A stretch of 64,000 bases of DNA, from positions 1,003 through 65,002 of the forward strand of contig JAJYFR010000001.1 of assembly GCA_021785355.1 (NCBI GenBank), read 5' to 3'. The stretch comes from a bacterium. GTDB taxonomy: Bacteria; Patescibacteriota; Dojkabacteria; JAKAPS01; JAJZLI01. Of the stretch, positions 1 through 64,000 are shown piece by piece. The stretch's first letter is position 1, and every line of letters begins with the position of its first letter. A program made the translations under genes and the position numbers. The notes beneath the pieces are model-generated. The model saw only the letters and a list, made by a program, of their open reading frames with translations, searched no databases and was not told the origin of the DNA.

Positions 1-52
1 TACCTCTATGAACATCTTTAATATATAGGATAAAGATGTTATCTGATTAATA

Positions 53-454
53 TTATTTCACTGTTTTATTAAACAATTTGGTAAGATCTTTATCAAATGT
101 TATAAGTTGGTCAAGTTTGTATCTTATGCAAAAAGCAATATTGGTACAATCTATATAGCTGATATTTTTATTTATTTCTTTTCTAAATATTGTTCTTGCA
201 ATGTCTTCTGTTTCTCTCTTGGGTATCAATATTTTTGTATTTCCAGAATAAATATCATTTTCAAAAACTATGGCTGTTTTATGATTAAATTTTTGGGACA
301 GTACAGTTAGACATTCTGAGATTATATAACTGGAAGTAAACAATTCTGATTTTTGAGATTTCAAAGTATCTAGTAATTCTAAAGATTGTATATGGGTGGA
401 TTCTTCTTTGTTCAATATTGAAATATATACATTAGAATCTATGAATGCTTTCAT
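53..454 (-). CDS. PIN-domain nuclease, VapC-like toxin of a type II toxin-antitoxin pair
   Basis: 133 aa. N-terminal FIDSNVYI and C-terminal ITFDKD acidic motifs are typical of PIN domains. The start is 1 nt from the stop of the upstream 74-aa partner gene. Confidence 0.6.
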   Translation of the reverse strand: MKAFIDSNVYISILNKEESTHIQSLELLDTLKSQKSELFTSSYIISECLTVLSQKFNHKTAIVFENDIYSGNTKILIPKRETEDIARTIFRKEINKNISYIDCTNIAFCIRYKLDQLITFDKDLTKLFNKTVK

Positions 455-455
455 T

Positions 456-680
456 TTATTTATATACTATTTCATCAATATGAGATGTAAGGTCTTTTTC
501 TCCTTTTAAATTGTATTTAGATAATTTTATTAGAGTGGATATACCTCTATCGTTTTTTTTGTTAAATGTATTTTCAATATAATTTCTAATAACAAAAGAT
601 ATTGGTTTATTTTCTTGTTCTGCCAACAAATCAAATTCTGCATATATATCTTGTGGTAAGTATAGTTGTACTTTTTTCAT
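456..680 (-). CDS. Putative antitoxin (ribbon-helix-helix/CopG-like) paired with the PIN toxin
   Basis: 74 aa. The N-terminal KKVQLYLPQDIYAEFDLLAEQENK resembles an RHH beta-strand-helix. It is tightly coupled to the downstream PIN gene. Confidence 0.45.
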   Translation of the reverse strand: MKKVQLYLPQDIYAEFDLLAEQENKPISFVIRNYIENTFNKKNDRGISTLIKLSKYNLKGEKDLTSHIDEIVYK

Positions 681-1007
681 AACATCAATATTATAACAAT
701 TTTGTGAAAAAGAGTCAAGGAGTCTTCAAATCTAGGAATTTATTTATGATTATGATTCTATATATTCTTTGTTGAGGATTTTGCTCAGAGTAATTTTTAA
801 AGAATCTTTAGTTATATATATCTATAGTAAATATATTATTTGCTCTAATAGTCCTTACAGCTATTTTTATTAAAGAGAATTAATATATTTGATATTTTTA
901 TCCCGCAGTCCAAAGTAAATATTATAAGATACTACTTTTACGTATTAAATTTATAATTTAGCTTTATCTTATACCTGAAGAGAATTTTACACACAGTTTT
1001 CATGCCC

Positions 1008-1036
1008 TTGACAAAAACTATAGGACGTGATAGCAT
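1008..1036 (+). promoter_or_regulatory. Sigma70-like promoter TTGACA-17-TAGCAT carrying a conserved extension TTGACAAAAACTATAGG
   Basis: TTGACA at 1008..1013, a 17-nt spacer, then TAGCAT at 1031..1036, about 37 nt upstream of the ATG at 1073. The same 17-mer recurs at 27904 and a close variant at 14215. Confidence 0.4.
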
Positions 1037-1072
1037 GTATTTTACATTATTTTAAATATACTTTTAATATTT

Positions 1073-2170
1073 ATGAATATAGAAGCAATAGATACATTTA
1101 TAGAAAGAGATGAAAAAAAAGAAGCTTCTTTGCAAAAAAAAGAAACTCCTATAGAAACTACATCTAGACATTTTAGAGAATTCAATAACAATGTACCTAA
1201 TTTTTTAGTAGATGGAAAAAATGAAGAAGAAGCTTCTCTTCCTGAATTAAAGTTTGACAAAGTCAGAGATGCAGAAACAGGGCAAGAATACAGAATTTTT
1301 ATTATCAATGAAGAATCAATTAAAGAGGGAAAAATCCCAAATGTTCTTACATTACAATATAACATAGGTGTAGATCATAAACCTGTACAATATTTAGCAC
1401 AAGTAATGGGACAAGAAGGAGATCCAATTATTTGCGTAGAAAGTCCTTCTGTTGGGGAATCTTCTGATATGACTAAAGATCAAAAAAAATTTTTAAAAGA
1501 GGGAGAAAAACCTTTTGAAAAAATATCTGAAAGTTTGTTGAGAGCTTTATATGGAAAAATCTATAATCCAAGAAATAAGGATAGAGAAATAAATTTTGTA
1601 GGATATTCACAAGGAGCAATTACAGCTTTAAGTAATGCGGAAGTAGCAGATAAATATGGTTTTAAAGTTAGAAAAGTTTTTCTTTTAGATATTCCTGGTA
1701 TAAAAGATTTTGGGAAAGGAGAAATAGGTTCAATTTTAGGCATAACCGGGGCTTTTAGTTCAGAAGCCTCAAGTTTAGGGTTTTATGAAAAAGATCCTAA
1801 TGATGAGAGGCAAAGAGAGGTTAGTGGGGTTGATAAAAAAAATAATCCACTAGTTACAAATGCTAGACTACTTAGAGATGTTGTAATAAAACCTATGACT
1901 AGAAGAGGTATGCAAACAGGGTATCCTGCTGCTATGGGAAGAAAAGTTGTTCCTGCGATTCTTGAATCTGCTTTGTCAAAACAGCCTGATATGAAAGTAA
2001 CTTTTGTGAGTGGATCTAAAAGTAAAATTACTCCAACTGAAGATACAAAAGAATTGCTTAAAGAATTTAATACAGATAGGATAAGAAGGATAGTTCTTCC
2101 AGGAGATACACATTCTGTAGGAGAGAGAGCTAGGAGACTAGGGGCATTATTCAAATTTACGAACAAATAA
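1073..2170 (+). CDS. Hypothetical alpha/beta-hydrolase-fold protein (esterase/lipase-like, GYSQG nucleophile elbow)
   Basis: 365 aa. The G-x-S-x-G motif (VGYSQGA) lies mid-protein, with downstream Asp and His candidates (LLDIPG, GDTHSVG). There is no signal peptide, and a promoter sits directly upstream. The antisense ORFs in the track are low-complexity and probably spurious. Confidence 0.6.
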   Translation: MNIEAIDTFIERDEKKEASLQKKETPIETTSRHFREFNNNVPNFLVDGKNEEEASLPELKFDKVRDAETGQEYRIFIINEESIKEGKIPNVLTLQYNIGVDHKPVQYLAQVMGQEGDPIICVESPSVGESSDMTKDQKKFLKEGEKPFEKISESLLRALYGKIYNPRNKDREINFVGYSQGAITALSNAEVADKYGFKVRKVFLLDIPGIKDFGKGEIGSILGITGAFSSEASSLGFYEKDPNDERQREVSGVDKKNNPLVTNARLLRDVVIKPMTRRGMQTGYPAAMGRKVVPAILESALSKQPDMKVTFVSGSKSKITPTEDTKELLKEFNTDRIRRIVLPGDTHSVGERARRLGALFKFTNK

Positions 2171-2182
2171 TATTGTTAATTT

Positions 2183-2262
2183 CTTATAAAGGAAATTTCT
2201 CGTACATATAAAGATAGATCTAATGATGTAATAAGCTCTTTTTCTTTTAATGTTTGATAAAT
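2183..2262. repeat. Degenerate duplicate of the valS 3' end (~89% identical to 3089..3167)
   Basis: Direct repeat cttataaaggaaatttctcgtacat...tctttttcttttaatgtttgata. A 1-nt indel breaks the valS C-terminal reading frame in this copy. Confidence 0.7.
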
Positions 2263-2361
2263 ACTCTCAGTGATAAATGGAATAAGTTGATATTTTTATT
2301 TAAAAGTCCTAGTTTATATAAAGCTATTTAAAGTTTTAAGAGTAGTAAGTTGTAATAATTT

Positions 2362-3081
2362 TTGAAAAATGATAAATATATTATTAGTATGGAAGATATC
2401 TCAAAAGAAGAAGTTTCTAATGCAAATACAATTGAATCTCAGAATAGTATCTCTACTTCTCAATCTTTTTTAAAAAAAACAGATTATTATAATATTTTTG
2501 TAAGCATACTAGTTGGATTTTTTTTATTAATATTAATTATCTTATTCATAATACCTTATTCTCATACTCATAATTTAAAAAATACAAATATTTATGGTTT
2601 AGGCGGGACAAAATCTTTATATAAAGGAAAAATTAATGATTCGTTTAATATAAATATTGTCATTACTATAGATTCTATAAATAGTGCTATAGAACACTAT
2701 ACAGTTGATAATAAAGGAGTTTTGCCTCCTTTACCTCAATTAACATCTCCTGCGATTGTAACATCAGGTACATCATACGGATATAATATACGAGGTAATA
2801 CAAAAGGAACTCCAATTTGTGCAATAAAAACAAAAGGAACACTTCCTACACAAGTTGCAAAAGTAAAAGTGTCAGGTTTTGATTCTTGTGAAACTTTAGC
2901 TACACTTGAAAAAGCTGTACCTGCTATAAAAAATTATTTATTAACCCCTTCAGTAGGAGGAAATGTTAATTATTATATAGCAGAAAGTGCAAATGGAACA
3001 GGGATTTTAGTATTTGCAACTGGTATGAAAAAAGGAGCAACAAGTAATACAGAAGGTTATCCAATAGCTTATCTTTATTAA
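2362..3081 (+). CDS. Hypothetical membrane-anchored protein (single N-terminal TM helix, Gly/Thr-rich ectodomain)
   Basis: 239 aa. A hydrophobic segment FVSILVGFFLLILIILFII is followed by a hydrophilic extracytoplasmic region. The gene is bounded by the valS 3'-end direct repeats. Confidence 0.55.
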   Translation: MKNDKYIISMEDISKEEVSNANTIESQNSISTSQSFLKKTDYYNIFVSILVGFFLLILIILFIIPYSHTHNLKNTNIYGLGGTKSLYKGKINDSFNINIVITIDSINSAIEHYTVDNKGVLPPLPQLTSPAIVTSGTSYGYNIRGNTKGTPICAIKTKGTLPTQVAKVKVSGFDSCETLATLEKAVPAIKNYLLTPSVGGNVNYYIAESANGTGILVFATGMKKGATSNTEGYPIAYLY

Positions 3082-3088
3082 ATTTTTC

Positions 3089-3167
3089 CTTATAAAGGAA
3101 ATTTCTCGTACATTAAAGATGTATCTAGAGGAGTAATAAGATCTTTTTCTTTTAATGTTTGATATAT
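3089..3167. repeat. Second copy of the direct repeat; this copy is the authentic valS 3' end
   Basis: Matches 2183..2262. It encodes ...DLITPLDTSLMYEKFPL* on the minus strand. Confidence 0.7.
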
Positions 3168-5273
3168 ATTTTCTGTTATAAAAGGTATAAAAGGATGCAT
3201 TACTATTATATTTTGAAGTAGGGTATATATAAGTTCTGCTTTCATGTCTAGAGTCTGATATTCTTTAGTTTTTTCAATATATATGTCACAATAAGTGTGA
3301 TGATAAAAATTTTGAATATTGAAAGCCGCAATTCCTATATCAAATTTTTCTAATAATTTCTCTATGTTTCTTATATGCTTTTCTTGTTCTTTTTGAATAC
3401 TAAAATCTTTCATTTTTACTCTATACCCTAGATTTTCTCTAATATATTTTTTGTCTTCAGAAGAAAGATTTTCTGTCTGCAATAAGATATATCTTGCAGA
3501 ATTATATATTTTATTAATAAAATTTCTAAATCCTTTTACTTTTTCTTCATACAAACGAAGATCTTGATCTGCCGCATTTCCTGAAACTAATGATAACCTT
3601 AGTGCATCTGTTCCAAATTTATCTATAAACGTAGAAGGGTCCATTCCATTACCTTTCGATTTAGATTGTTTTTGACCATCTTTATCTAAAACTATTCCAT
3701 GCAGATAAACATCCCTAAAAGGAACTTTTTTTGTTTTATACAAACTTAACATCACCATCCTGGATACCCAAGAGAAAAGAATGTCTCTTCCTGTCTCCAT
3801 TACATCTTCAGGATAAAATTCTTTAAAATCTTTAGAATTTAATCCTCCTAGAACAGAATAAGGCCATTGAGAAGAAGAAAACCAAGTATCAAAAATATCT
3901 TCATCTTGAACTATTTTTGAGGATTTACAAAAGGGGCATTCTTTTGGTTCATCCAAAGATACAAATGTATTTCCACAACCTAAAATTTTTTCTGTAATAT
4001 CTCCATTTTCACTTATTATCGTTTCTTTGCCTCCACAGTAATAAACAGGAATTCTTTGCCCCCACCACAGTTGTCTTGATATACACCAGTCTTCTAAATT
4101 TTCTAACCATTGAACATAATTCTTTTCTTGTCGTTTAGGATGAATATGAATTTTTTCTTCTTCTAATGCTCTTATAGCAGAAGATGCCATATCTTTAGTT
4201 TTTAAAAACCATTGATAAGATATTAAAGGTTCTATTACTGTTTTTGATCTTTCACAAATCTGAATACTATGTTTGATTTTTTCTATCTTTTTTATTAAAT
4301 CTAAATCTTCTAATTCTTTTACAATAAGATCTCTTGCTTCTTTAACTTTCAATCCTTTATATTTTCCATATGTCATTTTTCCTCTCTGATCAATGACACT
4401 TATTATTGGTAGATTATGAATCTCTCCTAGTCTAAAATCTTCTTTTGAATGTCCTGGAGTAACTTTTAATACACCTGTTCCAAAATTTATATCAACAACC
4501 CTATCTCCTATAACAGGTAGGGTTTTTAACCCTTCTAGACTTTTAAATTCTATTACTTTTCCTATTAGGTGCTTATATCTTTTATCTCTTGGATTTACGG
4601 CAATTGCTGTATCTGCAATTATAGTCTCAGGTCTTGTTGTCGCAACTATTAAATCTCCGTATTTAATGTAATACAGAAAAGACTCTTCTTCTTCATATTC
4701 TGTATCAATGTCGGCTAGTGCTGTAAAACATTTAGGACACCAATTTATAATTCTTTTTCCCCTATATACTAAACCTTGATCAAACATTTCTTTGAAAGTT
4801 TCATTTACTATTCTGTTTAAATCCTCATCAAGTGTGAATTTTTCTCTAGAAAAATCTGCACTAAGGCCTATTCTTTTCTCTTGAGAACGGATATTATTAG
4901 AATTAATAATACAAAAATCAAAACACTGTTTATAAAACTCTTCTCTGCCTAAATCTCTTTTTTTTATACCTTTTTTTTCTAGAACTTTTTCAAAAACAAC
5001 TTCAGTTTGAATACTAGCATGATCTTTTCCAGGAACTAAAAGAACTTTATAACCTTTTAACCTTTTATATCTAGCAAGTATATCTTGATATGTATATCCT
5101 GATACATGACCTAAGTGTAGAGTTCCATTAGCATTAGGAGGAGGAAGAGGAATACTAAATGTTTTTTTCCTACTCTCTTTATATTCAGGAGTATATAAAT
5201 TGTTTCTTTCCCAGAAATTTAAAATTTCTATTTCAGTTTTATTAGGATTATATGATTTTTCTTCAATATTCAT
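3090..5273 (-). CDS. valS: Valyl-tRNA synthetase (class I aaRS), short form lacking the long C-terminal coiled-coil
   Basis: 727 aa. The PPPNANGTLHLGHV HIGH region and the KQSKSKGN (KMSKS-like) motif match ValRS signatures. Editing-domain-like and Zn-binding cysteines (CPKC...CGG...C) are present. Confidence 0.75.
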   Translation of the reverse strand: MNIEEKSYNPNKTEIEILNFWERNNLYTPEYKESRKKTFSIPLPPPNANGTLHLGHVSGYTYQDILARYKRLKGYKVLLVPGKDHASIQTEVVFEKVLEKKGIKKRDLGREEFYKQCFDFCIINSNNIRSQEKRIGLSADFSREKFTLDEDLNRIVNETFKEMFDQGLVYRGKRIINWCPKCFTALADIDTEYEEEESFLYYIKYGDLIVATTRPETIIADTAIAVNPRDKRYKHLIGKVIEFKSLEGLKTLPVIGDRVVDINFGTGVLKVTPGHSKEDFRLGEIHNLPIISVIDQRGKMTYGKYKGLKVKEARDLIVKELEDLDLIKKIEKIKHSIQICERSKTVIEPLISYQWFLKTKDMASSAIRALEEEKIHIHPKRQEKNYVQWLENLEDWCISRQLWWGQRIPVYYCGGKETIISENGDITEKILGCGNTFVSLDEPKECPFCKSSKIVQDEDIFDTWFSSSQWPYSVLGGLNSKDFKEFYPEDVMETGRDILFSWVSRMVMLSLYKTKKVPFRDVYLHGIVLDKDGQKQSKSKGNGMDPSTFIDKFGTDALRLSLVSGNAADQDLRLYEEKVKGFRNFINKIYNSARYILLQTENLSSEDKKYIRENLGYRVKMKDFSIQKEQEKHIRNIEKLLEKFDIGIAAFNIQNFYHHTYCDIYIEKTKEYQTLDMKAELIYTLLQNIIVMHPFIPFITENIYQTLKEKDLITPLDTSLMYEKFPL

Positions 5274-5407
5274 ATTTTAATAATTATATCATAGAAGACA
5301 AAAAAATAGCTTTAAAATGTATATGAATAATGCTCTAAACAGAGGGATCTTTACAGATTTTATAGATAAGGTATTATAGATATAATTTATATTAGATTTT
5401 ATATTTT

Positions 5408-6889
5408 ATGAGTATAAAAATAAAAAAAGCTTATTTTTTAGTATTTTTTCTCTCTTTGTTATTAATTTATATGCTTTCTTTAGGTAAGGTATTTGCAGAT
5501 GCACCAGATGCATCTCAAGTTCTTGCTGTTAGTAAAGATTTAAAAATAGTAGTTTTACCTACACAACTTGCAAGTGGAGCACCTTCTGGGTACTATATAA
5601 TATCTAAAACAGGAGCAGTACTGTCTTATGGAAATGCCCAGTTTTATGGAGATTTAACACAAATTCCTAATATTCCTAATAATCAGGTCGCAGATATGGT
5701 TTTAACTCCAAATGATTTAGGTTATTATATTCTTACCAAAGATGGGGGAGTATATACTTTTGGAAATGCTAAGTTTTTTGGTTCTGTTTTTAATATAACT
5801 AATGCTCCTATAAAAAATGCAGTTTCTATAAAATTAACTCCAAATGGTAATGGTTATTATGTTCTTACAGAAGATGGTGCTGTATATACATTTGGAACTG
5901 CTAAATTTAATGGATCTATGTATAATATACCAGCAGCACCTAATAAGGTTCCTGTCTCATTAAATATAACTCCTAACGGTCAAGGTTATTATATTCAAAC
6001 AGAAGATGGAGGTATATATACATTTGGGAATGCTCAATTTTTAGGATCAGTATATAATATTCCTCAGGCTCCTGTAAAAAATGCAATGGGAATGAAATTA
6101 ACTCCAAGAGGTCAAGGATATTATGTTCAAACTACAGATGGAGGTGTATATACTTTTGGAACAGCTCAATTTCAAGGATCAATATTTAATATAAAAGGAG
6201 CTCCTAATAAAACAGTCGCAGATATTGCTATAACACCAAATGGACAAGGTTATTATGCTCTAACTGCAGATGGAGGAGTATATACATTTGGGAATGCTCA
6301 GTTCGATGGTGCAGATTCAGCAGATGTAGCAGAAAATACTCTTACTGTGAAAAGTTATGTACAAGAACAAGTATCTCCAACTCAAGTTTTAGTAGAGGGA
6401 GAGATTCAGAATAATTCTAATACTACAATGACAGGAGTTACTCTTACTGCAACTGGTTCTTTTGGAACTCAGACAGTTACACCTATAATGTCAGCTCTAA
6501 ATCCTGATCAAAAAACTGCATTTATGTTTAGTTATCAAGGAACAGTATCTTCAGTAACATTTAGTGTAACAGGAACAACTTTTTCATCTAGTTATACAGA
6601 TCCTTTAAAGGTAAGTAATATTCAAGTAACTCAAGGTAGTGGAACTATAACAGTTACAGGAAATGTTACTAATAATTCTTCAGTTACTATAACTACTCCT
6701 AAGGTAGATATATTGTTTTTTGACTCAAATGAAAATATAGTAGCTCTACTAGATGCTACTAATAGTTTAGCTTCAAGTACCATTGCTCCAGGAGCTACAA
6801 CAACATTTAGTGCAACTCTTACGGGAGCTCCTGTATCTCAAGTATCTACAAACTTTGATGATGCAGTAAAAGTTTTTGCATCAAATTAG
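5408..6889 (+). CDS. Secreted repeat protein: signal peptide, about 6 copies of a ~44-aa GYYxLTxDGGVYTFGNAQFxGS repeat, and two Thr/Ser/Val-rich beta-sandwich-like C-terminal domains
   Basis: 493 aa. The signal peptide MSIKIKKAYFLVFFLSLLLIYMLSLGKVFA precedes tandem repeats of period 44 aa. The same repeat family occurs in 15870..17945 and 17945..20041. Confidence 0.8.
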   Translation: MSIKIKKAYFLVFFLSLLLIYMLSLGKVFADAPDASQVLAVSKDLKIVVLPTQLASGAPSGYYIISKTGAVLSYGNAQFYGDLTQIPNIPNNQVADMVLTPNDLGYYILTKDGGVYTFGNAKFFGSVFNITNAPIKNAVSIKLTPNGNGYYVLTEDGAVYTFGTAKFNGSMYNIPAAPNKVPVSLNITPNGQGYYIQTEDGGIYTFGNAQFLGSVYNIPQAPVKNAMGMKLTPRGQGYYVQTTDGGVYTFGTAQFQGSIFNIKGAPNKTVADIAITPNGQGYYALTADGGVYTFGNAQFDGADSADVAENTLTVKSYVQEQVSPTQVLVEGEIQNNSNTTMTGVTLTATGSFGTQTVTPIMSALNPDQKTAFMFSYQGTVSSVTFSVTGTTFSSSYTDPLKVSNIQVTQGSGTITVTGNVTNNSSVTITTPKVDILFFDSNENIVALLDATNSLASSTIAPGATTTFSATLTGAPVSQVSTNFDDAVKVFASN

Positions 6890-6905
6890 TATAAGTATAA
6901 AATAT

Positions 6906-6937
6906 GTAAAAAGGAGGGGAAACTCTCCTTTTTACTT
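6906..6937. terminator. Bidirectional rho-independent terminator between convergent genes
   Basis: gtaaaaaggag-ggga-aactctcctttttac forms an ~11-bp stem with a flanking A-run on one side and a T-run on the other. It sits between the stop of 5408..6889 (+) and the stop of 6932..7834 (-). Confidence 0.55.
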
Positions 6938-7834
6938 TATTACAAAAACATTACCCCCAGAAACTCCTATTAGACCCTTGTCTGTTTTTTTTATTAAAGA
7001 TATAGATTTTCCTTTTTTTAAATAACCCTTTTTTATAGAATTTTGAGATATAAATAACAATTCTCCTTTCTCTGTTCCTGCAAATAACATATTATCGATA
7101 ATGTCTAAAGAAGTAATAACAGAATCATTTTGAAATATTTCTTCTGTCTTCCATTCATCTGAAACATTTTCTAGTGAAAAAATTTTCTCACCTTTTGAAT
7201 AAATATAATTTTTTTCACTAATAGCAATTAAATTACGAGGAGAATTTATATCAGATAATTTCTCTACATTATAACTGTCATCTTCATGAAGATTCCATTT
7301 AAAAATACCTTCAAATCCTGAAGATACAAAAGATTTGCTGTTTAAGATAATAAATTTCTCAGTTTCAGGTACAATATCTGTTTTATTGTTTTTTAAAGTA
7401 AGATATTTTGTTTCCTTACCTATTCTTATTAAAGAAATATCCTCTTCATATGCACCTATTAATATAGAACTAAAATCCAGTGTTGCTGCTGAAAGTAGAA
7501 TAGGGGTCTTTATAAAAATTCTTTTTTTATAGCTTCTTTTATCTTCTCTTACTACAAGGATTCTTTCGTCTGAAAATTCAGATGCTTGTCTTACTAAAAA
7601 AGTTAATAATCTTTGATTATCATCTATACAAAATGTATCTACTATATTCTCTGAAGGATAAGAATTTTGAACAGGTTCAAGTCCTAATAAAGGGTCCCTT
7701 TTAAAAACATTTCCTTTTTTAGAATAATAGATCTCCCCCTTTTGAGATACCTGTATTGAGCTACTATCAACTTTACCTACAAGATACTCAGAGAGATCAA
7801 AATCTTCATCTGTGTGTTCTAATTCTAAATTCAT
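6932..7834 (-). CDS. Hypothetical protein
   Basis: 300-aa ORF in an AT-rich genome, which makes a chance ORF of this length unlikely. No recognisable motifs. Confidence 0.55.
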   Translation of the reverse strand: MNLELEHTDEDFDLSEYLVGKVDSSSIQVSQKGEIYYSKKGNVFKRDPLLGLEPVQNSYPSENIVDTFCIDDNQRLLTFLVRQASEFSDERILVVREDKRSYKKRIFIKTPILLSAATLDFSSILIGAYEEDISLIRIGKETKYLTLKNNKTDIVPETEKFIILNSKSFVSSGFEGIFKWNLHEDDSYNVEKLSDINSPRNLIAISEKNYIYSKGEKIFSLENVSDEWKTEEIFQNDSVITSLDIIDNMLFAGTEKGELLFISQNSIKKGYLKKGKSISLIKKTDKGLIGVSGGNVFVIK

Positions 7835-7921
7835 ATAATGTTTTGAAAATAAAACAACTTATACAATATTTTTATTTAACTGTCAATTGTTTTAGAAAGA
7901 ATAAAAGAGGGTGTTTAATCG

Positions 7922-9244
7922 TTATTGCCCATTCCAGTATTGAGCAATCATTGAAATTCCTGATACTTGGTTAGTATCCCAAGTTTGTTCAGATGCAAGT
8001 CCTGAAACTGTTCCTTGTACTCTAAATGTAGCACCATTTTCTGAATTACTATTTGTTTGAGTAGCATAAAGACCATAACTATTAAATGAAGAAGAGTTCC
8101 AAGATCCATTTAATCCACAATACGTTGGACAATTATTACCAACAACTATATTTACTGGACCAAAAGTATCATTAACAGTATCTCCATTTATTCTAGCATT
8201 ACCTTCTATATTGAAAAATAACCTAGGAGATAAATTGACCGTTATATCTGCTATTGGTGTTCCATTTACATAAAATACTGCAGTATTATCCTGTGACCAC
8301 CATGCAAGTTCTATATTTGTAGGACTATTCGAGGCTGGAGATAAATATTCATAAGAAAATACTCCGTTTTGAACTCTTTCCCATGTGTAGAAAGGAAGTC
8401 CATGAGAAGATGCAGAAGTTGAATCTGTTTGTATTCCTACGGAAATTGCATTATTATTTGCATCATGAGCATTTATATATGCAGAATATCCTGTTCCAGA
8501 ACCAGATTCTGTAATAGTATCTGTGTATGTTAAATATGGAGAACCAGATGGTATAATTACAGGGTTAGATACTACTGATCCTGGAGTAAAAGATATACCT
8601 GTAAATGTTGTATCACAGATATCTCCAGGTTCTCTTGATGCAGCTAAAAATGAAATAGAAGGATTATTTTCTGCTACAGGATATACACCTAAAGTTACTT
8701 GATTGTCTATTGTTACAGAAATACCTGTAGCTGTCCATGTAATTTGAAAATGGTGTGAAGCTCCATTTATTGCTCCTCCTGGCCAATATCCTCCAACAGG
8801 TTTTCCATTCGCAGCGCCCTCTACCATTATAGTTATTCCATTTGGAGATACTCCTGGGTCATGAATAAAACCAAAAGCTATATAATTATTAGGATCATTC
8901 CAAAATTGTACTAAACCTTTATATCCTGTTCCTGCTCCATATGCACAAACTCCATTAGGACAATATGTACCTTTTAGATCTACATTTAAAGTCCCAGAAG
9001 AAGAGCCCCTGTATGTAGTAGTTGCCCCAGATTGATAATTTACAGGTCCAGTACCCCATGCACCTTGATTCTTTCTCATACCCCACGCATGTACTGTACT
9101 TCCATAAGTTGATGTAGTTGCATATAATCCAGGATCCCAAGAATAAGGAGAAAGTTGAGCAGAAGCTGCAAAGGATTTATGTGCAGTTAATATAAAAATA
9201 ACTACAATGAAAAATACATATATAAAAGATTTTAATATTTTCAT
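7922..9244 (-). CDS. Secreted hypothetical protein (signal peptide; Gly/Thr/Ser/Asn-rich, lectin/glycan-binding-like)
   Basis: The start is moved to the internal Met MKILKSFIYVFFIVVIFILTAHKSFA, a classical signal peptide; the ORF track starts 12 codons earlier at 9280. The protein is about 440 aa and beta-rich. Confidence 0.65.
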   Translation of the reverse strand: MKILKSFIYVFFIVVIFILTAHKSFAASAQLSPYSWDPGLYATTSTYGSTVHAWGMRKNQGAWGTGPVNYQSGATTTYRGSSSGTLNVDLKGTYCPNGVCAYGAGTGYKGLVQFWNDPNNYIAFGFIHDPGVSPNGITIMVEGAANGKPVGGYWPGGAINGASHHFQITWTATGISVTIDNQVTLGVYPVAENNPSISFLAASREPGDICDTTFTGISFTPGSVVSNPVIIPSGSPYLTYTDTITESGSGTGYSAYINAHDANNNAISVGIQTDSTSASSHGLPFYTWERVQNGVFSYEYLSPASNSPTNIELAWWSQDNTAVFYVNGTPIADITVNLSPRLFFNIEGNARINGDTVNDTFGPVNIVVGNNCPTYCGLNGSWNSSSFNSYGLYATQTNSNSENGATFRVQGTVSGLASEQTWDTNQVSGISMIAQYWNGQ

Positions 9245-9489
9245 TGAATATATTCTATAAGAATATATATTTTTATACAATATAATCTCTGATTTTATTA
9301 TACAAATGCCTAAAACTCAGGTTTAAAATAATACCACTTTAGTATAACTTGGAAATTTTTAAACTTTTTTTCTTATTTTAGTGTGTATTTTTATTAAACT
9401 CCGACCGTGTCAGGTCGCGAGAAGTTTATTATATTTAATTACATATATCTATGCAATTTTTGGTGTGTTTAAAGATGAGCTAGTCATAT

Positions 9490-9915
9490 TTAGTGAAAAT
9501 AACTATTACTTATATTTAAAAATTCTGCGGGTTTTATAATTTGTATGTTTCTATATTGTGTTATTGACAATAAATCATCATCCCCACTTATTATATAGTC
9601 GACATTTCCAATAACTGCAGTTTCTATGACTTTGTTATCATCATGATCTCTACTTATTTTAACTGTAAGGCTACCAAGAGGAACCAAGGTTGCATCTTTC
9701 CTGATTGAGAGTTCAAGCAATTCCATGTTTGCTTGAAATAGCGGGAATTTTCTTGTTATTGTTCTGTGAAGCTCTGTAATAATTTCTTCACTAATTATTA
9801 TATTTATTTTTTTATCAATAAATTGTTGCAGTATAATTCTTGGAATTCCCCCAAAAACTAATCCAGATATCCATACATTAGTATCAATAACTACCTTAAT
9901 ATTGTGATTGGGCAT
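9490..9915 (-). CDS. PIN-domain toxin (PIN_3/TIGR00305-like)
   Basis: 141 aa. VVIDTNVWISGL at the N-terminus and DYIISGDDDLL near the C-terminus. It is paralogous to 53290..53751 and sits adjacent to an RHH partner. Confidence 0.7.
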   Translation of the reverse strand: MPNHNIKVVIDTNVWISGLVFGGIPRIILQQFIDKKINIIISEEIITELHRTITRKFPLFQANMELLELSIRKDATLVPLGSLTVKISRDHDDNKVIETAVIGNVDYIISGDDDLLSITQYRNIQIIKPAEFLNISNSYFH

Positions 9916-9920
9916 AATAT

Positions 9921-10151
9921 TTAATCTTCTTTAATTATTCTATAAACATCTTCTTCGTTATTAATCCCCATCTGCTTTCCAACTTTTCTACCTGCAGATA
10001 AAAGTTTCTTCCAACGTTTACGTTTATCTAAGTCCGCAATGGCAAGCCTTCTAAAATACTCACTTCTACTTCCTAAGTCTTGTTTAACTGCTTTATCAAT
10101 CTCTGTTAACAACTTTTTGTCAATTGCAATATTAACTGTTCGTGTGCTCAT
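9921..10151 (-). CDS. Ribbon-helix-helix (CopG-family) antitoxin
   Basis: 76 aa. TRTVNIAIDKKLLTEIDKAVK...RSEYFRRLAIADL is a typical RHH fold sequence. It lies 5 nt upstream of the PIN gene. Confidence 0.6.
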   Translation of the reverse strand: MSTRTVNIAIDKKLLTEIDKAVKQDLGSRSEYFRRLAIADLDKRKRWKKLLSAGRKVGKQMGINNEEDVYRIIKED

Positions 10152-10433
10152 AATTTACCTCCTTGTATTGATATTGTATTGATATTGTATTGAATTGTCA
10201 ACACTATGTGTAGGTGTAAATTTAGTATAAAATATTAATAACATAAAGGATTTACCAAAATATAAAAGTAAATTTATTTCCACCGTACAACAAAGAGGGC
10301 AGGTAGATCTTCCTATGTAAATCAGAAAAATACTAGGAATATCTCCACAAACTAAGTTTATTTTTGTCGTAGATAATGATTATTCTAAAAATTGAAGCAT
10401 TTCCTTTATCCATAGAGGATGCTTTTGAGAATT

Positions 10434-11345
10434 TTATTTTTCTATAACATTTAATTTTAAGAGCTGCAATAGGTATAGCAATTTTATTGAAATTATTATT
10501 ATAAAGTTTATCAGGACATTATTTTGAGTGAAATAATGTTTCTTATAAAAAATATACATTGCATCTGAATATGCTTTTATCCATCTTCTTTTTGTTTCTT
10601 TGTCTGCAGAAGAAAGTTTACTGCTAGATTTTTTTAATCCTCCAGAAGCTCCTTTATAATGTAGGATTGAAGTTTTAGGTGTATACATTATTTTCCAGTT
10701 ATTTTCTTTTATCCTAAAACATAAATCTAGATCTTCTCCCATAGCCCAAAATGATTCGTCAAAAAAAGCTGTTTTCGTATGCTTTTTATTTCCTGAAAAT
10801 ACTTCTTTTCTAATAAACATAAAAGCTCCTGTGCAAGCATCTATCTCTATTTCTCTGTTAATACTACCTTCTATGTTATAACCTTTAAATTTATCTGAAA
10901 ATTTTGATAGATTTAAAAGTTTACCTATACTATTTGAGATTGTAGGAAAACTTCTTCTACATGCTTTATCTAATTCTCCTGAAGGAAGAAATAGGGGACA
11001 AGTAGAAACACCTACATCTTTGTGTATCTCCATAAAATTATACATTTCACTCAGTGTATTTTTATTAAGTTTTGTATCTGGGTTAAGAATTAATATATAT
11101 CTTCCTTTTGCTATTTTTAAAGCCTGATTGTTAGCTTTTGAAAAACCTACATTATCTTTATTTTTTATATATATATACTCTCTACTGTCCTTAAACAATT
11201 TATACGTATCATCTCTTCCATTATCAATTATAAATATCTCTTTTTTAAGATTATCCTCACTTTGTTTTATAGAAAAAAGACAATCTGCAAGTAAAGATTT
11301 TACATTATATGTTACTATTATTATGCTAATATCTATGTTTTTCAT
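10434..11345 (-). CDS. Glycosyltransferase family 2
   Basis: The ISIIIVTYN N-terminal strand and a DNGRDDT DxD-like motif indicate a GT-A fold. Confidence 0.8.
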   Translation of the reverse strand: MKNIDISIIIVTYNVKSLLADCLFSIKQSEDNLKKEIFIIDNGRDDTYKLFKDSREYIYIKNKDNVGFSKANNQALKIAKGRYILILNPDTKLNKNTLSEMYNFMEIHKDVGVSTCPLFLPSGELDKACRRSFPTISNSIGKLLNLSKFSDKFKGYNIEGSINREIEIDACTGAFMFIRKEVFSGNKKHTKTAFFDESFWAMGEDLDLCFRIKENNWKIMYTPKTSILHYKGASGGLKKSSSKLSSADKETKRRWIKAYSDAMYIFYKKHYFTQNNVLINFIIIISIKLLYLLQLLKLNVIEK

Positions 11346-11417
11346 AATATTTTCGCCTATATTATACTTTAATTCCTTTTATTTCTATAGTTTTTTTTAA
11401 TATCTTTAGGGTATAAT

Positions 11418-12188
11418 ATGTATTATATGAATAAAAATGACAGAGATCTTCTCTTAGAATTCGTAAAAACTGATTTTACCTTAAGATATAATAATTCTGT
11501 ATTAGGGTTTCTGTGGGTTGTTCTGAAACCTCTTTTAATGTTTACTGTAATGTATATAGTGTTTTCTCTTTTTTTAGGTACTAGTGTTAAATATTATGCA
11601 CTGTATCTTCTTTTAGGAATAATGCTTTATAATTTTTTTAATGAGGTTACTGTAAATGGAATGAATTCTCTCTTGCAGAAAAAAGATATAATGCTTAAAG
11701 TTAATTTTAAAAGATATATAGCAGTAATAGGTTCTTCTGTTATAGCATTAATAAATTTATTCTTTAATCTAATAGTATCTGTAGTTTTTTTTATATTTAA
11801 TAGAGTTCTTCCTTCTTTTGAGGGAATTTTATTTTTTCTCTTAGGGATAATAATTTTATATATCTTGGGAATAGCAATATCTTTTTTTATAAGTATTTTC
11901 TATGTAAAATTTAGAGATTTACAACATATATGGGAGATTGTTATGTTTGTTTTATTCTACCTTACCCCTATAGTCTATCCTATATCTTTAGTTCATGGTA
12001 AATTTGCATTAATAATAGATGCAAATCCTCTTACACATATTCTTAATTTTGCTAGACAATCTATAATCTACGGAAAGTATTTGTCTGTATATTCTACTAT
12101 GATAATATTTGTTTTATCTATAACACTTTTTATTTTAGGTTTCTATTTTTTTGAAAGAAGTATTAAAAAAATAGCTGAAGATTTTTAA
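11418..12188 (+). CDS. ABC-2 type polysaccharide export permease (Wzm/TagG-like)
   Basis: 256 aa with 6 predicted TM helices and the ABC-2 architecture. It lies immediately upstream of the cognate ATPase. Confidence 0.8.
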   Translation: MYYMNKNDRDLLLEFVKTDFTLRYNNSVLGFLWVVLKPLLMFTVMYIVFSLFLGTSVKYYALYLLLGIMLYNFFNEVTVNGMNSLLQKKDIMLKVNFKRYIAVIGSSVIALINLFFNLIVSVVFFIFNRVLPSFEGILFFLLGIIILYILGIAISFFISIFYVKFRDLQHIWEIVMFVLFYLTPIVYPISLVHGKFALIIDANPLTHILNFARQSIIYGKYLSVYSTMIIFVLSITLFILGFYFFERSIKKIAEDF

Positions 12189-12191
12189 TAT

Positions 12192-13358
12192 ATGGAAAAT
12201 GTAATAGAAGTAAAAAATATAACAAAAGAATTTAGATTGCCAATGGAAAAGAGATCTCAATTAAAAGATTACTTTGTCCATCCTTTCAAAAGAACAAAAT
12301 ACAGAGAGTTTAGAGCTCTTTCTAATATATCTTTTTCTGTTAAAAAGGGAGAATTTTTAGGAATAATAGGAAGAAATGGTTCTGGGAAAAGCACACTTTT
12401 AAAAATCATAGCAGGAATATATCTTCAAGATAAAGGAAAAATAAATGTAAAAGGAAAAATAGTTCCATTTCTAGAGCTAGGAGTTGGTTTTAATATGGAG
12501 CTTACTGCAAAAGACAATATATTCTTGAATGGAGTTATACTTGGTCTTTCTAGAGAAGAAGTTAAGAAGAAATATAAAGAAATTATAGAATTTTCAGAAC
12601 TTCAAGGTTTTGAAGAAACTCAACTTAAAAATTTTTCATCAGGAATGCAAGTCAGACTAGCTTTTTCAATAGCTATACAAGCTCATGGAGATATATATAT
12701 TTTAGATGAAGTTTTGGCAGTAGGGGATTTAGGGTTTCAACAAAAATGTTTTGATATGTTTAGAAAATTAAAATCTCAAGGGAAAACAATTATTTTTGTA
12801 TCTCACTCAATGGGTGCTATAGAAGAGTTTTGTGACAGAGTAATACTTTTGGATAAAGGAAATATAAGAAAAGAAGGAAATGTTTTGAATGTTGTAAAAA
12901 ATTATAGTGAAGTATTTTTTTCTAAAACAGAAAATACTTTTCTTGAAAAAGATGGTGAATTTTCATTAAAAATTCTAGGAAAAGATGGGAAAGATAAGAA
13001 TATTTTTGATTTTAATGAAGAATTAAGTATAAAAATCATATATAATTTAAAAAAAGAAATAATATCACCATTTTTTGAGATTATAATAACAAGAGAAGAT
13101 GGAATTATTATATCTGCTATAAATTCAAAATATTCAAATCTTTCTTTAGGTAGCATAAAAGGAAAGGGGGCTATATCTTTTAGCGTTAATAATTTAAATC
13201 TATATCCTTCTGAGTATAGTATATCTTTAGTTGTTTATTCTAAAGATTTAAATGAACAGATAGTTTTATTAGAGAAAATAAGAAATTTCAAAACCTTTCT
13301 TTCAAGAGACAATATAAAAGGGATTTTAGAAATAGAAGGAGAGTGGAGTTCTATTTAA
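12192..13358 (+). CDS. Polysaccharide export ABC transporter ATP-binding protein (Wzt/TagH-like) with a ~150-aa C-terminal beta-rich extension
   Basis: Walker A GRNGSGKST, the signature LSGGMQ-like FSSGMQ, and Walker B IYILDE are present. The C-terminal domain beyond aa ~240 is consistent with a Wzt carbohydrate-binding module. Confidence 0.8.
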   Translation: MENVIEVKNITKEFRLPMEKRSQLKDYFVHPFKRTKYREFRALSNISFSVKKGEFLGIIGRNGSGKSTLLKIIAGIYLQDKGKINVKGKIVPFLELGVGFNMELTAKDNIFLNGVILGLSREEVKKKYKEIIEFSELQGFEETQLKNFSSGMQVRLAFSIAIQAHGDIYILDEVLAVGDLGFQQKCFDMFRKLKSQGKTIIFVSHSMGAIEEFCDRVILLDKGNIRKEGNVLNVVKNYSEVFFSKTENTFLEKDGEFSLKILGKDGKDKNIFDFNEELSIKIIYNLKKEIISPFFEIIITREDGIIISAINSKYSNLSLGSIKGKGAISFSVNNLNLYPSEYSISLVVYSKDLNEQIVLLEKIRNFKTFLSRDNIKGILEIEGEWSSI

Positions 13359-14176
13359 ATTTTTCTTAATATCTTTATATATTCAGGAATAAAATCCTTA
13401 TTTTTAAAATAATAGATAGGCATCTTTAGAATATCGTATATTTTTGCAATCTTGATCTCTTTTTTCATATTATGTTTTTTTAGTAATTTGTATTTATTTC
13501 TTAGAGAATATTTTAAATTTCTCAAATTACTCTCGCTACCTCTTAAGTGTACACACTCTGCTGAACTTATTAATAAATTATCATAACCTTCTTTTCTTAA
13601 TCTTAATCCTAAATCAACATCTTCATAATAAGATCTGAAAGTTGTGTCAAAAAAACCTACATCATCTATTGCTGATCTACTATAAATTGCAGCTGCAGCG
13701 CAACATGCAAATACTTTTTTTATACCAAAATATTTTTTCTTGATATCATTTGCGCTATATCCAAAATTAAGATATATCCCTTCACTATCAATTTTTGTTT
13801 TCTTAGAATCTTTGTAATATATTCCTTGTGCAGAACCTATCGTAACATCTTTACTCATCACTTCTACTATTTTTTGTATATATGATGAATTTAGAAATGC
13901 ATCATGATTTAAAGTGAGTATATATTCACCTTTCGATATTAAAAATCCCTGCAAATTAGCCTTTGCAAATCCTACATTTTTTTTATTTTCTATTACTTTA
14001 ATGTTTTTTATACCCTTAATATATTTTAGAGTATGATCTTTTGAATTATTGTCAACTACAATAATCTCTATATCATTATAAGTCTGTTTTAAAACTCTAA
14101 GAATTGTCTCTTGTATAAATTTTTCACTATTATATGTAACTATTATCACACTTACCATAAATGCATTATATATCAT
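13355..14176 (-). CDS. Glycosyltransferase family 2
   Basis: The VSVIIVTYN strand and a DNNSKDHT DxD-like motif. Its stop overlaps the Wzt stop by 4 nt (convergent genes). Confidence 0.8.
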   Translation of the reverse strand: MIYNAFMVSVIIVTYNSEKFIQETILRVLKQTYNDIEIIVVDNNSKDHTLKYIKGIKNIKVIENKKNVGFAKANLQGFLISKGEYILTLNHDAFLNSSYIQKIVEVMSKDVTIGSAQGIYYKDSKKTKIDSEGIYLNFGYSANDIKKKYFGIKKVFACCAAAAIYSRSAIDDVGFFDTTFRSYYEDVDLGLRLRKEGYDNLLISSAECVHLRGSESNLRNLKYSLRNKYKLLKKHNMKKEIKIAKIYDILKMPIYYFKNKDFIPEYIKILRKI

Positions 14177-14214
14177 ATTGCAAATTTATTTTTATAATTA
14201 AACAATATTTACCA

Positions 14215-14242
14215 TTGACAAATACTATAAGTCTGATATAAT
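14215..14242 (+). promoter_or_regulatory. Sigma70-like promoter TTGACA-16-TATAAT with extension TTGACAAATACTATAAG, a variant of the 1008 and 27904 motif
   Basis: TTGACA at 14215..14220 and TATAAT at 14237..14242, about 35 nt upstream of the ATG at 14277. Confidence 0.4.
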
Positions 14243-14276
14243 ACATCTTTATATAATTTTAATAAATCTGTATATT

Positions 14277-14798
14277 ATGGAAAATGAAAGAAGAATAAGT
14301 AAGAATGAAAAAAGAAGAAGTTTTTATATTTCTAAAATTTCAGATGATAAAGGAAATGTAACAGAAGTTTCTAATAGTTATGATACTAAAGGTAATCTTA
14401 TTCAGAGAACAGAAGAAACAAAATTTTCTGATCAAAGAGAAGGAAATCTAAAAAAAACTTATAATGTTTATGATTCTAAAGGTAATCTTATACATCAAAC
14501 AGAAAAAACAATATTTCCTGATCGTATGGAAATAATAGATTTTTTCTGTGGAAAGGATAATGTTTTGTTTAAAAGTGTTATTCCCAATATAGATAATGTT
14601 GATGATGTACATACTGAGTATAAAGAAGTTAATGGAAAACCAGTTTCTTTAGAAACGATTTTTAATGGTGAATATAAAAAAGAGGAATATAGAGAAGATG
14701 GATCTTTGATAAGAGAAACTATAAGAAATGTTGATTCATCAGGAAAAATTTCTCTATTTGTAGTTAAAGAATATAACGAAAAAGGGGAAATAATATAA
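14277..14798 (+). CDS. Hypothetical protein with short YD-like repeats (YDTKGNLIQRTE / YDSKGNLIHQTE)
   Basis: 173 aa. An internal duplicated ~28-aa segment is present. The upstream promoter supports the plus-strand ORF over the overlapping antisense ORF 14495..14803. Confidence 0.5.
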   Translation: MENERRISKNEKRRSFYISKISDDKGNVTEVSNSYDTKGNLIQRTEETKFSDQREGNLKKTYNVYDSKGNLIHQTEKTIFPDRMEIIDFFCGKDNVLFKSVIPNIDNVDDVHTEYKEVNGKPVSLETIFNGEYKKEEYREDGSLIRETIRNVDSSGKISLFVVKEYNEKGEII

Positions 14799-14802
14799 AA
14801 CA

Positions 14803-14852
14803 CTTACTACTTCAATTAATACCGCAAGTAGTAAGCATTTAATATTTTTTTT
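14803..14852. terminator. Possible terminator hairpin between convergent genes
   Basis: A 9-bp inverted repeat cttactact...agtagtaag with a 15-nt loop, followed by a run of 8 T (14845..14852). The loop is large, so this is weak. Confidence 0.3.
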
Positions 14853-14864
14853 AGATGTAAGAGT

Positions 14865-15302
14865 TTAGTTTGATGCAGGAAATTGATTTTTAAGAAAATT
14901 TCTTAAAGATTCTATCTCTTCAGGTGGAATTACTTCATCAATAGTTCTTCTAGTAAATTCTCTACCTTTTTTTTCGTATACAATTCTTTCAAATCTTCCT
15001 CTATATAATCTATATACAACTCCATTTGATTTAGAATCTTTTGGGTTAATATTTATTGTTAGAATAGTAGCTCTATCTCCAAATAAAGTTTCTTGAGGAT
15101 CCTCTTTCTTATTTATAGTAAGAGTGTATGTATCTGCTTTTTTAGACATAAGATCTTTAATATAATCAGGAGTTGCTACAGCTTCTCTTTCTAGTATAGC
15201 CTCTCTTTCTATTTCTGAACCATAGGTTTCACAAAACTCAATTGAAAGAGAGAATACTTCTGATAAATTATTTAATAAGTTTGTATATTTTTCATTTTCC
15301 AT
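14865..15302 (-). CDS. Hypothetical protein
   Basis: 145-aa ORF, co-directional with the two downstream genes on the minus strand. Confidence 0.5.
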   Translation of the reverse strand: MENEKYTNLLNNLSEVFSLSIEFCETYGSEIEREAILEREAVATPDYIKDLMSKKADTYTLTINKKEDPQETLFGDRATILTININPKDSKSNGVVYRLYRGRFERIVYEKKGREFTRRTIDEVIPPEEIESLRNFLKNQFPASN

Positions 15303-15308
15303 AATATT

Positions 15309-15830
15309 TTAATTGCATGAAATAATTTTAGTATCTGTAATTGCTGATTGAGGATTGGAATAACAATAAGTATTTGTAAGTTCCCATGAATTTTTTATAT
15401 TTGTTAAGTCAAACTCAATAGCATTAGATCCACTTTGATTTGTAACTTTTATAATTGATATAGTAGGAAGTTCTGTAATTACTGAATAAATTGGATTAAT
15501 ATACCCTCCTGCCATTCTTGTAATTGGATTAAGAGGGTTATTTGCTTTTTCTAAGGCTTGAGCTCTTGATCTGAATGATGAAGAAAGAGGACAAGTTGGA
15601 GTATTAGCACAGGTTTTGTAACTGTTTATAATATCTTTTATTACTACTGTTGGACTTTGTTGTGGAAATGTTGTTGCAGTTTCTTTTTTTATAGTTTTCT
15701 GAACACTTTTATTTATACTTTTTGGATTATTCTGTACTGTATTTTGATTGTTTTTAGCTACTAAAAGAACAAATAATATAACAATTATAGCTGCAAGAAT
15801 TATTATTACACTATTTTTAGTATCCTTCAT
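15309..15830 (-). CDS. Hypothetical membrane-anchored protein (N-terminal TM helix, Cys-containing ectodomain)
   Basis: 173 aa. The N-terminal TM segment SVIIILAAIIVILFVLLVA is followed by a hydrophilic region. Confidence 0.5.
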   Translation of the reverse strand: MKDTKNSVIIILAAIIVILFVLLVAKNNQNTVQNNPKSINKSVQKTIKKETATTFPQQSPTVVIKDIINSYKTCANTPTCPLSSSFRSRAQALEKANNPLNPITRMAGGYINPIYSVITELPTISIIKVTNQSGSNAIEFDLTNIKNSWELTNTYCYSNPQSAITDTKIISCN

Positions 15831-15869
15831 TACAAGGATTATATCAGATTTATACTTATTCTAAAAGCT

Positions 15870-17945
15870 TTACTGAGTAATTGCTATTGCTCCACTCGGA
15901 TCAGGATATAAGGTTCCTTCAGAAAGTATCCCTCCAAATGTATATAAAGCACCATCTTTCTCTAAAATCATATATCCAGAATTTGTTATTAATAGACTCG
16001 TAGGATTATTTTGAGGAACAGCTGATGAAGGAATATTATACATAGATCCATAAAACTGAGCATCCCCAAATGTATATATGGCTCCATCCTTTGTCAGTAT
16101 ATAGTATCCTTCTCCTTGAGAAGAAAGTCTTAGTGCAACGGCTGTCTTTACTGGGGCATTTGGAATGTTAAAAACAGATCCATAAAACTGAGCATCTCCA
16201 AATGTATATACTGCTCCATTAGATGTAAGTATATAATAACCTGATTGATCTTGGGTTAATACCAAAGAGAGTGGAGTTCTTACAGGTACTGCAGAAGAAG
16301 GAATATTATACATAGATCCATAAAACTGCGCATTTCCAAATGTATATACCGCTCCATCTTCTGTTAGTATATAGTAACCTAGATCATTCTTTGTAGGTAC
16401 TATAGCTACAGATTGTTGCACAGGAGGATTAGGAATATTATACATAGATCCATAAAACTGCGCATTTCCAAATGTATATACCGCTCCGTTAGATGTAAGT
16501 ATATAATATCCCGTATTAGTTCTTGCTATATCTGTGGGAGTAGAATTTACAGGTAAATTTCCCCAATACTGATCTTGTCCAAAAGTAGAAACTGTTCCTT
16601 GTGATGAGAGTACAGTATAAGGGGTACTATTAACAGGATAATTTAACATATTATTTATATTTAAAAGACCAAAACCATAAAGATTATAGTTTCCCAGAGA
16701 AGTAGAACACATTTTTAATATATTTTCCATAAAAGCAGAATTTTGTACTCCATTTACAGATTCATATAAGGCGATTGCTGCTACTACCTGAGGTGTTGCA
16801 AAAGATGTTCCCACTAAATATTCATTAGAAAAACTACTAAATGAACTAACTGTCCCTGTATCATATCCTGTGAGAGTTTGTTGATATACTAAAGGTGTGT
16901 TATATCCTACAGGAGCAACTACTGTTTGACAATTTAGATCTGTACTACATCCATAATTAGAATATGAGGTAAGCGTATTAGAAGAATTACTAGCTCCAAC
17001 TGCAATTACATTTGGATATCCTGCAGGGTAATCTAGAGAATTACTTCCTTCATTTCCTGAAGCTGCAACAACAATAATTCCATCATTTATTGCTTGTTCT
17101 ATTAAAGTCTCCTCACTCTGAGATGGAGTAGTGGAGGCTATGGAAAGATTTATTATATTTGCATGATTATTAATTGCCCATTGAAGACCTAAAAGTTCTG
17201 CACCTAGAGGAATTCCATTACTATTTCCTATCTTTACAGGCATGATTGTTGCATTAAAAGCAATTCCTGCTGTAGCATAATTCAAAGAACCCGAAGCATC
17301 ATTATTTGTACTTGATGCTATTATTCCTGCTATATATGTCCCATGTCCTACATTATCATATGGAGCATATTCATTTTGAAGCTGATTGTTATATACAGCT
17401 AATGCATTATATGGATCTTTTATGTTAAGATTTGATAAAGAAGGTGCTTGTGCATAAAAAGTATTATCTAATGGATTGGTATAATTTTGATAAGCTATTC
17501 CAGAGTCTAATACAGCTATAGTAATATTAGATGACCCTCCTAAAGAACTACTAAACCCATTATTATCTACTACAGGAGCATGTGTTAAAAATAGATTTTT
17601 CTGTTGTGTTATATCTATATTATTAGGAAGTTGAGAAAAACTTTTAATGTAATTGGGAGTAACATTATAAAGATTTGTATTTGAAAGTAAGCTTATTAAG
17701 AAATTTTCATAACTCATATTGTTAGGTTTTTCTACAATTTCAGTATTAGAGTTAATTTTTCTTACACTATATCCTAAATTTAAATTTTGAGAATTTATAT
17801 TTACTATTGCATTATTGAGTGTATATCTTTTATTTTGAGTAAGAATTGTAAATTTTTGATATACAGAAATATCCTGAGCATATATCTTAGAAAACAGGAT
17901 AAATGAGAATGATAAGCTTATTGAGATAAATAAAAATTTTTTCAT
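15870..17945 (-). CDS. Secreted subtilisin-like serine protease (peptidase S8) with ~6 C-terminal GYYILTxxGAVYTFGNAQFYGS repeats
   Basis: 691 aa with a signal peptide. The S8 triad motifs are IAVLDSGI (Asp), HGTYIAGIIAS (His) and GTSFATPQVVAAIAL (Ser). The C-terminal ~250 aa consists of 44-aa tandem repeats. Confidence 0.85.
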   Translation of the reverse strand: MKKFLFISISLSFSFILFSKIYAQDISVYQKFTILTQNKRYTLNNAIVNINSQNLNLGYSVRKINSNTEIVEKPNNMSYENFLISLLSNTNLYNVTPNYIKSFSQLPNNIDITQQKNLFLTHAPVVDNNGFSSSLGGSSNITIAVLDSGIAYQNYTNPLDNTFYAQAPSLSNLNIKDPYNALAVYNNQLQNEYAPYDNVGHGTYIAGIIASSTNNDASGSLNYATAGIAFNATIMPVKIGNSNGIPLGAELLGLQWAINNHANIINLSIASTTPSQSEETLIEQAINDGIIVVAASGNEGSNSLDYPAGYPNVIAVGASNSSNTLTSYSNYGCSTDLNCQTVVAPVGYNTPLVYQQTLTGYDTGTVSSFSSFSNEYLVGTSFATPQVVAAIALYESVNGVQNSAFMENILKMCSTSLGNYNLYGFGLLNINNMLNYPVNSTPYTVLSSQGTVSTFGQDQYWGNLPVNSTPTDIARTNTGYYILTSNGAVYTFGNAQFYGSMYNIPNPPVQQSVAIVPTKNDLGYYILTEDGAVYTFGNAQFYGSMYNIPSSAVPVRTPLSLVLTQDQSGYYILTSNGAVYTFGDAQFYGSVFNIPNAPVKTAVALRLSSQGEGYYILTKDGAIYTFGDAQFYGSMYNIPSSAVPQNNPTSLLITNSGYMILEKDGALYTFGGILSEGTLYPDPSGAIAITQ
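16300..16487. repeat. Intragenic near-identical DNA repeats: a 56-nt perfect repeat at 16300..16355 and 16432..16487 with a 132-bp period
   Basis: ggaatattatacatagatccataaaactgcgcatttccaaatgtatataccgctcc occurs twice exactly. Related copies near 16050 and 16170 encode the YTFGNAQFYGS blades. Confidence 0.8.
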
Positions 17946-20041
17946 TATGGAATAAGATTAATTCCTACTGTTTTTTGAAATATACCAATAGCTGTTCCAT
18001 CATATACAGCATTTCCAAAAGTATATATCCCTCCATCTTGGGTCAACAGATAATATCCTCCATTGTTTGATGTTACTACAAATGATTGAGGTGTAGTATT
18101 AGGTGCTCCCTGAATATTGAACATAGATCCATGAAATTGTGCATCTCCAAAAGTATATACTCCTCCATCTTGAGTGGTTATATAATAACCTGCGCCATCT
18201 GGTGTGAGTGCAAAATCAACTGCATTTTTATTGGGAGCATTAGGTATATTAAAGACAGATCCATGAAATTGTGCATCTCCAAAAGTATATACTGCGCCAT
18301 TAGATGTCATTATATAATAACCACCTCCATCAGGAGTCAGTGCGAAAGCAAGAGGCGTTCTGTCAGGAAGTGCAGATGCTGGGATATTAAATAGTGATCC
18401 GTGGAATTGTGCATCTCCAAAAGTATATACTCCTCCATCCGTAGTTAAAACATAATATCCTTTTCCATCAGGTGTAGTTACAATTGAGACTGGAGTTTTT
18501 ATTGGAGCATTAGGTATATTAAAAACAGATCCATAGAATTGAGCAGATCCAAATGTATATATTCCTCCATCAGTAGTTAGGATATAGTAGCCTGTATCAT
18601 TTGGTAGAGTTGCTAAACCTTGCGCATTTGAATCAGGAGCTCCATTTACATACGACATATCTCCATAATAATTTGCATTTCCAAATGCAAGAACTTTTCC
18701 TGCAGAAGAAAGTAGGGTATATGCACTGTTTATATTTGAAAAAATAGAATTTGTTGTAAAATATGTATTTATAGCTGATGTAAGGTTAGTTGACGGTTGT
18801 TCATAGCCTAATGTCCATAAACTAACTCCTCTAAGATTAGATTGTAAAACTTGAGAGTAAACTAAACCTAGTGATGTAGCATTAGAATAGTATCCTTGTC
18901 TTAACTGATCTGAGGAGGCACAGTTAGGTGGAGTATTATTAGAAGGATAGCAATATCCATACCAAGGAGTTGAGCTTTGTGAATCCCAATGCTTAGTATT
19001 TTGATTTTTATATTGATCATTTGTCTGACCATAAGGTTCATTTATTCCACTTCCTGATACAGTAGATGCATTTTGATTATTAGATGTTGTTTGATAATCA
19101 TTTCCATAATATGGAACACCTAAAATTATTTTATTAGGATTAATAGCTGATGCATAATCAAGAATTGTACGTCTAACATCATACCATAAAGGACCTGCTC
19201 CGTTATTATATCCTGTAAAAGGATTTACAGGCTCAGCTACACTGGATGAAGGAGTGTAATAATCATAAGCCATTACATTTAGAGCATCTGTAACGTTTGC
19301 AAGTTGAGGAACATTAAATAATGATCCTGTCCAACGTACTGCTGAAGCAAAAACATCTACACTAACAAAAGATCCTGGAATTTGAGAATGTGTTTGTTGA
19401 GTTAGATTAGAAATAAAAGTTGTAAAATTATTTATTGTTGTAGTGCTAGGTGTTCCTTGTGAAGGTTGATATTCAAAGTCTATATTTACTCCATCACAAT
19501 TAAATTTCTTTACTATAGATATAATATTATTAATAAAATTTTGAGCATTTGTTGTATTATTTACAACACTTTCAATGTCTGTGATATTAAATATTTTTGC
19601 AGAAATTATAACCCGTACATTTTTTGAATGGGCAGTGTTTACCATATCTGTAAATTGAGAAGAATTTAATCCAGCCCAACCACTTCCTCCTCCTGCGTTT
19701 GTTCCAAAATTACCATTACCATCTGATGTTATTCCAAAATAGTCTATTGTAGTAAGATTAGAATAAGGATATGAAGTATATGCACCAGAAGAAAGATCCC
19801 AATATGGAGCAAATCCCATAACCTCCTTTTGTAAACCTTGTGGGCCTAAACTCGCAAATTTCTTTAAAGGTTGAGGTTTACTAACAGCAGGTGTAAACGA
19901 ATATGTTTTATTTGAATAGAAAGAGTTTAGATAACTGTTTCCTTGATATGCTGAAGATGGAGGTGTACTCGCAAAAACTCTACCTGTTAGAGAAAGAGAG
20001 AATACTGTGAAAAATATAGAAAAAAATATTTTTTTAAACAT
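17945..20041 (-). CDS. Secreted glycoside hydrolase family 18 (chitinase/endo-beta-N-acetylglucosaminidase-like) with ~6 C-terminal repeats of the same family
   Basis: 698 aa with the signal peptide MFKKIFFSIFFTVFSLSLTGRVFA. GH18 motifs are GFAPYWD, the catalytic DGVNIDFEY (DxxDxDxE) and MAYDYY. The C-terminal repeats are GYYVLTTDGGVYTFGDAQFHGS. Confidence 0.8.
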   Translation of the reverse strand: MFKKIFFSIFFTVFSLSLTGRVFASTPPSSAYQGNSYLNSFYSNKTYSFTPAVSKPQPLKKFASLGPQGLQKEVMGFAPYWDLSSGAYTSYPYSNLTTIDYFGITSDGNGNFGTNAGGGSGWAGLNSSQFTDMVNTAHSKNVRVIISAKIFNITDIESVVNNTTNAQNFINNIISIVKKFNCDGVNIDFEYQPSQGTPSTTTINNFTTFISNLTQQTHSQIPGSFVSVDVFASAVRWTGSLFNVPQLANVTDALNVMAYDYYTPSSSVAEPVNPFTGYNNGAGPLWYDVRRTILDYASAINPNKIILGVPYYGNDYQTTSNNQNASTVSGSGINEPYGQTNDQYKNQNTKHWDSQSSTPWYGYCYPSNNTPPNCASSDQLRQGYYSNATSLGLVYSQVLQSNLRGVSLWTLGYEQPSTNLTSAINTYFTTNSIFSNINSAYTLLSSAGKVLAFGNANYYGDMSYVNGAPDSNAQGLATLPNDTGYYILTTDGGIYTFGSAQFYGSVFNIPNAPIKTPVSIVTTPDGKGYYVLTTDGGVYTFGDAQFHGSLFNIPASALPDRTPLAFALTPDGGGYYIMTSNGAVYTFGDAQFHGSVFNIPNAPNKNAVDFALTPDGAGYYITTQDGGVYTFGDAQFHGSMFNIQGAPNTTPQSFVVTSNNGGYYLLTQDGGIYTFGNAVYDGTAIGIFQKTVGINLIP

Positions 20042-20155
20042 AATTTAATATAACATATTATTATCTATACAAGCAAAATATGAGTTCTATTTTATAAAAA
20101 AATGCCAAGAGAATATAGAACTGCAGTGCATGATGTAATTATACAAGTTTCCCTA

Positions 20156-20217
20156 AACCGATAAATTATGTCAAATTCTTGGGTTGTAACCGATAAATTA
20201 CCTTGAATTCTTGGGTT
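20156..20217. repeat. Two tandem imperfect 30-bp direct repeats, AACCGATAAATTA-N5-AATTCTTGGGTT, in a divergent intergenic region
   Basis: aaccgataaattatgtcaaattcttgggtt at 20156..20185 and aaccgataaattaccttgaattcttgggtt at 20188..20217, lying between the divergent starts at 20041 (-) and 20342 (+). Confidence 0.6.
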
Positions 20218-20341
20218 CTAGTTTTGAATATTTCAATTTATACTATTAACTCTCTTACTTTTATTTATATATAATATTTTTATCTACACTAATTTAAATA
20301 CATTTATAGATTCTGAATAAGTAAATATAATATATGTAAAT

Positions 20342-22147
20342 ATGAAATGTTATGGTAAAATCCTATATTGTATGAGCATTATAAGTCTATCTAAAAAAAG
20401 TATTTTCTATATTAAAAATTTTGGTGTAAAAGAATTTTTGAGAAAAACTAAAGGTTATCTTTCATCAAGGATTATTAGAAAGAAAGATAATATTGCATAT
20501 TCAAAATTAGTAAAGTTAGAAAAATTTAATGAGACAAAAATAAAAAAAGAGATTGAAAAATTCAAATATAAACCACTTCTTTCTATAATAATACCTACAT
20601 ACAATACCCCCATCCCTCTTATTAAAGAGACAATAGAGAGTGTTAAAAAACAGTTTTATAAAAATTTTGAAGTTATAGTATATGATGATGCATCAAAAGA
20701 TGAGAACTTTAAAAAATATCTAGAAAGAATTAATAAAGGTAATATTAAAGTTTTCTTATCAAAAAAAAATAATGGGATATCTAAATCTTCTAATATGGCA
20801 GTAAAAAAATCTAAAGGAGAGTATTTAGTATTTCTTGACCATGATGATACTCTCTCTCAAGATGCTTTATTTGAAACTGTAAAATTTCTAAATAATAAAA
20901 GAGTAGATTACATATATTCAGATGAAGATAAACTCTCTTATAAAGGAGAAAGAGAAGATCCTTTTTTTAAACCTGATTTTTCATATGATCTCCTACTTTC
21001 ATGTATGTATATAACACATATAAGGGTAATCAGAAAATCTACATTTTTAAAATTACATGGCTTAAATTCAAAATTTGATGGTGCTCAAGATTGGGATTTT
21101 GCACTAAGGTTATATGAGAATAAAGCTTTGTTTGGACATATTCCTAAAATTCTATACCACTGGAGAAAAACTGCTAATTCTACAGCTGATGATGCATCTG
21201 GTGCAAAATCATATGCATATAAAAGACAACAGACTCTAATAGAAGAACATTTAAAAAGAATGAGTGTAAATGCAATAGTAAAACAAGGGTTTTTTAAAGG
21301 TTCATATAAAGTTGAAAGAAATATAGAAGGCGAACCTAAAGTTGAGATAATAATTCCATTTAAAGATAAAGTAGAGTATCTAAAAGACTGTGTTGGAAGT
21401 ATAGAGAAGATAAGTACTTATAAAAATTATGAAATTTGTCTTATAAATAATGACAGTAGAGAAGAGGAAACTTTTGAATATCTTAAAAATTTAAAAAAAG
21501 ATCATAGAATTACTATTCTTGATTATAAAAAAGAATTTAACTATTCTTTGATTAATAATTTTGCTGTTAAAAAAACTGAAAGTGATTATCTCTTGTTTTT
21601 AAATAATGATACTAAAATAATAACACCACAATGGATAGAGGAGATGCTTTCACACGCTCAAAGAAAAGAAGTAGGGGCAGTAGGAGGTTTGCTTTTATAT
21701 AAAGATGGAACAATTCAACATGCAGGAATTGTTATTGGTTTAGGAGGAGTTGCTGCACATTCTCACAGAGGATTTCCTGGTGCATCAAATGGGCATGGAG
21801 GTCTAGTAAGTTGTGTGCGAGATGTTTCTGCTGTAACAGCAGCATGTATGATGGTTAAAAGATCGAAATTTCTTCAAATTAAAGGTTTTGATGAAAATTT
21901 AAAAATAGCATATAACGATGTGGATCTTTGCTTAAGACTTGAAAGATTAGGTTTAAGAAATATATATACTCCATATATGAAGATATATCATTATGAAACA
22001 AAAACAAGAAAAAAAACTAAGGGAGAAAATATTAAAGATACAGGATTTTTTTTGAAAAGATGGAAATATATTTTAAAAAAAGGAGATCCATTCTATAATC
22101 CTAATCTCACTCACTCAAAAGAAGATTACTCCTTTAGAGCAGTGTAA
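20342..22147 (+). CDS. Two-domain glycosyltransferase (tandem GT2 domains)
   Basis: 601 aa. Domain 1 has LSIIIPTYN...YDDAS...DHDD, and domain 2 has VEIIIPFKD...NNDSRE. This resembles polymerising two-GT2 enzymes. The exact start is uncertain. Confidence 0.75.
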   Translation: MKCYGKILYCMSIISLSKKSIFYIKNFGVKEFLRKTKGYLSSRIIRKKDNIAYSKLVKLEKFNETKIKKEIEKFKYKPLLSIIIPTYNTPIPLIKETIESVKKQFYKNFEVIVYDDASKDENFKKYLERINKGNIKVFLSKKNNGISKSSNMAVKKSKGEYLVFLDHDDTLSQDALFETVKFLNNKRVDYIYSDEDKLSYKGEREDPFFKPDFSYDLLLSCMYITHIRVIRKSTFLKLHGLNSKFDGAQDWDFALRLYENKALFGHIPKILYHWRKTANSTADDASGAKSYAYKRQQTLIEEHLKRMSVNAIVKQGFFKGSYKVERNIEGEPKVEIIIPFKDKVEYLKDCVGSIEKISTYKNYEICLINNDSREEETFEYLKNLKKDHRITILDYKKEFNYSLINNFAVKKTESDYLLFLNNDTKIITPQWIEEMLSHAQRKEVGAVGGLLLYKDGTIQHAGIVIGLGGVAAHSHRGFPGASNGHGGLVSCVRDVSAVTAACMMVKRSKFLQIKGFDENLKIAYNDVDLCLRLERLGLRNIYTPYMKIYHYETKTRKKTKGENIKDTGFFLKRWKYILKKGDPFYNPNLTHSKEDYSFRAV

Positions 22148-22414
22148 GAATTTTTAAGTTAAAAGTTCTATCACTAATTTATTTATAATATCTTTTTAAA
22201 CATGAGATTTTACCTTATAGTCTTAAAATTACTTTGTAGAAAGATTAAATATTGAATAATATAAAACTTATTATAATGTGCGTAATGAGTGCTTAATATT
22301 GATGAAATTTTCAATAAATGCTATATTCTAGTTAAAATATTGGATATTCTCTTGTCAGAAAAATTGCAAGTGTTCGTAATATGGTAATTTTTATATACTT
22401 ATATAATTTTCAAA

Positions 22415-25387
22415 ATGAATGATAATATAAAAAATGATATTGTTGATAATATATCTAAGTTTTTAGAAAAAGAAAAAAGTTATGTTTTGAAAAAAGTTAA
22501 TTATGAAATTAATAATCCAGGAAGAACGGTTGCTAATGCTTGGAATAAGATAAACCCAAAAACAGAGATTGAAATAGAAGATTTCTATAAGAAAACTGAT
22601 TCATACATTTATGATCTGTTAATTGAAAGCTCTAGAACTTCACGTATTGAATGGAGAGATAGCATTCTTTTCTATTTATCTTTATATGAGGACAAAAAGA
22701 CATTATTGGATTATGGAGGAGGTGTTGGTACAGACGGCCTATACTTTCAAGAATGTGGATATGATACATCCTATTATGATTTAAAAGGGTTAACTTTTGA
22801 TTTTGCAAAGTATAGATTTAACAAATATAATTCAGAAATAAAGGTTCTTGAGAATAAGAATAATATTAAATCTTATGATTCTATTGTCTGCTTAGAAGTA
22901 ATGGAGCATTTAGTAGATCCAATAGACACTTTAAAATTTTTATATACTAAACTTAATAAAAATGGATTGTTATTTTTAACTCAATCGTTTGATTTAGTAT
23001 CAAAAGATTATCCTTCGCATCTAAAAGAAAATCAAAAATACAGTAAAGATTTTGAAAAAATTTGCGTAGATTTAGGCTTTACAATATTAGATAAAATTTC
23101 AAATGATAGGATTTATGTTTTAGGTAAATTTGGTGGAGTAGATATTATAGTTCCCACATATAATTCTTATGAATATGTATATGATTGTATAAATAGTGTA
23201 ATTGAAAATACCAATGATACTCCATATAGATTTGTATTTGTAAATGATTGTAGTACGGATATAAGAATTCATAAGTTTTTTAATAAAATAAAAAGAGATA
23301 AGGATATCTATATAAAAAATAAAAAAAACTTAGGTTTTGTTAAAACAACAAATATAGGTCTTTCTCAATCTAAAGAAAATGATGTGGTACTTCTAAATAC
23401 AGATACTGTAGTTACATATAAATGGTTATCTTCTATAAGAAAGGTAATTTATAAAAAACAAAAATATGCTACGGCTAATCCCCTTACAAATAATGCGTCT
23501 ATCTATTCTATCCTCGAGTTATCACACCTAGCAGATAACGTTAATATACAAAAAATAGGTAAAATAATTAATAAATCATCTATGCACTTATATCCAGAGA
23601 TACCAGTATCTGTTGGATTCTGTATGTATATAAAAAGAGAGGTACTCAATAAGATAGGTATACTAGATGAAATATTTGAAAGAGGCTATGGAGAGGAAGG
23701 AGATTTTTGCATGAGATGTAGAGTTAATGGTTACTCTCACATATTAGTAGATGATGCATTTGTATTTCATAAAGGAAGTGTATCCATGCTACTTAAAGGA
23801 GAGATTAAAAAGGGAGAATCTACAATAGAAGCTCATGAGAAAATTTTACATAAAAGATATCCTGATTATGGAGCTATAATAAATAATTTTATTGAGACAA
23901 GAGTTTTCAACAATATAAAGAATAGTATAATTCAATCTGTAACATCTTCTTTAAGCTTAAACAAGAGAAGGATATTGTATGTTATTCACTTTCCTATTAA
24001 CGGAGATAATATTGGAGGAACTGAATTTCATTTAAAAGATTTAGTAAATAATATTGATAATAAAATTGATTGCTATGTTTTGTATATTAAAGATAACAAG
24101 ATTATTGTTGAAGAGTATGTTGATAATATAAAGACTTCTTACCTTTTTGATATTCCATATCCTTTGCAATCTTATTTATTTAGGAATGATTTTTTATATT
24201 ACAAATATATAGAAATCTTAAAAATTCTCAATATAAACCTAATACATGTACAACATCTACTAAATAATAGTTTTGATATTATTTTTTCCGCTAAATCTTT
24301 AGGTATTCCTATTATTATGACAATACATGATTATTATTTGATTTCTCCAGATTACAATCTATTGTATAGATATAAGGACGAAATTTACAATAAAGATATA
24401 GTTCCAGATAGTAAATATTTTGAAAAGAAACTTCTTATTAAAAATTTTAAACAAGAAGATTGGCAAAAAAATATTAGTAAAGTAATATCATTAGTAAATC
24501 TTTTTATATTTCCTAGTGAGAGTGCAAAATCAGAATTTAGTAATGTTTATAATATAAAAAACTCATTAGTAATAGAACATGGAGAAACTTTAGTGCCAGA
24601 TAAAAATTTTAATATAGGATCAATCAAGATGGCAGATAAAAAGAAATTCAGTATTTTGTTCTTAGGATACACAAATGCATCTCAAAAAGGAAATAATACT
24701 TTAAAAAAAGTTATTACATCTCTTTCAAATAGAGGTGTAGAGATACATTTATTAGGAACAGAAGAACTCTACTGGAAGAATATTCATAAACAAAATTTGA
24801 TTTTACATGGATCTTACAAAAGAAATAATGTTGTGGAAATTTTGAAAAAAATTAATCCAGATATAATTGGATTAGTATCCATTTGGCCAGAAACTTTTTC
24901 ATATACCTTTAGTGAAGCATTGTTAGCAAAAATCCCGGTAGTCACTTTTCCTTTGGGTGCGGTACCAGAGAGGATAAAAAAATATGGGGGAGGTGGATTT
25001 ATACTAAATAGTCTGTCTTCTGATGAATTTATAAAGACTATCATCTCGCTAAAGAAAAATAATGTTGAATATAAAAAACTAAAAAATGAGACTAAAGAAA
25101 TACATGTTAAAACTTTAAATGAAAATATTAAAGAGTATTTAGATTTATATGAAAAATATGTTTATATCAAAGATTTGAATCATACTAATGAAGATATAAA
25201 GAGAATATCTTCTGAGCATTATTCTACTTATATAGAGGAAAAAAGATTAATACAAAACGCTATAAATGAGAAAAATTTATTATTATTTCACTTAAATAAT
25301 ATACAAAATAGTATTATATGGAAATATATTATTAGTAATTATCTGAGATTAAAAAATGTTTTATATGAAATTAAAAAAATACGATAA
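22415..25387 (+). CDS. Trifunctional fusion: class I SAM-dependent methyltransferase, then GT2, then GT4 glycosyltransferase
   Basis: 990 aa. The N-terminal LDYGGGVGTDG is a methyltransferase motif I. The middle VDIIVPTYN...VNDCSTD is a GT2 domain. The C-terminal PETFSYTFSEALLAKIPVV is a GT4 EX7E-like motif. Confidence 0.75.
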   Translation: MNDNIKNDIVDNISKFLEKEKSYVLKKVNYEINNPGRTVANAWNKINPKTEIEIEDFYKKTDSYIYDLLIESSRTSRIEWRDSILFYLSLYEDKKTLLDYGGGVGTDGLYFQECGYDTSYYDLKGLTFDFAKYRFNKYNSEIKVLENKNNIKSYDSIVCLEVMEHLVDPIDTLKFLYTKLNKNGLLFLTQSFDLVSKDYPSHLKENQKYSKDFEKICVDLGFTILDKISNDRIYVLGKFGGVDIIVPTYNSYEYVYDCINSVIENTNDTPYRFVFVNDCSTDIRIHKFFNKIKRDKDIYIKNKKNLGFVKTTNIGLSQSKENDVVLLNTDTVVTYKWLSSIRKVIYKKQKYATANPLTNNASIYSILELSHLADNVNIQKIGKIINKSSMHLYPEIPVSVGFCMYIKREVLNKIGILDEIFERGYGEEGDFCMRCRVNGYSHILVDDAFVFHKGSVSMLLKGEIKKGESTIEAHEKILHKRYPDYGAIINNFIETRVFNNIKNSIIQSVTSSLSLNKRRILYVIHFPINGDNIGGTEFHLKDLVNNIDNKIDCYVLYIKDNKIIVEEYVDNIKTSYLFDIPYPLQSYLFRNDFLYYKYIEILKILNINLIHVQHLLNNSFDIIFSAKSLGIPIIMTIHDYYLISPDYNLLYRYKDEIYNKDIVPDSKYFEKKLLIKNFKQEDWQKNISKVISLVNLFIFPSESAKSEFSNVYNIKNSLVIEHGETLVPDKNFNIGSIKMADKKKFSILFLGYTNASQKGNNTLKKVITSLSNRGVEIHLLGTEELYWKNIHKQNLILHGSYKRNNVVEILKKINPDIIGLVSIWPETFSYTFSEALLAKIPVVTFPLGAVPERIKKYGGGGFILNSLSSDEFIKTIISLKKNNVEYKKLKNETKEIHVKTLNENIKEYLDLYEKYVYIKDLNHTNEDIKRISSEHYSTYIEEKRLIQNAINEKNLLLFHLNNIQNSIIWKYIISNYLRLKNVLYEIKKIR

Positions 25388-26771
25388 ATCAATAATTTTT
25401 ATAATTTTCACTATATTTATATCTTTGTTAATTTGGTGGATATCTTTACCTGTATTTCAATCTTTTGATGAACCCGCTCATTTTGCTCAGATACAACATA
25501 TAGCAGAAACTAACCAATATGATATGAATAATACAATAAGTAATGAGCAATTTTTATTAGAAAATTTTTTAAAATTTAATATATTTAATGCTAATGTGAA
25601 TTCTCAATATCATTTTATAAGTAAAAACTATAATATAAGAAAATATATATTTGATAAAAAATCAAATACTAAGATTAATAGAAATACATTTACACATGTA
25701 GCTATAGTTGAGAATTACCCCCCACTTTATTATTATATATCAGCAGTTGTATATAAAATTACTAAACAAAAGAGTATATTTTTTAGTATAGAAGCTATTC
25801 GTTTTATATCTATATTCTTTTTTCTAATTACATTGATATTCTCCTATAAAATTGCTTTATTAATATTTCCAGAAGATATCTGGATACAATATTGTACAGT
25901 AATTTTTATAGGGTTTTTGCCTATGTTATCGCAATTGTCAGTATCTATTAATCCAGATAATTTATTAATAACATTGTTTACGCTGTTTACTTATTATTCA
26001 CTTAAACTATTAAGATCTAGCGGTTTTTCTCAAAAAACAAATATAGTATTAGTAATAATATTATTATTAGGTTTCATGACAAAACAAAGTGCTTATATAC
26101 TATGTATTCCTTATTTGTTTTTAATAGGGTATAAATTAAAAAATAAAAAACTGTCATTAAGATATAAACAAATATTAATTTTAGGTTTTTTTTTCTTAAT
26201 ATTAATATTTTTCTTTTTAAAAGGATTTACATTAATATTTGATTATATAAGTGGTACATTTAATAGTTGGAAATATTTTTCTCCACTAGACTATATTTAC
26301 AAATATTCTACAAATTATTTTTTTAATGGATATGTATTTCAATCTTTTTGGGGAGCTTTTGGTTGGGGATTTTTTAAATTTCCTCAACAATATTATGATA
26401 TTTTATACTTATTTTTAAGTACATCAATTATTGGGATAATAATATATTACTATAATTTAACTTATATAACTAAAAAAAATAGGAAACTTTTGTATACAAT
26501 TAATTATTTAATAATATTATCATTAACATATTCTTTATTTCTTGTATATTTAGATTTTATATCTATAAAAAATACTGGGACATTTTTTATACAAGGGCAT
26601 TATTTTTTTGAAATAATAACTGCGAATACAATTCTGTTTCTTTTCGGAATAGGAGAATTTTTTAAAAGGTTTAAATTAAAAAATACAATCTATTTCATAA
26701 TAATAATAGGAATAGTTTTGTTAAATACAACAGGATTATTTCAAATATTAATAAATAAATTCTATTTATAG
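25356..26771 (+). CDS. Polytopic membrane glycosyltransferase of the GT-C fold (ArnT/PMT-like) or related glycan polymerase
   Basis: 471 aa with more than 10 TM helices. An SFDEPAH acidic motif in the first predicted external loop is typical of GT-C enzymes. The start may be the Met at 25365 instead; the given start overlaps the upstream gene by 32 nt. Confidence 0.55.
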   Translation: MFYMKLKKYDKSIIFIIFTIFISLLIWWISLPVFQSFDEPAHFAQIQHIAETNQYDMNNTISNEQFLLENFLKFNIFNANVNSQYHFISKNYNIRKYIFDKKSNTKINRNTFTHVAIVENYPPLYYYISAVVYKITKQKSIFFSIEAIRFISIFFFLITLIFSYKIALLIFPEDIWIQYCTVIFIGFLPMLSQLSVSINPDNLLITLFTLFTYYSLKLLRSSGFSQKTNIVLVIILLLGFMTKQSAYILCIPYLFLIGYKLKNKKLSLRYKQILILGFFFLILIFFFLKGFTLIFDYISGTFNSWKYFSPLDYIYKYSTNYFFNGYVFQSFWGAFGWGFFKFPQQYYDILYLFLSTSIIGIIIYYYNLTYITKKNRKLLYTINYLIILSLTYSLFLVYLDFISIKNTGTFFIQGHYFFEIITANTILFLFGIGEFFKRFKLKNTIYFIIIIGIVLLNTTGLFQILINKFYL

Positions 26772-26778
26772 GTGGATT

Positions 26779-27594
26779 ATGGAAAGATTTAATATAAAAA
26801 AAATTAGAATATTAGTTACCTTTATAATATCTATAGTTATTTTATATATATTTTTTATGGCTTCCTTTTTTTATATTGTAAATCAATATGTCGTTCAGAA
26901 TAAGTTCCACTATCAAACCCCAGAAAATTTATTAAGAATAAATAATAAAAAGATAATTACAGAAACTTTTTATATAAATAATTATAATTTAAGTAGCATA
27001 AACTTATTTCTTATAAATAATAGTACCTCTAATTTTAACCGTAATATTACAAATACCATTAAGGTGGTTGTAAAATCACACAATAAAGATTTTTGTTCTC
27101 AAATAATTCCTATAATATATATAAAGACTAATTCATTGAATTCTATTAATTGTGGTTTGAAAAATAAACAATTATATACAATAGAGATAATGGGAGAAAA
27201 TATAATAAAAACAGAAAATATTGATATTGCTGTAGTAAAATCTAATAGTAATATAATTTATAATAGAAAAAAGATAAAAGGTGGAATATTAATGGGCTTT
27301 ACTTATAATTTAGGTGCATTTAATCTAAAAAACATAAAAAATTCATGGTATGTTTTGAAAAGATACATGAGTGAATATAAGCCAGGTTTTATGACAAATT
27401 TTTATATATATATTTTTTTTGGAATATATTTTATTTTTATACCTTTATTAATAATATTTATAATATGTAAATATTATTCAGATATTAAAATACAAAAGCA
27501 GGATGTATTAAAGGTTATAATTCTTATTACTATATTAATAATATTATATTTATTCTTACATACACATTCTTATAATCAAGCCACATTTGCTTGA
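26779..27594 (+). CDS. Hypothetical membrane protein (N- and C-terminal TM helices)
   Basis: 271 aa, Asn/Ile-rich, co-oriented with the glycosylation genes upstream. Confidence 0.45.
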   Translation: MERFNIKKIRILVTFIISIVILYIFFMASFFYIVNQYVVQNKFHYQTPENLLRINNKKIITETFYINNYNLSSINLFLINNSTSNFNRNITNTIKVVVKSHNKDFCSQIIPIIYIKTNSLNSINCGLKNKQLYTIEIMGENIIKTENIDIAVVKSNSNIIYNRKKIKGGILMGFTYNLGAFNLKNIKNSWYVLKRYMSEYKPGFMTNFYIYIFFGIYFIFIPLLIIFIICKYYSDIKIQKQDVLKVIILITILIILYLFLHTHSYNQATFA

Positions 27595-27903
27595 AATATT
27601 ATGGGATTAAATTTGGGCATTCTAAATATTTTTCTAAATTTGTTTAGGTATAAGTAATATAATTCTTAATATGAAAATGGTAATATTAATCTTAACTTTT
27701 CTAAATTTAGAGGAATAGATAAAGAGGGGAAAATATAATCTAAAGAATTAAAAAAAATAAGTAATCTATTATTTGGAAGAATATCTAGAATTTTATATTT
27801 TAAATATTTTTATATTATTTCAATTTATGCGAAAATACTAGAGGATATATTTGTCATAAAAAAGCTTTAAATAGAGTAAATACTTAACATTCAGTATGTG
27901 TTA

Positions 27904-27932
27904 TTGACAAAAACTATAGGTTTCTATACAAT
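27904..27932 (+). promoter_or_regulatory. Sigma70-like promoter TTGACA-17-TACAAT with the same TTGACAAAAACTATAGG extension as at 1008
   Basis: TTGACA at 27904..27909 and TACAAT at 27927..27932, about 30 nt upstream of the ATG at 27963. Confidence 0.4.
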
Positions 27933-27962
27933 ATTATTTAATTAAATCATTTTATAATATAT

Positions 27963-28502
27963 ATGCAAAATTTTGAAACAATACAATCTCCTCTTGCAGA
28001 GAGAAACTCTTCTTTAAAAATTCCTGATATTAATGAATTTAGTGATAATGAATCAAAAGGTATAAGAGCTGAGGATGCTTTTGAATTTATGAAGAATGGA
28101 AATCCAAATCTATATGACCTTATAACAGGAATAAGAGAAAACAGTGACCTTAATCTCAAAGAATTACATAAATATACTGAAAATAATAATAAATATACAG
28201 ATTTTATTATAGGTGTTGGACTTACATATGATAATATAGCTATAAAATTAAAGGGAAAAGTTCCTGCATTATCAGTTTTTGATATAGAAAAAATAAAAAA
28301 TTCTTCTACTTTTAAAGGAATTAAAGAATATTTTAATAGCATGAGTACAGAAAGTAACTCAATAAACTCTATTAAAGAAACAATAAAAACAAAAAATTCT
28401 GTAACTTATGATACTATAGATAATTCTCTAGAGTCTGAGGAAGAAAAAATAGGAGCATTATTAGTTTTTGCTATATTAAAAACTACAGAGAGTAGAAATT
28501 AA
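27963..28502 (+). CDS. Hypothetical hydrophilic protein
   Basis: 179 aa with its promoter directly upstream. The overlapping minus-strand ORF 27947..28342 is low-complexity and is rejected. Confidence 0.5.
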   Translation: MQNFETIQSPLAERNSSLKIPDINEFSDNESKGIRAEDAFEFMKNGNPNLYDLITGIRENSDLNLKELHKYTENNNKYTDFIIGVGLTYDNIAIKLKGKVPALSVFDIEKIKNSSTFKGIKEYFNSMSTESNSINSIKETIKTKNSVTYDTIDNSLESEEEKIGALLVFAILKTTESRN

Positions 28503-28659
28503 CATATACACTTCTTAATAATTTAAATTAATTTATTATATAAATATTTGAAGAAATCATTATAATTAAATGATATAATCATTTTTATATGAAAATAGCA
28601 GTATTAACTCCAACATTTTCAAAATTTTCTGGTATAGATTAGGTTTATAAAAATAAATC

Positions 28660-29841
28660 ATGAAAAAAAATAAAATATTATTTGTATTACAACGTTTTTA
28701 CCCCTCAGTTGGCGGAACTCAGAATTATAGTTTTCTGTATGCAAAAGAACTTACAAAATTAGGATATGACGTTGATATAGTTACTACAGATTCATTAGAT
28801 AATTTAGATGTTAGGGGTTTTTCTTCAGGAAGAAGATTTACTTTTAAGAGTAAAAATAATAAATTATTAAAAAAAGAAACAATAGGAGGTATTAATATCT
28901 TTAGATTCTCTCCCATATTTCAATTTTTTACAGTAATGATAAATCCTTCCATGTTTTTTTTCTTACTTTTAAATATACAAAAATATTATATTGTCCATAC
29001 ATATTGTTATATGTATGCTGAACCTGATATGGTATCCGTCATTTCACTTATATTTAGAAATATAAAGATTGTTCATTCTCCCCAAGACATAGATGTTCCT
29101 TTTGAAGGATTTTTAAAAAAATTAAAAGAAACATTTTATGATAAATCTTTTGGCAGGTTAACTCTAAAAAGATCTTCAAAAATAATTGTATTAACTAATG
29201 AATTAAAAAAAAGAGTAAAAAAAATGAATATAGAATCAGGAAAGATAGAGATACTACCCATTGGTATAGATTTTAATAATTATAAAACAACTAATAATAA
29301 TAAGTCTATAGATATTTTATTTGTAGGTAGATTAACCGAATATAAGGGAGCCCAATATATAATAAAAACATTAGAGATGTTAAAAAATGATGGAATATTC
29401 CCAAATACTTTAATTATTGGAAAAGATTATGGATATAAAAATATTCTTGAAAAAAATATTGAAGATTATGAATTACAGAATATATCAATAAATACAAATG
29501 TTAGAGATAAAGATTTAATAAATTTTTACAGATCAAGTAAATTCTTTATATTTCCTTCATCAGGTGAAGGTTTTGGAGGTGTAGTTTTGGAAGCAATTAG
29601 CGGTGGTTGTTACCCTATTTTATTAAAAGAAAAAGGACTTAAAGATTTACTTGGTAATATAGGTGGATATTCTATAGATAAAGATAAAGATATATCTAAA
29701 CAAATATATATGTTTTTAAAAGAAAATCACACTAAAGATTTTTCTAATGAAGTTACAGTGTTACAAAATATAGTTAAAAAAGATTATAATTGGACAAATA
29801 TTGCAAAAAAATTAGTTCAAATTTATGAAAAAATACAATAA
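28660..29841 (+). CDS. Glycosyltransferase family 4 (GT-B, group 1)
   Basis: 393 aa. The N-terminal VGGTQNY and C-terminal FPSSGEGFGGVVLEAISGGCYPI (EX7E) motifs. Confidence 0.8.
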   Translation: MKKNKILFVLQRFYPSVGGTQNYSFLYAKELTKLGYDVDIVTTDSLDNLDVRGFSSGRRFTFKSKNNKLLKKETIGGINIFRFSPIFQFFTVMINPSMFFFLLLNIQKYYIVHTYCYMYAEPDMVSVISLIFRNIKIVHSPQDIDVPFEGFLKKLKETFYDKSFGRLTLKRSSKIIVLTNELKKRVKKMNIESGKIEILPIGIDFNNYKTTNNNKSIDILFVGRLTEYKGAQYIIKTLEMLKNDGIFPNTLIIGKDYGYKNILEKNIEDYELQNISINTNVRDKDLINFYRSSKFFIFPSSGEGFGGVVLEAISGGCYPILLKEKGLKDLLGNIGGYSIDKDKDISKQIYMFLKENHTKDFSNEVTVLQNIVKKDYNWTNIAKKLVQIYEKIQ

Positions 29842-30985
29842 TAAAAGAGATAAGGTTGGCAGTTTAAAAGTATGTATTATACATAATATTGTTTCTCCTT
29901 ATAGATTACCTTTATTTGAAGAATTAAATAAAAATGTAAACTTGACTGTGTATTTTTGTAAATCTATCACAAAAGATAGAGTATGGAAGTTTGATCTAGG
30001 TGAGTATAATTTTAAATATGATATTCTTAGAGGATTTTCTTTCGGCCCAATTATTATAAACACAAATGCTCTGTGGAAATTAATAAAAACTAATTTTGAT
30101 GTTGTTATTATTAATAGTGATCCAGATGTAGCTCCGATAGTTTTTATGGCGTTTATATTATCAAAATTACGTAGAAAAAAAATTATTTTATGGTCTGAGG
30201 CTATTAATAAAGAGGTACATTTTTTTCCTAGCTTAGTATATGGTAATACTAATGCTTTTAATAAAATAATACTGTACTTACTGACTTTTTTTATTACCAA
30301 ATATAGGAAAATATATCTACGTGGGGCTGATCATTTTTTAGCATTTAGTAATAAAGCTAGGGAATTTTTGATAGAGAATAAAGTAAGTGTAGAAAAGATT
30401 ACTCGTACATATGAAATTATACCACTAGATCAGTTACCTGAACATAGTAAAAAATTTGTAAGGAATGGTAAAACATTTATATATGTAGGGTATCTCATTC
30501 CTCGTAAGAACATTCAATTACTAATAAGGGCATTTAAAAAAATTGATGATAATAAAGCTAAATTATATATAGTTGGAACTGGACCATCTGAAATTCAACT
30601 AAAGAAATTATCTAAGAATGATAATAGAATTATATTTACTGGAAATAAAGAAGGAGTAGATAAATCAAATTTATATGCCACTTCTGATATATTAGTTTTA
30701 CCTTCACTGGATGACTCTTGGGGACTAGTTGTTAATGAGGCAATACATTATGGTCTTGGAGTAATCACTTCTGATACAATAGGTGCAACAGAATTAATTG
30801 ATACAAACACAGGCTTGATTTTTAAATCTAATAATCTAGAACAATTATATTCTGCAATGACTGAACTAATTAATGACAAAAAAAAACTTAAATCTATGCA
30901 AGAACACAATTTAGGGAATAGTGGAGTATCTGATATAAAAAAAGCTTCCAAAGGCTTTTTGAGAGCAATTTGTAAGGTATTATGA
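29825..30985 (+). CDS. Glycosyltransferase family 4
   Basis: 386 aa. LPSLDDSWGLVVNEAIHYGLGVI is an EX7E-like motif. The start overlaps the upstream gene by 17 nt, suggesting an operon. Confidence 0.8.
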   Translation: MKKYNNKRDKVGSLKVCIIHNIVSPYRLPLFEELNKNVNLTVYFCKSITKDRVWKFDLGEYNFKYDILRGFSFGPIIINTNALWKLIKTNFDVVIINSDPDVAPIVFMAFILSKLRRKKIILWSEAINKEVHFFPSLVYGNTNAFNKIILYLLTFFITKYRKIYLRGADHFLAFSNKAREFLIENKVSVEKITRTYEIIPLDQLPEHSKKFVRNGKTFIYVGYLIPRKNIQLLIRAFKKIDDNKAKLYIVGTGPSEIQLKKLSKNDNRIIFTGNKEGVDKSNLYATSDILVLPSLDDSWGLVVNEAIHYGLGVITSDTIGATELIDTNTGLIFKSNNLEQLYSAMTELINDKKKLKSMQEHNLGNSGVSDIKKASKGFLRAICKVL

Positions 30986-31009
30986 TAATTAGTAATTGAC
31001 AAGAAATAT

Positions 31010-32209
31010 ATGACAAAAAATAAGATATTTATAGTTTCTACTGAATTTCCTGCACTGACAGGTGGAACTCCTGCAAGAAATTTTAATCTTATAAACCAAA
31101 TAGCAAAAAATAAGTTTTCAGTATCTCTTTTTAGTGTTTTTGATAAAAAATCAGAACCTTTTTTAAATTCTACAAAAAAAAAATTAAATATTCCTATTTA
31201 TACAAAAAAAAAGATATCTTTTAATTTATTTAAGAAAATATATATATCTATTATAAAAAGAGTAGTCCCTTATATGGAAGAATTTAATGATTTAGATTTC
31301 AAAACTTTCATTTTAAAAAAAATAGAAGAAGAAAAACCTTCTATTTTGCAGTTAGAACAATTAAATGCATATTTTATGATGAAAGATCATATTCCATACC
31401 TTAAAGATAAAGGAATCAAAATTATCCTCGATGCACATAATATAGAAGAAATAGCATTAAAAGGGGCTATCTCTTCTTTTGGTTTTATTAAAAGAAATGT
31501 AGCAATGCGGATCCTCCCAAATTTGAAAAAAATAGAAAAAGAAGCTTTTGAATATGTGGATTTAATTTTTGCATGTTCTGATTATGATAAAAATATTATT
31601 GCAAGAATAGTGAGTTCTTCAAAAGTAGTGGTTATCCCTAATGGCGCAGATATTTCTTATTTTACTCTTGAGAAAAAACCAAAAAAACAGTCTTTGATTT
31701 TTATGGGAGGGTGTAATTATCCTCCTAATGAAGAAGCTCTAAAATTTTATTTTTCTCGAATTCATGAAGAAATAAAAAAAATATACAATATAAAAATATA
31801 TGTTTTATGCGGAAAACCTCCTAACTGGTTATCTATATTAGCAAAAACTGACAAGAGTATTATATTGCCAGGATTTGTGCCTGATGTAAGACAATATATA
31901 CATAAAGCATCAATTGGTATTTGTCCTATTATTTCAGGTTCAGGTACTCGTCTTAAAATACTAGAGTATATGAGTTGTGGAAAACCAGTTATTTCTACAA
32001 GCAAAGGAGCTGAAGGAATACAAGTTGAAGATAAAAAGAATATAATTATTGCAGATACTGTTAGCACTTTTATTGAAGCAGTAAATTTACTTTTTACTAA
32101 TGCTAATATATTTGATAGATATAGTAAAGAAGCCAGAAAGCTTATAGAACTAGAGTATGATTGGGATATAGTTGGTAAAAAATTACAAAATATTTATAAA
32201 CATATATGA
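31010..32209 (+). CDS. Glycosyltransferase family 4
   Basis: 399 aa. TGGTPARNF at the N-terminus and a C-terminal GT-B Rossmann domain containing PIISGSGTRLKILEYMSCGKPVIST. Confidence 0.75.
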   Translation: MTKNKIFIVSTEFPALTGGTPARNFNLINQIAKNKFSVSLFSVFDKKSEPFLNSTKKKLNIPIYTKKKISFNLFKKIYISIIKRVVPYMEEFNDLDFKTFILKKIEEEKPSILQLEQLNAYFMMKDHIPYLKDKGIKIILDAHNIEEIALKGAISSFGFIKRNVAMRILPNLKKIEKEAFEYVDLIFACSDYDKNIIARIVSSSKVVVIPNGADISYFTLEKKPKKQSLIFMGGCNYPPNEEALKFYFSRIHEEIKKIYNIKIYVLCGKPPNWLSILAKTDKSIILPGFVPDVRQYIHKASIGICPIISGSGTRLKILEYMSCGKPVISTSKGAEGIQVEDKKNIIIADTVSTFIEAVNLLFTNANIFDRYSKEARKLIELEYDWDIVGKKLQNIYKHI

Positions 32210-32215
32210 TATAAT

Positions 32216-33385
32216 GTGCATATCCAGTTTTATAAATTTATTAATGTGAAAAAATCTATTTTAATAATTTCAGATTCAACCATATTCGGCGGAGCTGAGA
32301 AAAACTTATACTTATTACTCAAATTTTTAGATAAAACTAAATTTAATCTTACCTTGGCATGTACAGATTCTAAAGGAACAGAAATTCTATTAGATAAAAT
32401 AAAAGATTTAAAAGTGAAAATTGTTAGATTTCCAGCCGCAAGATATAGAGAGTTTGATATTAGAACTACATATGAACTTATAAAAATAATATATAATATT
32501 GAACCCGATATAGTATATGTAAATTTTGTACATCATTATGATTGTAAACCTGTTATGTTTTCTATATTTCCTTTTTTTAGGAAATTTGCAGTTATTGCAG
32601 CTGAACAATTAGTCCCAAATGAGGATGAAGTTAATATTTTCAAGAGAAAATTAAATCACCTTTGGATTTATATTATTGATAAATATATTACTATATTTAT
32701 TATGGTATCTAATAAAAATAAGGAAACTTTTATAAATAAGTTCCACATAAAAAATAAAAAAATTAAAGTAATTAAAAATTCTATAGAAATAAAAAGATTT
32801 AAAAAGAATAATATTTTTAGAAAAGAGATGAATTTTAAAAAAGAAGATAGAATAATAGTTACTATTGCCAGGTTAACTTCTCAGAAAGGGCATATATACT
32901 TAATAAAAGCAATAAAAAAATTGGTGAAAAAATATAGAGATTTAAAATTTATTTTTGTTGGTGAAGGAGAAATTGAATTTATTTTAAAAAAAATAATAAA
33001 AGAGTACTTTTTAGATAACAAAATATTTTTTTTAGGATTTCGAGAAGATATTGATAATATATTAAACTCTTCAGATATATTTATACTTCCATCTCTTTAT
33101 GAAGGTTTGCCTCTCTCTATTTTAGAGGCAATGGAACATTCTTTGCCAGTAATTGCAACGAATGTTGATGGAAATGCAGAAGTTATACAAGATAAATATA
33201 ATGGATACTTGGTTAAAAAAAAGAGTGTTAACGGTTTGTATAATTCAATATCAAAATTATTAGATAATTACGATATTGAATCTCAATATTTAGGATGTAA
33301 TGCTTTTTTGACATTGAAAAAAGATTTTAATATAAAGAAAAATATTAAAATCTTTGAAGAATTATTTCTTTCTTTAAATTCATAA
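32216..33385 (+). CDS. Glycosyltransferase family 4
   Basis: 389 aa. FGGAEKN at the N-terminus and LPSLYEGLPLSILEAMEHSLPVIAT (EX7E). It begins with GTG at 32216; a second GTG at 32246 is an alternative start. Confidence 0.75.
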   Translation: MHIQFYKFINVKKSILIISDSTIFGGAEKNLYLLLKFLDKTKFNLTLACTDSKGTEILLDKIKDLKVKIVRFPAARYREFDIRTTYELIKIIYNIEPDIVYVNFVHHYDCKPVMFSIFPFFRKFAVIAAEQLVPNEDEVNIFKRKLNHLWIYIIDKYITIFIMVSNKNKETFINKFHIKNKKIKVIKNSIEIKRFKKNNIFRKEMNFKKEDRIIVTIARLTSQKGHIYLIKAIKKLVKKYRDLKFIFVGEGEIEFILKKIIKEYFLDNKIFFLGFREDIDNILNSSDIFILPSLYEGLPLSILEAMEHSLPVIATNVDGNAEVIQDKYNGYLVKKKSVNGLYNSISKLLDNYDIESQYLGCNAFLTLKKDFNIKKNIKIFEELFLSLNS

Positions 33386-33538
33386 TATATAGTTTAGAAC
33401 AATTTTTAATTTGAAATAAAATCTATTATATATTATAAAAGAACTGTAAATTGGGACTAAAATTGATTTATCAAATATTCCTGTTTGAACAACAATATAT
33501 TAATTATTTATAAAAAATATTAAGTAATAAAGAATTCT

Positions 33539-34423
33539 ATGTTAATAAATGATGAAATTTGTGCAATTATTGTCACATATAATCCAGGTAAAGAGGTTGT
33601 ATTTAATGTAAAGGAGTTGTATAGGCAAATAAAAACAATAGTTATTGTTGATAATGGATCCATATCTATTAGTAAAAAATATATAGAACAAATTGGAGAT
33701 TTATATAAATGTAAAATTATATATAATGGTGAAAATTTGGGTATAGCTACAGCACTTAATATTGGGGTAAAATATGCAATTAAGAATGGTTATAAATGGG
33801 TTGCTACTTTTGATCAAGATAGTACAGTAACCCAAAATATGATTAAAGTCATGGAAAATGTATATAAAGCTTTTCCTGAGAAAGAAACATTAGCAATTAT
33901 ATCTCCAAAACATATACAAAAAAAATTATTTAAAGAAGATATAATGCTATCAATTAAAAATTCATCTAGGTATCACATACAAATTCCTGTAATGGCATCA
34001 GGAAATATTATAAGAATTGATATATTCAAAGATGTTGGATTTTTCAACGATGACTTATTTATTGATTATGTAGATTATGAATTTTGCTTTAGATGTAAAA
34101 TTAAGGGATATCTGATATTAGAAGCAGATGATGCAATTTTAAAACATCATTCAGGAAATCTAAAAACTCATTTATTTATGGGGAAGAAATTTACTGTAGC
34201 AAACTATAGTTATATTAGGAGGTATTATATATCTAGAAATAAGATATATATATATAAGAAGTATGGTAAATTTTTCCCAAAATTTATGTTGCTGCATGCA
34301 TTAGATTCAATAAAGGAAATTGTAGGAATCATATTTTTTGAAAAAAATAAAGCAAAAAAATTTATATATATAATTAAAGGCATAAATGATGGTGTGAAAA
34401 ATAAATTTGGAAAAATGCTATAA
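33539..34423 (+). CDS. Glycosyltransferase family 2 (rhamnosyltransferase/WbbL-like)
   Basis: 294 aa. ICAIIVTYNPG and VDNGS, with DQD as the DxD motif. Confidence 0.8.
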   Translation: MLINDEICAIIVTYNPGKEVVFNVKELYRQIKTIVIVDNGSISISKKYIEQIGDLYKCKIIYNGENLGIATALNIGVKYAIKNGYKWVATFDQDSTVTQNMIKVMENVYKAFPEKETLAIISPKHIQKKLFKEDIMLSIKNSSRYHIQIPVMASGNIIRIDIFKDVGFFNDDLFIDYVDYEFCFRCKIKGYLILEADDAILKHHSGNLKTHLFMGKKFTVANYSYIRRYYISRNKIYIYKKYGKFFPKFMLLHALDSIKEIVGIIFFEKNKAKKFIYIIKGINDGVKNKFGKML

Positions 34424-34501
34424 GGATGATATTATAAATTATTAAAGTAAGTATATTTCTTAGAAGAATAAAAAGAGGAGCTTATCTATCCTGATGCTAT
34501 T

Positions 34502-34690
34502 ATGCTTATAGGAGCAGGAGACCCTTGGAATAGTAAAGAGAATGAAGAAAGACCATATTCTATAGCATTGGCAGCTTTTATTGTATCAGAAGCTTTCTTA
34601 GCAAAAGAAAAATTGAATTGGAATCCTGAAATTTTATTAAAAGAGGGGTTAATAAAAACTATTGCATATTTTGAGAAAATTACAAAATAA
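34502..34690 (+). pseudogene. Chimeric gene remnant: a paralogous fragment of the N-terminus of 37765..38556 fused to the C-terminal tail of an NAD-dependent sugar epimerase/dehydratase
   Basis: A 39-nt stretch, cctgatgctattatgcttataggagcaggagacccttgg, matches 37792..37830 with 2 mismatches. The C-terminal LNWNPEILLKEGLIKTIAYFEK matches the conserved LGWKP..LEEGL..TI.WF tail of extended SDR epimerases. At only 62 aa it cannot be functional. Confidence 0.4.
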
Positions 34691-34840
34691 AAATATTTAA
34701 TAAGGTTATTAGATTCCGGTAGAATTTATAAAGTCATAACAATTACCTCATATATGATCTCTTTTTTCTATATCATCCTATACATTCTTCTTTATAAATG
34801 AGGTATAATCAAGATATTAAAATAAACAGGATTTGAAGAC

Positions 34841-35545
34841 TTGGGGAATTTTATAAATGGCTTTACTTTTTCTATTTTTGATATATTCTCATATATTTTT
34901 CCTGGAGGGCTATTACTTTTTTTCTTATCCACGTTTTTTTCATCTAATCAATATGATCTATTTTCTCAGTACTATATATTTATACTGATAGCATCTTACT
35001 TTGTGGGGCAATTTATTCATCAGATCTCCACAATATTTAATAATTGGATAGAAAATTACGCATGGGTACACAAAAAAGATACTTCTTGCTCTATAAAAAA
35101 TTTTATTGTTTGTTTATTCTATCCGAATATTAGAGATACTATTTTAATGCATGAAGATGCAAACAAAAAGTTGAAAGGTGTTAGTAAGTATGGATATTTG
35201 AGTCTATATTATATTAAGGAGGTTATTGTAGAACAAAATCCAACCTTTAATAGTTCATTTGGGTACCTAGAGTATTTGAAAATATTTAATGAATCTACAG
35301 GTATAATATTTTTGATATTTGGATGGGTTTATTTTAGTTTTTCTCTATTTACTAAATTAAATATTCATTTGTTTAGTATGAAATTATATATATCTTTCTA
35401 TCATGGATTAATAATACTACTGATTTTTGTTTTCATTTCTATAATTTTTATTAGAAGGAGTACATTTTTCAAAAACAGTAAAAGATCGATTATTGATGCT
35501 TATATTATCTCTCTGTATGATTTGAATGGTAAGGTGAAGAAGTGA
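34841..35545 (+). CDS. Hypothetical polytopic membrane protein
   Basis: 234 aa with several hydrophobic helices. Confidence 0.5.
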   Translation: MGNFINGFTFSIFDIFSYIFPGGLLLFFLSTFFSSNQYDLFSQYYIFILIASYFVGQFIHQISTIFNNWIENYAWVHKKDTSCSIKNFIVCLFYPNIRDTILMHEDANKKLKGVSKYGYLSLYYIKEVIVEQNPTFNSSFGYLEYLKIFNESTGIIFLIFGWVYFSFSLFTKLNIHLFSMKLYISFYHGLIILLIFVFISIIFIRRSTFFKNSKRSIIDAYIISLYDLNGKVKK

Positions 35546-35676
35546 ATACAATTATATTATTTGTTGATATTTGTTATGTCAGTTAGTCAAAATGTTAATC
35601 TTAAAATATACTTTTTTATAAAGGAAAATATTATCATACACATAATCTAACAGAAGCTAATAAAGGAGATATTTAT

Positions 35677-35904
35677 TTGTCTTCAAATGTAACAGGAAAA
35701 ACAAACTTTATAGGAGATGGTATTATTCCAATTAATCTTAGAACGAATAAATTTGTAGTAAATTATAGTGCAAATAAAATAAAAGAGGGTGTTTATCCTG
35801 AACATTTTGTACACCACATTTCTGGAATATCTAGCACTAAAGTTTTCTCTAGTATTGGCAATAAGAAGATATTTTTTCATCAAGACAGAAAAAACATTTT
35901 TTAA
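35677..35904 (+). CDS. Small hypothetical protein (weak)
   Basis: 75-aa ORF. An antisense ORF of similar size overlaps it, so coding status is uncertain. Confidence 0.25.
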   Translation: MSSNVTGKTNFIGDGIIPINLRTNKFVVNYSANKIKEGVYPEHFVHHISGISSTKVFSSIGNKKIFFHQDRKNIF

Positions 35905-35927
35905 AAGATTTAAAGAATGAAAACTAT

Positions 35928-36305
35928 GTGGGGAATCTATGGACTACTATCCCAACGGAATTTAAAAGATATAAAAATGTTAATGATGTTGATTACAAAA
36001 ATCCATACTTAGTTATACCTATAGAAAATCCATGCTACTTCAATATACTTTTAGTTGGTAAATCAGTTACTAATATTAATATATATGGTGTTACCCCACA
36101 TATTTTTCAAGGATTGAAGATTAATAATTTTAGTTTTATTATAGCAGTATATACTAGTAATAACTTTAAGATATTTCCAACAGTGGAATTTAATTTAAAC
36201 TTTGGCACGAATATATATCCAATGGTTGATGAAATGAATGACACATGTTCTAAGGAGCATATTCTGTATCAACAAAACAGTATACCTGCTATAAATCTTG
36301 GATAA
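35928..36305 (+). CDS. Hypothetical protein
   Basis: 125-aa ORF. Confidence 0.35.
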   Translation: MGNLWTTIPTEFKRYKNVNDVDYKNPYLVIPIENPCYFNILLVGKSVTNINIYGVTPHIFQGLKINNFSFIIAVYTSNNFKIFPTVEFNLNFGTNIYPMVDEMNDTCSKEHILYQQNSIPAINLG

Positions 36306-36554
36306 GAACAAGTATAAAAAGTCAAATTTAGTAAAAGTTATAGTTTATGAATTACATATGTTTATATTGAAGGAATGGAGGGTTTAAATATTATTTTTAG
36401 TTTTATGAGAGATATTATAATCTTCTGCTTCAAATATTATAGTAGGTCTAATCTTTATGGTTAGCCAATCAGATGCATATTTGTATACATTTCTATTTGC
36501 CATGATTGCAAGTTTAATCGTATTTAGAGTTTTTAAAATTAAAAAAATAATCTA

Positions 36555-37454
36555 TTATATTTTATCTAACCCTCCCATCTGATCTACAGCATTATATAAT
36601 TGTTTATAACAATTTGCCATTTTAGGATTATCTGGATTTAATTTCCCCACACTTTTTGTAGCTTTAGCAAGTTTTATAATAACTTGAGGAATCTCTTTTT
36701 CTGGAATTGTTTTTACTTGCAGGCCTCTGAAATTTGTAACAACACAACCTATTGCTCCAGGTAATCTTGCTACGTTTACTGATCCGTCCAAGGATAGGTA
36801 GGGGAGTTTCCATGTATAAGGATTATTAGGATCACCTACATATGCAAAACATCTAGCTGGAAGCTTATATTGTTTATTTAATAGCTCATCTGAATTTGTA
36901 TCAGTGCTGTCATATTTTCCTAAAACTTCTTTTTTAGAATTTTTAAAATCTATATTTATATTTTTTTCTTTATCTACTCCATTTACACTTATATAGTATA
37001 AATCTTCATGTGGTAAGTCTTCATCTAGGGATATAAAGATTCGTGGTTCTGTTAATCCTCCTTTAACATTTAGCATATAAAGTTTATTTCCATCAGATAT
37101 TCCTATTATTGAAACTTTTTGCTTATATGCATATCTGAGAGCTTGTGCTATATGTTTTTCTATTTGTTTCATATTCCAGCTAATACCTCCTGGTCTTTTT
37201 GCCTCAATTAGTATTCTTTTTACTCCAAGCTTTGTAATTTCTATATCAGCATAATCTATCTGATAATTTATATCTTTTATATCCCAATCTAATACTTCTG
37301 TAAAAAGATGAAATATTATATTTTCTGTAATTTTTTCAGGAGCTTTTCCAAATCTTTCTTGTTGAGAAAGGAGAGCTTTCCTTTTTTGTATAAACAAAGA
37401 CCAATTAGTATTTAGTCTTTCTATGAATTTTTTGTATTTTGCTTGGCTCTCCAT
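36555..37454 (-). CDS. PD-(D/E)xK nuclease-fold protein (HsdR-N/Mrr-like restriction endonuclease domain)
   Basis: 299 aa. DYADIEI...RILIEAKRPGG matches the D-x(n)-E-A-K core of HsdR N-terminal and Mrr-like nucleases. It is a solitary gene with no methyltransferase partner nearby. Confidence 0.45.
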   Translation of the reverse strand: MESQAKYKKFIERLNTNWSLFIQKRKALLSQQERFGKAPEKITENIIFHLFTEVLDWDIKDINYQIDYADIEITKLGVKRILIEAKRPGGISWNMKQIEKHIAQALRYAYKQKVSIIGISDGNKLYMLNVKGGLTEPRIFISLDEDLPHEDLYYISVNGVDKEKNINIDFKNSKKEVLGKYDSTDTNSDELLNKQYKLPARCFAYVGDPNNPYTWKLPYLSLDGSVNVARLPGAIGCVVTNFRGLQVKTIPEKEIPQVIIKLAKATKSVGKLNPDNPKMANCYKQLYNAVDQMGGLDKI

Positions 37455-37764
37455 GTATTTAGTTAATTATAAATCATATATTCATATTTATAAATCATTA
37501 AGGTATATATTTTATCTTTATTAAATTTAAGTTAGGAGATTAGAGTATGTTAGTAGTATAATTTATTATAAAAGTAAGTAATCTGATGAATAATAGAAAT
37601 ATTCAAGTATATACAATAGGAAAAACAAAAGATTTATATTCCTCTCATGGAGTACTAGGATGTTTTTCTTGTTTTTTCTTCTTCCTTTTTATAATTTTTA
37701 TCTTTATTCTAGGTCTTATATCTTTCATTCATTTATTATGATATGAATATAGAAAACTGTAATT

Positions 37765-38556
37765 TTGAAATTGAAAAAAAAAAGAGAATTTCCTGATGTT
37801 ATTATGCTTATAGGTGCAGGAGACCCTTGGCACAGCTCAGAAAATAAAGATAGATTATACTCTATGTCTCTTGCTGCTTTTATAATCTCTGAAAAATCAT
37901 CAAAAAAACCATATATTCTTTCTTCTGCTTCAAATATAGATCATTTTAGTAAAAAAGATTCAGTAAAATATGAAGAATATTCAAAAGTATTACAAGATAC
38001 TCTAATGGAACTAGGAATAGAGGAAGATCACATAATAGCTAGAGATAAAGCATTTAATACTCATATTGAATTAAGGCTATTAAGACCTTTATTACGAATG
38101 TATATAAAAAGTATTAATAAAGAAGAAGGTGTAATTCCTAATATTCAAATAATTGCATTTCATAATAAAACAAGAGTTGAAAAATTATTAAAATTTTTGA
38201 ATTCAGAGGGTAGGGGGTTGGATGGTAATATTAGTGTTAATACTCCTGATGAGATATTTAAAAAATTTGATCCGAATCTAGAGTATAGGGATATTATGAA
38301 TAATCCTAAAGAAGATATTTTCTCCGAGAAAAGATATTCAAAATATGATGGTATAGAGAGAGTTTTTAATGTTTTTGGTAAATTTAGTCCTCTGTATCCA
38401 AATAATAGAGCTTATCTTGCTTCAAAGGCAAGAAAAGTCTCAGTTCCTTATAAGTGGTCTGTAGATACAGTAGTATCTGGGTCTAAAAAATCTCAAGCAA
38501 AAAAGAAATCTCTAGATATTTTCTATAAATTATTAAAAAGTTTTCTTGGAGATTAA
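37765..38556 (+). CDS. Hypothetical protein (N-terminal LIGAGDPWHS motif; a paralogous fragment lies at 34502)
   Basis: 263-aa ORF. Its N-terminal 35 aa are duplicated in the remnant at 34502..34690. Confidence 0.55.
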   Translation: MKLKKKREFPDVIMLIGAGDPWHSSENKDRLYSMSLAAFIISEKSSKKPYILSSASNIDHFSKKDSVKYEEYSKVLQDTLMELGIEEDHIIARDKAFNTHIELRLLRPLLRMYIKSINKEEGVIPNIQIIAFHNKTRVEKLLKFLNSEGRGLDGNISVNTPDEIFKKFDPNLEYRDIMNNPKEDIFSEKRYSKYDGIERVFNVFGKFSPLYPNNRAYLASKARKVSVPYKWSVDTVVSGSKKSQAKKKSLDIFYKLLKSFLGD

Positions 38557-38667
38557 TTATTAATTTAAAAACTTCTTAATATAGAAGGCTTCTAGCTTTA
38601 ATCTATTTTTAATAAACATGGGAAATAATGGAGGTAATTTATAGAAGAGATTTAGAATATAATTAAT

Positions 38668-38868
38668 ATGAAAAATATTATGTCTTCTAAAATATTTATA
38701 GCTATAGTTTCACTTATCATAGGTATTATATTGGGTTGGTTTTTATGGTATATAGTCTATCCTAATCTCCATACGAGTGGGTCTCAGGTTTGGACAGGAT
38801 CTTCTATTAGACCTGTAAATGGATCAACTACTCATAACAGTACCTATTCTTATCCAAAAGCTTATTAA
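38668..38868 (+). CDS. Small membrane protein
   Basis: 66 aa with one TM helix, IFIAIVSLIIGIILGWFLWYIVY. Confidence 0.4.
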   Translation: MKNIMSSKIFIAIVSLIIGIILGWFLWYIVYPNLHTSGSQVWTGSSIRPVNGSTTHNSTYSYPKAY

Positions 38869-38974
38869 TTTAAAAACTCCTGCATCCATATAATATATAA
38901 GTATTTTTAGGATTAATCTCTTTTTAATAAACAGGGTAGATACTATAAATAGTTTATTTTATTTTATTATAAAC

Positions 38975-39100
38975 ATGCAAGATAATTCTAAATGTCCATA
39001 TTGCGGAAAGGATATTGAAATTATGAAAAATGACGGGGGAGATATATCTTTTTGTTCATCTTGTAGTGAGAACTTTATAAGAGATATGTTATATAGTTAA
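38975..39100 (+). CDS. Small zinc-ribbon protein (CPYC...CSSC), absent from the ORF track because it is under 60 aa
   Basis: ATG at 38975, then MQDNSKCPYCGKDIEIMKNDGGDISFCSSCSENFIRDMLYS, and TAA at 39098..39100. Two CxxC pairs are spaced about 17 aa apart. Confidence 0.35.
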   Translation: MQDNSKCPYCGKDIEIMKNDGGDISFCSSCSENFIRDMLYS

Positions 39101-39136
39101 TATTCTTTTTAACTAAAAAGAATTCAGGAAAATGGA

Positions 39137-40099
39137 TTAGGGGAGGTATGAGGTTGCTAAATCTGACATTATTCTTGCATTTATTCCAATAGCATGAGGT
39201 TCTTCCTCTAATATTAGATGCTCATATCTATTACTATAACCATTTTTTTCTATAATATTAATGAGTTCTAATGCTGATTTAGTTGGACATATTTTACTAC
39301 TTCCTCCATTTATGAGAACTATATTTGATTTCTCATTATTTTTTAAAAACCCTATAACATCTGGTAATAATTTCTTTCTTTGCAGTGCTATAGCATATGT
39401 TAATAGAGCATTTTGATCTTCTACTCTACTAGGAATAAATTCTTGAGATAGTTTAACTATTTGCGTTAAAAATGCATCGTCTAAACCACATGCTTTTATT
39501 TGTTCTTCATCTCTTGCATCTTTTCTGTGATGTATAAAACCTGGTATTTCTTCTATAAAATCTATTAGTGTAGTATGTTTTATTCCTGCAGGATCTACCA
39601 TTATTAATTTTTCTATATTTATTCCAAATTCTTTTGCATGTAAAGCTACACTAGCAGATACTCTTCCTCCCATAGAATAACCATATAAATTTATGTTCGA
39701 AAAATCATTATTAGAAAGAGCTCTTAGGAAAGGAATTGTTATAGAAGAAAAATCAGAATTTGAAAGAAGTGAGACATGTTGTTCAAGATTTAATTGAGAT
39801 GATTTGAGTGTAGATAAGTGATTTATAGCAATAATTGGGTTTCTATATTTTGTGGCAAAAGTTTCTAAAAAATAGCTATATAATCTATTTTCTGTATTAA
39901 ATCCATAAGGAGGGAATATTACTAAAGTACTATCTCTGTCTCCTTCTTTGAAATTAAGAAATCTACTATCAAATCTTATATGGGTTTTAGGATCTTCTAA
40001 AAAGATACTCTTTTGAAGATTTTCTCTAATCTCATATCTTCTCTCCTCTAAAGGAGGCTCAATATTCAAAGAATAACTGGTATCTAGTAAATATTCCAT
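39137..40099 (-). CDS. Alpha/beta hydrolase fold protein
   Basis: 320 aa. The nucleophile elbow YGYSMGGRV (GxSxG), a downstream Asp (MVDPAG) and a C-terminal His (EEEPHAIG). Confidence 0.7.
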   Translation of the reverse strand: MEYLLDTSYSLNIEPPLEERRYEIRENLQKSIFLEDPKTHIRFDSRFLNFKEGDRDSTLVIFPPYGFNTENRLYSYFLETFATKYRNPIIAINHLSTLKSSQLNLEQHVSLLSNSDFSSITIPFLRALSNNDFSNINLYGYSMGGRVSASVALHAKEFGINIEKLIMVDPAGIKHTTLIDFIEEIPGFIHHRKDARDEEQIKACGLDDAFLTQIVKLSQEFIPSRVEDQNALLTYAIALQRKKLLPDVIGFLKNNEKSNIVLINGGSSKICPTKSALELINIIEKNGYSNRYEHLILEEEPHAIGINARIMSDLATSYLP

Positions 40100-40206
40100 T
40101 CTATAATAATATACTATATCTTTTATTTAAGATTTACAAGTTATTGTATTTATATGGAGAAATCTTTGATTTGTAGTATAATATACAAAATTAATATTTA
40201 TATATT

Positions 40207-40707
40207 ATGAATGTAGAAAGTTTTTTTTATGATGAAGCTCAACTGTCTCTAGATAAGCTTTTTGTATATACACAAAAGGCTACTTTAAATAGAGAGCAAA
40301 ATAACATAAATCTTTATCTTCCAAAAGGTTTTATAGATTTTTTTCTTGAAGAGGAAGGAGAAGAGAAAAAAAGATGTCTTATAATAAAAAATTTTGAATT
40401 ATCATCTCAATTACGTATTTTTAGAGAATACAGTATACCAACACTTGAGCAATACAATAAATCAAATATATTTAAACTTCCTTCTGATGCAGTATCTTTT
40501 GAAATGCTAGATAGATCTTTTTTTGAGAGAGAGATCTTTAGGTTAGAGAATTTAGTAACATACCATGGTATTAGACTTTCTTCAGATTTTTATCCTAAGC
40601 ATCTTATTTACTCTCCTTCATCTAATGAAACAAGAATTATCCCATGTGCTAATTTTTTGATAAAAAGTAAGACTATGCAAAATATCTATTCTGATTTGCT
40701 AAACTAA
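40207..40707 (+). CDS. Hypothetical protein
   Basis: 166-aa ORF upstream of the methyltransferase gene and co-oriented with it. Confidence 0.5.
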   Translation: MNVESFFYDEAQLSLDKLFVYTQKATLNREQNNINLYLPKGFIDFFLEEEGEEKKRCLIIKNFELSSQLRIFREYSIPTLEQYNKSNIFKLPSDAVSFEMLDRSFFEREIFRLENLVTYHGIRLSSDFYPKHLIYSPSSNETRIIPCANFLIKSKTMQNIYSDLLN

Positions 40708-40765
40708 TTTCATCTATCTTTCATCTGACAGAAATATAATTCTCCTAAGTTATAAGGTAAATATT

Positions 40766-41323
40766 ATGTATCATAAGTTTCATTATGATAAAAATGAGAG
40801 ATTAAGAACACAAGATCCTTTAAAAATATTAATGGATATAGGTCTTAAACGTGGAGATGTTTTTATGGATATAGGATCTAATGATGGTTTTTTTACTATT
40901 CCTGCATCAAAGATTGTTGGAAAAGAAGGTCAGGTATATGCAGTTGATATAGACGAAGAAGCTATAGAAAAATTGAAAGGATATCTTAAAGATATGCAAA
41001 TTTTTAATGTAGAGACATTTATATCCCAAGGAGAAGATTTTTTAATAGATAAAAATATAGCAGATATAGTTTTTTTAGGAACAGTACTGCATGATTTTTC
41101 AAATCCTACAAAAGTTTTAAAAAATGCTTTCTTAATGTTAAAAGAAGGAGGTCTTTTAATAGATTTTGATTGGAAAAAAGAAAATACTGTAATCGGACCT
41201 CCTATGGATATAAGGTTATCTGAGAGGGAAGCTAGTCTAATGATTAGTAAAGCTAATTTTTCTAATATAGAGATAAAAGATATATCTGATAATTTTTATG
41301 AAATATCTTGCACTAAAGGTTAA
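40766..41323 (+). CDS. Class I SAM-dependent methyltransferase
   Basis: 185 aa. Motif I is VFMDIGSNDGFFT, followed by an acidic residue (VDIDEE) and a motif-III-like VFLGTVLHDF. Confidence 0.7.
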   Translation: MYHKFHYDKNERLRTQDPLKILMDIGLKRGDVFMDIGSNDGFFTIPASKIVGKEGQVYAVDIDEEAIEKLKGYLKDMQIFNVETFISQGEDFLIDKNIADIVFLGTVLHDFSNPTKVLKNAFLMLKEGGLLIDFDWKKENTVIGPPMDIRLSEREASLMISKANFSNIEIKDISDNFYEISCTKG

Positions 41324-42410
41324 TAGTCTTTTTATATCTAGGGTATATATTTTTATATAGATAATTTTTATCTAAATCTTTCTTTGCATTAACAGAATAT
41401 TTATTATAGTCTTTTAGTATAATATTAATGGCACTATTGATATTTTTAAGTTTCAGATCTGTGAGAATTCCATTCTCATAATTCTTAATAAAATCTATTG
41501 CAGCATTGTCTTTACCATTAAAACAAATCACAGGTAATCCAATACTCATAGCTTCAAGTGTAGCTATAGAAAAACCTTCTCTTGAGGATAACATCATAAA
41601 TATTTTTGATTGAGCTATGTATGTATGAATATCAGTTTCATTTTTTAGGAAACCTGTAAATAAAATATTTTTATTTTTATATTTATTCTTATATTTTTTT
41701 AAATCAGGACCATCTCCAACTATAACTATTTTTAATTTTTTATTTATCTTTGTCAGTTCTAATATTTTATCTATATTTTTGAAATCAATTATTCTTCCTG
41801 TATATATTAAATCATAAATTTTATTTTCTTTCTTTATTTTTATCTTATCTATACCATTCTCTACTAGATATACCTTTCTTTTTATTTTCTTCTCTATTCT
41901 TTTTTTTGTAAAATTACTCACAGAGATAATATCCGAAAAGGAGTATAGTGCAAATATTTCTAATATATATCCAATAATTCCTACAAAATAAGATGAATAA
42001 GATGTCCAATAATTAAGATCCCAATACTCATGCCATGTTACGAAAACTTTCATTTTTCTTTTAAAAAGAGAAATCAACTTTATAGAAAATATATGGAAAT
42101 AGGGATTAGCTGTAGTATCTATTATCTCATAATCATTCTTTAATAAAAAAAAGAATAAAGAAAAAGCAAATTGTATACTTAAGAAGATTTTTCTTTTTCC
42201 TTCTTTATTATATAAATCAGAATATTTATTTAATGTATGATAATGGATTCCATTTTCTATAAAATTCTTTTTTTGACCCTCTTTTCTCATCCCTATAATA
42301 TGCACTTCAAAATCTTTTTTAAGATAATGAGATAGGGAATATATTCGTTTTTCAGCGCCTCCAAGCTGATATGGATATATGCAATCATATATAAATGCTA
42401 GTTTCTTCAT
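41313..42410 (-). CDS. Glycosyltransferase family 4
   Basis: 365 aa. LGGAEKR at the N-terminus and MLSSREGFSIATLEAMSIGLPVI (EX7E). Confidence 0.75.
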   Translation of the reverse strand: MKKLAFIYDCIYPYQLGGAEKRIYSLSHYLKKDFEVHIIGMRKEGQKKNFIENGIHYHTLNKYSDLYNKEGKRKIFLSIQFAFSLFFFLLKNDYEIIDTTANPYFHIFSIKLISLFKRKMKVFVTWHEYWDLNYWTSYSSYFVGIIGYILEIFALYSFSDIISVSNFTKKRIEKKIKRKVYLVENGIDKIKIKKENKIYDLIYTGRIIDFKNIDKILELTKINKKLKIVIVGDGPDLKKYKNKYKNKNILFTGFLKNETDIHTYIAQSKIFMMLSSREGFSIATLEAMSIGLPVICFNGKDNAAIDFIKNYENGILTDLKLKNINSAINIILKDYNKYSVNAKKDLDKNYLYKNIYPRYKKTINL

Positions 42411-42544
42411 TTCTTCAATAATATCATGAATTTATTATATACATAATGATATGAAGGAGAATATCACGGCTTATATGGAGAGTCAAGAATATTATAAGCT
42501 TTTGATACTAATATGGTATAATATGTCTTATAATATAAAACTAT

Positions 42545-43129
42545 ATGGAGATATATTCTGGAGATAACAGTAAGGAATTAATAGGTTTTGATATAAAGTA
42601 CAAAGAAAATACAAAAGGTATATATTCTTTTAATGGTATAGTGCCTTTTAGCCTTGATTTTATAGCAGAAGATAATAAAAGATATTTTTTTCTAAAGAAG
42701 GGTGATGTTCAAGGGGAAGCTGAGGGTAAATTTACTTATAGAGTAGCTGAAGAGAATAGTAAAGGTAAATTATTCGTTATTCCTAATAATTCTATTCCTT
42801 TAAAAATTTTTAATTTTACGGAAGAAGGGCAAGAGCGTTCTTATATAGGTTCATTTGAGATTTTTGATAGAATTGCTTTTATTGTAGCTTATTTTAATAA
42901 ATATGATTTGTTATTTAGAGATTTAGATATTAATTCTTTCAGTATATCCTCTGGGGAAAAAGATTGGATAAAACTAATTCCAGGTTCTTTTAGATTATAT
43001 GAGGATACTCATAATCCACAAGATTTTAAAGGATTTTTAGAAAAAATAAGATTAATAGATCCTGAGAATAAATCTACTAAGCTTAGAGATTTTTTTATTT
43101 CTAAATATAAGAAATATCATGGAGTTTGA
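42545..43129 (+). CDS. Hypothetical protein, translationally coupled to the downstream kinase-fold gene
   Basis: 194 aa. The ATG of the next gene overlaps this gene's end by 11 nt. Confidence 0.5.
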   Translation: MEIYSGDNSKELIGFDIKYKENTKGIYSFNGIVPFSLDFIAEDNKRYFFLKKGDVQGEAEGKFTYRVAEENSKGKLFVIPNNSIPLKIFNFTEEGQERSYIGSFEIFDRIAFIVAYFNKYDLLFRDLDINSFSISSGEKDWIKLIPGSFRLYEDTHNPQDFKGFLEKIRLIDPENKSTKLRDFFISKYKKYHGV

Positions 43130-44012
43130 TCACAGTACAGAGGTAAATAGTGAAGTGCCTTCTTTCTTTGAATCTTATTCACAAGGACCTTTTCATAAAA
43201 TTGATAGACTAATGAAGTTTGATACCAAACGTAATATTCCAGAAGGTATATATTTGGATAATAGATTTGTTAAATTAAAAATGAGTAATCTTGAGTCTTT
43301 AGAAATAAGGCAAGAAGATCAACCTATAATGAGAGGTGGTAGTGCACATAATATATCTTTTTTTACACTTACATGTTGTTCTTTTCAAGGAGAGAAAACT
43401 ATACCTGTAGCAGTAAAGGAATATAAAAATACAAGAAATGGGGTAGAGGAGATTAGGAAAATTAGAGAATTACAAAAAATGGGGATATCTACATTTTCTC
43501 CTGTAATGTATCTTAAAACTTCTAAAGCATCATATTTTTTTACTAAAACAAATTTTAATGTTACATCTCTTGATAGATATAATTGGGAAGATTTATATAA
43601 TGAGGGTGGAGTAAATTATAATATTTCTCTAGATCTACTTTTGGGTATATCTAAATCTTTGGCATTGATTCATTCATTAGGTATTCTTCATGGAGATCCT
43701 CAGTTAAAAAATTTTGTTGTAGATACTCAAGGTAAAGTGAAATTAATAGACTGGGAAGCTTGTTATATTCATAACGAAAGGAGTACAGAAGAATTAGCAA
43801 TTAAAGATTTAGGGATACTTTATAAATCGTGTATAGGTTTATATGAAAACTCTAAAAATAATGTGTTCAAAGGTAAGGGTGCAGATTCTTGGTCTATGTT
43901 CAAAAGACTTGTTATAGAATCTTATGTGATTTATCTTATGGAAAAAAATATTTATATTGATGAAGAAAAGTTGGAGAGTATTTTAAGAAAACATCTAAAT
44001 ATTACTTTTTAA
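43119..44012 (+). CDS. Protein-kinase-like fold enzyme of the lipopolysaccharide kinase (Kdo/WaaP/RIO) type
   Basis: 297 aa. A VAVKEYK lysine lies in a beta3-like strand, with the catalytic loop ILHGDPQLKNFVV (HGDxxxxN) and the metal-binding LIDWE (DFG-equivalent Asp). Confidence 0.55.
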   Translation: MEFDHSTEVNSEVPSFFESYSQGPFHKIDRLMKFDTKRNIPEGIYLDNRFVKLKMSNLESLEIRQEDQPIMRGGSAHNISFFTLTCCSFQGEKTIPVAVKEYKNTRNGVEEIRKIRELQKMGISTFSPVMYLKTSKASYFFTKTNFNVTSLDRYNWEDLYNEGGVNYNISLDLLLGISKSLALIHSLGILHGDPQLKNFVVDTQGKVKLIDWEACYIHNERSTEELAIKDLGILYKSCIGLYENSKNNVFKGKGADSWSMFKRLVIESYVIYLMEKNIYIDEEKLESILRKHLNITF

Positions 44013-45138
44013 GTTCTATTATTTTTGAAAATAGACCTGTGAATATAGTTTGTATACCTAGTACAAATAAAGTTACTCCTGCAATAACCCTTCCTTGAGA
44101 GAGTATTCTTCCAAAATGTGTTTCTGCCCATATAACATAAGAGTAGGAAAGTATTAGAATGCTAATTAGAACTAATATAAACCCTATAAGAATAATTTTA
44201 TTCATCCCTAATTTTTTAATAAGTATACTTGTTCTATCTTGTTCTGTTAATTTTTCATTAATTGAATATTGTTTTGTTAATACACCAAATGTAAATATTG
44301 TATATCCAAGTATTGTTATAAGTGAAGCTATATAGAGTATATGATAATAGAATGTTCTTCCTAGTATAGTGAATTTACCAGGGGATAGTAGTATAAAAAT
44401 TATAATTCCAATTAAAAAAAGTAATGATCCTGGGTATATAAATGTAAAATTAGTACCTTGGGTTAAAAGGAAAGTTAGATGTCTCCATCCATCCTTAAAT
44501 GTATTTAATTTTGCTTCAGAACCTTTTCTTTTTGATAAAGTTATAGGTACTTCTGTGATTTTTAATCTTAATTTTCCTGCTTTTACTATCATTTCAGAAG
44601 CAAACTCCATTCCTTCAGTTGAAAGATTTAATTTTTTATATGCGTTTTTTGTAATACCTCTCATTCCACAATGCGCATCAGATACATTTGTATGATAAAA
44701 AATGTTTAAGATTTTAGTAAGTATAGGAGCTCCTATTTTGTGAATAAAAGGAGTTGCTCCTTTTTCTATTTTTCCTTTCCTGTATCTATCTCCCATAACA
44801 AGATCGAAACCTTCCTTTAATTTTTTATAAAATTTTTTACTTTCTAAAAAATCATAAGTGTCATCTGCATCTGCCATTATTATATATTGACCTCTAGCCT
44901 CTTTAAATCCTCTTTTAAGTGCATTCCCATAACCTTTATTCTTTTCTAAAAAAACTAAAGCTCCAGCTTTTTTAGCAACAGAAGATGATTTATCACTAGA
45001 ATTATTATCAATTACTATAACTTCTCCTGTAATTTTCAATTCTTTTATTACTTTTAATGCCTTTTTTACACAAATGCTAACACTTTTCTCTTCGTTATAG
45101 CATGGCATTATAATTGATAATTCTATATTATTTTTCAT
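44002..45138 (-). CDS. GT2 polyprenol-phosphate sugar transferase (GtrB/ArnC/DPM1-like) with a C-terminal membrane domain
   Basis: LSIIMPCYNEE, DNNSSDKSS and DADDTYD form the GT-A core, followed by about 4 TM helices. The start is placed at MKNNIELSIIMP; the ORF track begins 6 codons earlier at 45156. Confidence 0.75.
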   Translation of the reverse strand: MKNNIELSIIMPCYNEEKSVSICVKKALKVIKELKITGEVIVIDNNSSDKSSSVAKKAGALVFLEKNKGYGNALKRGFKEARGQYIIMADADDTYDFLESKKFYKKLKEGFDLVMGDRYRKGKIEKGATPFIHKIGAPILTKILNIFYHTNVSDAHCGMRGITKNAYKKLNLSTEGMEFASEMIVKAGKLRLKITEVPITLSKRKGSEAKLNTFKDGWRHLTFLLTQGTNFTFIYPGSLLFLIGIIIFILLSPGKFTILGRTFYYHILYIASLITILGYTIFTFGVLTKQYSINEKLTEQDRTSILIKKLGMNKIILIGFILVLISILILSYSYVIWAETHFGRILSQGRVIAGVTLFVLGIQTIFTGLFSKIIELKK

Positions 45139-45195
45139 TGAGGAACATTGTATCATAATAAAAGCTCATTTTTAACATTTTAAAAAAATATATAT

Positions 45196-45603
45196 TTAAA
45201 GTGAGGATACTTCTTGTGGTTCTCTAGTATAGATAAGTTCTCCTGATTGAATAGAATCAAGATTTATTGTTTCTATTAAAGATAATACTTTCTCTTCTTC
45301 ATCTCCTTCCTTTTTATAAATTTCTAGTTTTTTAGGAACAAATCTTAAAGTTTTTCTAGTAAGATACTTTCCTTCTGCAAGTATAAATATCAAGTCATCA
45401 TTTCTATCTCTATGTATACCTTTTACTCCCATCATATCTATCTGAGCTTTATCTTCAGGAGGTCTCGCATAATAATAAGATGCATTTATTTGAGTAGAAG
45501 TACCTATATATCCAGAAAGTAAGTTGAATACGTCCTCAATAGAAATAGTTTCTTTAAGTGTGGTTTCTTTTTGAGAAATTAACTCGTTTTCCATAAGAAG
45601 CAT
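45196..45603 (-). CDS. Hypothetical protein
   Basis: 135-aa ORF. Confidence 0.45.
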   Translation of the reverse strand: MLLMENELISQKETTLKETISIEDVFNLLSGYIGTSTQINASYYYARPPEDKAQIDMMGVKGIHRDRNDDLIFILAEGKYLTRKTLRFVPKKLEIYKKEGDEEEKVLSLIETINLDSIQSGELIYTREPQEVSSL

Positions 45604-45677
45604 TATATCAAACTTATAGTAATTTTCATAGTGAATTTTGTTTATTTAATATATTGTGATAAAATCCAAATCTATAT

Positions 45678-46406
45678 ATGAGTACAGTAGAATTATTACA
45701 ACATGGAAGATATAGTAGAGAATCTTTAATTCCTAGATTAGAAGAGAGTTATATTCCTGTTCCTTCTGATATGGAATTTGGTGAAGAATTTCTAGAATTT
45801 GGTGATTTTCAAAAAGTAGATTTTTTAGGAAAAACTAGAAAACAAATGGAATCTTTGTTAAAAGATAAATCTGAATATTACCCATATATAGATAAATGGA
45901 ATAAATGGAAACCTTCTATTGAAAATGGGAGATATAAAAGAGAAGTAAACAAAGTTTCTAAAAAGTTAAATACTAGGGGATCTTTAAACCCTATAATATC
46001 AGCTTATTTAGTAAATAAAAATTCTGTTAATATATCTTTAGATGAAGGAATATTGTTAGAAGAATTTTATAGAATAATAAAACTTCCTGGAATTTCTTTT
46101 TCTAAAGAAAAGATACTTCAATATATTATATTTTTTGGAGAGAAGAATACAGAATCAGTATTAAAAGCTCTAGAAAAATTTCGTTCATTACCTAAGAGTA
46201 TAGACGATACATTTAAGGATCATTTGGTATTGATACGTAATATAGATAAAGGGGAAGAGAAAGATATCATATCTAAATACGAAAATCTTTCTGAGATTTA
46301 TCTTACTGCACCAAGTTGGTTAATAGCAGCATCTTCTATATATAGTAAAAATCCAGATAAATTAATAGAGCTGTATCATACAAAACAGTATGATATTCTT
46401 CAATAA
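45678..46406 (+). CDS. Hypothetical protein
   Basis: 242-aa ORF. Confidence 0.5.
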   Translation: MSTVELLQHGRYSRESLIPRLEESYIPVPSDMEFGEEFLEFGDFQKVDFLGKTRKQMESLLKDKSEYYPYIDKWNKWKPSIENGRYKREVNKVSKKLNTRGSLNPIISAYLVNKNSVNISLDEGILLEEFYRIIKLPGISFSKEKILQYIIFFGEKNTESVLKALEKFRSLPKSIDDTFKDHLVLIRNIDKGEEKDIISKYENLSEIYLTAPSWLIAASSIYSKNPDKLIELYHTKQYDILQ

Positions 46407-46413
46407 TTAAATA

Positions 46414-47100
46414 TTATTTCTTTGTCCTTGCTGTGTACTCTGTTCGTATAATGTAATTATGTACATTATTAAAATCAATATTTATATTCATCAAGAGTCC
46501 TTGTTCCTTAGCTATAGTTTCCCAATTCTGTGTAGGTTTTCTATTACTTGTAATTTCTGCTCCTAGGACATAATTGCCTTTAATTGAAAATAGTTGAGGA
46601 TGATTAATTTTTTGAGAAAAACCGTTTGTTGAAGATATTGAAAAAGGCTCTACATTAGTGGATGAGATATTAGGATCATTTGAAAATTTATTAAGATAAG
46701 TAGATTCTTTTTCAGGAACTCCCACAGAAATATCTGTTACATAAATTCCATATGATTCATAATTATTTATAAATATTTCATTTGGACCTACTGGGTAGAA
46801 ACCAAAAAAATAGCTACTTTTATTTTTTGCATAATCCTTATTTAAAACTTTTAAAGAAGTATCTCCTATAACTATAACTCTAGTATATCCTTTTGATTTT
46901 TCATTATTATCTTTAGGAAAACTTATTGGTTCGTTTATTTGTACACTTTCAATATTTTGTACAGGAAATTTAGATATAGAAGATGAAGAGTTTTCTACAG
47001 CAGCTGTTCCTAAAGTAACTGCTGCTGTAGCAAGTGTTGCAACTATAGCAGATTTTTTGAAATTACTAAGATCATTTTTAAAAGTCTCAGTTTCATTCAT
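46414..47100 (-). CDS. Hypothetical exported/membrane-anchored protein
   Basis: 228 aa. An N-terminal hydrophobic segment AIVATLATAAVTLGTAAV is followed by a beta-rich region. It is the last of three similar-architecture genes in a row. Confidence 0.5.
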   Translation of the reverse strand: MNETETFKNDLSNFKKSAIVATLATAAVTLGTAAVENSSSSISKFPVQNIESVQINEPISFPKDNNEKSKGYTRVIVIGDTSLKVLNKDYAKNKSSYFFGFYPVGPNEIFINNYESYGIYVTDISVGVPEKESTYLNKFSNDPNISSTNVEPFSISSTNGFSQKINHPQLFSIKGNYVLGAEITSNRKPTQNWETIAKEQGLLMNINIDFNNVHNYIIRTEYTARTKK

Positions 47101-47103
47101 AAT

Positions 47104-47736
47104 TTAATTAGCATTAAAACTGTACTCAGGTAATGAGTGAGTAGAGTGAGGGCCTACTATGTTAAAAGTTACATTTCCAACAAGTCCTCCTTGTTTTATT
47201 TGATCTTCATAGTTAGGTTGGTATGAATTTTTATTACTAAATTCATAAAAAATTACAGGATTTTGTCCAACAGTAACACCATTTTCTACAGTTTTAAAAT
47301 TAACAACACTCCCTTGTGTAACAGGTATTCCTAAATTTTCTCCAGTAGCTAAATAAGCTGTTGCGTATACAGAGTAATTAGATTTATTCAAAAAAGGTTC
47401 TATTTTTTTTGCCATACCTTCAGGTATTCCTTGAGATATAGAAGTTATCAATACTCCATCTTTTTTTACTGTTTGTACTAAAACTTTATTGGGTGATACA
47501 TCATAAGCATTATTTTCATGAAGTAATCCATTTGTATTAGTAAGTGTCATACTTACATTTTCCTCAGAACTTTTATTTAAGTTTCTCTCAATAGTTGCTG
47601 CCCCTAAGGCTACTCCTGTTAACAGTAAAGCTCCCATTCCTCCACGTAAAGTTTTTTTAGTAATAGAATTTCTTCTATTTCTTTTAGTATGTTTTTCTTC
47701 CATTATTTGAAATAAATCTTTTTCTTTGTTGTTCAT
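47104..47736 (-). CDS. Hypothetical exported/membrane-anchored protein
   Basis: 210 aa. A basic N-terminus is followed by the TM segment MGALLLTGVALGAATI and a beta-rich domain. Confidence 0.5.
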   Translation of the reverse strand: MNNKEKDLFQIMEEKHTKRNRRNSITKKTLRGGMGALLLTGVALGAATIERNLNKSSEENVSMTLTNTNGLLHENNAYDVSPNKVLVQTVKKDGVLITSISQGIPEGMAKKIEPFLNKSNYSVYATAYLATGENLGIPVTQGSVVNFKTVENGVTVGQNPVIFYEFSNKNSYQPNYEDQIKQGGLVGNVTFNIVGPHSTHSLPEYSFNAN

Positions 47737-47795
47737 AATAAATCTTTTTTAATTTAATATATTAATTATAACAAGGCTTATAGAATTTGTCAATA

Positions 47796-48380
47796 TTACA
47801 TATTTTGATGAACATCAATTGCAACATTTCCTATATTTTTAAGTATTTTCTCTGATTTATTTTCAGCTAGTATAGAGATATATGCTGTAAATCCTCCCTT
47901 AAGAATTCTTGTATCTTTTTTATCTAAAGAGATTGATATTACAGATTTTTGATCTATAAGAGTGTTATTTACTAGAGTATTAAATGTAGTTATATCTCCT
48001 ATATTTGTAATTAAATCTCTGTTATCTAATATTAAATCTACATTTCCTTTTGTAGTGTATCCTAAAGATTTAAATTTAGATATTTTTTTGTTAAATATAT
48101 TAGGTATGCCTATATATAAATTTCTCTTATCTTTATTTTTTTCTATAAATACACGCAATGATCTTAATAGAGGTATGCCTTTTTTATTTCTAATAACAGG
48201 GGTATTATTTATTAATTTTGCTTTCTCAATTTGAGTCCCTTTAATCTCATGAGGATTTTTAATTCTTTCTAATATATTTATACTTTCCTTAGCACTAATC
48301 ATGCCTACTAGAAATATAAGAGAACTTCTGATATATCTGTCTTTCCTACTTAAAACTTTTTTACTATCAGTTAATTTCAT
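47796..48380 (-). CDS. Hypothetical membrane-anchored protein
   Basis: 194 aa with the N-terminal TM segment SSLIFLVGMISA. Confidence 0.5.
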   Translation of the reverse strand: MKLTDSKKVLSRKDRYIRSSLIFLVGMISAKESINILERIKNPHEIKGTQIEKAKLINNTPVIRNKKGIPLLRSLRVFIEKNKDKRNLYIGIPNIFNKKISKFKSLGYTTKGNVDLILDNRDLITNIGDITTFNTLVNNTLIDQKSVISISLDKKDTRILKGGFTAYISILAENKSEKILKNIGNVAIDVHQNM

Positions 48381-48518
48381 AATAAACTATAGAATACTAA
48401 AGCTTATAGAATTTGTCAATATGTATCTTAAAATGGTTTTACTATAAGGCCTATAACTTGTTGCTTTGTGTATAAATATCATAATAAATGATATAATTAT
48501 TCAAATTATATTGGATAT

Positions 48519-49244
48519 ATGTCATATATTTTTTTAGCAGGATCAGGAGAATTTACATCTACAATGAATAGAGTAGATTTAAAACTGCTTTCATTAATTA
48601 AAAATCCTGACATTTTGATTATTCCTACAGCTGCAGGTAAAGAGAAAAAATATCGTCATTGGATAGATGAAGGTATTCTGCATTTTAAAAATTTAGGATT
48701 TGAAGCTCAAGGGATAGATTTAATAGAGCATAAAGATGCTTTCAGAGAAGATTATGTATCTATATTAGATAAATCTAATTTTGTATACTTCTCAGGTGGA
48801 GATCCTATGTATCTTCTCTCTTCATTACAAAATACCCCATTCTTGGCAAAATTAAAAGAAAAAATAAAACAGGATAATTTTTTATTAGCAGGTTCTTCTG
48901 CAGGAGCAATGTTTATGGGTGAATTAATACCTTTTAATGTAATGGAGAGCTTATTTGGTTTTAATAAAGGAAAACTTTCATGGAAAAAAGCCTTATCAAT
49001 TGTAGATTTTGTAGTAATACCTCATTTTAATAAGTTTTCTAAAATGTTGAATTTTAAATATCTAAAGGATAAATTTTTTAAGAGTTTTCCTGAAAATAGT
49101 TTGATTATTGGAATAGATGAAGATACAGGAATTTTATCTCAAGATAGAAAAACTTTTGAAGTCTTGGGAGATAACAGTGTAACTTTATTCAAAAGAGGTG
49201 ATGAAGATAAAATCTATCTAAATTCTGAAAAGTTTATTATATAG
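48519..49244 (+). CDS. Peptidase S51 family (dipeptidase E/cyanophycinase-like, class I glutamine-amidotransferase-like fold)
   Basis: 241 aa. YFSGGDP and LLAGSSAGAMF (GxSAG serine nucleophile) match S51 signatures. Confidence 0.65.
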   Translation: MSYIFLAGSGEFTSTMNRVDLKLLSLIKNPDILIIPTAAGKEKKYRHWIDEGILHFKNLGFEAQGIDLIEHKDAFREDYVSILDKSNFVYFSGGDPMYLLSSLQNTPFLAKLKEKIKQDNFLLAGSSAGAMFMGELIPFNVMESLFGFNKGKLSWKKALSIVDFVVIPHFNKFSKMLNFKYLKDKFFKSFPENSLIIGIDEDTGILSQDRKTFEVLGDNSVTLFKRGDEDKIYLNSEKFII

Positions 49245-49246
49245 AA

Positions 49247-51211
49247 ATGAAAAAAAGTTTTTTAATATATACTCTTTCTATTATACTTTTCTATATATTA
49301 ATTTTTATATATCCTAAAACTTTCTTTATATATATATTTCTATTTATAATCTTATATACAAATATACACCACAAAGAAGGAAATTTTATATCTAAATTCA
49401 AAGGTATATTTATAGACTATATTAAAAGTATTAAAAGGACGTATTTACTAAATTTAATCCCAGTTCTTCTTTTTATTTCTTATTCCTTTTATGATGTATA
49501 TCTTTATCTCATATCTTTAATAATTCTTGCTATATATATTTTTCTATTCTTTAAATCATTTATCATTTTTAATAAAAAGTCTCTGTATTTAAGTTCTTCT
49601 AAAGAAATAAAAGAATTAGGAATGTTTGATATATACAAATATCTTCCTTCTTTACTTACTCTGCAATCATACGAAAATAAACAAAGTTGGATAATAAGCA
49701 TGTCTAATAAATATAAAGATAAACTTAAAAAGAGTCTATATATAAAATATCCAGATATTATTATAAAAGAAAGTAAGAAAAAAAATATTAAATTTAAATA
49801 TAAAAAATATTTTTTTATACATGAATCATATAATTATTATCAAGATATAATAAACTATTTTAAAAATTTTGAAGATATAGAATTTTCTTTTTATATAGCT
49901 AACCCTTATAACTTTAAAGATAAATCTTTTGTTATATTAATTGTAAAATCAAATTCGAAAAAAGATATTTTGCTTTTAAAAACACATTTTAAGAAAAAAG
50001 ACTCAAATTTTTTTATTTCAAATAAAAATATAGATAATATATTTAAAATAAGTAATAGTAAAGATAATATAAACAGTATAAATGAGAATAATTTTAATAT
50101 AAAACCTTCTTCTATTTTTTTTAAAAAAGATATTAATTTAGGCTTTTATAATAATAAAAAAGTATATATACCAAAAAAATATTTTAATAATCATTCATAT
50201 ATCATTGGAAAAACAGGGGTAGGTAAAAGTTCTTTTATGAAAAATTTAATCATAGAAAATATAAAGTTAGATGAAGCTGTAGTACTTATAGATCCTCATA
50301 ATCTTGCAGAAAAAGTTTTTAATTCTATATCTTCTCTAAAAAAGAAAGTTGTATATATAGATTTTATAAAAAATAAATACTCTATAAATCTTTTAGATGT
50401 TAATAAAAATGAAAATATTTTTTTAAAAGTTGACCTTATTATCTCTCTCTTTAAAGATTTATATAAAGATTTTTGGGGACCTCAAACAGAAGATATATTA
50501 AGAAGAAGTCTTTTAGCTTTAATGTATTCTAATTCTAATAAAAATATACTAGATATAGAAGAATTTTTAACAGACGATCATTTCAGATTAAAATTATTAC
50601 AATCAGTTGATGATAAAGATACTCTGGATTATTTTCATAATGTATTTGCAAGATGGGATAATCGTTCTAGAACAGAAAGAATTTCTCCTATACTGAATAA
50701 AATAGGAAGATTGAAATCAGATAAAATAGTGTCAGATTTCATATCAGGTAACACTTCCTTTGATCTATCAGAAGAGATCGATAATAAAAGTATTATAATA
50801 TTTTCATTAAATAAAAGATTAATAGGGGAGGATAATTCCAAATTTTTAGGATCTTTAATATTAAATCAAATAAGATATGATTTATTTAAAAATGAAAAAA
50901 GTAGGGTACACATATATATAGATGAATTTCAAAATTTCTTATCAGATTCCTTTCTATTTCTTTTATCTGAAGGTAGGAAGTTTGGTATATCTCTTACTTT
51001 ATCAAATCAGTACCTGGAGCAAATAGAAAAAAAACATTATGATAATATAATAGAAAATACTTCTAATTTTTATATTTTTAACACAGGAGCCTTCACAAGG
51101 AAGATTTTATCTGTTGTCTTGGGGTATGATATTCCTTCTGATATGAAAGAGTTTTTGGTTTTAGCTAAAATTGGGAACAATAACTTGTTTACGTTCAATT
51201 ATAAAGTATGA
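49247..51211 (+). CDS. Membrane-anchored FtsK/HerA/VirD4-like P-loop ATPase (coupling-protein-like)
   Basis: 654 aa with about 4 N-terminal TM helices. Walker A is IIGKTGVGKSS, Walker B is HIYIDEFQNF, and EGRKFGISLTLSNQ is the arginine-finger/Q region typical of HerA/VirB4/VirD4 ATPases. Confidence 0.65.
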   Translation: MKKSFLIYTLSIILFYILIFIYPKTFFIYIFLFIILYTNIHHKEGNFISKFKGIFIDYIKSIKRTYLLNLIPVLLFISYSFYDVYLYLISLIILAIYIFLFFKSFIIFNKKSLYLSSSKEIKELGMFDIYKYLPSLLTLQSYENKQSWIISMSNKYKDKLKKSLYIKYPDIIIKESKKKNIKFKYKKYFFIHESYNYYQDIINYFKNFEDIEFSFYIANPYNFKDKSFVILIVKSNSKKDILLLKTHFKKKDSNFFISNKNIDNIFKISNSKDNINSINENNFNIKPSSIFFKKDINLGFYNNKKVYIPKKYFNNHSYIIGKTGVGKSSFMKNLIIENIKLDEAVVLIDPHNLAEKVFNSISSLKKKVVYIDFIKNKYSINLLDVNKNENIFLKVDLIISLFKDLYKDFWGPQTEDILRRSLLALMYSNSNKNILDIEEFLTDDHFRLKLLQSVDDKDTLDYFHNVFARWDNRSRTERISPILNKIGRLKSDKIVSDFISGNTSFDLSEEIDNKSIIIFSLNKRLIGEDNSKFLGSLILNQIRYDLFKNEKSRVHIYIDEFQNFLSDSFLFLLSEGRKFGISLTLSNQYLEQIEKKHYDNIIENTSNFYIFNTGAFTRKILSVVLGYDIPSDMKEFLVLAKIGNNNLFTFNYKV

Positions 51212-51663
51212 GAAAAACAAAAAAAATTAAATATAACGTTTTACTGGTTTCTTTGATGGATTTTAGGAAAGAAACTCAATCTACTAAAAACTATTTGAAT
51301 TCAGTTGGGTATAGCGCTGAATATATATTGACAGAAGAAAACCCTAAGAGTAAAGAAAATATTTTAGGTTATGATGAAATAGAATACTCAAGTAATATAT
51401 TCAATAAAGGTTACCTGAAAGATGAATTTAATCTTATTCAAAGATCAAATGCTTTGATAATTTTAAATTATGATTTGGGATTAAAAAAGGCTTATGTATC
51501 GGATGAAATACGTTTTTGTTTGAAGTTAGGGTATATATTAGATAAAAGATTGTTTGTTTTGAATAATCTGGATATAAATGGAGTGAAGAGTAAGAAAAGT
51601 TCTTTGATAAAGCCTATATACCTTAGAGGAGATATTTATAATATTGAAAATTATCTTTATTAA
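51208..51663 (+). CDS. Hypothetical protein
   Basis: 151 aa. It overlaps the upstream ATPase gene by 4 nt (ATGA), suggesting an operon. Confidence 0.45.
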   Translation: MRKTKKIKYNVLLVSLMDFRKETQSTKNYLNSVGYSAEYILTEENPKSKENILGYDEIEYSSNIFNKGYLKDEFNLIQRSNALIILNYDLGLKKAYVSDEIRFCLKLGYILDKRLFVLNNLDINGVKSKKSSLIKPIYLRGDIYNIENYLY

Positions 51664-51668
51664 ATGAA

Positions 51669-52388
51669 ATGGAAAATATTTTAATAAGTTTTGATCTTTT
51701 GATTATTAATTTTTTATATGAGCATCCTTTTTTGTCTTTTTCTCAGATAAATTTATTTATTCTAGATAAAGATTCTCTTTTAAAAAAAAGATTAGATGTT
51801 CTTTGCGAGTATAAATATATATCATTTTTAAAAACAAATAATTTATCTAATGTTAAGTATTATTATTTACTCTCAAAAGCTTTAAAAGTCATAAAGAAAA
51901 AGAATTTATTGAGAAATAGTGAGAGAAATTCATTATTTCTGATGCATAATATTGAATCTAATGAATTTTTCATAAATTTAAAAAAAGTATCATTAAATCA
52001 TAATTTAGAATTTTCTGATTGGATTTCTGATCGTATGATATTTACTAAATTTAATTATAACGGACATTTATATACTCTAACCCCTGATGGTTTCTGTATA
52101 TTTAATAAAAGTAATATATACCTAGAATTAGATAGAGGTACAGAGGGGTATATGAAAATTTTCAAGAAAATTGACCTTTATTCTGACTTTTATTTGTCAT
52201 TTGAGTATAAAAAATATTTTGAAGAGTATCCTAAGGTAATATTTATATTTTTAGACCCTAAAAGAGCTTCTTTAGTATCAAATAGAGTATCAAAATATTT
52301 AGATATTAATAAATATAAAGAAGAGTTGGATTTTTTTTACTTTTATTCAAAAGAAGATTTTTTTAAGAATAGAATTAATATGCTATAA
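51669..52388 (+). CDS. Hypothetical protein with an N-terminal winged-HTH-like region (replication-relaxation-like)
   Basis: 239 aa. The N-terminal LLIINFLYEHPFLSFSQINLFI...RLDVLCEYKYISF resembles the wHTH of Replic_Relax family proteins. This is inference only. Confidence 0.4.
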   Translation: MENILISFDLLIINFLYEHPFLSFSQINLFILDKDSLLKKRLDVLCEYKYISFLKTNNLSNVKYYYLLSKALKVIKKKNLLRNSERNSLFLMHNIESNEFFINLKKVSLNHNLEFSDWISDRMIFTKFNYNGHLYTLTPDGFCIFNKSNIYLELDRGTEGYMKIFKKIDLYSDFYLSFEYKKYFEEYPKVIFIFLDPKRASLVSNRVSKYLDINKYKEELDFFYFYSKEDFFKNRINML

Positions 52389-52395
52389 TAAATTT

Positions 52396-53163
52396 ATGAA
52401 AAATTATGTTTTAATTACTGGTGCAACAAGTGGAATAGGGTACGAATGGATGCTTCTATTTGCTAAGAATAAAAAAAACTTACTCTTAGTATCTAGAAAT
52501 AGAAAAAAACTTCTAAGTATAAAAAAAGATTTAGAAAATAGATATAAAATATCTGTTTTAATCAAAGATGTAGATTTATCTCTGCCTCAATCAGCATTAG
52601 ATGTTATTAAATTTATCAAAGATAATAAAATAAGAATACATATACTAGTTAATAATGCAGGTTTTGGTCTAGGAGGTGAGTTTGAGATATCTGACATAAA
52701 AAGAGAAGAAGAGATGATAAATCTTAATATATTGAGTTTAACTAAACTTACTTATTATATTCTGCCTCAAATGAAATCTGGAGATAAAATTCTAAATCTA
52801 GCTTCAGTTGCAAGTTTCTTGCCAGGTCCATATATGAGTGTATATTTTGCTACTAAAGCTTATGTCTTATCTTTTTCAGAAGCTTTATATTTTGAACTAA
52901 GAAAGAAAGGTATTCAAGTTACAGCATTATGCCCAGGTTCTACAAAGACTGAATTTGCATCTGTTGCTAAACTTAAAAATGTTTCTGATTTTAATAATAG
53001 ATCTATGAGTGCAGAGAGTGTAGCTTTAATAGGGTATGAAGGATTGATGAAAGGGAAAAGAGTTGTAATTGCAGGTTTAACAAATAGAATTTCTGTTTTT
53101 ATATTAAAATTTATACCAAATTCATTAATTGGTAAGATTATCGAGAAAATAAATAATAATTGA
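52396..53163 (+). CDS. Short-chain dehydrogenase/reductase (SDR) family oxidoreductase
   Basis: 255 aa. TGATSGIG matches TGxxxGxG, and NNAG and the S...YxxxK element (SVASFLPGPYMSVYFATK) are present. Confidence 0.85.
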   Translation: MKNYVLITGATSGIGYEWMLLFAKNKKNLLLVSRNRKKLLSIKKDLENRYKISVLIKDVDLSLPQSALDVIKFIKDNKIRIHILVNNAGFGLGGEFEISDIKREEEMINLNILSLTKLTYYILPQMKSGDKILNLASVASFLPGPYMSVYFATKAYVLSFSEALYFELRKKGIQVTALCPGSTKTEFASVAKLKNVSDFNNRSMSAESVALIGYEGLMKGKRVVIAGLTNRISVFILKFIPNSLIGKIIEKINNN

Positions 53164-53289
53164 TAGTATTTTCTTACTTTTCTAATTACTCATTATTTTA
53201 ACATTTTTAATCACTTTGTTTATATATATTATTTTTTAGTCGGACAATTTAGAGTATCTTTAATAATTATATATATTTTTAAAATATTA

Positions 53290-53751
53290 CTAATCTAACA
53301 AGAATCTCTTTCTGTATAGAATTTCTACAAATTGAGCTGGATTTATTATCTTGGTATTAGCAACTATACCTAATTGTAAAATCTTTTTATCTCCAGTAAT
53401 TAAATATTCCGCATTTGCATCAACAACTGTAGATAAAATAAAGTTATCTTCCTGATTAGGAGCAAAACCGTATGTCATTATTAATTCTTGAGTTTTTATT
53501 TCTGTATGAATATTTTGAGGAATAGTATATTTTTGTACAAATTCTAAATAATTATCTATTGTTCCTGAATTTATTCTAGTAGTAAAATACTCTGTTTTAT
53601 ATAGTGTATTTCTAAGTTCTTCAAGAATTGGGTTAGAGATTATTACCTCAAAAAGATCTAATGACCATGCCTCCATAATTTTATAAAGATTACTATTTTT
53701 CTTTGCAATAACAATGGATACAAGTATATTCGTATCAAATACTATTCTCAC
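53290..53751 (-). CDS. PIN-domain toxin (PIN_3/TIGR00305-like)
   Basis: 153 aa. RIVFDTNILVS and EYLITGDKKIL. It is paralogous to 9490..9915, and its start overlaps the stop of the upstream partner gene. Confidence 0.7.
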   Translation of the reverse strand: MRIVFDTNILVSIVIAKKNSNLYKIMEAWSLDLFEVIISNPILEELRNTLYKTEYFTTRINSGTIDNYLEFVQKYTIPQNIHTEIKTQELIMTYGFAPNQEDNFILSTVVDANAEYLITGDKKILQLGIVANTKIINPAQFVEILYRKRFLLD

Positions 53752-54107
53752 TATGAAGCTTTTCTAATTTTATTTATAGCTTTCAATGAATTTTTTAAAA
53801 TACTTTCTTCAGATTCATCTTGAAAACTTTTTCCCATATCATTCATTATTGTGATAAATTCATCTCTTCTTTGATCAAGTTTCTTTAGCCTTGCAAGGTC
53901 AAATGGGCTTATTATCGCACCCATTACTATTCCACTTTTCTCTACAATAGTTCTTTCTTCTTGATTTTTATAAACATTATTGAATAATTGGCTTATTTTT
54001 TGTCTTGCCTGAGAAATATTAATTCTTTTATTTTGTTTAGATTCCTGCATATTTGTACTAACTTGTAATATTATGTACATAATATTACAATCTTTGCAAT
54101 AAATCAA
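53751..54107 (-). CDS. Putative cognate antitoxin (unclassified)
   Basis: 118 aa. The 1-nt overlap with the PIN gene is typical of TA operons. Confidence 0.4.
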   Translation of the reverse strand: MIYCKDCNIMYIILQVSTNMQESKQNKRINISQARQKISQLFNNVYKNQEERTIVEKSGIVMGAIISPFDLARLKKLDQRRDEFITIMNDMGKSFQDESEESILKNSLKAINKIRKAS

Positions 54108-54275
54108 TAGCTTGTATGTATCATATACAAATAATTGAAATATACTGTTTTTTTTTGTATACTCTTACTCTATGGCAAGAAGAAAAAATTTAAGAACAAA
54201 AGAAAAACTAAAAGCAAAGATTCAAAGAATTCAGATAAGAGAGAGAAGAAAAGTTGCTTTGCAAAAAAAAGAATC

Positions 54276-54962
54276 TCAAGGAGTATAATCCAGTATATTT
54301 AATATATCACTAATTTTTTGTATTTGTATATAATTTGATTTTACTTTATTTTTTGAGAAAAGTATTAAATTATCTATTCCTTCTTTTCTTGCTCCTTCAA
54401 GGTTTATTTCTTTATCGTCTATATAAAGAATGTGCTCAGGTTTTTCAGAAGATTTTTCTATCGCATATTGATATATGTCAGGATTTGGTTTTCTACTTCC
54501 GACCTCTTTGGATAGTATTATAACCTCAAAATATTTATATAGATCATATATTTTTAATTCATGCTCTCTTCTTGAAGATCCTGCATTACTAAGTACTCCT
54601 AACCTATATTTGGCAGATAATTTTTTTATTATATTAATATCTTCTTTATTAGCAATATAGTCTCTTTTCAATTCATATCTGATAATTTGATTTAAATCTT
54701 CTTCGTTATATGTTAAACCTAATTTTTTGAGAAATAATGTATAAATTTTTCTAAAAAATTCTTCCTCTTCTTTTATATTTCTATATTGCCATAAATATCT
54801 GTTATCTTTCCTTATATTATCTATTACCTTTCTATATAAACTAATATCTATGTTTAAATATTCTGATATATATTCTGAGGATGTTTTTTTAAGATGTAAT
54901 AATACATCTCCTACATCAAAATATATAAACTTAATTTCATCTTTATTTATATTATTCCCCAT
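54276..54962 (-). CDS. HAD-superfamily hydrolase (subfamily IA-like phosphatase)
   Basis: 228 aa. Motif I is IYFDVGDVLL (DxD), motif II is VLSNAGS, the motif III Lys is in SRKPNPDIY, and motif IV is YIDDKEIN. Confidence 0.75.
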   Translation of the reverse strand: MGNNINKDEIKFIYFDVGDVLLHLKKTSSEYISEYLNIDISLYRKVIDNIRKDNRYLWQYRNIKEEEEFFRKIYTLFLKKLGLTYNEEDLNQIIRYELKRDYIANKEDINIIKKLSAKYRLGVLSNAGSSRREHELKIYDLYKYFEVIILSKEVGSRKPNPDIYQYAIEKSSEKPEHILYIDDKEINLEGARKEGIDNLILFSKNKVKSNYIQIQKISDILNILDYTP

Positions 54963-55699
54963 TTTAATAAATACTGTAAATAACCTTTATAAAGAAGAAT
55001 TCTTCTTTTCATACCTAATTTTTTACTACTTTGTCCATATAAATGTATTATTTGTGCATCTTTTAAAAAATATATTTTTTTATTATTAATATACATTTTT
55101 CTAAAAAAATCTACATCATTAAAGTAGAGAGGAAATTGTTCATCAAATAAACCATATTTTTCTATAATATCCCTTCTTATCATAATAGCTGTAGCTTGAG
55201 GTTGTACTATATTTCTAGACTCATTATGATCCCAGTAACTTAATTTATATTCACCAAAGAATTTAGATTTATGATTGATATCAAAAAAACTTTTAATAAC
55301 ATTTGGTAGAGTAGGGAAATTTCTACATGAGGGTTGTATACTCAAGTCCTTATTTAGTAATTGAGGTGCTACTATAGAATATTCAGAGTTGTTATCTAAA
55401 AAATCTAACAATTTTTCTATAGCTCCATTTCTTATTATTGTATCTGAACCTAAAAGTAATATATATTTTCCTTTTGATACAGAAAATGCTTCATTGTTGG
55501 CTCTAGCAAAGTATAAATTTTGCTTGTTTTTGATTATTCGTATATTAGGGTTTAATTTTTTCAAATCTTCAATACTTTCAGAAGAACCATTATCTACTAA
55601 GATGATTTCATATTTTATATCATTTAATTTTATACTTTCTATACAATGTTTTGTTAGATCTTTTGTATTCCAATTAATAATGATTATACTAAGTTTCAT
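54947..55699 (-). CDS. Glycosyltransferase family 2
   Basis: 250 aa. KLSIIIINWN and VDNGSSE. Confidence 0.75.
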   Translation of the reverse strand: MKLSIIIINWNTKDLTKHCIESIKLNDIKYEIILVDNGSSESIEDLKKLNPNIRIIKNKQNLYFARANNEAFSVSKGKYILLLGSDTIIRNGAIEKLLDFLDNNSEYSIVAPQLLNKDLSIQPSCRNFPTLPNVIKSFFDINHKSKFFGEYKLSYWDHNESRNIVQPQATAIMIRRDIIEKYGLFDEQFPLYFNDVDFFRKMYINNKKIYFLKDAQIIHLYGQSSKKLGMKRRILLYKGYLQYLLKWGII

Positions 55700-56406
55700 A
55701 GTTCTCTATATTTATTTTTAATACTATTAATTTTTGTAAAATACTCCAATATATCTTTGATTTTCAATTTAGAACTACCTTTTGATCGATCTTGAAAATC
55801 TATAGGTATCTCTTTTATAGATAAATGTTTTTTATAAAAGTAGTAGAGAAGTTCAACTTGAAATAAATAACCATTAGATTTTATCTTATCTATGTCTTTG
55901 AGATTGAACTTTGAAACTTTTATTATTTTAAAGCCAGAAGTGCAATCTTTATATGGAATTTTTAATACTAACTTTGTGAAAGAATTTCCAAATTTAGAAA
56001 TTAATTTTCTTATATGTCCCCAATTTTTGGGTATACTTCCTCCTTTAATATATCTTGAGGCAATAACAATGTCATATTTATCCGATTCTTTAATTAATGT
56101 TTTTAAATACTTAGGATTGTGAGATAAATCAGCATCCATTTGAATAATATACTTTGGTTTTAGATTCTTTACAGCATACGCAAAACCTCTTTTATATGCT
56201 ATTCCTAAACCTTTTTTTGTTCCTTTTAGTAAATAAATATTTGAATATTTTTTTTCTAATGTTTCTATATAGTCTCCTGTTTTATCAGGAGAATTATCAT
56301 CAACAAAAAGTATAGAAATGTCAGGAATCTGTCTAAATATAGATTTTATTAATTTATCAATATTTAATCTCTCATTATATGTTGGTATTATTATTAAATT
56401 TCTCAT
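55696..56406 (-). CDS. GT2 polyprenol-phosphate sugar synthase (DPM1-like, soluble form)
   Basis: The start is placed at MRNLIIIPTYNE (ATG on the minus strand at 56406); the ORF track starts 30 codons earlier at 56496. VDDNSPDKTGD and DADLSH match dolichol-phosphate-mannose-synthase-like signatures. Confidence 0.7.
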   Translation of the reverse strand: MRNLIIIPTYNERLNIDKLIKSIFRQIPDISILFVDDNSPDKTGDYIETLEKKYSNIYLLKGTKKGLGIAYKRGFAYAVKNLKPKYIIQMDADLSHNPKYLKTLIKESDKYDIVIASRYIKGGSIPKNWGHIRKLISKFGNSFTKLVLKIPYKDCTSGFKIIKVSKFNLKDIDKIKSNGYLFQVELLYYFYKKHLSIKEIPIDFQDRSKGSSKLKIKDILEYFTKINSIKNKYREL

Positions 56407-56480
56407 ATTTTCTTTATTTTTATAAAGTTTATATATTATATCATTTTTTTCCTTAATGAACTTTAATATTGAATATATTA

Positions 56481-58316
56481 ATGTTATACTTTTCAAAAAA
56501 TCTATTAATGACGATTAGAAATATATTTACAAGTTTTCAAAAGAATGGAGCTTCTTTCTTTGTAAAGAGACAGAACACTATTGTATCTGCTGCATTTGTA
56601 ATAATGAGCATTACTATTATTGCTAAAATTTTAGGTTTATTTAAACTTACATTATTGGCAAATTTTTTTGGACTTTCTCGTAATCTAGATATTTTTTATG
56701 CCGCAGACTCAATACCTCAAATATTCTTTAATATATTAATAATAGGGTCTTTTAATACTGCACTTATTCCAGTAATTGGAGAATTGATCTTTAAAAAGAA
56801 AACTAAGATGATGTGGAAAGTCTTCAACTCTTTTTTGAACATATTTGCACTAGTACTTTTAGGTATAGGTATCTTAGGTATAATCTTTGCAAGAGAGATT
56901 GCAATATTATTTATATATTTTTCTACTATATATAGATCTTCTAGTATTCCTAATTTTTCTTATAGCGATATATCATTATTGTCTTCATTAATGCAAATAT
57001 TATTTATATCCCCTATAATTTTAGGGGTATCATTTATATTTAGTTCCCTTCTACAAGTTTATAAAAGATTTTTAGTAACTCAGATAGCAACAATTCTTTA
57101 TAATGTTGGTTTTATAATAGGAATATTGTTTTTTTCACCTTTATTAGGAGTATATGGTCTTTGTTGGGGAATAGTATTGGGAAGTGTATTACATCTTTTA
57201 ATTCAATTTCCAGTTGCTAAATATCTAGGATTTAGCTATAAGAAAAGCATTTTAACTCTAAAAAATAAATATATGAAAGAGCTTTTAGTTCTTTCATTTC
57301 CAAGATTTATAGGACTTGCTTTCTCTCAATTAGCTTATTTTGTAGAAGCTTTTGTTGCCTTTGCTTTAGTGCCAGGATCTTTAACTGCATTTAATTGGGC
57401 TTCAAGTTTATATCTGTTTCCAGTCTCTATAGTAGGTTGGAGTTTTGCTCAAGCATCATTTCCTACACTTACAGAAGAATATTCTTTAAAGATGGTAAAA
57501 TCTTTTAAACAGACTTTATCCAAGACTATAAATCAGACATTATTTTTCATAATACCTATTTTTATATTAATTCTTATCCTTAGACTTCCTTTAGTAAGAC
57601 TAATACTAGGTCCTGGATCTAACAGTAAATTTGGATGGAATGATACTATTTTGACTTCTTGGATACTTATGTTCTTATCCCTATCTATAGTAGGGCAGTC
57701 TATACTTTCTATTCTTATTAGAGCTTTTTATGCTATTAAAGATACAAAGACTCCCGTAATAGTTGAAATCTCAACTTTTATCCTTAATATAATCCTTGCT
57801 TTATATTTCGTTAGAGTTTTTGGAAATTTTCCAGTAGTGTCTCCTACTATACAGAATCTTCTAAATATAAATAACTATATACATTTCAATAGCGCATTTA
57901 CTTGGAAGGCTATTGGAGGATTAGGGTTTGCTTCTTTTATTGCAGTAAGTCTGAATGTTATAGTTTTGATATATATACTTTCTAAAAAATTACAAGGATT
58001 TTCCTTTATGGAATTTTATCTTCCTATAATAAAGAAATTTATAAGTGGTATATCTATGTCTCTAGTTATGTATTTTGTATATAAAATTTTAGATGCAATT
58101 TTTAACACAACAAAGACTATAGATATAGTATTCTTATTTATAATAACTGCTTATATAGGAGTATCAGTGTATCTTCTTGTATCTTTTATATTAAATGATG
58201 AAGATTTAGATCTAATTACAAAAGGGGTTTATTCTTTCAGAGATTTTATATATGGAAAGAAAATAAAAGTACTTTCCGCTATTGATGATGACTCTCCTGT
58301 TAATCAAAATGACTAA
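56481..58316 (+). CDS. murJ: Lipid II flippase MurJ/MviN (MOP superfamily)
   Basis: About 14 TM helices and the conserved RAFYAIKDTKTPV motif. The start is ambiguous: TTG at 56469, ATG at 56481, or ATG at 56508 (MTIRNIFTSF). Confidence 0.65.
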   Translation: MLYFSKNLLMTIRNIFTSFQKNGASFFVKRQNTIVSAAFVIMSITIIAKILGLFKLTLLANFFGLSRNLDIFYAADSIPQIFFNILIIGSFNTALIPVIGELIFKKKTKMMWKVFNSFLNIFALVLLGIGILGIIFAREIAILFIYFSTIYRSSSIPNFSYSDISLLSSLMQILFISPIILGVSFIFSSLLQVYKRFLVTQIATILYNVGFIIGILFFSPLLGVYGLCWGIVLGSVLHLLIQFPVAKYLGFSYKKSILTLKNKYMKELLVLSFPRFIGLAFSQLAYFVEAFVAFALVPGSLTAFNWASSLYLFPVSIVGWSFAQASFPTLTEEYSLKMVKSFKQTLSKTINQTLFFIIPIFILILILRLPLVRLILGPGSNSKFGWNDTILTSWILMFLSLSIVGQSILSILIRAFYAIKDTKTPVIVEISTFILNIILALYFVRVFGNFPVVSPTIQNLLNINNYIHFNSAFTWKAIGGLGFASFIAVSLNVIVLIYILSKKLQGFSFMEFYLPIIKKFISGISMSLVMYFVYKILDAIFNTTKTIDIVFLFIITAYIGVSVYLLVSFILNDEDLDLITKGVYSFRDFIYGKKIKVLSAIDDDSPVNQND

Positions 58317-58345
58317 TTGACAATATATATTGACATCTGTTAATA
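58317..58345 (+). promoter_or_regulatory. Candidate groESL promoter TTGACA-17-TTAATA; no canonical CIRCE element seen
   Basis: There are two TTGACA hexamers, at 58317 and 58331. The first pairs with TTAATA at 58340..58345, about 55 nt upstream of the groES ATG. Confidence 0.3.
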
Positions 58346-58399
58346 TAGCTTTGGCAGACAAATAAGTTTTTTGCTAAATTTATATTAGTTAAGTTAAAT

Positions 58400-58702
58400 A
58401 TGTCAAATACATTAAAAATAAAACCAATAGGGGATCAAGTTGTATTAAAACCTATTGTTGAAGACAACAAAACTAAATCAGGTATAGTTATTCCTGATAC
58501 TGTATCTAAAGATACTCCACAAAAAGGAACTGTAGTAGCCTTAGGTACAGGTAAGGTTCTAGAAGATGGAAAGAGAGTTGATTTCACAGTTAAAGTAGGA
58601 GACATGGTTATCTTTAAAAAATATTCTCCAACAGAATTTACTATAGAGGATGAAGACTATTTAATAATGTCAGAATCTGATATTTTAGGTATTTTAGAAT
58701 AA
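58400..58702 (+). CDS. groES: Co-chaperonin GroES (Hsp10)
   Basis: 100 aa. IKPIGDQVVLKP...KSGIVIPD...GTVVALGTG is a canonical GroES sequence. Confidence 0.9.
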   Translation: MSNTLKIKPIGDQVVLKPIVEDNKTKSGIVIPDTVSKDTPQKGTVVALGTGKVLEDGKRVDFTVKVGDMVIFKKYSPTEFTIEDEDYLIMSESDILGILE

Positions 58703-58725
58703 TTTATTTTAGTTTTTAAAAATAT

Positions 58726-60360
58726 ATGGCAAAAAAAGTAGTATTAAACGAAGAAGCAAGAGCAAAAATAAAGGTCGGAATAGATATTCTTGCTGATTCT
58801 GTAAAAATAACATTAGGTCCAAAAGGAAGATTAGTAGCTATTGGAAAAAGTTATGGTTCTCCTCAAGTAACTAAAGATGGGGTTACTGTTGCAAAAGAGA
58901 TAGATTTAGAAGATCCAATAGAGAATGTAGGAGCATCTTTAATAAAAGAAGCTGCAGTTAAAACCGCAGATCTTGCTGGAGATGGAACTACTACTGCTAC
59001 AATACTTGCTCAAGCTATTATTACAGAAGGAGTTAAGAATGTTGTTGCAGGAGCAAATCCTATGTCTTTGAGAAGAGGTATAGAGAAAGGTGTTGAGAAA
59101 ATAGTAGAAGATTTAAGAAAACAAAGTAAGAAAATTTCTTCTACAGAAGAAATTACACAAGTAGCTACAATTTCTGCAAATAATGATAAAGAGATAGGAA
59201 GATTAATAGGAGAAACTATGGAAAAAGTTGGAAAAGATGGAGTTATTACTGTTGATGAATCAAGAACAATGAATAACGAAATTGAATTTGTTGAAGGTAT
59301 GAATTTTGATAGAGGTTACGTATCTCCTTACTTTGTTACAGATACAGAAAGACAAGAAGCTATATTAGAAGATCCTTATATATTAATAGCAGATGTAAAA
59401 ATCTCTGCTATTAAAGATTTACTTCCTATTGTGGAAAAATTAGTACAATCTGGTAAAAAAGAATTGTTAATAATCTGTGAAGATTTAGAAGGAGAAGCTT
59501 TAGCAACTCTTATTGTTAATAAATTAAGAGGTATTATAAATGTTGTTGCTATAAAAGCTCCAGGATTTGGAGATAGAAAGAAAGCAATGTTAGAAGATAT
59601 TGCAATATTAACAAAGGGAAATGTTATATCTGAAGAAATAGGAAGAAAACTTGAAAATACCGAAATTGAAGATCTAGGTAAAGCAAGAAAAGTTGTTATA
59701 ACAAAAGATGACACCACTATTATTGATGGAGCTGGTTCTAAGGCAGATATTTCAGCTAGAGTGGATAGTTTAAAAAAACAATTAGAAGAAACTACTTCAG
59801 ATTATGATAAAGAAAAATTACAAGAAAGAATAGCTAAACTCACAGGAGGAGTTGCTGTTCTTAAAGTTGGAGCAGCTACAGAAGTAGAATTAAAAGAAAA
59901 GAAAGATAGAATAGAAGATGCACTTGCAGCAACAAGAGCTGCTGTAGAAGAAGGTATTGTTGCAGGAGGAGGTCTAGCTTTATTTAATGCATCAAAAGTA
60001 CTAGATTCAATAAAACTTTCTGATGAAGATGAAATGGTAGGTGTATCAATTCTTAAAAAAGCATTATCTTACCCTCTAAAACAAATAGCATCTAATGGAG
60101 GTAAGGAAGGTGAAGTTGTAATTGAAAAAGTAGGAGGAAAGATAGGATATAACGCATATACAGATGAATATGTAGATATGATAGAACAAGGAATTATAGA
60201 TCCTGTAAAAGTTGCAAGACTAGCAATAGAAAATTCTTCTTCAGTTGCAGTGATGTATCTTACTATAGATGCTGTAATTGTAGATATTCCTGATCCTGAA
60301 TCTAAAGGTGGTGCAGGAGGCGGAATGGGAGATATGGGAGGAATGGGTGGAATGATGTAA
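58726..60360 (+). CDS. groEL: Chaperonin GroEL (Hsp60)
   Basis: 544 aa. [46 protein letters not shown] and the C-terminal GGM repeats ([13 protein letters not shown]) are all canonical. Confidence 0.95.
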
Positions 60361-60384
60361 TTCCTATATCCTTCAAATAAAGAA

Positions 60385-60408
60385 AGGGAGTGAAAACTCC
60401 CTTTTTTA
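60385..60408 (+). terminator. Rho-independent terminator of groESL
   Basis: The hairpin gggagt-gaaaa-actccc is followed by TTTTTT, about 25 nt after the groEL stop. Confidence 0.75.
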
Positions 60409-60451
60409 TTATCTTCTTTATATATATAATATAAAAGTTAGTTTTTATGAA

Positions 60452-63136
60452 ATGGAATTAAATAAAAATCAAAGAGAAGCTGTTGAGAATATTACTACGC
60501 CATTAATAGTTAAGGCTGGACCTGGTACAGGTAAAACTCATTTAATAATTGAAAAAATTAAATATTTACTCTCTAAAGGTTATAGAGAAAATAATATATT
60601 GGTACTAACTTTCTCAAAGAAAGCTGTTGATGAGATAAAAGATAGACTTATACCTATATTAGGTTTATTTACAGAAGTTGAGGTGGATACTTTTCATTCT
60701 TTTGCTGAAAAGTTATTACGAGAAAATCATAAAATATTAGGATTAAAAAAAGATTTTATAGTTATGGATCAGATGGAATCATTTGTTTTTCTTTCTGATA
60801 ATATATTTAATTTTAATCTGAAAGAATTAAGACCTATATCTTCTCCTGACAGAGAAATAATTAAAATACTAAAATTTTTTTCTAAATTACAAGATGAAGA
60901 TATATCTCCAGAAGAATATATTAAACTTAAGAATAAAGATGTATATGCAGAAGAACTGTCTTATTTATATAAAGAATTTTTAAACCTTAAATTGAAAGAA
61001 TCAAAACTTGAATTTAATGATTTAACTTATTATTTATATCGATTATTAAAAGAGAATAGCGAAATTTTAAAAAAATATCAGAAAATATACAAATATTTAC
61101 TAATAGATGAATTTCAAGATACAAATTATATACAGAACGAAATAATATCATTATTAAGTCCTAATATAACTATTGTAGGAGATAAGAATCAGAGCATATA
61201 TAAATTTAGAGGAGCAGCGTTATCAAATTTTAATTCTTTTAAAGAGAAATACCCCAATTCAAAAGAAATAGATTTAGATATAAATTATAGATCTTCTCAA
61301 AATCTAATAGATGATGCTTATCTTTTGATGGAAGAGCATAAAGTTCTTAAATGTATAAAGGAATATAAAGAAGATTCGGTTAAAATATTGAGTTTTAGAA
61401 ATTCTCAAGAGGAAGTTAGTTTTATTAAAAACGAAGTGTTGTCACTTATTAATGAAGGTGTCTCTCTTTCTCAAATTGCTATTTTACTTAGGACAAATTC
61501 TAGTATTGGAGATTTTTCAGATATTTTTGCAGAAAGTAATATCCCTTTCTATACTAAAGGTATAACAAGTTTTTCTATATCAGCTGAAGTGAAAGATCTG
61601 TCATCTCTAATATATTTTTTAGAGAATTTAACAGATGATATATCATTTCTTAGAATTTTAAAAATGCCAAGTTTTTCTATTTCGGATGAAGATATTTTAA
61701 GCTTTATTAATTTTGCCAAAGAATCAAAAACTTCTTATATACATGCTTTCAAGAGGTTGATTCACGATAATATATTAAATTTTAATGTAGATAAATTTTC
61801 AAATATATATACTATTTTATCTAAAATTTCTAAAGAAGAAGGTATGGTTAATAAAATAAATATGTTCTTGGATGAAAGTTTTTATATGGAATATGTACAT
61901 AAAGATAGAAATGCTTATATAAGAAGAAAAAATATAGATAAATTTATATCTATAATAGAAAGATTAGAAAATAATAAAGTTAAACATTTTTCTAAATATA
62001 TAAAGAATCTAGATAAAGTATCTTTAGATGATTTTTCTGAAGATACAATTGATGCAGTATTAATATCAACAGTACACTCTTCTAAAGGTTTAGAATTTGA
62101 TTATGTTTTTGTCCCATATATGGTAAAGGATAAATTCCCTGTAAGAAAGAGATCAGATGGAATAGAGATACCTTTAGAATTAGTGCATGAAAATATAGAA
62201 GAAGTTAGTTTTTTAGAGGAAGAAAAAAGATTATTTTTTGTTGCAATTACTAGGACAAAAAAAGTTCTATATACAACATACTCAGATTATTATGAGGAGG
62301 GAAAAAACAAGAGAATAAAGAGTCCTTTTTTAATGTTTTTTAAAGAGAAAGAGGAAAGATTGAATGCTGAAGTTTCAATTAAATCAAAACCTAATTTTAT
62401 AGTTCCTGAAAATTTTGAAATAAAACAGTATTCATACTCGCAGTTAAGTTTATTTGATACATGCCCTTTGAAATATTATTATGAATATATCTTAAAGATA
62501 CCTAAGAAAAAGAATATTTCTCTCGAATTTGGAACATTAGTGCATAATACTCTTAAGGTATATTTTTCTAGAAACAATAAAAATGACAATATTGATGATT
62601 TAAAAGATATCTATGATACATATTGGAAATCAATGGATAAATCTTTATTTAAAGATGAGAAATATTTAAAAGAATATAAAGATATAGGGGAAGAAAGGCT
62701 TATTAGAAATATTGAAATATTAAAACCTAAGGGCGTGAGGAGTCTTTATGAACTTAATATAAATTTTTTATTAGATGATAAATATAAAATTGGAGGGAGA
62801 TTAGATAGAGTAGATTTTTTTGAAGATAATTCTATATCTATAGTCGATTATAAAACAGGTAAGTCTTCAAACCAAGATACAAGCTCTACTAATATGCAAT
62901 TGGGTCTATATTCACTTTTAGTAAAAAGTAAATTTGGAGATAATATTAAAGACCTAAAACTTCTTTTTACGGATGAGGGTACGGATATTTCTATTCCTTA
63001 TACCAAATTAAATTTAGAAAAAATTACTGATAAAATAAGCAATTTAATATTAAAAATAAATGAGTTAGAAATAAAAGCTACACCTTCATATATTTGTGAC
63101 TATTGTGAATATAAATCCCTCTGTTACAAAAAATAA
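60452..63136 (+). CDS. UvrD/PcrA-family superfamily-1 helicase fused to a C-terminal PD-(D/E)xK nuclease with Cas4/AddB-like Fe-S cysteines
   Basis: 894 aa. Walker A is GPGTGKTH and motif II is LLIDEFQDTN. The C-terminal domain has a Cys near CPLKYYYEY and CDYCEYKSLC at the very end, as in AddB/Cas4 nucleases. Confidence 0.8.
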   Translation: MELNKNQREAVENITTPLIVKAGPGTGKTHLIIEKIKYLLSKGYRENNILVLTFSKKAVDEIKDRLIPILGLFTEVEVDTFHSFAEKLLRENHKILGLKKDFIVMDQMESFVFLSDNIFNFNLKELRPISSPDREIIKILKFFSKLQDEDISPEEYIKLKNKDVYAEELSYLYKEFLNLKLKESKLEFNDLTYYLYRLLKENSEILKKYQKIYKYLLIDEFQDTNYIQNEIISLLSPNITIVGDKNQSIYKFRGAALSNFNSFKEKYPNSKEIDLDINYRSSQNLIDDAYLLMEEHKVLKCIKEYKEDSVKILSFRNSQEEVSFIKNEVLSLINEGVSLSQIAILLRTNSSIGDFSDIFAESNIPFYTKGITSFSISAEVKDLSSLIYFLENLTDDISFLRILKMPSFSISDEDILSFINFAKESKTSYIHAFKRLIHDNILNFNVDKFSNIYTILSKISKEEGMVNKINMFLDESFYMEYVHKDRNAYIRRKNIDKFISIIERLENNKVKHFSKYIKNLDKVSLDDFSEDTIDAVLISTVHSSKGLEFDYVFVPYMVKDKFPVRKRSDGIEIPLELVHENIEEVSFLEEEKRLFFVAITRTKKVLYTTYSDYYEEGKNKRIKSPFLMFFKEKEERLNAEVSIKSKPNFIVPENFEIKQYSYSQLSLFDTCPLKYYYEYILKIPKKKNISLEFGTLVHNTLKVYFSRNNKNDNIDDLKDIYDTYWKSMDKSLFKDEKYLKEYKDIGEERLIRNIEILKPKGVRSLYELNINFLLDDKYKIGGRLDRVDFFEDNSISIVDYKTGKSSNQDTSSTNMQLGLYSLLVKSKFGDNIKDLKLLFTDEGTDISIPYTKLNLEKITDKISNLILKINELEIKATPSYICDYCEYKSLCYKK

Positions 63137-63185
63137 AATAATGATATTATTTTATATGGTACAATGAAATCTTTAGGAAAATCTT

Positions 63186-64000
63186 TATGAAAAAATTTTT
63201 TGTGAATAAGTTAAAATTTAGTATATTTTTTGTGTTTTTATTAAATATTTTTATATACTATTTTATTCCTATAAATACATATGCTTCAAGTGGAAATATT
63301 TGTAGTGATATAGGTTCGGCTATATTTAGTTCTAATCCAAGTATAGTTAATGATATGTCTCTTGTTTCAGAATCAAGTAGTTCTAAGCTTTCTACTCCAG
63401 GAGTTATTTCTCAATTTACTTTAACTGAGACACTTAATTCTGGAGGTATACGTTCAATAGGAGTAAACACTTATAGTTGTTCAAATATAAATCCCCAATT
63501 AAGTTCAAGTATGTTAAGTAAGTCAAATACTCTAATGTATTATTATGATGCTAATTCTTCAGTTCCAAGTAAAAAAGAAGTTTATGAAATGGCTATAATT
63601 CCAACAAATCTTTTAAATATTAAATCTATTAATTTAAATTATAATATAAATAGTGCTTGTTCTGGTGTAGGCTCTTCGTACAGTAATGCTTGTATGTCTT
63701 GTATATCAAAAGGTATTAGTTCCTCTGGATCAAATAGTCAATATAATCATGTATATACGGATTTTGGTTGTATAAATACTTCTGTAAAAGGTATTATTAA
63801 TTTTACATATAAATTAGTATTAACAATAGGTTTTATGATAGCATTCGCAGTAATAATATTTTCAGGCTATCTTATTATGATGTCTGGAGGTGACCCTGAA
63901 CAACTTAATAGAGGTAAAAGTTTGTTGACAAAAGCCATAATTGGACTTTTGGTAATAGTGTTTGCTTATGCTATATTGATAACAATAGGTAATTTATTTA
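63186..64000 (+). CDS. Partial (3'-truncated by the window edge) secreted Ser-rich protein with a C-terminal two-helix hydrophobic hairpin (TrbC/VirB2-pilin-like or membrane-anchor-like)
   Basis: ATG at 63186 and the signal-peptide-like KFSIFFVFLLNIFIYYFIPINTYA. A Ser/Asn-rich region contains Cys pairs. The visible end reads LTIGFMIAFAVIIFSGYLIMMSGGDPEQLNRGKSLLTKAIIGLLVIVFAYAIL. It is not in the ORF track because no stop codon falls inside the window. Confidence 0.45.

Follow-up and report, generated by a model that had tools for sequence, protein, structure and literature searches.

A near-invariant 17-mer at gene starts very probably marks a small co-regulated gene set in a patescibacterial genome

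Introduction

Most lineage-specific genes of the Patescibacteria (CPR) are unannotated, and to our knowledge transcriptional regulation in these bacteria is almost uncharted. The presence of one long, nearly identical sequence ahead of unrelated genes on a contig of an uncultured, low-GC member of this group raises the question of whether it is a shared switch and what kind of factor would read it. A sequence-only reading of the 64-kb stretch analysed here (the window) had noticed this sequence at three sites and proposed a regulon of three members. An invariant cis-element of this kind would be a computational handle for grouping orphan genes into one programme. A full-text search of a library of papers gave no match to any of four 15-base motif strings or to the accession strings of related MAGs, and a search for work on CPR regulons or promoters gave nothing relevant beyond a general review.

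Results

A 17-mer within predicted sigma-70-type promoters

The element is non-random and occurs at gene starts only. The window contains five copies of the motif TTGACAAAWWCTATARG (1008+, 14215+, 27904+, 47793-, and 48419-), against 0 matches in 100 dinucleotide-preserving shuffles. All five copies are intergenic, with 39-65 nt from motif start to ATG. The three sites reported earlier are where they were said to be (TTGACAAAAACTATAGG at 1008-1024 and 27904-27920, TTGACAAATACTATAAG at 14215-14231), as are their -10 boxes (TAGCAT, TATAAT, and TACAAT, after spacers of 17, 16, and 17 nt). The count of three members was too low: allowing W at both motif positions 9 and 10 brings out two further exact sites, both TTGACAAATTCTATAAG (47777-47793 and 48403-48419, minus strand), and two variants, at 45629-45602(-) and 34408-34435(+), have a decayed -35 and an intact CTATAAG-N5-TGnTATAAT/TATTAT. 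The mismatch spectrum is bimodal, with exact sites followed by noise at 2-3 mismatches, and the approximately 12 kb of contig sequence added to the window (about 76 kb read overall) contains no new motif sites.

The geometry is that of a sigma-70-type promoter, with a -35 near TTGACA and a TAnnnT -10 box at 17 ± 1 nt. All five sites in the window have an exact TTGACA, as have 18 of the 19 sites of the clade. A TAnnnT box follows each 17-mer after 5-6 nt (spacer 16-17 nt); it was found at 5/5 window sites without being required, which at a fixed distance has a chance of about 1e-5, as estimated from base composition. CTATARG alone is not enriched in the window (29 found vs 29.8 expected); CTATARG-N5/6-TAnnnT is (13 vs 2.8). 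The canonical TTGACA/TAnnnT pair sets these promoters apart from the ECF, sigma-54, and sigma-28 types, whose -35/-10 (or -24/-12) elements are non-canonical.

In the profile of the 19 sites, information runs unbroken from -35 to -17 and reappears only at the -10. Past motif position 19 there is no conservation until this separate -10, where positions 23, 24, and 28 are T, A, and T in 17-18 of the 19 sites. The spacer element, AAwwCTATARGnY, spans about -29 to -17 and varies little or not at all between aligned orthologues, and the near-invariance of the motif amounts to about 30 bits, -35 included; CTATAAG is used rather than CTATAGG in 12/19 sites. The element is asymmetric: the 19-site profile shows no second half-site or symmetric partner, the only palindromic stretch is the 6-bp CTATAG, and there is none of the symmetry, dyad or direct-repeat, that dimeric regulators usually call for.

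Other TTGACA-N17-TAnnnT promoters in the window, upstream of 6932-7834, 9921-10151, 456-680, and groES, lack the element. It is also absent from the aminoacyl-tRNA synthetase gene in the window and from other genes in the scanned related loci, including the dnaK operon, rpmH, and L25. With other TTGACA promoters and housekeeping genes devoid of the spacer element, a general strong-promoter consensus of the organism is out. The selected positions extend outside the hexamers contacted by sigma, the targets are unlinked and non-homologous, and non-targets lack the site.

Table 1. Promoter elements and downstream genes in the window.
Feature	Position	Strand	Description
Promoter 1	1008..1036	+	TTGACAAAAACTATAGG - acgTGa - TAGCAT; 17-nt spacer; TGn extended -10
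Family A gene	1073..2170	+	365-aa alpha/beta hydrolase; GYSQG nucleophile elbow
Promoter 2	14215..14242	+	TTGACAAATACTATAAG - tcTGa - TATAAT
YD/RHS-like repeat protein	14277..14798	+	173 aa, hydrophilic; two 30-aa repeats
Promoter 3	27904..27932	+	TTGACAAAAACTATAGG - tttcta - TACAAT
Orphan protein	27963..28502	+	179 aa
Degenerate variant	34408..34435	+	TGGAAAAATGCTATAAG - gaTGa - TATTAT; small unknown ORFs downstream (34502-34690 and onward)
Degenerate variant	45602..45629	-	-35 decayed to ATGAAA; ATTACTATAAG - ttTGa - TATAAT kept
ORF behind the 45602..45629 variant	45594-45196	-	ATG 7 nt past -10
Putative two-gene operon	46414..47736	-	Downstream of promoter 4
Second operon gene	46414-47100	-	228 aa, unknown; starts 4 nt past family B end
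Family B, first operon gene	47104-47736	-	210 aa; N-terminal hydrophobic anchor and beta-rich domain
Promoter 4	47765..47793	-	TTGACAAATTCTATAAG - cctTGt - TATAAT; hexamer matches 12/12
194-aa protein	47796..48380	-	Function unknown; hydrophobic segment, residues 19-37
Promoter 5	48391..48419	-	TTGACAAATTCTATAAG - ctttag - TATTCT

The downstream genes are unrelated

The earlier descriptions of the genes at 1073-2170, 14277-14798, and 27963-28502 hold, as does the claim that they are unrelated: BLASTP shows no similarity among them, nor is there any among the five to seven targets in the window. Family A begins with an ATG 65 nt past the start of its motif. Its AlphaFold model (mean pLDDT 61) matches generic esterases and dehalogenases in a Foldseek search of the PDB, and this predicted structure suggests only a generic alpha/beta hydrolase. 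The repeats of the protein at 14277..14798, which make up the direct-repeat family D7, match RHS_repeat weakly (E 0.059, below the family cut-off). A search of 5.8 billion proteins gave the 179-aa orphan a single homologue, a variant 99% identical to it. Promoter 4 precedes what is probably a two-gene operon; the structure model of its first product, family B, is weak, with fold matches that are not meaningful (TM <0.3). Sequence searches against the PDB were empty. The mRNA of 47796..48380 would be nearly leaderless, because the ATG is only 10 nt past the -10.

The targets had been portrayed as signal-peptide-less hydrophilic proteins. This fails as a rule for all of them, since two products, those of 47104-47736 and 47796-48380, are hydrophobic over an N-terminal segment. 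The family B gene is syntenic with an operon encoding a VirD4/TraG-like type IV secretion ATPase, and this is the only hint that bears on the label of candidate effectors or stress proteins given to the set. None of the regulon proteins has a PHROG or PADLOC match, and the window contains no known RNA element at Rfam gathering thresholds.

The 17-mer is unchanged at orthologous genes

The exact 17-mer precedes 6/6 family B orthologues, at a protein identity of 20-40%; three family B orthologues retrieved by protein similarity alone all have it (3/3). For family A, the exact motif is present in 3/5 orthologues, with a 17-mer identical to that of promoter 1 in L203 and L332, and the other two keep the CTATARG core. 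The -35 is TTGGCA in L331 and is lost in L328, which has kept CTATAAG. At the sites devoid of a -35 (L328, 45629-, and 34408+), the distance from CTATAAG to a TGn-extended -10 is still 5-6 nt. In the upstream alignments of both families, whose proteins are only 20-60% identical, conservation is confined to the 17-mer and the TA of the -10. These alignments indicate strong purifying selection on the motif across species, independent of its flanks.

We scanned 185,579 species genomes, a species-representative collection from which the window's own genome is absent, and found 1-3 strict motif copies in each related genome. Apart from nine matches from the window's clade, at least 15 of the 91 have titles that name Patescibacteria or CPR lineages, and the same 17-mer is over-represented, as single copies, in other Patescibacteria. 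The element could therefore predate the window's clade. Single copies of the 17-mer with a -10 in unrelated bacteria and viral contigs are at about chance level. A protein-based metagenome scan found nothing, and a pattern-based one gave no clade members among the matches listed. The genomic surroundings are variable: the neighbourhood of family A differs between genomes, and the counterpart in L147 of the window region 45174-48612 is about 190 bp long.

Discussion

A putative operator in the promoter spacer

Because related species keep the 17-mer unchanged ahead of the same genes, it very probably acts as a common switch for a small set of co-regulated genes. The idea of a shared cis-element with a small regulon is borne out by the sigma-70 geometry, the unrelated genes, the conservation at orthologues, and the few copies per genome. 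How the switch works is a matter on which we place about as much trust as doubt in the following reading: the core promoter is of the housekeeping-sigma type, and the spacer is a putative operator for a DNA-binding protein, most likely a repressor. A housekeeping-type sigma would read the -35 TTGACA and the -10 TAnnnT across the 17-nt spacer, and a candidate sequence-specific DNA-binding protein would bind AAwwCTATARGnY. This protein may repress by occlusion, because RNA polymerase, at a promoter otherwise close to consensus, would cover the element. A few unlinked genes specific to the lineage would thereby be switched together, namely the alpha/beta hydrolase, the membrane-anchored beta-rich protein by the VirD4-like ATPase operon, the YD-repeat protein, and the orphans. 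We infer, then, that a protein other than sigma reads the element and represses, and that the member genes are co-expressed; the regulon would lie in a low-GC clade.

No DNA-binding gene accompanies the sites with any regularity, and no regulator emerged. A YerC/TrpR-like protein encoded behind the same 17-mer in L154 was considered and rejected, having no homologue in the available clade sequence. An asymmetric element with no second half-site is unusual for dimeric bacterial repressors, which counts against the repressor reading. Its near-invariance also exceeds that of typical transcription factor sites, and direct reading by the transcription machinery fits this as well.

Alternative readings

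The chief rival to a repressor is an alternative sigma or a sigma-bound factor. A second sigma-70-like (group 2) sigma, or a cofactor tethered to sigma, would read TTGACAAAwwCTATARG as a whole, making the set a sigma-specific regulon and the element no repressor operator, which we hold to be possible but on the unlikely side. Group-2 sigmas share hexamer specificity with the primary sigma, and the hexamers here are canonical, as expected of them; the information is contiguous with the -35, asymmetric, and at a fixed distance from the -10, and its near-invariance is closer to that of polymerase-recognition sequences than to that of typical operators. Yet CTATAAG persists at sites where the -35 is lost and is therefore not simply an extended -35. 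Region 4 of sigma contacts roughly the -35 hexamer only, no sigma is known to read -25 to -19 sequence-specifically, and no sigma gene was seen in the available sequence. The sequence-only reading had left the choice between a regulator binding site and an alternative-sigma specificity; the former fits better, given the canonical hexamers, the other TTGACA promoters that lack the element, and its survival after loss of the -35, and the latter fits less well.

A broader form of the same idea, which we consider doubtful, is that in this clade of Patescibacteria a 19-bp extended -35/spacer element is read directly by the transcription machinery, either by a specialised sigma or by an adaptor bound to sigma, and that this switches on host-interaction genes. 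If so, the host-interaction gene set would be encoded partly beside a type IV secretion coupling ATPase, and a polymerase that itself reads the element would represent a new kind of promoter determinant.

The conservation might instead reflect common descent of a constitutive strong promoter cassette, propagated or captured before new accessory genes. The member genes are indeed orphan or lineage-specific and lie in variable islands, and family A changes neighbours from genome to genome. We nevertheless think this improbable. The 17-mer is all that the copies have in common; in the upstream flank, the linker of 5-6 nt, the -10 hexamer, and the leader they differ from one another, so that no copied block is visible. 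Moreover, the 17-mer is invariant between orthologues at 20-40% protein identity with randomised flanks, which calls for ongoing selection on the spacer bases, and a generic strong promoter requires none.

It is very improbable that the sites serve a phage-type single-subunit RNA polymerase. Promoters of that type are typically highly invariant, and there is a resemblance in sequence only: the core ACTATAGG equals positions -6 to +2 of the T7 class III promoter, and TGACA...CTATAG resembles the SP6 promoter. Against this stand TAnnnT at a fixed distance in 5/5 window sites, a TGn extended -10 that compensates where the -35 is lost, the preference for CTATAAG over CTATAGG, and a conservation that stops at position 19 in place of a conserved block of about 23 bp over the start site. 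The annotated window genes include no phage-type polymerase, PHROG match, or prophage context. A phage or defence-island context was likewise discarded, PHROG and PADLOC having given no matches for the regulon proteins and the viral-contig scan nothing but single copies, about as many as chance would give.

That the similarity is due to chance, or to a dispersed repeat with no tie to gene starts, is hardly credible: an AT-rich genome is full of TATA-like strings, but the shuffles did not give one exact match, orthologous positions are conserved, every copy is at a gene start, the 20 largest direct-repeat families listed (of at least 60 found) include no longer repeat that takes in the sites, and the flanks are unrelated. 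An invertible promoter was also rejected, the inverted repeats around the sites being inconsistent AT-rich chance ones.

Under the preferred reading of a promoter with a spacer operator, the motif singles out member genes whose products may take part in host interaction or be linked to type IV secretion. The element could also serve as bait to fish for the regulator and as a possible promoter/operator part for genetic tools in Patescibacteria.

Comparison with known systems

The element shares the string (A)CTATAG(G) and a very low degeneracy with T7/SP6 promoters, but its geometry, conserved -10, extended -10 compensation, and chromosomal context indicate a bacterial multisubunit polymerase. 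Phage T4 middle promoters likewise pair a conserved box near -30 to -20 with a good -10; their box, the MotA box at -30, is recognised by a factor acting together with the host sigma (sigma appropriation). The MotA box, however, has another sequence and replaces the -35, and the window motif has no phage context. As in MerR-family promoters, the protein-binding sequence, putative in our case, lies between -35 and -10. MerR spacers are of 19-20 bp with a dyad operator, whereas those of the window are of an optimal 17 (16) bp with an asymmetric element. A MerR-type spacer operator was rejected on both grounds.

The operators of CtsR, HrcA/CIRCE, and LexA in small-genome Gram-positives are similarly conserved over the -35/-10 of housekeeping-sigma promoters, in few copies per genome and across genera. 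The window motif differs in having no repeat or dyad, its targets are not chaperones, proteases, or repair genes, and groES in the window lacks it. Its sequence is unrelated to the GGTCAAA repeats, the CIRCE inverted repeat, and the SOS box, and presumably fits none of the consensus sequences of CtsR, CIRCE, LexA, NrdR, Fur, Rex, WalR, PhoP, IHF, and sigma-S.

PmrA-dependent promoters drive the Dot/Icm type IV effector genes of Legionella and Coxiella. Their PmrA site, a tandem direct repeat, takes the place of the -35 and serves activation, whereas the window motif has a canonical -35 and a single asymmetric unit within the spacer, and secretion of the products is only putative. In both cases, a short conserved element immediately upstream of the -10 precedes many unrelated, fast-evolving, lineage-specific genes in a host-dependent bacterium with a type IV secretion system, and defines the regulon computationally.

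Promoter sites in the window

The sequence-only reading had described an extended promoter motif, TTGACAAAWACTATARG, at three sites. A pattern search of the window recovered all three as exact matches on the forward strand at the positions claimed (promoters 1-3 in the table), and 100 dinucleotide-preserving shuffles contained no match to this pattern. The count was nevertheless incomplete, with five exact and two degenerate sites found: allowing W at both variable positions added two exact copies on the reverse strand (TTGACAAATTCTATAAG; promoters 4 and 5). Only 0.5 sites would be expected even with two mismatches permitted; the five exact ones are all intergenic. Each is followed, 5-6 nt 3' of the motif, by a TAnnnT hexamer at the canonical 16-17 nt from TTGACA, and the ATG of the downstream ORF lies 39-65 nt from the motif start. 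The core CTATARG alone is not enriched in the window (29 found, 29.8 expected); CTATARG-N5/6-TAnnnT is (13 found, 2.8 expected), and this search returned two more promoters with a decayed -35, an intact core, and an adjoining TGn-extended -10. A mismatch scan was bimodal, with exact sites at gene starts and then noise at two to three mismatches, apart from these two variants.

One three-mismatch look-alike, at 2254, sits in a 77-nt intergenic segment (2209-2285) that is 82% identical to 3114-3190, the 3' end of the adjoining aminoacyl-tRNA synthetase gene (3090-5273, reverse strand), and is probably the remnant of a partial duplication.

Motif promoters and their products in the window, and conserved leaders behind the same promoter in loci from other genomes
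Feature	Position	Strand	Details
Promoter 1	1008	+	exact; -10 TAGCAT
Promoter 2	14215	+	exact; -10 TATAAT
Promoter 3	27904	+	exact; -10 TACAAT
Promoter 4	47793-47777	-	exact; -10 TATAAT
Promoter 5	48419-48403	-	exact; -10 TATTCT
Degenerate variant	45629-45602	-	ATGAAAATTACTATAAG-tttga-TATAAT
Degenerate variant	34408-34435	+	TGGAAAAATGCTATAAG-gatga-TATTAT
Product 1	1073-2170	+	365 aa; family A
Product 2	14277-14798	+	173 aa; two YD-like 30-aa repeats
Product 3	27963-28502	+	179 aa; orphan
Product 4	47736-47104	-	210 aa; family B
Product 5	48380-47796	-	194 aa
Conserved non-coding leader, locus L124	2100-2282	-	
Conserved non-coding leader, locus L150	2110-2293	-	
Conserved non-coding leader, locus L202	3700-4067	-	
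Conserved non-coding leader, locus L205	5170-5535	-	

Conservation across species

A search for the 17-mer followed by a -10 in 185,579 genomes, each representing one species, gave 91 stretches. Of these, nine belong to relatives of the window with low G+C (24-29%): three sites in TL1-1.bin64, two in YP4.bin81, and one each in LSA3.bin44, FK3.bin15, clean1586, and FK_Sedi_A_Bin.248. All nine have the same layout, in which the -10 is followed by a short AT-rich leader and an ATG. The genes downstream of motif sites fall into orthologous groups: family A (product 1 and its counterpart in locus L203, 58% identity), family B (product 4 and those in L147 and L148, 28-40% identity), and family C (L157 and L167). 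The motif target of one relative is a DUF5663 protein.

More orthologues were retrieved by protein search without use of the motif (P0014-P0016 for family A; P0019, P0020, and P0022 for family B), and their contigs were then read. All three new family B genes carry exact TTGACAAAAACTATAAG plus TAnnnT, so that the exact motif precedes six of six orthologues at protein identities of 20-40%. In family A, the motif is exact in the window, L203, and L332, has a single -35 change (TTGGCA) in L331, and has lost the -35 in L328, where ACTATAAG-atTTGt-TATACT is retained. Upstream alignments of both families leave only the 17-mer and the TA of the -10 invariant. A profile of 19 non-redundant sites holds contiguous information over TTGACAAAwwCTATARGnY plus the T/A/T of the -10, with none upstream or downstream of the motif and -10 and no second half-site. 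L332 is the fetched locus closest to the window by tblastx aligned length, a total inflated by repeat proteins; the genes it has in common with L175 are ~77% identical in amino acids (tblastx).

Among the 91 genome matches, at least 15 bear titles of Patescibacteria or CPR lineages other than the focal clade, a share that looks over-represented given what we take to be the composition of the collection. Other MAGs that look like Patescibacteria have conserved non-coding leaders behind this 17-mer promoter (see the table), one of which has a hairpin-like GATCCTGAGG...CTTTAGGATTTTTTTATGG and lies ahead of a secreted-protein gene. In Saccharibacteria, a conserved leader block including GAACAGTTCGTTAACAA stands behind this promoter.

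The spacer element (AAwwCTATARGnY) is absent from other good TTGACA-N17-TAnnnT promoters of the window, namely those upstream of 6932-7834, 9921-10151, 456-680, and groES. Across the related loci scanned, which include the hrcA-grpE-dnaK operon, rpmH, and the gene for ribosomal protein L25, it occurs at family A genes only. Relative genomes hold one to three strict copies each, and contigs of the same organism gave no further site in 10 kb more to the left and 2 kb more to the right. The motif genes are a small, specific set, and the motif is not the organism's general promoter.

Target genes and their surroundings

None of the five products gave a significant Pfam or NCBIfam match or showed BLASTP similarity to another of them, and the target proteins matched nothing in phage or defence libraries. 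The family A product belongs to the alpha/beta hydrolases: it has a GYSQG elbow, and the D and H are conserved. Its model has a mean pLDDT of 61, and the Foldseek matches are generic esterases and dehalogenases. In family B, a basic N-terminus and a hydrophobic segment accompany a beta-rich domain; the model gave no informative fold match. The family B gene adjoins an operon of Peptidase_S51 and a VirD4/TraG-like ATPase in the window, L147, and L338; in L148, close to the locus end, it is two genes away from the Peptidase_S51 gene. This placement is a hint of some connection with type IV secretion.

The 45629 variant and promoters 4 and 5 lie in a five-gene block, 45174-48612, that forms a variable island flanked by a GT2 gene and the Peptidase_S51/VirD4-like operon. 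The block amounts to only ~190 bp in TL1-1.bin64 (L147 2371-2558), where the family B gene, promoter included, lies on the opposite side of the glycosyltransferase gene from that in the window. Elsewhere in this genome (L198 3098-7458, reverse strand), the motif is followed on the same strand by the DUF5663 gene, a 1024-aa gene, and an orthologue of the window glycosyltransferase 13355-14176, which, unlike in that arrangement, is divergent from promoter 2. The type IV secretion-related genes of the window (48519-52388) encode Peptidase_S51, a VirD4/TraG/HerA-like ATPase (49247-51211), and a Replic_Relax winged-helix protein (51669-52388), a speculative candidate for the DNA-binding partner of the motif. 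Two T4SS_pilin genes lie just past the right window end (L335 3842-5052).

The ATG lies either 39-40 nt or 57-65 nt from the motif start, and the shorter offset implies nearly leaderless mRNAs; at about a third of the motif promoters (e.g., promoter 5), the ATG comes only ~10 nt after the -10. Most window genes lack a Shine-Dalgarno sequence and have short, AT-rich leaders (e.g., 1040-1075, 14245-14280, and 27935-27965). AGGAG is present at a few genes (9921-10151 and the family B genes in L338 and L339).

The window (G+C ~26%; standard genetic code, TGA stops included) is chromosomal, with groES/groEL, an aminoacyl-tRNA synthetase, MurJ, and a UvrD/PD-(D/E)XK helicase-nuclease, together with many glycosyltransferases and a Wzm/Wzt ABC exporter. 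Its GroEL is the sole member of its 90% identity cluster. Judging in part by gene content, with type IV pilus and T4SS genes and DUF5663, the lineage is probably a clade of low-GC Patescibacteria (CPR). Three pairs of a small protein and a PIN-domain protein (53-680, 9490-10151, and 53290-54107) resemble VapBC toxin-antitoxin modules. Large proteins of 132-nt (44-aa) tandem repeats with faint RCC1-type matches are encoded at 5408-6889, 15870-17945 (fused to a subtilisin-type peptidase S8 domain), and 17945-20041 (fused to a GH18 chitinase domain), and similar ones occur in L332. Within the gene-poor, unannotated stretch 34.4-38.6 kb, two 103-nt segments (34489-34591 and 37791-37893) are 78% identical over the starts of two small ORFs (both ...cctgatgYtattATGCTTATAG), which are therefore a paralogous pair. 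The 234-aa protein of 34841-35545 matches the PADLOC model of Csx27, a membrane protein associated with type VI-B CRISPR (E 6.6e-8); neither a CRISPR array nor cas genes turned up in the vicinity, and the match may reflect generic membrane-protein similarity.

How the spacer element may be read

What the alignments show is a core promoter of canonical housekeeping type. In its spacer, bases -29 to -17 are strongly selected at several unlinked genes, in species where the DNA around them has otherwise been randomised. We infer that some factor reads these bases. Between a regulator's site and alternative-sigma specificity, both proposed earlier, phylogenetic footprinting backs a shared regulatory site of a small regulon, and an alternative sigma is the less likely. 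We give roughly even chances to a separate DNA-binding protein, not sigma, that would bind the spacer element. This is favoured because sigma region 4 contacts essentially the -35 hexamer only, and because the CTATAAG core is kept at a fixed distance from the extended -10 at promoters that have lost their -35. Because the site falls within the footprint of polymerase on a promoter expected to be strong unaided, repression by occlusion, in which the bound protein would block polymerase, seems more likely than activation.

The asymmetry and extreme invariance of the element fit at least as well the main rival, which we consider rather unlikely: that the transcription machinery itself reads the element, by way of a sigma-bound adaptor or another, sigma-70-like factor. 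Propagation of the promoter with gene cassettes is improbable: it accounts for the association with variable, orphan genes, but not for why 17 bases alone are shared and kept, and not the linker, -10, or leader. A dispersed repeat is ruled out by the mutually unrelated flanks of the five copies, the absence of motif sites from the 20 largest direct-repeat families of the window, and the lack of consistent inverted repeats flanking the sites; chance and a T7/SP6-type promoter (with which the motif shares the ACTATAGG string) are effectively excluded.

Elsewhere, the 17-mer occurs as isolated single copies only, with or without the -10 requirement, among the viral contigs, unrelated bacteria, and metagenome matches listed (viral contigs: 111 singletons of the 17-mer alone). 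By a rough estimate, this is about the chance rate among real TTGACA-N17-TAnnnT promoters.

Comparison with known systems

Literature searches gave no match for the 15-base motif strings and nothing relevant on CPR regulons. The motif adds a new case to a known class, that of promoter-embedded cis-regulatory elements. Its interest is moderate: regulation in this lineage is, to our knowledge, almost unstudied, and the target genes are otherwise unannotatable. Spacer length and dyad symmetry set MerR-type spacer operators apart from it. CtsR, HrcA, and LexA operators resemble it in position and low copy number but not in sequence, symmetry, or targets. In its logic, the motif comes closest to the PmrA box, a short element by the -10 that unites unrelated, fast-evolving Dot/Icm effector genes in Legionella and Coxiella, although that box is a tandem repeat replacing the -35, is activating, and has a known regulator.

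What the first reader, a model, noticed from the sequence alone, without database searches (positions are those of the whole stretch)
2183..3167. A gene inserted next to valS is flanked by ~80-bp direct repeats that duplicate the valS 3' end
A ~80-bp sequence at 2183..2262 is about 89% identical to 3089..3167. The second copy is the real valS C-terminus and stop. The first copy is a frame-broken pseudo-copy. Between them lies only ORF 2362..3081, a membrane-anchored hypothetical protein. Duplication of a host gene 3' end flanking a cargo gene is the classic footprint of site-specific integration that regenerates the gene end, as with integrative elements targeting gene 3' ends, or of a small tandem duplication carrying a novel gene. 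No integrase is present, so this looks like an old, decayed event.
Basis: seen in the sequence. Interest (0 to 1): 0.55.

Follow-up and report, generated by a model that had tools for sequence, protein, structure and literature searches.

The report
Leftover valS gene end beside inserted gene
One gene was inserted right behind the essential valS gene of an uncultured Patescibacteria bacterium, and the incoming DNA supplied a new valS end that pushed the old end aside as a dead fragment; this is a known kind of insertion scar, seen here in an unusual group of bacteria.

Summary
Window 2180-2285 and 3086-3190 form a 106-nt direct repeat, 85% identical with one 1-nt indel (E about 1e-26). There are only two copies. 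Copy 2 is the true end of valS (3090..5273, minus strand). Copy 1 is a pseudo-end broken by one extra base at 2208. Only one ORF (2389..3081) lies between them.

The 14 differences between the copies are mostly synonymous (9 synonymous, 5 not; pN/pS 0.14; P about 5e-5 to 4e-4). So the two copies come from two diverged, once-functional valS alleles. An in-place duplication that then decayed does not fit.

In relatives with 63-69% identical ValRS, valS is directly followed by rplY in four genomes. Other genomes carry different cargo there, so the gap is an insertion hot spot. The closest relative (L022) has the same layout with a different cargo gene and a different repeat boundary.

The cargo is a membrane-anchored copy of the globular domain of the genome's own type IV pilin, which lies 18 kb away (82% nt identity). 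No integrase, tRNA, Rfam or phage link was found.

Verdict: a horizontal insertion that replaced the valS 3' end, similar to the e14/icd case. The mechanism is unresolved between homology-anchored recombination (slightly favoured) and a decayed site-specific element. Modest interest.

The parts
3090..5273 (-). valS, valine-tRNA ligase, 727 aa, intact
   Evidence: Pfam tRNA-synt_1 E=1e-124 and Anticodon_1 E=4e-13. Nearest database relatives are 63-69% identical, Patescibacteria.
3086..3195 (-). Repeat copy 2: the functional 3' end of valS (last ~35 codons, stop at 3090-3092, plus 4 nt beyond the stop)
   Evidence: It is closer to the valS ends of relatives than copy 1 is (79.6% vs 74.7% to L016; 1 vs 6 unique changes against L022 and L016).
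2389..3081 (+). Cargo gene: a 230-aa protein (239 aa from TTG at 2362) with a novel N-terminus, one predicted transmembrane helix and a pilin-type globular domain. It converges on valS, with the two stop codons 8 nt apart.
   Evidence: No Pfam, NCBIfam or PADLOC hit; one weak PHROG hit (phrog_2892, E=0.0036). The C-terminal 150 aa are 69% identical to P0002, a type IV pilin carrying the GFxxxE motif. DNA 2687-3072 is 82% identical to the P0002 gene. Codons 1-108 are unrelated at DNA level. Only 7 relatives exist among 1.84 billion representative proteins.
2291..2388 (+). Unique spacer upstream of the cargo gene. It holds the inner junction of the insertion.
   Evidence: Similarity between the two copies ends at about 2285-2291. 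No promoter-like site above background lies in this spacer.
2180..2290 (-). Repeat copy 1: pseudo valS 3' end (pseudo-stop at 2184-2186), frame broken by one extra base at 2208
   Evidence: Of the 14 substitutions against copy 2, 9 are synonymous. It has no start codon and is not part of any plausible ORF.
1073..2170 (+). 365-aa orphan gene whose stop lies 13 nt from the pseudo-valS stop. It is part of the lineage-specific fill of the valS-rplY gap and lies outside the repeat-bounded unit.
   Evidence: No Pfam, NCBIfam or PDB hit; only marginal hits in PHROGs (phrog_102, E=0.013) and PADLOC (Cas11f, E=0.0084). Absent from the valS-rplY gap of all relatives examined.
53..680 (-). RHH antitoxin (456..680) and PIN toxin (53..454) pair, also lineage-specific fill between valS and rplY
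   Evidence: Pfam PIN E=3e-14 and RHH_1 E=4e-4. rplY follows just outside the window (L001).

Best explanation
The region is the scar of a horizontal insertion. DNA from a diverged relative of the same lineage entered carrying a valS 3' end together with that donor's downstream neighbour gene, a membrane-anchored pilin-domain gene. It recombined into the resident valS using the valS homology as its anchor. This was either one homologous crossover of a circularised fragment (Campbell-type) or one homologous end plus one illegitimate end (homology-facilitated illegitimate recombination). One valS end now completes the working gene (copy 2). The other end (copy 1) was left about 0.9 kb away, is not translated, and has since gained a frameshift. 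The repeat has no function of its own. Its only likely consequence is that its 23-25-nt identical blocks could allow the cargo to be deleted again by recombination. No dedicated integrase is needed. The conserved essential gene acts as the landing pad, which would explain why the gap behind valS varies so much among relatives.

Shown: the repeat, the pseudo-status of copy 1, the allelic (synonymous-biased) divergence, the empty sites, the parallel case in L022, and the origin of the cargo.

Inferred: the direction of transfer, which copy is resident and which is foreign, and the recombination route.
For: (1) The divergence between the copies is of coding type. Over 32 codons Sd=9 and Nd=5, pS=0.46, pN=0.065, pN/pS=0.14. 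P=4e-4 (binomial) and 5e-5 (simulation keeping the same substitution spectrum). The changes that can be assigned to the copy-1 branch are also mostly synonymous. Both ends therefore evolved as parts of working valS genes.
(2) Empty sites: valS is followed directly by rplY in L016/L017, L019/L020, L023 and L108. Different cargo sits there in L018, L022, L024 and L109/L110.
(3) A parallel case exists in the closest relative, L022. The order is valS, then one cargo gene (AAA_14/DUF4143 ATPase), then a second copy of valS starting 234 nt before its end. That copy is 94% identical over 90 nt before the contig ends, with 3 synonymous and 2 conservative changes. The different cargo and different boundary argue against a fixed att site.
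(4) Each repeat-bounded unit holds exactly one gene and no recombinase.
(5) The only close homologue of the cargo is the resident pilin gene 18 kb away (82% nt, pS=0.31). That divergence is of the same order as between the two valS ends, which points to a related donor rather than a phage.
(6) Single crossover of a circular molecule carrying part of a gene end has been shown experimentally to duplicate 109-950 bp of that gene end around the insert (PMC3240628).
(7) Related strains occur together in the same metagenome sample (ERZ27237304 yields L019, L022 and L105).
Against: No donor genome or allele of the copy-1 type exists in the databases; nothing lies between 69% and 99% ValRS identity. 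No strain of the same species without the insert was seen. Homology of about 105 nt at 85% identity, with identical runs of only 23-25 nt, is a poor substrate for RecA. HFIR usually gives deletions rather than duplications. The 63-nt identical block at the upstream edge of the L022 repeat looks like a crossover core, as in site-specific systems. Other relatives with cargo behind valS (L018, L024, L109) show no duplication. The statistics rest on only 32 codons.
Confidence: 0.45

Rival explanations
1. This is a decayed site-specific integrative element, as with e14 or phage 21 in icd, or a CIME-type remnant. On this reading the element's attP contained an alternative valS 3' end. An integrase inserted the element into valS. 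The integrase and the rest of the element were later deleted, leaving one cargo gene between attL and attR.
For: The architecture matches e14/icd: a working gene completed by one copy, a displaced pseudo-3' end (163 bp for icd), and mostly synonymous plus conservative D-to-E differences. The same gene end is hit in two related genomes with different cargo. In L022 the repeat opens with 63 identical nt, as expected of a crossover core. The gap is a hot spot.
Against: There is no integrase or recombinase, and no pseudogene debris. The 0.9-kb unit is filled by one intact ORF plus a 98-nt spacer. In the window the upstream edge of the repeat is the most diverged part (7 differences in the first 24 nt), so no core sits at the boundary. 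The boundaries differ (-105 vs -234 nt). No viral contig carries a valS-end fragment or the 23-nt identical block. The cargo is related to a resident chromosomal gene, not to phage families. Two independent elements would each have had to decay to exactly one gene.
Confidence: 0.3
2. A second, complete valS gene was acquired together with the cargo gene. The redundancy was then resolved by deleting most of one copy, leaving only its last ~105 nt.
For: This also explains the coding-type divergence of the two ends and needs no integrase. Natural transformation is reported to generate merodiploids, i.e. partial chromosome duplications (PMC3784515 abstract).
Against: It needs an extra large deletion ending just upstream of the cargo gene, in two genomes independently (window and L022). 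No other valS remnant exists in the 3.2-kb gap.
Confidence: 0.1
3. The valS end was duplicated in place (tandem or segmental duplication), and the spare copy then decayed neutrally. The pilin-like gene arrived or arose between the copies.
For: It is the simplest way to obtain two copies. The cargo is a paralogue of a gene in the same genome. The frameshift shows that copy 1 is dead.
Against: Neutral decay predicts about 20% synonymous changes; 64% were observed (9 of 14; P=4e-4 to 5e-5). The copies are not adjacent. A tandem duplication of valS end plus cargo would leave a second cargo copy, and none exists.
Confidence: 0.05
4. The repeat is a conserved regulatory or terminator element placed after each of the two plus-strand genes, or it is a chance or assembly artefact.
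For: Each copy starts 5-10 nt after the stop of a plus-strand gene (2170 and 3081). Each contains a weak hairpin, TTCCTTATAAAGGAA.
Against: Variation follows the valS codon phase. There is no Rfam hit and no terminator call at either copy. Four of the eight close-relative genomes have no such arrangement, and none of about 80 more distant CPR valS loci shows it. E=3e-26 excludes chance. Independent assemblies agree.
Confidence: 0.02

Closest known systems
e14 / phage 21 integration into the 3' end of icd in E. coli (icd plus the icdC pseudo-end)
   Same: In both, a housekeeping gene is completed by one copy of its 3' end and a displaced 3' fragment (163 bp for icd, about 106 nt here) lies on the far side of the inserted DNA. 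In both, the differences are mostly synonymous with conservative D-to-E changes (PMC6379469, PMC13626634; vs 40, 41).
   Different: e14 is a 15-kb prophage with its own integrase and SOS-induced excision. Here the unit is 0.9 kb with one non-phage gene and no recombinase, and there is no identical core at the upstream edge of the repeat.
CIMEs (cis-mobilizable elements): att-flanked remnants of ICEs/IMEs at gene 3' ends, e.g. in streptococci
   Same: Both consist of cargo bounded by direct repeats at the 3' end of a conserved gene, without recombination genes (concept recalled from memory; papers listed but not read in detail).
   Different: A CIME is defined relative to a known autonomous element that shares its att sites. 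No such element is known for this lineage. The repeats here are 15% diverged rather than near-identical cores.
Campbell-type single-crossover insertion and homology-facilitated illegitimate recombination (HFIR)
   Same: Incoming DNA with homology to one gene end integrates without a site-specific recombinase. Single crossovers duplicate 109-950 bp of the gene end around the insert (PMC3240628).
   Different: Those are laboratory events with identical homology. Here the homology is 85% and the event is natural and fixed in the species. No microhomology junction can be checked without the donor sequence.
Type IV pilins (prepilin GFxxxE class), for the cargo gene
   Same: The globular domain is homologous to that of P0002 (69% aa) and to a small CPR-only pilin family.
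   Different: The cargo protein lacks the prepilin cleavage/methylation motif. It has a 35-aa N-terminal extension and a different transmembrane helix. A comparable degenerate paralogue (P0127) sits after dnaN in a relative, without flanking repeats.

Membership tests
Gene-3'-end-regenerating integrative element (e14/icd type) | Direct repeats flank the insert: one copy completes the target gene, the other is a displaced pseudo-3' end | tested here: met
Gene-3'-end-regenerating integrative element (e14/icd type) | The two ends differ mainly by synonymous or conservative changes (two functional alleles) | tested here: met
   pN/pS 0.14, P=4e-4 to 5e-5; polarised changes
Gene-3'-end-regenerating integrative element (e14/icd type) | An integrase/recombinase gene lies inside the repeat-bounded unit | tested here: not met
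   One intact ORF fills the unit; it has no Pfam, NCBIfam or PADLOC hit and only a weak PHROG hit. In L022 the unit holds only an AAA_14/DUF4143 ATPase.
Gene-3'-end-regenerating integrative element (e14/icd type) | An identical crossover core sits at the upstream (gene-proximal) edge of the repeat | tested here: inconclusive
   Window: the edge is the most diverged part, and the identical blocks (23-25 nt) lie internally or at the stop codon. L022: 63 identical nt at the edge.
Gene-3'-end-regenerating integrative element (e14/icd type) | An empty target site exists in related genomes | tested here: inconclusive
   valS-rplY adjacency in 4 relatives. No genome has valS directly next to the 1073..2170 gene, and no insert-free strain of the same species was found.
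Gene-3'-end-regenerating integrative element (e14/icd type) | Excision and circularisation at the repeats | not testable with these tools
   Needs read-level data or an experiment
CIME (att-flanked remnant without recombination module) | A cognate autonomous element with the same att site and an integrase exists in the same or related hosts | tested here: not met
   No viral contig has a valS-end fragment or the 23-nt identical block. None was seen in the 8 close-relative valS loci examined. Whole genomes were not searched.
Campbell-type single crossover / HFIR insertion | The insert is flanked by a duplication of the homologous anchor segment, of variable length between events | tested here: met
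   About 106 nt in the window and at least 90 nt (starting at -234) in L022. Experimental range 109-950 bp.
Campbell-type single crossover / HFIR insertion | The incoming DNA derives from a homologous locus of another genome (a donor allele of the anchor) | tested here: met
   Coding-type divergence of the two ends. The cargo is related to a resident gene at similar divergence.
Campbell-type single crossover / HFIR insertion | Microhomology at the illegitimate junction / an identified donor sequence | not testable with these tools
   No donor-type genome in the databases
In-situ tandem duplication | The spare copy diverges without regard to codon phase, and the duplicated units are adjacent | tested here: not met
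Type IV prepilin (cargo gene) | N-terminal prepilin cleavage/methylation motif (G-F-x-x-x-E) followed by a hydrophobic helix | tested here: not met
   No TIGR02532 or PF07963 hit for the ORF, whereas P0002 hits both. Alignment.
Type IV prepilin (cargo gene) | Homologous globular pilin domain | tested here: met
   69% identity over 152 aa to P0002. Fold not confirmed: the AlphaFold model has pLDDT 44.

The most novel reading that the evidence does not exclude
In this Patescibacteria clade the 3' end of valS may be a recurrent landing site for single-gene cassettes. The cassettes would be inserted by a mechanism not yet described: either a trans-acting recombinase that recognises the valS end, or a transformation-driven, homology-anchored capture route peculiar to these small-genome, likely competent bacteria. 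Each event would leave a displaced valS end behind.
Probability: 0.12. Interest if true: 0.6.

Novelty: new member of a known kind. Interest (0 to 1): 0.3.

Why it matters
The scar records gene exchange between diverged lineages of an uncultured Patescibacteria (CPR) group. I know of few documented recombination events or mobile elements in this group (from memory; literature not surveyed). It shows that a conserved essential gene can act as the anchor beside which new genes are captured: here a surface pilin-domain variant, and in a sister genome an ATPase. It also shows that counting synonymous against non-synonymous differences can separate 'foreign allele' scars from in-place duplications, even on 100 nt. 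It reveals no new molecular machinery.

Tried and rejected
- Rfam scan of 1-6000 at E<=1: no hits.
- tRNA/tmRNA scan of the whole window: none, so this is not a tRNA-type att site.
- Promoter/terminator scan of 600-3400: no terminator at either copy and no promoter above background upstream of the cargo gene.
- Search for a third, more decayed valS remnant in the 3.2-kb valS-rplY gap, by tblastn and blastn with seven relatives' valS ends: only copy 1 was found.
- PHROGs, PADLOC, NCBIfam and PDB searches for the cargo and the 365-aa gene: nothing meaningful.
- Viral contig scans with the ValRS C-terminal 110 aa and with the 23-nt identical block: nothing. The scan with the pilin alignment failed for lack of conserved columns.
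- Genome and metagenome scans for closer relatives: only ValRS at 52% identity or less beyond the clade already found. No donor-type or insert-free genome is available.
- Test for the same duplication at 92 other CPR valS loci: only L022 has it.
- Test for a flanking duplication around the analogous paralogue P0127 after dnaN: none.
- Structure prediction of the cargo: pLDDT 44, unusable, so no fold search was run.
- Pfam on ten other mid-sized window ORFs, looking for a recombinase: none found. The remaining ORFs of the window were not scanned.

Full report
**Observation.**
The window is AT-rich. From its best protein matches it belongs to an uncultured Patescibacteria (CPR) bacterium: the nearest ValRS in species-representative genomes is 44-46% identical (Saccharibacteria and Kerfeldbacteria), and the nearest anywhere are 63-69% identical.

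The reported repeat is real. The window compared with itself gives 2180-2285 vs 3086-3190: 106 nt, 84.9% identity, one 1-nt gap, E=3e-26. There are only two copies in the window, and no further copy in the whole valS-rplY gap.

- Copy 2 is the end of valS (3090..5273, minus strand; 727 aa; tRNA-synt_1 E=1e-124).
- Copy 1, read on the minus strand, encodes IPFITESIYQTLKEKELITSLDLSL. One extra base (A at 2208 on the + strand) then shifts the frame before MYEKFPL and the stop. It has no start codon and belongs to no plausible ORF.
- Between the copies lies a single gene, 2389..3081 (TTG alternative start at 2362). Its stop is 8 nt from the valS stop.
- The stop of the 365-aa gene (2170) lies 13 nt from the pseudo-stop of copy 1.

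Seventeen contigs carrying the identical ValRS were read from several assemblies. The three distinct places shown, with the other 14 collapsed as similar, have the same gene order, and a 99%-identical ValRS variant has the pilin-like ORF in the same position. Assembly artefact is therefore excluded.

**What the two copies are.**
I compared the 32 shared codons. There are 14 substitutions, 9 synonymous and 5 not. By Nei-Gojobori counting, pS=0.46, pN=0.065 and pN/pS=0.14. Random placement would give about 20% synonymous changes; P=4e-4 by binomial test and 5e-5 in a simulation that keeps the same base changes.

I polarised the changes with the valS genes of relatives. Most assignable changes lie on the copy-1 branch (6 vs 1 against L022 and L016), and most of these are themselves synonymous.

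A fragment that had been duplicated in place and then drifted would not look like this. Both ends evolved as parts of working valS genes, so the locus holds the ends of two diverged alleles. The pseudo-copy has since acquired only one indel, which means the event is not very old relative to the divergence between the alleles.

**Comparison with relatives.**
I fetched the valS neighbourhood for eight related genomes with 63-69% identical ValRS.

| Locus (calls) | What follows valS |
|---|---|
| L016/L017 (19) | rplY directly, 46-nt gap |
| L019/L020 (21) | rplY directly, 41-nt gap |
| L108 (54) | rplY directly, 85-nt gap |
| L023 (28) | rplY directly, 175-nt gap |
| L018 (20) | 111-aa gene |
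| L024 (29) | 317-aa and 408-aa genes |
| L109/L110 (55) | 100-aa and 1060-aa genes |
| L022 (27) | AAA_14/DUF4143 ATPase |
| Window genome (10) | pilin-like gene, pseudo valS end, 365-aa orphan, RHH/PIN pair, then rplY just outside the window |

The ancestral state is therefore valS-rplY, and the gap is an insertion hot spot.

L022 is the closest relative (69%). After its single cargo gene (5227-6471) comes a second copy of valS 4887-4976 at 6491-6580. It is 94% identical and runs off the contig end. The first 63 nt are identical, followed by 3 synonymous and 2 conservative changes. This is the same architecture with different cargo and a different boundary: 234 nt before the valS end instead of 105.

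No other locus among the 92 valS loci tested with a complete 3' end shows such a duplication. These comprised the close-relative loci then in hand and about 80 more distant CPR loci. L108-L110, fetched later, also lack it.

**The cargo.**
The ORF has no Pfam, NCBIfam or PADLOC match and only one weak PHROG hit (phrog_2892, E=0.0036).

- Its C-terminal 150 residues are 69% identical to P0002. P0002 is a 188-aa type IV pilin with the prepilin GFxxxE motif (TIGR02532 and PF07963).
- The P0002 gene lies about 18 kb away on the same contig, next to dnaA.
- At DNA level, window 2687-3072 is 82% identical to that gene. For codons 109-239, pS=0.31 and pN=0.14. Codons 1-108 are no more similar than chance.
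- The ORF lacks the prepilin motif. It has a 35-aa N-terminal extension and a different hydrophobic helix.
- The family is tiny: 7 hits among 1.84 billion representatives. It includes another member with a degenerate N-terminus, P0127, which sits after dnaN in a relative and has no flanking repeat.
- The AlphaFold model was too poor to use (pLDDT 44).

The silent-site divergence of the cargo from the resident pilin (0.31) is of the same order as that between the two valS ends (0.46, on few sites). This fits a donor that was a related lineage.

**Mechanism.**
All the evidence fits an insertion in which the incoming DNA carried its own valS end. Two routes are known to give this layout.

1. Site-specific integration of an element whose attP includes an alternative gene end. 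The textbook case is e14 in icd, which leaves a 163-bp pseudo-end and mostly synonymous plus D-to-E differences (PMC6379469, PMC13626634).
2. Integrase-free recombination through the homologous gene end. In E. coli, single crossover of circular molecules carrying part of a gene end duplicated 109-950 bp of that end around the insert (PMC3240628). HFIR is the linear-DNA variant of this route.

I slightly favour route 2, for these reasons:
- Each unit holds exactly one intact gene, with no recombinase and no gene debris.
- The boundaries differ between the two genomes.
- In the window the upstream edge of the repeat is its most diverged part (7 differences in 24 nt), not an identical core.
- The cargo resembles a chromosomal gene of the same lineage.
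- No viral contig carries a valS-end fragment.

Three points favour route 1: the recurrence at one gene end, the 63-nt identical edge in L022, and the weakness of 85%-identical, 105-nt homology as a RecA substrate.

Three further readings are less likely:
- A second whole valS gene was acquired and then mostly deleted. This is possible but needs extra steps in two genomes.
- In-place duplication. This is rejected by the codon-phase test.
- A regulatory element. This is rejected by the codon-phase pattern, the absence of Rfam and terminator calls, and absence of the repeat in relatives.

**Function.**
The repeat itself most likely does nothing; it is a scar. Its identical 23-25-nt blocks could allow the cargo to be lost again by recombination. 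A crossover in the last 25 nt would restore an intact valS.

Whether the cargo is expressed is unknown. No promoter-like site stands out upstream. It is co-oriented with the 365-aa gene, so read-through transcription is possible.

**Novelty and verdict.**
This is a known kind of scar, gene-3'-end replacement with a displaced pseudo-end, found in a new setting: a CPR bacterium, valS as the target, single-gene cargo and no integrase. Interest is modest. The more novel possibility, a recurrent cassette-capture mechanism anchored on the valS end in this clade, is not excluded but rests on only two cases.

Noticed in passing
window 34470-34692 and 37765-37883: A 93-nt stretch (34489-34581) is 79.6% identical to the 5' end of ORF 37765..38556 (E=6e-16). 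The 34470-34692 reading frame joins that copied N-terminal piece to a tail (…KLNWNPEILLKEGLIKTIAYFEK*) that, from memory, resembles the C-terminus of a sugar epimerase/dehydratase. It has no Pfam hit. It looks like another gene-fragment chimera or pseudogene.
   Followed up: partly
window 5408-6889, 15870-17945, 17945-20041: Three large genes share 132-nt (44-aa) tandem repeats with weak RCC1-like matches. The repeats cross-match between the genes on both strands.
   Followed up: no
window 53-680; L001 16135-17389 (just outside the window): Toxin-antitoxin or abortive-infection modules (RHH+PIN; AbiEii plus a 197-aa partner) fill the gaps on both sides of rplY in this genome. They are absent from those gaps in relatives L016 and L019.
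   Followed up: partly
L022 1-231 and 5121-5226: Two diverged copies of a 414-aa AAA_14/DUF4143 ATPase gene (68% nt identity) flank valS. Each is preceded by palindromes built around TATAAT (CGGATTATAATCCG / CCGATTATAATCGG). Similar ATPase genes sit next to valS in L019, L024 and L109. They may be a mobile or frequently exchanged gene.
   Followed up: no
L098 1968-2100 vs 2497-2629: In a distant CPR contig, the 3' end of an unrelated 673-aa ORF is repeated about 400 nt downstream (133 nt, 82%, E=3e-32). This is another gene-3'-end duplication.
   Followed up: no
L105 6001-6627: A relative carries a membrane-anchored pilin-like paralogue without the prepilin motif (P0127) immediately after dnaN. 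The window genome has none at that position (L004). No flanking duplication was found.
   Followed up: yes
L044 and L099: In a standard-code (TAA/TAG/TGA) scan of + strand ORFs, the longest ORF in these two distant CPR loci was only 184 and 386 codons. This may indicate a reassigned stop codon or a fragmented gene.
   Followed up: no

What the first reader, a model, noticed from the sequence alone, without database searches (positions are those of the whole stretch)
5408..20041. Family of three secreted proteins sharing an unrecognised ~44-aa tandem repeat module but carrying different catalytic heads (S8 protease, GH18 hydrolase, non-enzymatic)
ORFs 5408..6889, 15870..17945 and 17945..20041 each carry a signal peptide and about 6 tandem copies of a 44-residue unit with consensus TPNGxGYYILTxDGGVYTFGNAQFxGSxFNIPNAPxKxAV. 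I cannot assign this repeat to a named family. The DGGVYTFGNAQFxGS core is faintly reminiscent of RCC1-like beta-propeller blades, but the period is too short for canonical RCC1. The repeat block is C-terminal to a subtilisin S8 domain in one protein and to a GH18 chitinase-like domain (DGVNIDFEY) in another. In the third it precedes two Thr/Ser-rich beta-sandwich domains. A shared repeat with swappable enzymatic heads suggests a common targeting or cell-surface binding propeller that delivers lytic enzymes (protease plus glycanase) to a substrate such as a host or prey cell wall. The two enzyme genes are adjacent and overlap by 1 nt, so they form an operon. This is the most system-like novelty in the window.
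Basis: partly seen in the sequence, partly recalled or inferred. Interest (0 to 1): 0.8.

Follow-up and report, generated by a model that had tools for sequence, protein, structure and literature searches.

The report
Wall-targeting propeller on secreted hydrolases
Three secreted proteins of an uncultivated ultra-small (Patescibacteria) bacterium share a six-bladed propeller domain from a very large family with no name of its own, and the same module sits where phage cell-lysing enzymes carry their wall-binding domain, so it most likely tethers a protease and a sugar-cutting enzyme to a bacterial cell wall.

Summary
Three signal-peptide proteins each carry exactly six tandem 44-residue units, and the units occur nowhere else in the window. 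The units fold with high confidence (pLDDT 90.5) into a six-bladed beta-propeller.

The repeat is only partly "unrecognised". Pfam RCC1_2 scores marginally above its cut-off here, but the similarity covers only a ~15-residue hairpin. The module belongs to a very large, sharply defined family: six blades, mostly 42-residue period, 10,263 clusters at E<=1e-30. Pfam and NCBIfam have no dedicated model, no member has a solved structure, and I found no literature on it.

Its partners elsewhere are mainly peptidoglycan hydrolases, proteases and Ig-like domains. In phage genomes a three-unit version sits C-terminal to Amidase_2 endolysins, the canonical wall-binding-domain position.

The S8 and GH18 fusions, their gene pair and the surrounding surface-glycan cluster are conserved in about a dozen Patescibacteria genomes. 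Similar fusions occur in Acidimicrobiia.

Best reading: a non-covalent cell-wall or envelope-glycan binding propeller that targets secreted enzymes. Whether it binds the cell's own wall or a host's is open. I rate it a new variant of a known kind, of moderate interest.

The parts
17945..20041 (-). GH18-propeller gene (698 aa), first gene of the pair
   Evidence: ORF. Pfam Glyco_hydro_18 7.6e-34. About nine full-length orthologues at 62-81% identity, some named 'Patescibacteria group bacterium'.
19970..20041 (-). predicted signal peptide of the GH18 protein (aa 1-24, MFKKIFF...GRVFA)
   Evidence: Read from the sequence; not tested with a predictor.
18803..19690 (-). GH18 catalytic domain (aa 118-413); motif D183-G-V-N186-I-D188-F-E190 at nt 19469..19495
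   Evidence: Pfam. The motif aligns with DGLDLDWEY of chitotriosidase. N at the second acidic position is the subfamily norm, 97 of 120 homologues. Nearest solved structures by family profile are 4wiw and YdhD 3cz8.
17948..18721 (-). six-unit propeller of the GH18 protein (aa 441-698)
   Evidence: Six unit-HMM hits across 17978..18721; 55% identical to the S8 propeller.
15870..17945 (-). S8-propeller gene (691 aa); its start overlaps the GH18 stop by 1 nt (TAATG)
   Evidence: ORF, overlap, twelve full-length orthologues at 56-64% identity.
17877..17945 (-). predicted signal peptide of the S8 protein (aa 1-23, MKKFLF...SKIYA)
   Evidence: Read from the sequence; not tested with a predictor.
17532..17876 (-). 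N-terminal region between signal peptide and catalytic domain (aa 24-138), possibly a subtilase propeptide
   Evidence: Inferred from its position and an ending (..NVTPNYIKSF) that recalls the I9 propeptide; no Pfam hit.
16668..17531 (-). Peptidase_S8 domain (aa 139-426) with D147, H201, N298 and S381
   Evidence: Pfam 1.6e-37. Triad motifs located and conserved in orthologues.
15873..16619 (-). six-unit propeller of the S8 protein (aa 443-691)
5408..6889 (+). protein A (493 aa): signal peptide, propeller and a Thr/Ser-rich C-terminal region, with no enzyme domain found
   Evidence: ORF; Pfam and NCBIfam scans.
5573..6361 (+). six-unit propeller of protein A
   Evidence: Six unit-HMM hits, E 7e-20 to 8e-26; TRF periods of 132 and 264 nt.
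6641..6844 (+). FxLYD domain of protein A (aa 412-479)
   Evidence: NCBIfam NF038353, 2.1e-8, 34 bits against a cut-off of 23; weak DUF3426 and DUF2393 hits.
15309..15830 (-). 173-aa protein with an N-terminal membrane anchor, 39 nt downstream of the S8 gene; probably the same operon
   Evidence: ORF. 54% identical to the gene in the same position in L011, but not in L009. No family hit.
7922..9244 (-). 440-aa secreted protein of unknown fold; sits directly upstream of GH18-S8 in relatives but elsewhere in this window; possible fourth component
   Evidence: 83% identical to L011 4511..5830. Synteny in L009-L012. No Pfam, NCBIfam or PDB hit.

Best explanation
The 44-residue units build a six-bladed beta-propeller. 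It is a short-period offshoot of the RCC1-like repeat superfamily and acts as a non-catalytic module that binds the cell wall or an envelope glycan. In this Patescibacteria (CPR) genome the whole six-blade propeller was duplicated and joined to three different partners: a pre-pro subtilase (S8), a GH18 glycosidase acting on GlcNAc-containing glycans, and an FxLYD-type beta-rich region. All three are exported by Sec signal peptides and have no sortase or lipoprotein motif, so the propeller would be what holds them on a wall. The GH18 and S8 genes are co-transcribed and lie inside the organism's surface-glycan synthesis and export island.

Shown here: the repeat, the fold, intact catalytic motifs, the family's size and architecture, its C-terminal position on phage endolysins, and the conserved synteny.

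Inferred: that the propeller binds peptidoglycan or a wall-linked glycan, probably multivalently with one site per blade; that it localises the enzymes; and whose wall is bound, the bacterium's own or that of the host it lives on.
For: Repeat and fold.

Family definition: in the top 150 of an exhaustive search, 113 proteins have exactly six units and 687 of 853 spacings are 42 aa. There are 21,333, 16,948 and 10,263 clusters at E<=1e-3, 1e-10 and 1e-30.

Partner domains: among 120 word-indexed hits, NlpC/P60 7, CHAP 6, Amidase_2 1 and Rpf-like transglycosylase 1. Further partners are SpoIID, S53 and S8. The unbiased sample gives CHAP 4, SpoIID 2, GH25 1, peptidase A4 2, S8 1, CAP 2 and Ig-like domains.

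Phage evidence: 102 IMG/VR contigs encode the module. Of 35 ORFs with at least three units, 28 carry three units at the C-terminus of roughly 125-400 aa proteins. Of 31 scanned, 15 have N-terminal Amidase_2, and 14 match the commonest PHROG endolysin family with further families matched by others. In L016 the lysin matches cover residues 7-176 and the repeats 182-298. In L019 and L026 the flanking genes are tail-fibre, minor-tail and virion proteins. Endolysins of phages infecting Gram-positive bacteria are built as an N-terminal enzymatic domain plus a C-terminal wall-binding domain (abstracts of PMC11674121 and 10.1101/2024.01.16.575832, listed).

Enzyme heads: S8 triad D147, H201 and S381 plus N298. 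GH18 keeps D188 and E190, and the N186 variant is the subfamily norm.

Operon and synteny.

The organism makes its own wall and glycans: MurJ, Wzm/Wzt and many GT2/GT4 genes.

Whole-propeller duplication: the 46-aa step falls in the same blade of the S8 and GH18 proteins, blades 2-4 score highest on the diagonal, and propellers group by partner in the NJ tree.
Against: No binding was measured and no ligand site was identified; I could not inspect model coordinates. The wall-binding inference comes from homologues (29-43% identity, or three-unit phage versions), not from the window proteins themselves. In the unbiased sample the partners are varied (Ig-like domains, other propellers, a solute-binding protein, a beta-lactamase), so the module could be a general extracellular interaction domain and not a peptidoglycan binder. 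RCC1-like propellers with known functions, including BLIP-II, bind proteins. The GH18 head cannot be assigned to peptidoglycan or chitin: the family profile scores 4wiw at 2e-32, YdhD at 5e-26, chitinases at about 1e-24 and SleL at 7.5e-14. Signal peptides were not tested with a predictor.
Confidence: 0.6

Rival explanations
1. The propeller is a protein-protein interaction platform, as in RCC1, the HERC and RPGR domains and BLIP-II. It would dock the enzymes onto a specific surface protein (S-layer, pilus, or the conserved 440-aa secreted protein), or regulate the attached catalytic domain, and would not bind wall glycan.
For: The only sequence relatives with known function are protein-binding RCC1-like domains. 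BLIP-II is a secreted seven-bladed propeller that binds beta-lactamases (PMC9146315). In Saccharibacteria the pilin PilX2 carries an RCC1-repeat propeller and is proposed as the host adhesin (PMC12206443). Partners in the unbiased sample include many non-hydrolase domains. A highly conserved secreted protein of unknown function is syntenic with the enzyme pair.
Against: Similarity to RCC1 domains is limited to a 15-residue structural hairpin. BLIP-II is not detected at E<=10. A module that recurs on autolysin-type enzymes across phyla, and at the C-terminus of phage endolysins that must act on many host strains, fits a conserved wall ligand better than a lineage-specific protein partner. Inter-blade identity of 55-70%, kept across paralogues, is typical of multivalent lectin-type propellers (the comparison is from my own knowledge).
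Confidence: 0.2
2. Host-attack reading: the propeller recognises the wall of the episymbiont's host. The Patescibacteria cell would use a wall-targeting module of the type common in Actinobacteria and their phages to deliver a protease and a glycosidase to the host surface at the contact site, for feeding or attachment.
For: Cultivated Patescibacteria are obligate episymbionts, and Saccharibacteria grow on Actinobacteria (abstracts of PMC12206443 and PMC10633639). Named members of the family at large are Actinomycetota, Acidimicrobiales and Acidimicrobiia. The phage contigs carrying the module appear G+C-rich, judged from the many overlapping ORFs in both listings. The CPR propellers form one clade and were shuffled onto lytic-type heads. 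The enzyme pair is conserved in about a dozen related genomes.
Against: This is a special case of the best explanation and adds an untested target. The genes lie inside the organism's own glycan-synthesis and export island, and the organism has MurJ, which fits binding to its own envelope equally well. The host of this lineage is unknown. The CPR clade was not shown to nest inside actinobacterial sequences; the tree is a rough NJ tree without support values. No toxin, secretion-system or contact-dependent machinery is linked to the genes.
Confidence: 0.15
3. The propeller is itself an enzyme (lactonase-, sulfotransferase- or lyase-like six-bladed propellers exist), making the proteins bifunctional.
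Against: These hits have 8-14% identity and are no better than non-enzymatic propellers. The invariant residues are Gly, aromatic and small residues repeated identically in every blade. That is the pattern of a structural or multivalent binding repeat, not of a single asymmetric active site. A three-unit version in phages occupies a binding-domain position.
Confidence: 0.05

Closest known systems
RCC1-like repeat propellers (Pfam RCC1 PF00415 and RCC1_2 PF13540; RLDs of RCC1, HERC1/2, RPGR)
   Same: They share the hairpin L-T-x-D-G-x-V-Y-x-[FW]-G followed by a Gly-rich turn, repeated once per blade. Pfam RCC1_2 scores above its sequence cut-off in the three window proteins. The best PDB sequence hits are RLDs. 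RCC1-labelled viral propellers are common among the BFVD hits.
   Different: This family has six blades, not seven. Its period is 42-44 residues, against 51-68 (the canonical range is from my own knowledge). DSSP sees three strands per unit. Most family members fail RCC1_2: 8 of 120 pass, and it is absent from the 25 most-matched families shown for the 86-protein sample. The proteins are extracellular and attached to hydrolases, not nuclear or cytosolic regulators.
BLIP-II (beta-lactamase inhibitor protein II, Streptomyces exfoliatus)
   Same: It is a secreted actinobacterial propeller of the RCC1/BLIP-II lineage with short blades: 28 kDa for seven blades (PMC9146315; PMC9218822). From my own knowledge its blades are three-stranded, like the units here. 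A role in cell-wall remodelling has been proposed for it.
Cell-wall-binding domains of endolysins and autolysins (LysM, SH3b, PG_binding_1, CW_7, choline-binding repeats)
   Same: Same position and logic: a non-catalytic repeat module C-terminal to Amidase_2, CHAP, NlpC/P60 or GH25 domains in phage and cellular lysins. One viral ORF combines it with PG_binding_1.
   Different: The fold is unrelated (a beta-propeller). No member has been characterised, there is no dedicated Pfam or NCBIfam model, and no paper in the searchable library mentions it.
Multivalent lectin propellers (tachylectin-2, RSL/AAL fucose lectins)
   Same: Highly self-similar blades, which in those lectins each form a sugar site. 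RSL builds a six-bladed propeller from two-blade subunits, a precedent for the three-unit phage modules forming six blades as dimers. Both points are from my own knowledge and are inference only.
   Different: No sequence or specific structural match was seen here, and sugar binding is untested.
PilX2 minor pilin of Nanosynbacter lyticus TM7x
   Same: A Patescibacteria surface protein with a C-terminal RCC1-repeat propeller, proposed as the host-binding adhesin (PMC12206443).

Membership tests
RCC1-like repeat (Pfam RCC1_2 / RLD) | Match to the family HMM above the curated cut-off | tested here: met
   RCC1_2 scores 35.2, 41.5 and 36.2 bits against a cut-off of 22. The score is summed over repeats, with 0-1 stretch passing alone, and the precomputed annotation calls it 'faint'. 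WD40_RLD scores 29.6 bits against a cut-off of 150, so it is not met.
RCC1-like repeat (Pfam RCC1_2 / RLD) | Seven blades | tested here: not met
   Six units per protein, six blades in the model, and 113 of 150 top family members have six units.
RCC1-like repeat (Pfam RCC1_2 / RLD) | Repeat length of 51-68 residues with four-stranded blades | tested here: not met
   The period is 44 aa here and 42 aa in most of the family. DSSP gives three strands of at least 3 residues per unit; a very short fourth strand cannot be excluded without coordinates.
RCC1-like repeat (Pfam RCC1_2 / RLD) | Significant sequence similarity to solved RLDs along the blade | tested here: inconclusive
   RPGR 4.7e-7, HERC1 1.8e-6 to 5e-4, RCC1 2e-3 to 1e-2. 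The aligned cores are 12-16 residues per blade.
BLIP-II-type propeller | Detectable sequence or closest-structure relationship to BLIP-II | tested here: not met
Six-bladed beta-propeller fold | Confident model with six radially arranged blades and closure between the two ends | tested here: met
Subtilase (peptidase S8) | Pfam match and the Asp-His-Ser triad with the oxyanion Asn | tested here: met
   PF00082 at 1.6e-37. D147, H201, N298 and S381 are present and conserved in orthologues. Activity was not tested.
Glycoside hydrolase family 18 | Pfam match and the DxxDxDxE catalytic motif | tested here: inconclusive
   PF00704 at 7.6e-34. The motif is D183-G-V-N186-I-D188-F-E190: the acid/base Glu and the adjacent Asp are kept and the second Asp is Asn. 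That variant occurs in 97 of 120 homologues, so it marks a subfamily and not a decayed enzyme.
SleL/YaaH-type peptidoglycan N-acetylglucosaminidase | Closest relationship to SleL/YaaH as opposed to chitinases | tested here: inconclusive
   JGI labels the homologues 'spore germination protein YaaH', and YaaH/SleL is a glucosaminidase acting on peptidoglycan fragments (PMC10653849). By family profile, however, 4wiw scores 2e-32, YdhD 5e-26, chitinases about 1e-24 and SleL (4s3j) only 7.5e-14.
Endolysin/autolysin cell-wall-binding domain (functional class) | Non-catalytic module C-terminal to the lytic domain in phage endolysins | tested here: met
   Met for homologues: 28 of 35 viral ORFs with at least three units carry three units at the C-terminus, 15 of 31 scanned have N-terminal Amidase_2, and PHROG endolysin families are matched, in real phage context. 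The window proteins themselves are not endolysins.
Endolysin/autolysin cell-wall-binding domain (functional class) | Demonstrated binding to peptidoglycan or a wall polymer | not testable with these tools
   Needs binding assays with purified sacculi or glycans.
FxLYD domain (NCBIfam NF038353) | HMM match above the cut-off in protein A's C-terminal region | tested here: met
   34 bits against a cut-off of 23, aa 412-479. The preceding segment aa 312-400 is only weakly similar to it.

The most novel reading that the evidence does not exclude
A Patescibacteria episymbiont uses a wall-recognition propeller of the type that Actinobacteria-like bacteria and their phages use to aim lysins at the monoderm cell wall. 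It has copied the propeller onto a protease, a GlcNAc-glycan hydrolase and a non-enzymatic protein. Together these would form a conserved, co-transcribed tool kit for gripping and locally digesting the host's wall at the attachment site. The family would then be both a major uncharacterised class of endolysin wall-binding domain and a host-range determinant for ultra-small bacteria.
Probability: 0.15. Interest if true: 0.75.

Novelty: new variant of a known kind. Interest (0 to 1): 0.5.

Why it matters
Three things follow if the reading holds.

1. A family of more than 10,000 sequence clusters, with fixed six-blade geometry, has no dedicated model in Pfam or NCBIfam, no solved structure and no literature that I could find. 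Defining it would annotate thousands of "hypothetical" extracellular proteins, most visibly in Actinomycetota-type genomes and their phages.

2. Its position on phage endolysins points to a new class of cell-wall-binding domain. Such domains are used as affinity reagents and for engineering lysins, and few are known for high-G+C monoderm bacteria.

3. For Patescibacteria, whose host-interaction machinery is largely unknown, the conserved GH18-S8 pair gives concrete candidates for wall remodelling or host attack that can be tested in enrichment cultures. So do the syntenic 440-aa secreted protein and the non-enzymatic paralogue.

The individual enzymes are ordinary family members.

Tried and rejected

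The 'GH25' label of the one INPHARED phage hit (MK557849, 1304 aa, C-terminal propeller after the tail genes): Pfam does not confirm it, so I did not use it as lysin evidence.

Inactive GH18 pseudo-enzyme because of Asn186: rejected, since Asn is the subfamily norm.

Assigning the GH18 head to peptidoglycan or chitin: unresolved.

AF2 on the syntenic 440-aa protein without an alignment: failed, pLDDT 31.6. No homologue search remained to build an alignment.

Literature searches for the motif strings, for RCC1 with endolysin, and for RCC1 with Patescibacteria gave nothing on this family apart from PilX2 in TM7x.

The promoter and terminator scan of the operon region is uninformative in 26% G+C DNA: 46 promoter-like sites against 35 expected.

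The 32-nt direct repeat upstream of GH18 is not found in the relatives' loci.

There is no rRNA, tRNA or Rfam hit to place the organism. Placement rests on ValRS similarity of at most 46% to CPR genomes and on NCBI names of orthologues.

A catalytic propeller was considered and judged unlikely (see rivals).


Full report
1. What is in the sequence

The three ORFs are real: protein A 5408..6889 (+, 493 aa), the S8 protein 15870..17945 (-, 691 aa) and the GH18 protein 17945..20041 (-, 698 aa). The core motif G-x-[VIL]-Y-T-F-G recurs every 44 residues, with one 46-residue step in the same blade of the S8 and GH18 proteins. Tandem Repeats Finder sees the 132-nt period in all three genes. A unit HMM built from the window finds exactly six units in each protein. 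Central units score E 1e-20 to 1e-26, the terminal units of the S8 and GH18 proteins are degenerate, and nothing else in the six-frame translation of the 64 kb matches.

Pfam places Peptidase_S8 (1.6e-37) and Glyco_hydro_18 (7.6e-34) N-terminal to the repeats. The S8 triad D147, H201 and S381 with N298 is intact. The GH18 motif is D183-G-V-N186-I-D188-F-E190. Protein A has no enzyme domain. Its Thr/Ser-rich tail (19% T, 13% S) contains one FxLYD domain. The GH18 stop and the S8 start overlap in TAATG. All three N-termini look like Sec signal peptides and none has a sortase or lipobox signal; this is by inspection only.

2. Fold

3. Is the repeat a known family?

Partly. Pfam RCC1_2 reaches 35-41 bits against a cut-off of 22 in all three proteins. 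The nearest PDB sequences are the RCC1-like domains of RPGR, HERC1, HERC2 and RCC1. The aligned part, however, is only the hairpin LTxDGxVYTFG. The blade number (six) and the period (44) do not fit canonical RCC1.

The relatives of this module mostly escape RCC1_2. Only 8 of 120 word-indexed homologues match it at E<=1e-4. It is not among the 25 most-matched families shown for 86 top hits of an exhaustive search. NCBIfam has nothing for the repeat. BLIP-II, the short-bladed secreted member of the RCC1/BLIP-II lineage (PMC9146315; PMC9218822), is never detected. I therefore treat the module as a distinct branch of the RCC1-like superfamily without a name of its own. It is not a member of the RCC1 repeat family as that family is defined.

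4. The family at large

A propeller-only profile searched against 1.84 billion representative proteins finds 21,333 clusters at E<=1e-3 and 10,263 at E<=1e-30. Among the top 150, 113 have exactly six units, and others have 10-12 or 18, which suggests tandem propellers. The spacing is 42 residues in 687 of 853 cases, with consensus GYWLVAsDGGIFsFGDAxFyGS. Organisms named by sources are Actinomycetota, Acidimicrobiales, Acidimicrobiia and Aciditerrimonas.

Catalytic partners are dominated by wall hydrolases: NlpC/P60 7, CHAP 6, Amidase_2 1 and Rpf-like 1 of 120. SpoIID, GH25, peptidase A4, S8, S53, CAP and various Ig-like domains also occur. No paper in the searchable library mentions the motif or an RCC1-like wall-binding domain in lysins.

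5. The phage clue

A pattern scan of IMG/VR finds 102 viral contigs encoding the module. Of 35 ORFs with at least three units, 28 carry exactly three units at the C-terminus of proteins of roughly 125-400 residues. Of 31 scanned, 15 have an N-terminal Amidase_2 domain. Fourteen match the commonest PHROG endolysin family, and further endolysin and amidase families are matched by others. For L016, the one ORF with a full table, the lysin matches cover residues 7-176 and the repeats 182-298; L019 shows the same layout in its sequence. In L019 and L026 the neighbours are tail-fibre, minor-tail and virion proteins.

In endolysins of phages that infect monoderm bacteria the C-terminal module is the wall-binding domain (abstracts listed). 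This is the strongest evidence, although indirect, that the propeller binds a wall component. Three blades cannot close a propeller, so a dimer forming six blades is a reasonable inference that I could not test.

6. The window's own lineage

The window is part of a 165-kb metagenomic contig. The exact GH18 protein also occurs on a contig of up to 757 kb. ValRS is at most 46% identical to Kerfeldbacteria and Saccharibacteria genomes. NCBI names orthologues 'Patescibacteria group bacterium'.

Twelve S8+propeller and about nine GH18+propeller orthologues exist at 56-81% identity. More distant S8+propeller and GH18+propeller proteins (29-36% identity) occur in Acidimicrobiia and unnamed lineages. 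In three relatives' loci (L009, L011 and L012; L010 duplicates L009) the order is: 439-aa secreted protein, GH18-propeller, S8-propeller. A small gene follows, which in L011 is 54% identical to the window's 173-aa membrane-anchored protein and in L009 is unrelated. All of this lies within the same GT2/Wzm-Wzt neighbourhood, and in L011 and L012 next to ValRS. The 439-aa protein is 83% identical to window ORF 7922..9244, which in this genome lies next to protein A instead.

A rough NJ tree puts all CPR-type propellers in one clade, sub-grouped by partner: S8, GH18, A, and Kelch or unknown. In the S8 x GH18 comparison, blades 2-4 match best on the diagonal (59, 64 and 77%). Whole six-blade propellers were therefore duplicated and re-attached before these genomes diverged.

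The window also carries MurJ and an island of at least 35 kb of glycosyltransferases and exporters. The organism thus builds its own peptidoglycan and surface glycan.

7. Mechanism

Most likely (0.6): the propeller is a non-covalent, probably multivalent, binder of peptidoglycan or a wall-linked glycan. It retains Sec-exported proteins on a wall and concentrates the protease and glycosidase on their substrate.

The GH18 head keeps its catalytic Asp and Glu. The Asn at the second acidic position is the rule in its subfamily (97 of 120). By family profile it is nearest to an uncharacterised bacterial GH18 (4wiw) and to YdhD, ahead of chitinases and of SleL. The substrate, chitin-like glycan or peptidoglycan glycan, stays open.

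Whose wall is bound is also open. Location in the organism's own glycan island and the presence of MurJ favour its own envelope. The episymbiotic lifestyle of cultivated Patescibacteria and the family's link to Actinobacteria-type bacteria and their phages leave a host-directed role possible (0.15). A protein-docking role like other RCC1-like domains is the main rival (0.2). A catalytic propeller is unlikely (0.05).

8. Verdict

The enzymes are ordinary S8 and GH18 members. The shared module is a new variant of a known kind: an unnamed, uncharacterised, very large six-bladed branch of RCC1-like propellers used as a targeting domain. Interest is moderate (0.5). The find is valuable for annotation and for endolysin and CPR biology, but neither the fold nor the modular logic is surprising, and function remains inferred.

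Noticed in passing
window 7922..9244 (-): A 440-aa secreted protein with no Pfam, NCBIfam or PDB match. It is 83% identical to its counterpart in L011, more conserved than the S8 enzyme and about as conserved as the GH18 enzyme. In three relatives' loci (L009, L011, L012) it lies directly upstream of GH18-S8, but here it sits about 8.7 kb away next to protein A. It may be a fourth component of the system. AF2 without an alignment failed (pLDDT 31.6).
   Followed up: partly
window 20156..20217: Two tandem copies of a 30-32-nt direct repeat (AACCCAAGAATT-N6-AATTTATCGGTT) in the 300-nt region upstream of the GH18 gene. None is expected by chance. It is absent from the relatives' loci. It may be a regulator-binding site.
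   Followed up: partly
L016-L071 (IMG/VR viral contigs), e.g. L019 2692..3603: Phage Amidase_2 endolysins end in exactly three units of the repeat, half a propeller. This suggests the wall-binding module assembles as a dimer. Two viral proteins of about 1000 aa (L013, L014) carry 11-12 units.
   Followed up: partly
window 14277..14798 (+): A 173-aa ORF with a 90-nt (30-aa) tandem repeat (KGNLIQRTE..-type) and no family match. It lies on the opposite strand just beyond the end of the GH18-S8 operon.
   Followed up: no
window 9490..9915 (-) and about 9921..10151 (-): A PIN_3 domain protein preceded by a 76-aa ORF, which looks like a VapBC-type toxin-antitoxin pair. It lies between the relocated 440-aa gene and the glycosyltransferase cluster, at what looks like a rearrangement breakpoint relative to L011.
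   Followed up: no
window 10434..13358 and 20342..34423: An island of at least 35 kb for surface-glycan synthesis and export: several GT2 genes, a Wzm/Wzt ABC exporter with a Wzt_C domain, a 990-aa methyltransferase-GT2-GT4 fusion, DUF2142, and four consecutive GT4 genes. The propeller enzymes are embedded in it, and the arrangement is conserved in relatives.
   Followed up: partly
window 6932..7834 (-): A 300-aa protein without a signal peptide, between protein A and the 440-aa gene. It has only a weak beta-propeller hint (Beta-prop_RIG_2nd, E 0.005).
   Followed up: no
L009 11094..13863: In one related genome two Peptidase_C39_2 genes follow the GH18-S8 pair, in place of the small membrane protein seen in the window and in L011.
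   Followed up: no
P0001, P0134, P0135, P0137 (related metagenomic proteins): The CPR-type 44-aa propeller is also fused C-terminal to Kelch repeats, giving a double-propeller protein. This is a further partner within the same lineage.
   Followed up: partly
window 15873..16619 and 5719..6300: Two-blade periodicity inside the propellers. S8 blades 3 and 5 are 70% identical and blades 2 and 4 are 66% identical, and both odd blades carry the SSAVP loop. TRF finds a 264-nt period in protein A. This hints at growth by duplication of blade pairs, or at gene conversion.
   Followed up: partly
window 1..64000: No tRNA, rRNA or any Rfam family at gathering score in 64 kb of 19-34% G+C DNA (2-kb windows). 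MurJ (56469..58316), GroEL (58726..60360) and a UvrD/PD-(D/E)XK helicase-nuclease (60452..63136) are present, as is a HerA/AAA_10-type ATPase (49247..51211).
   Followed up: no
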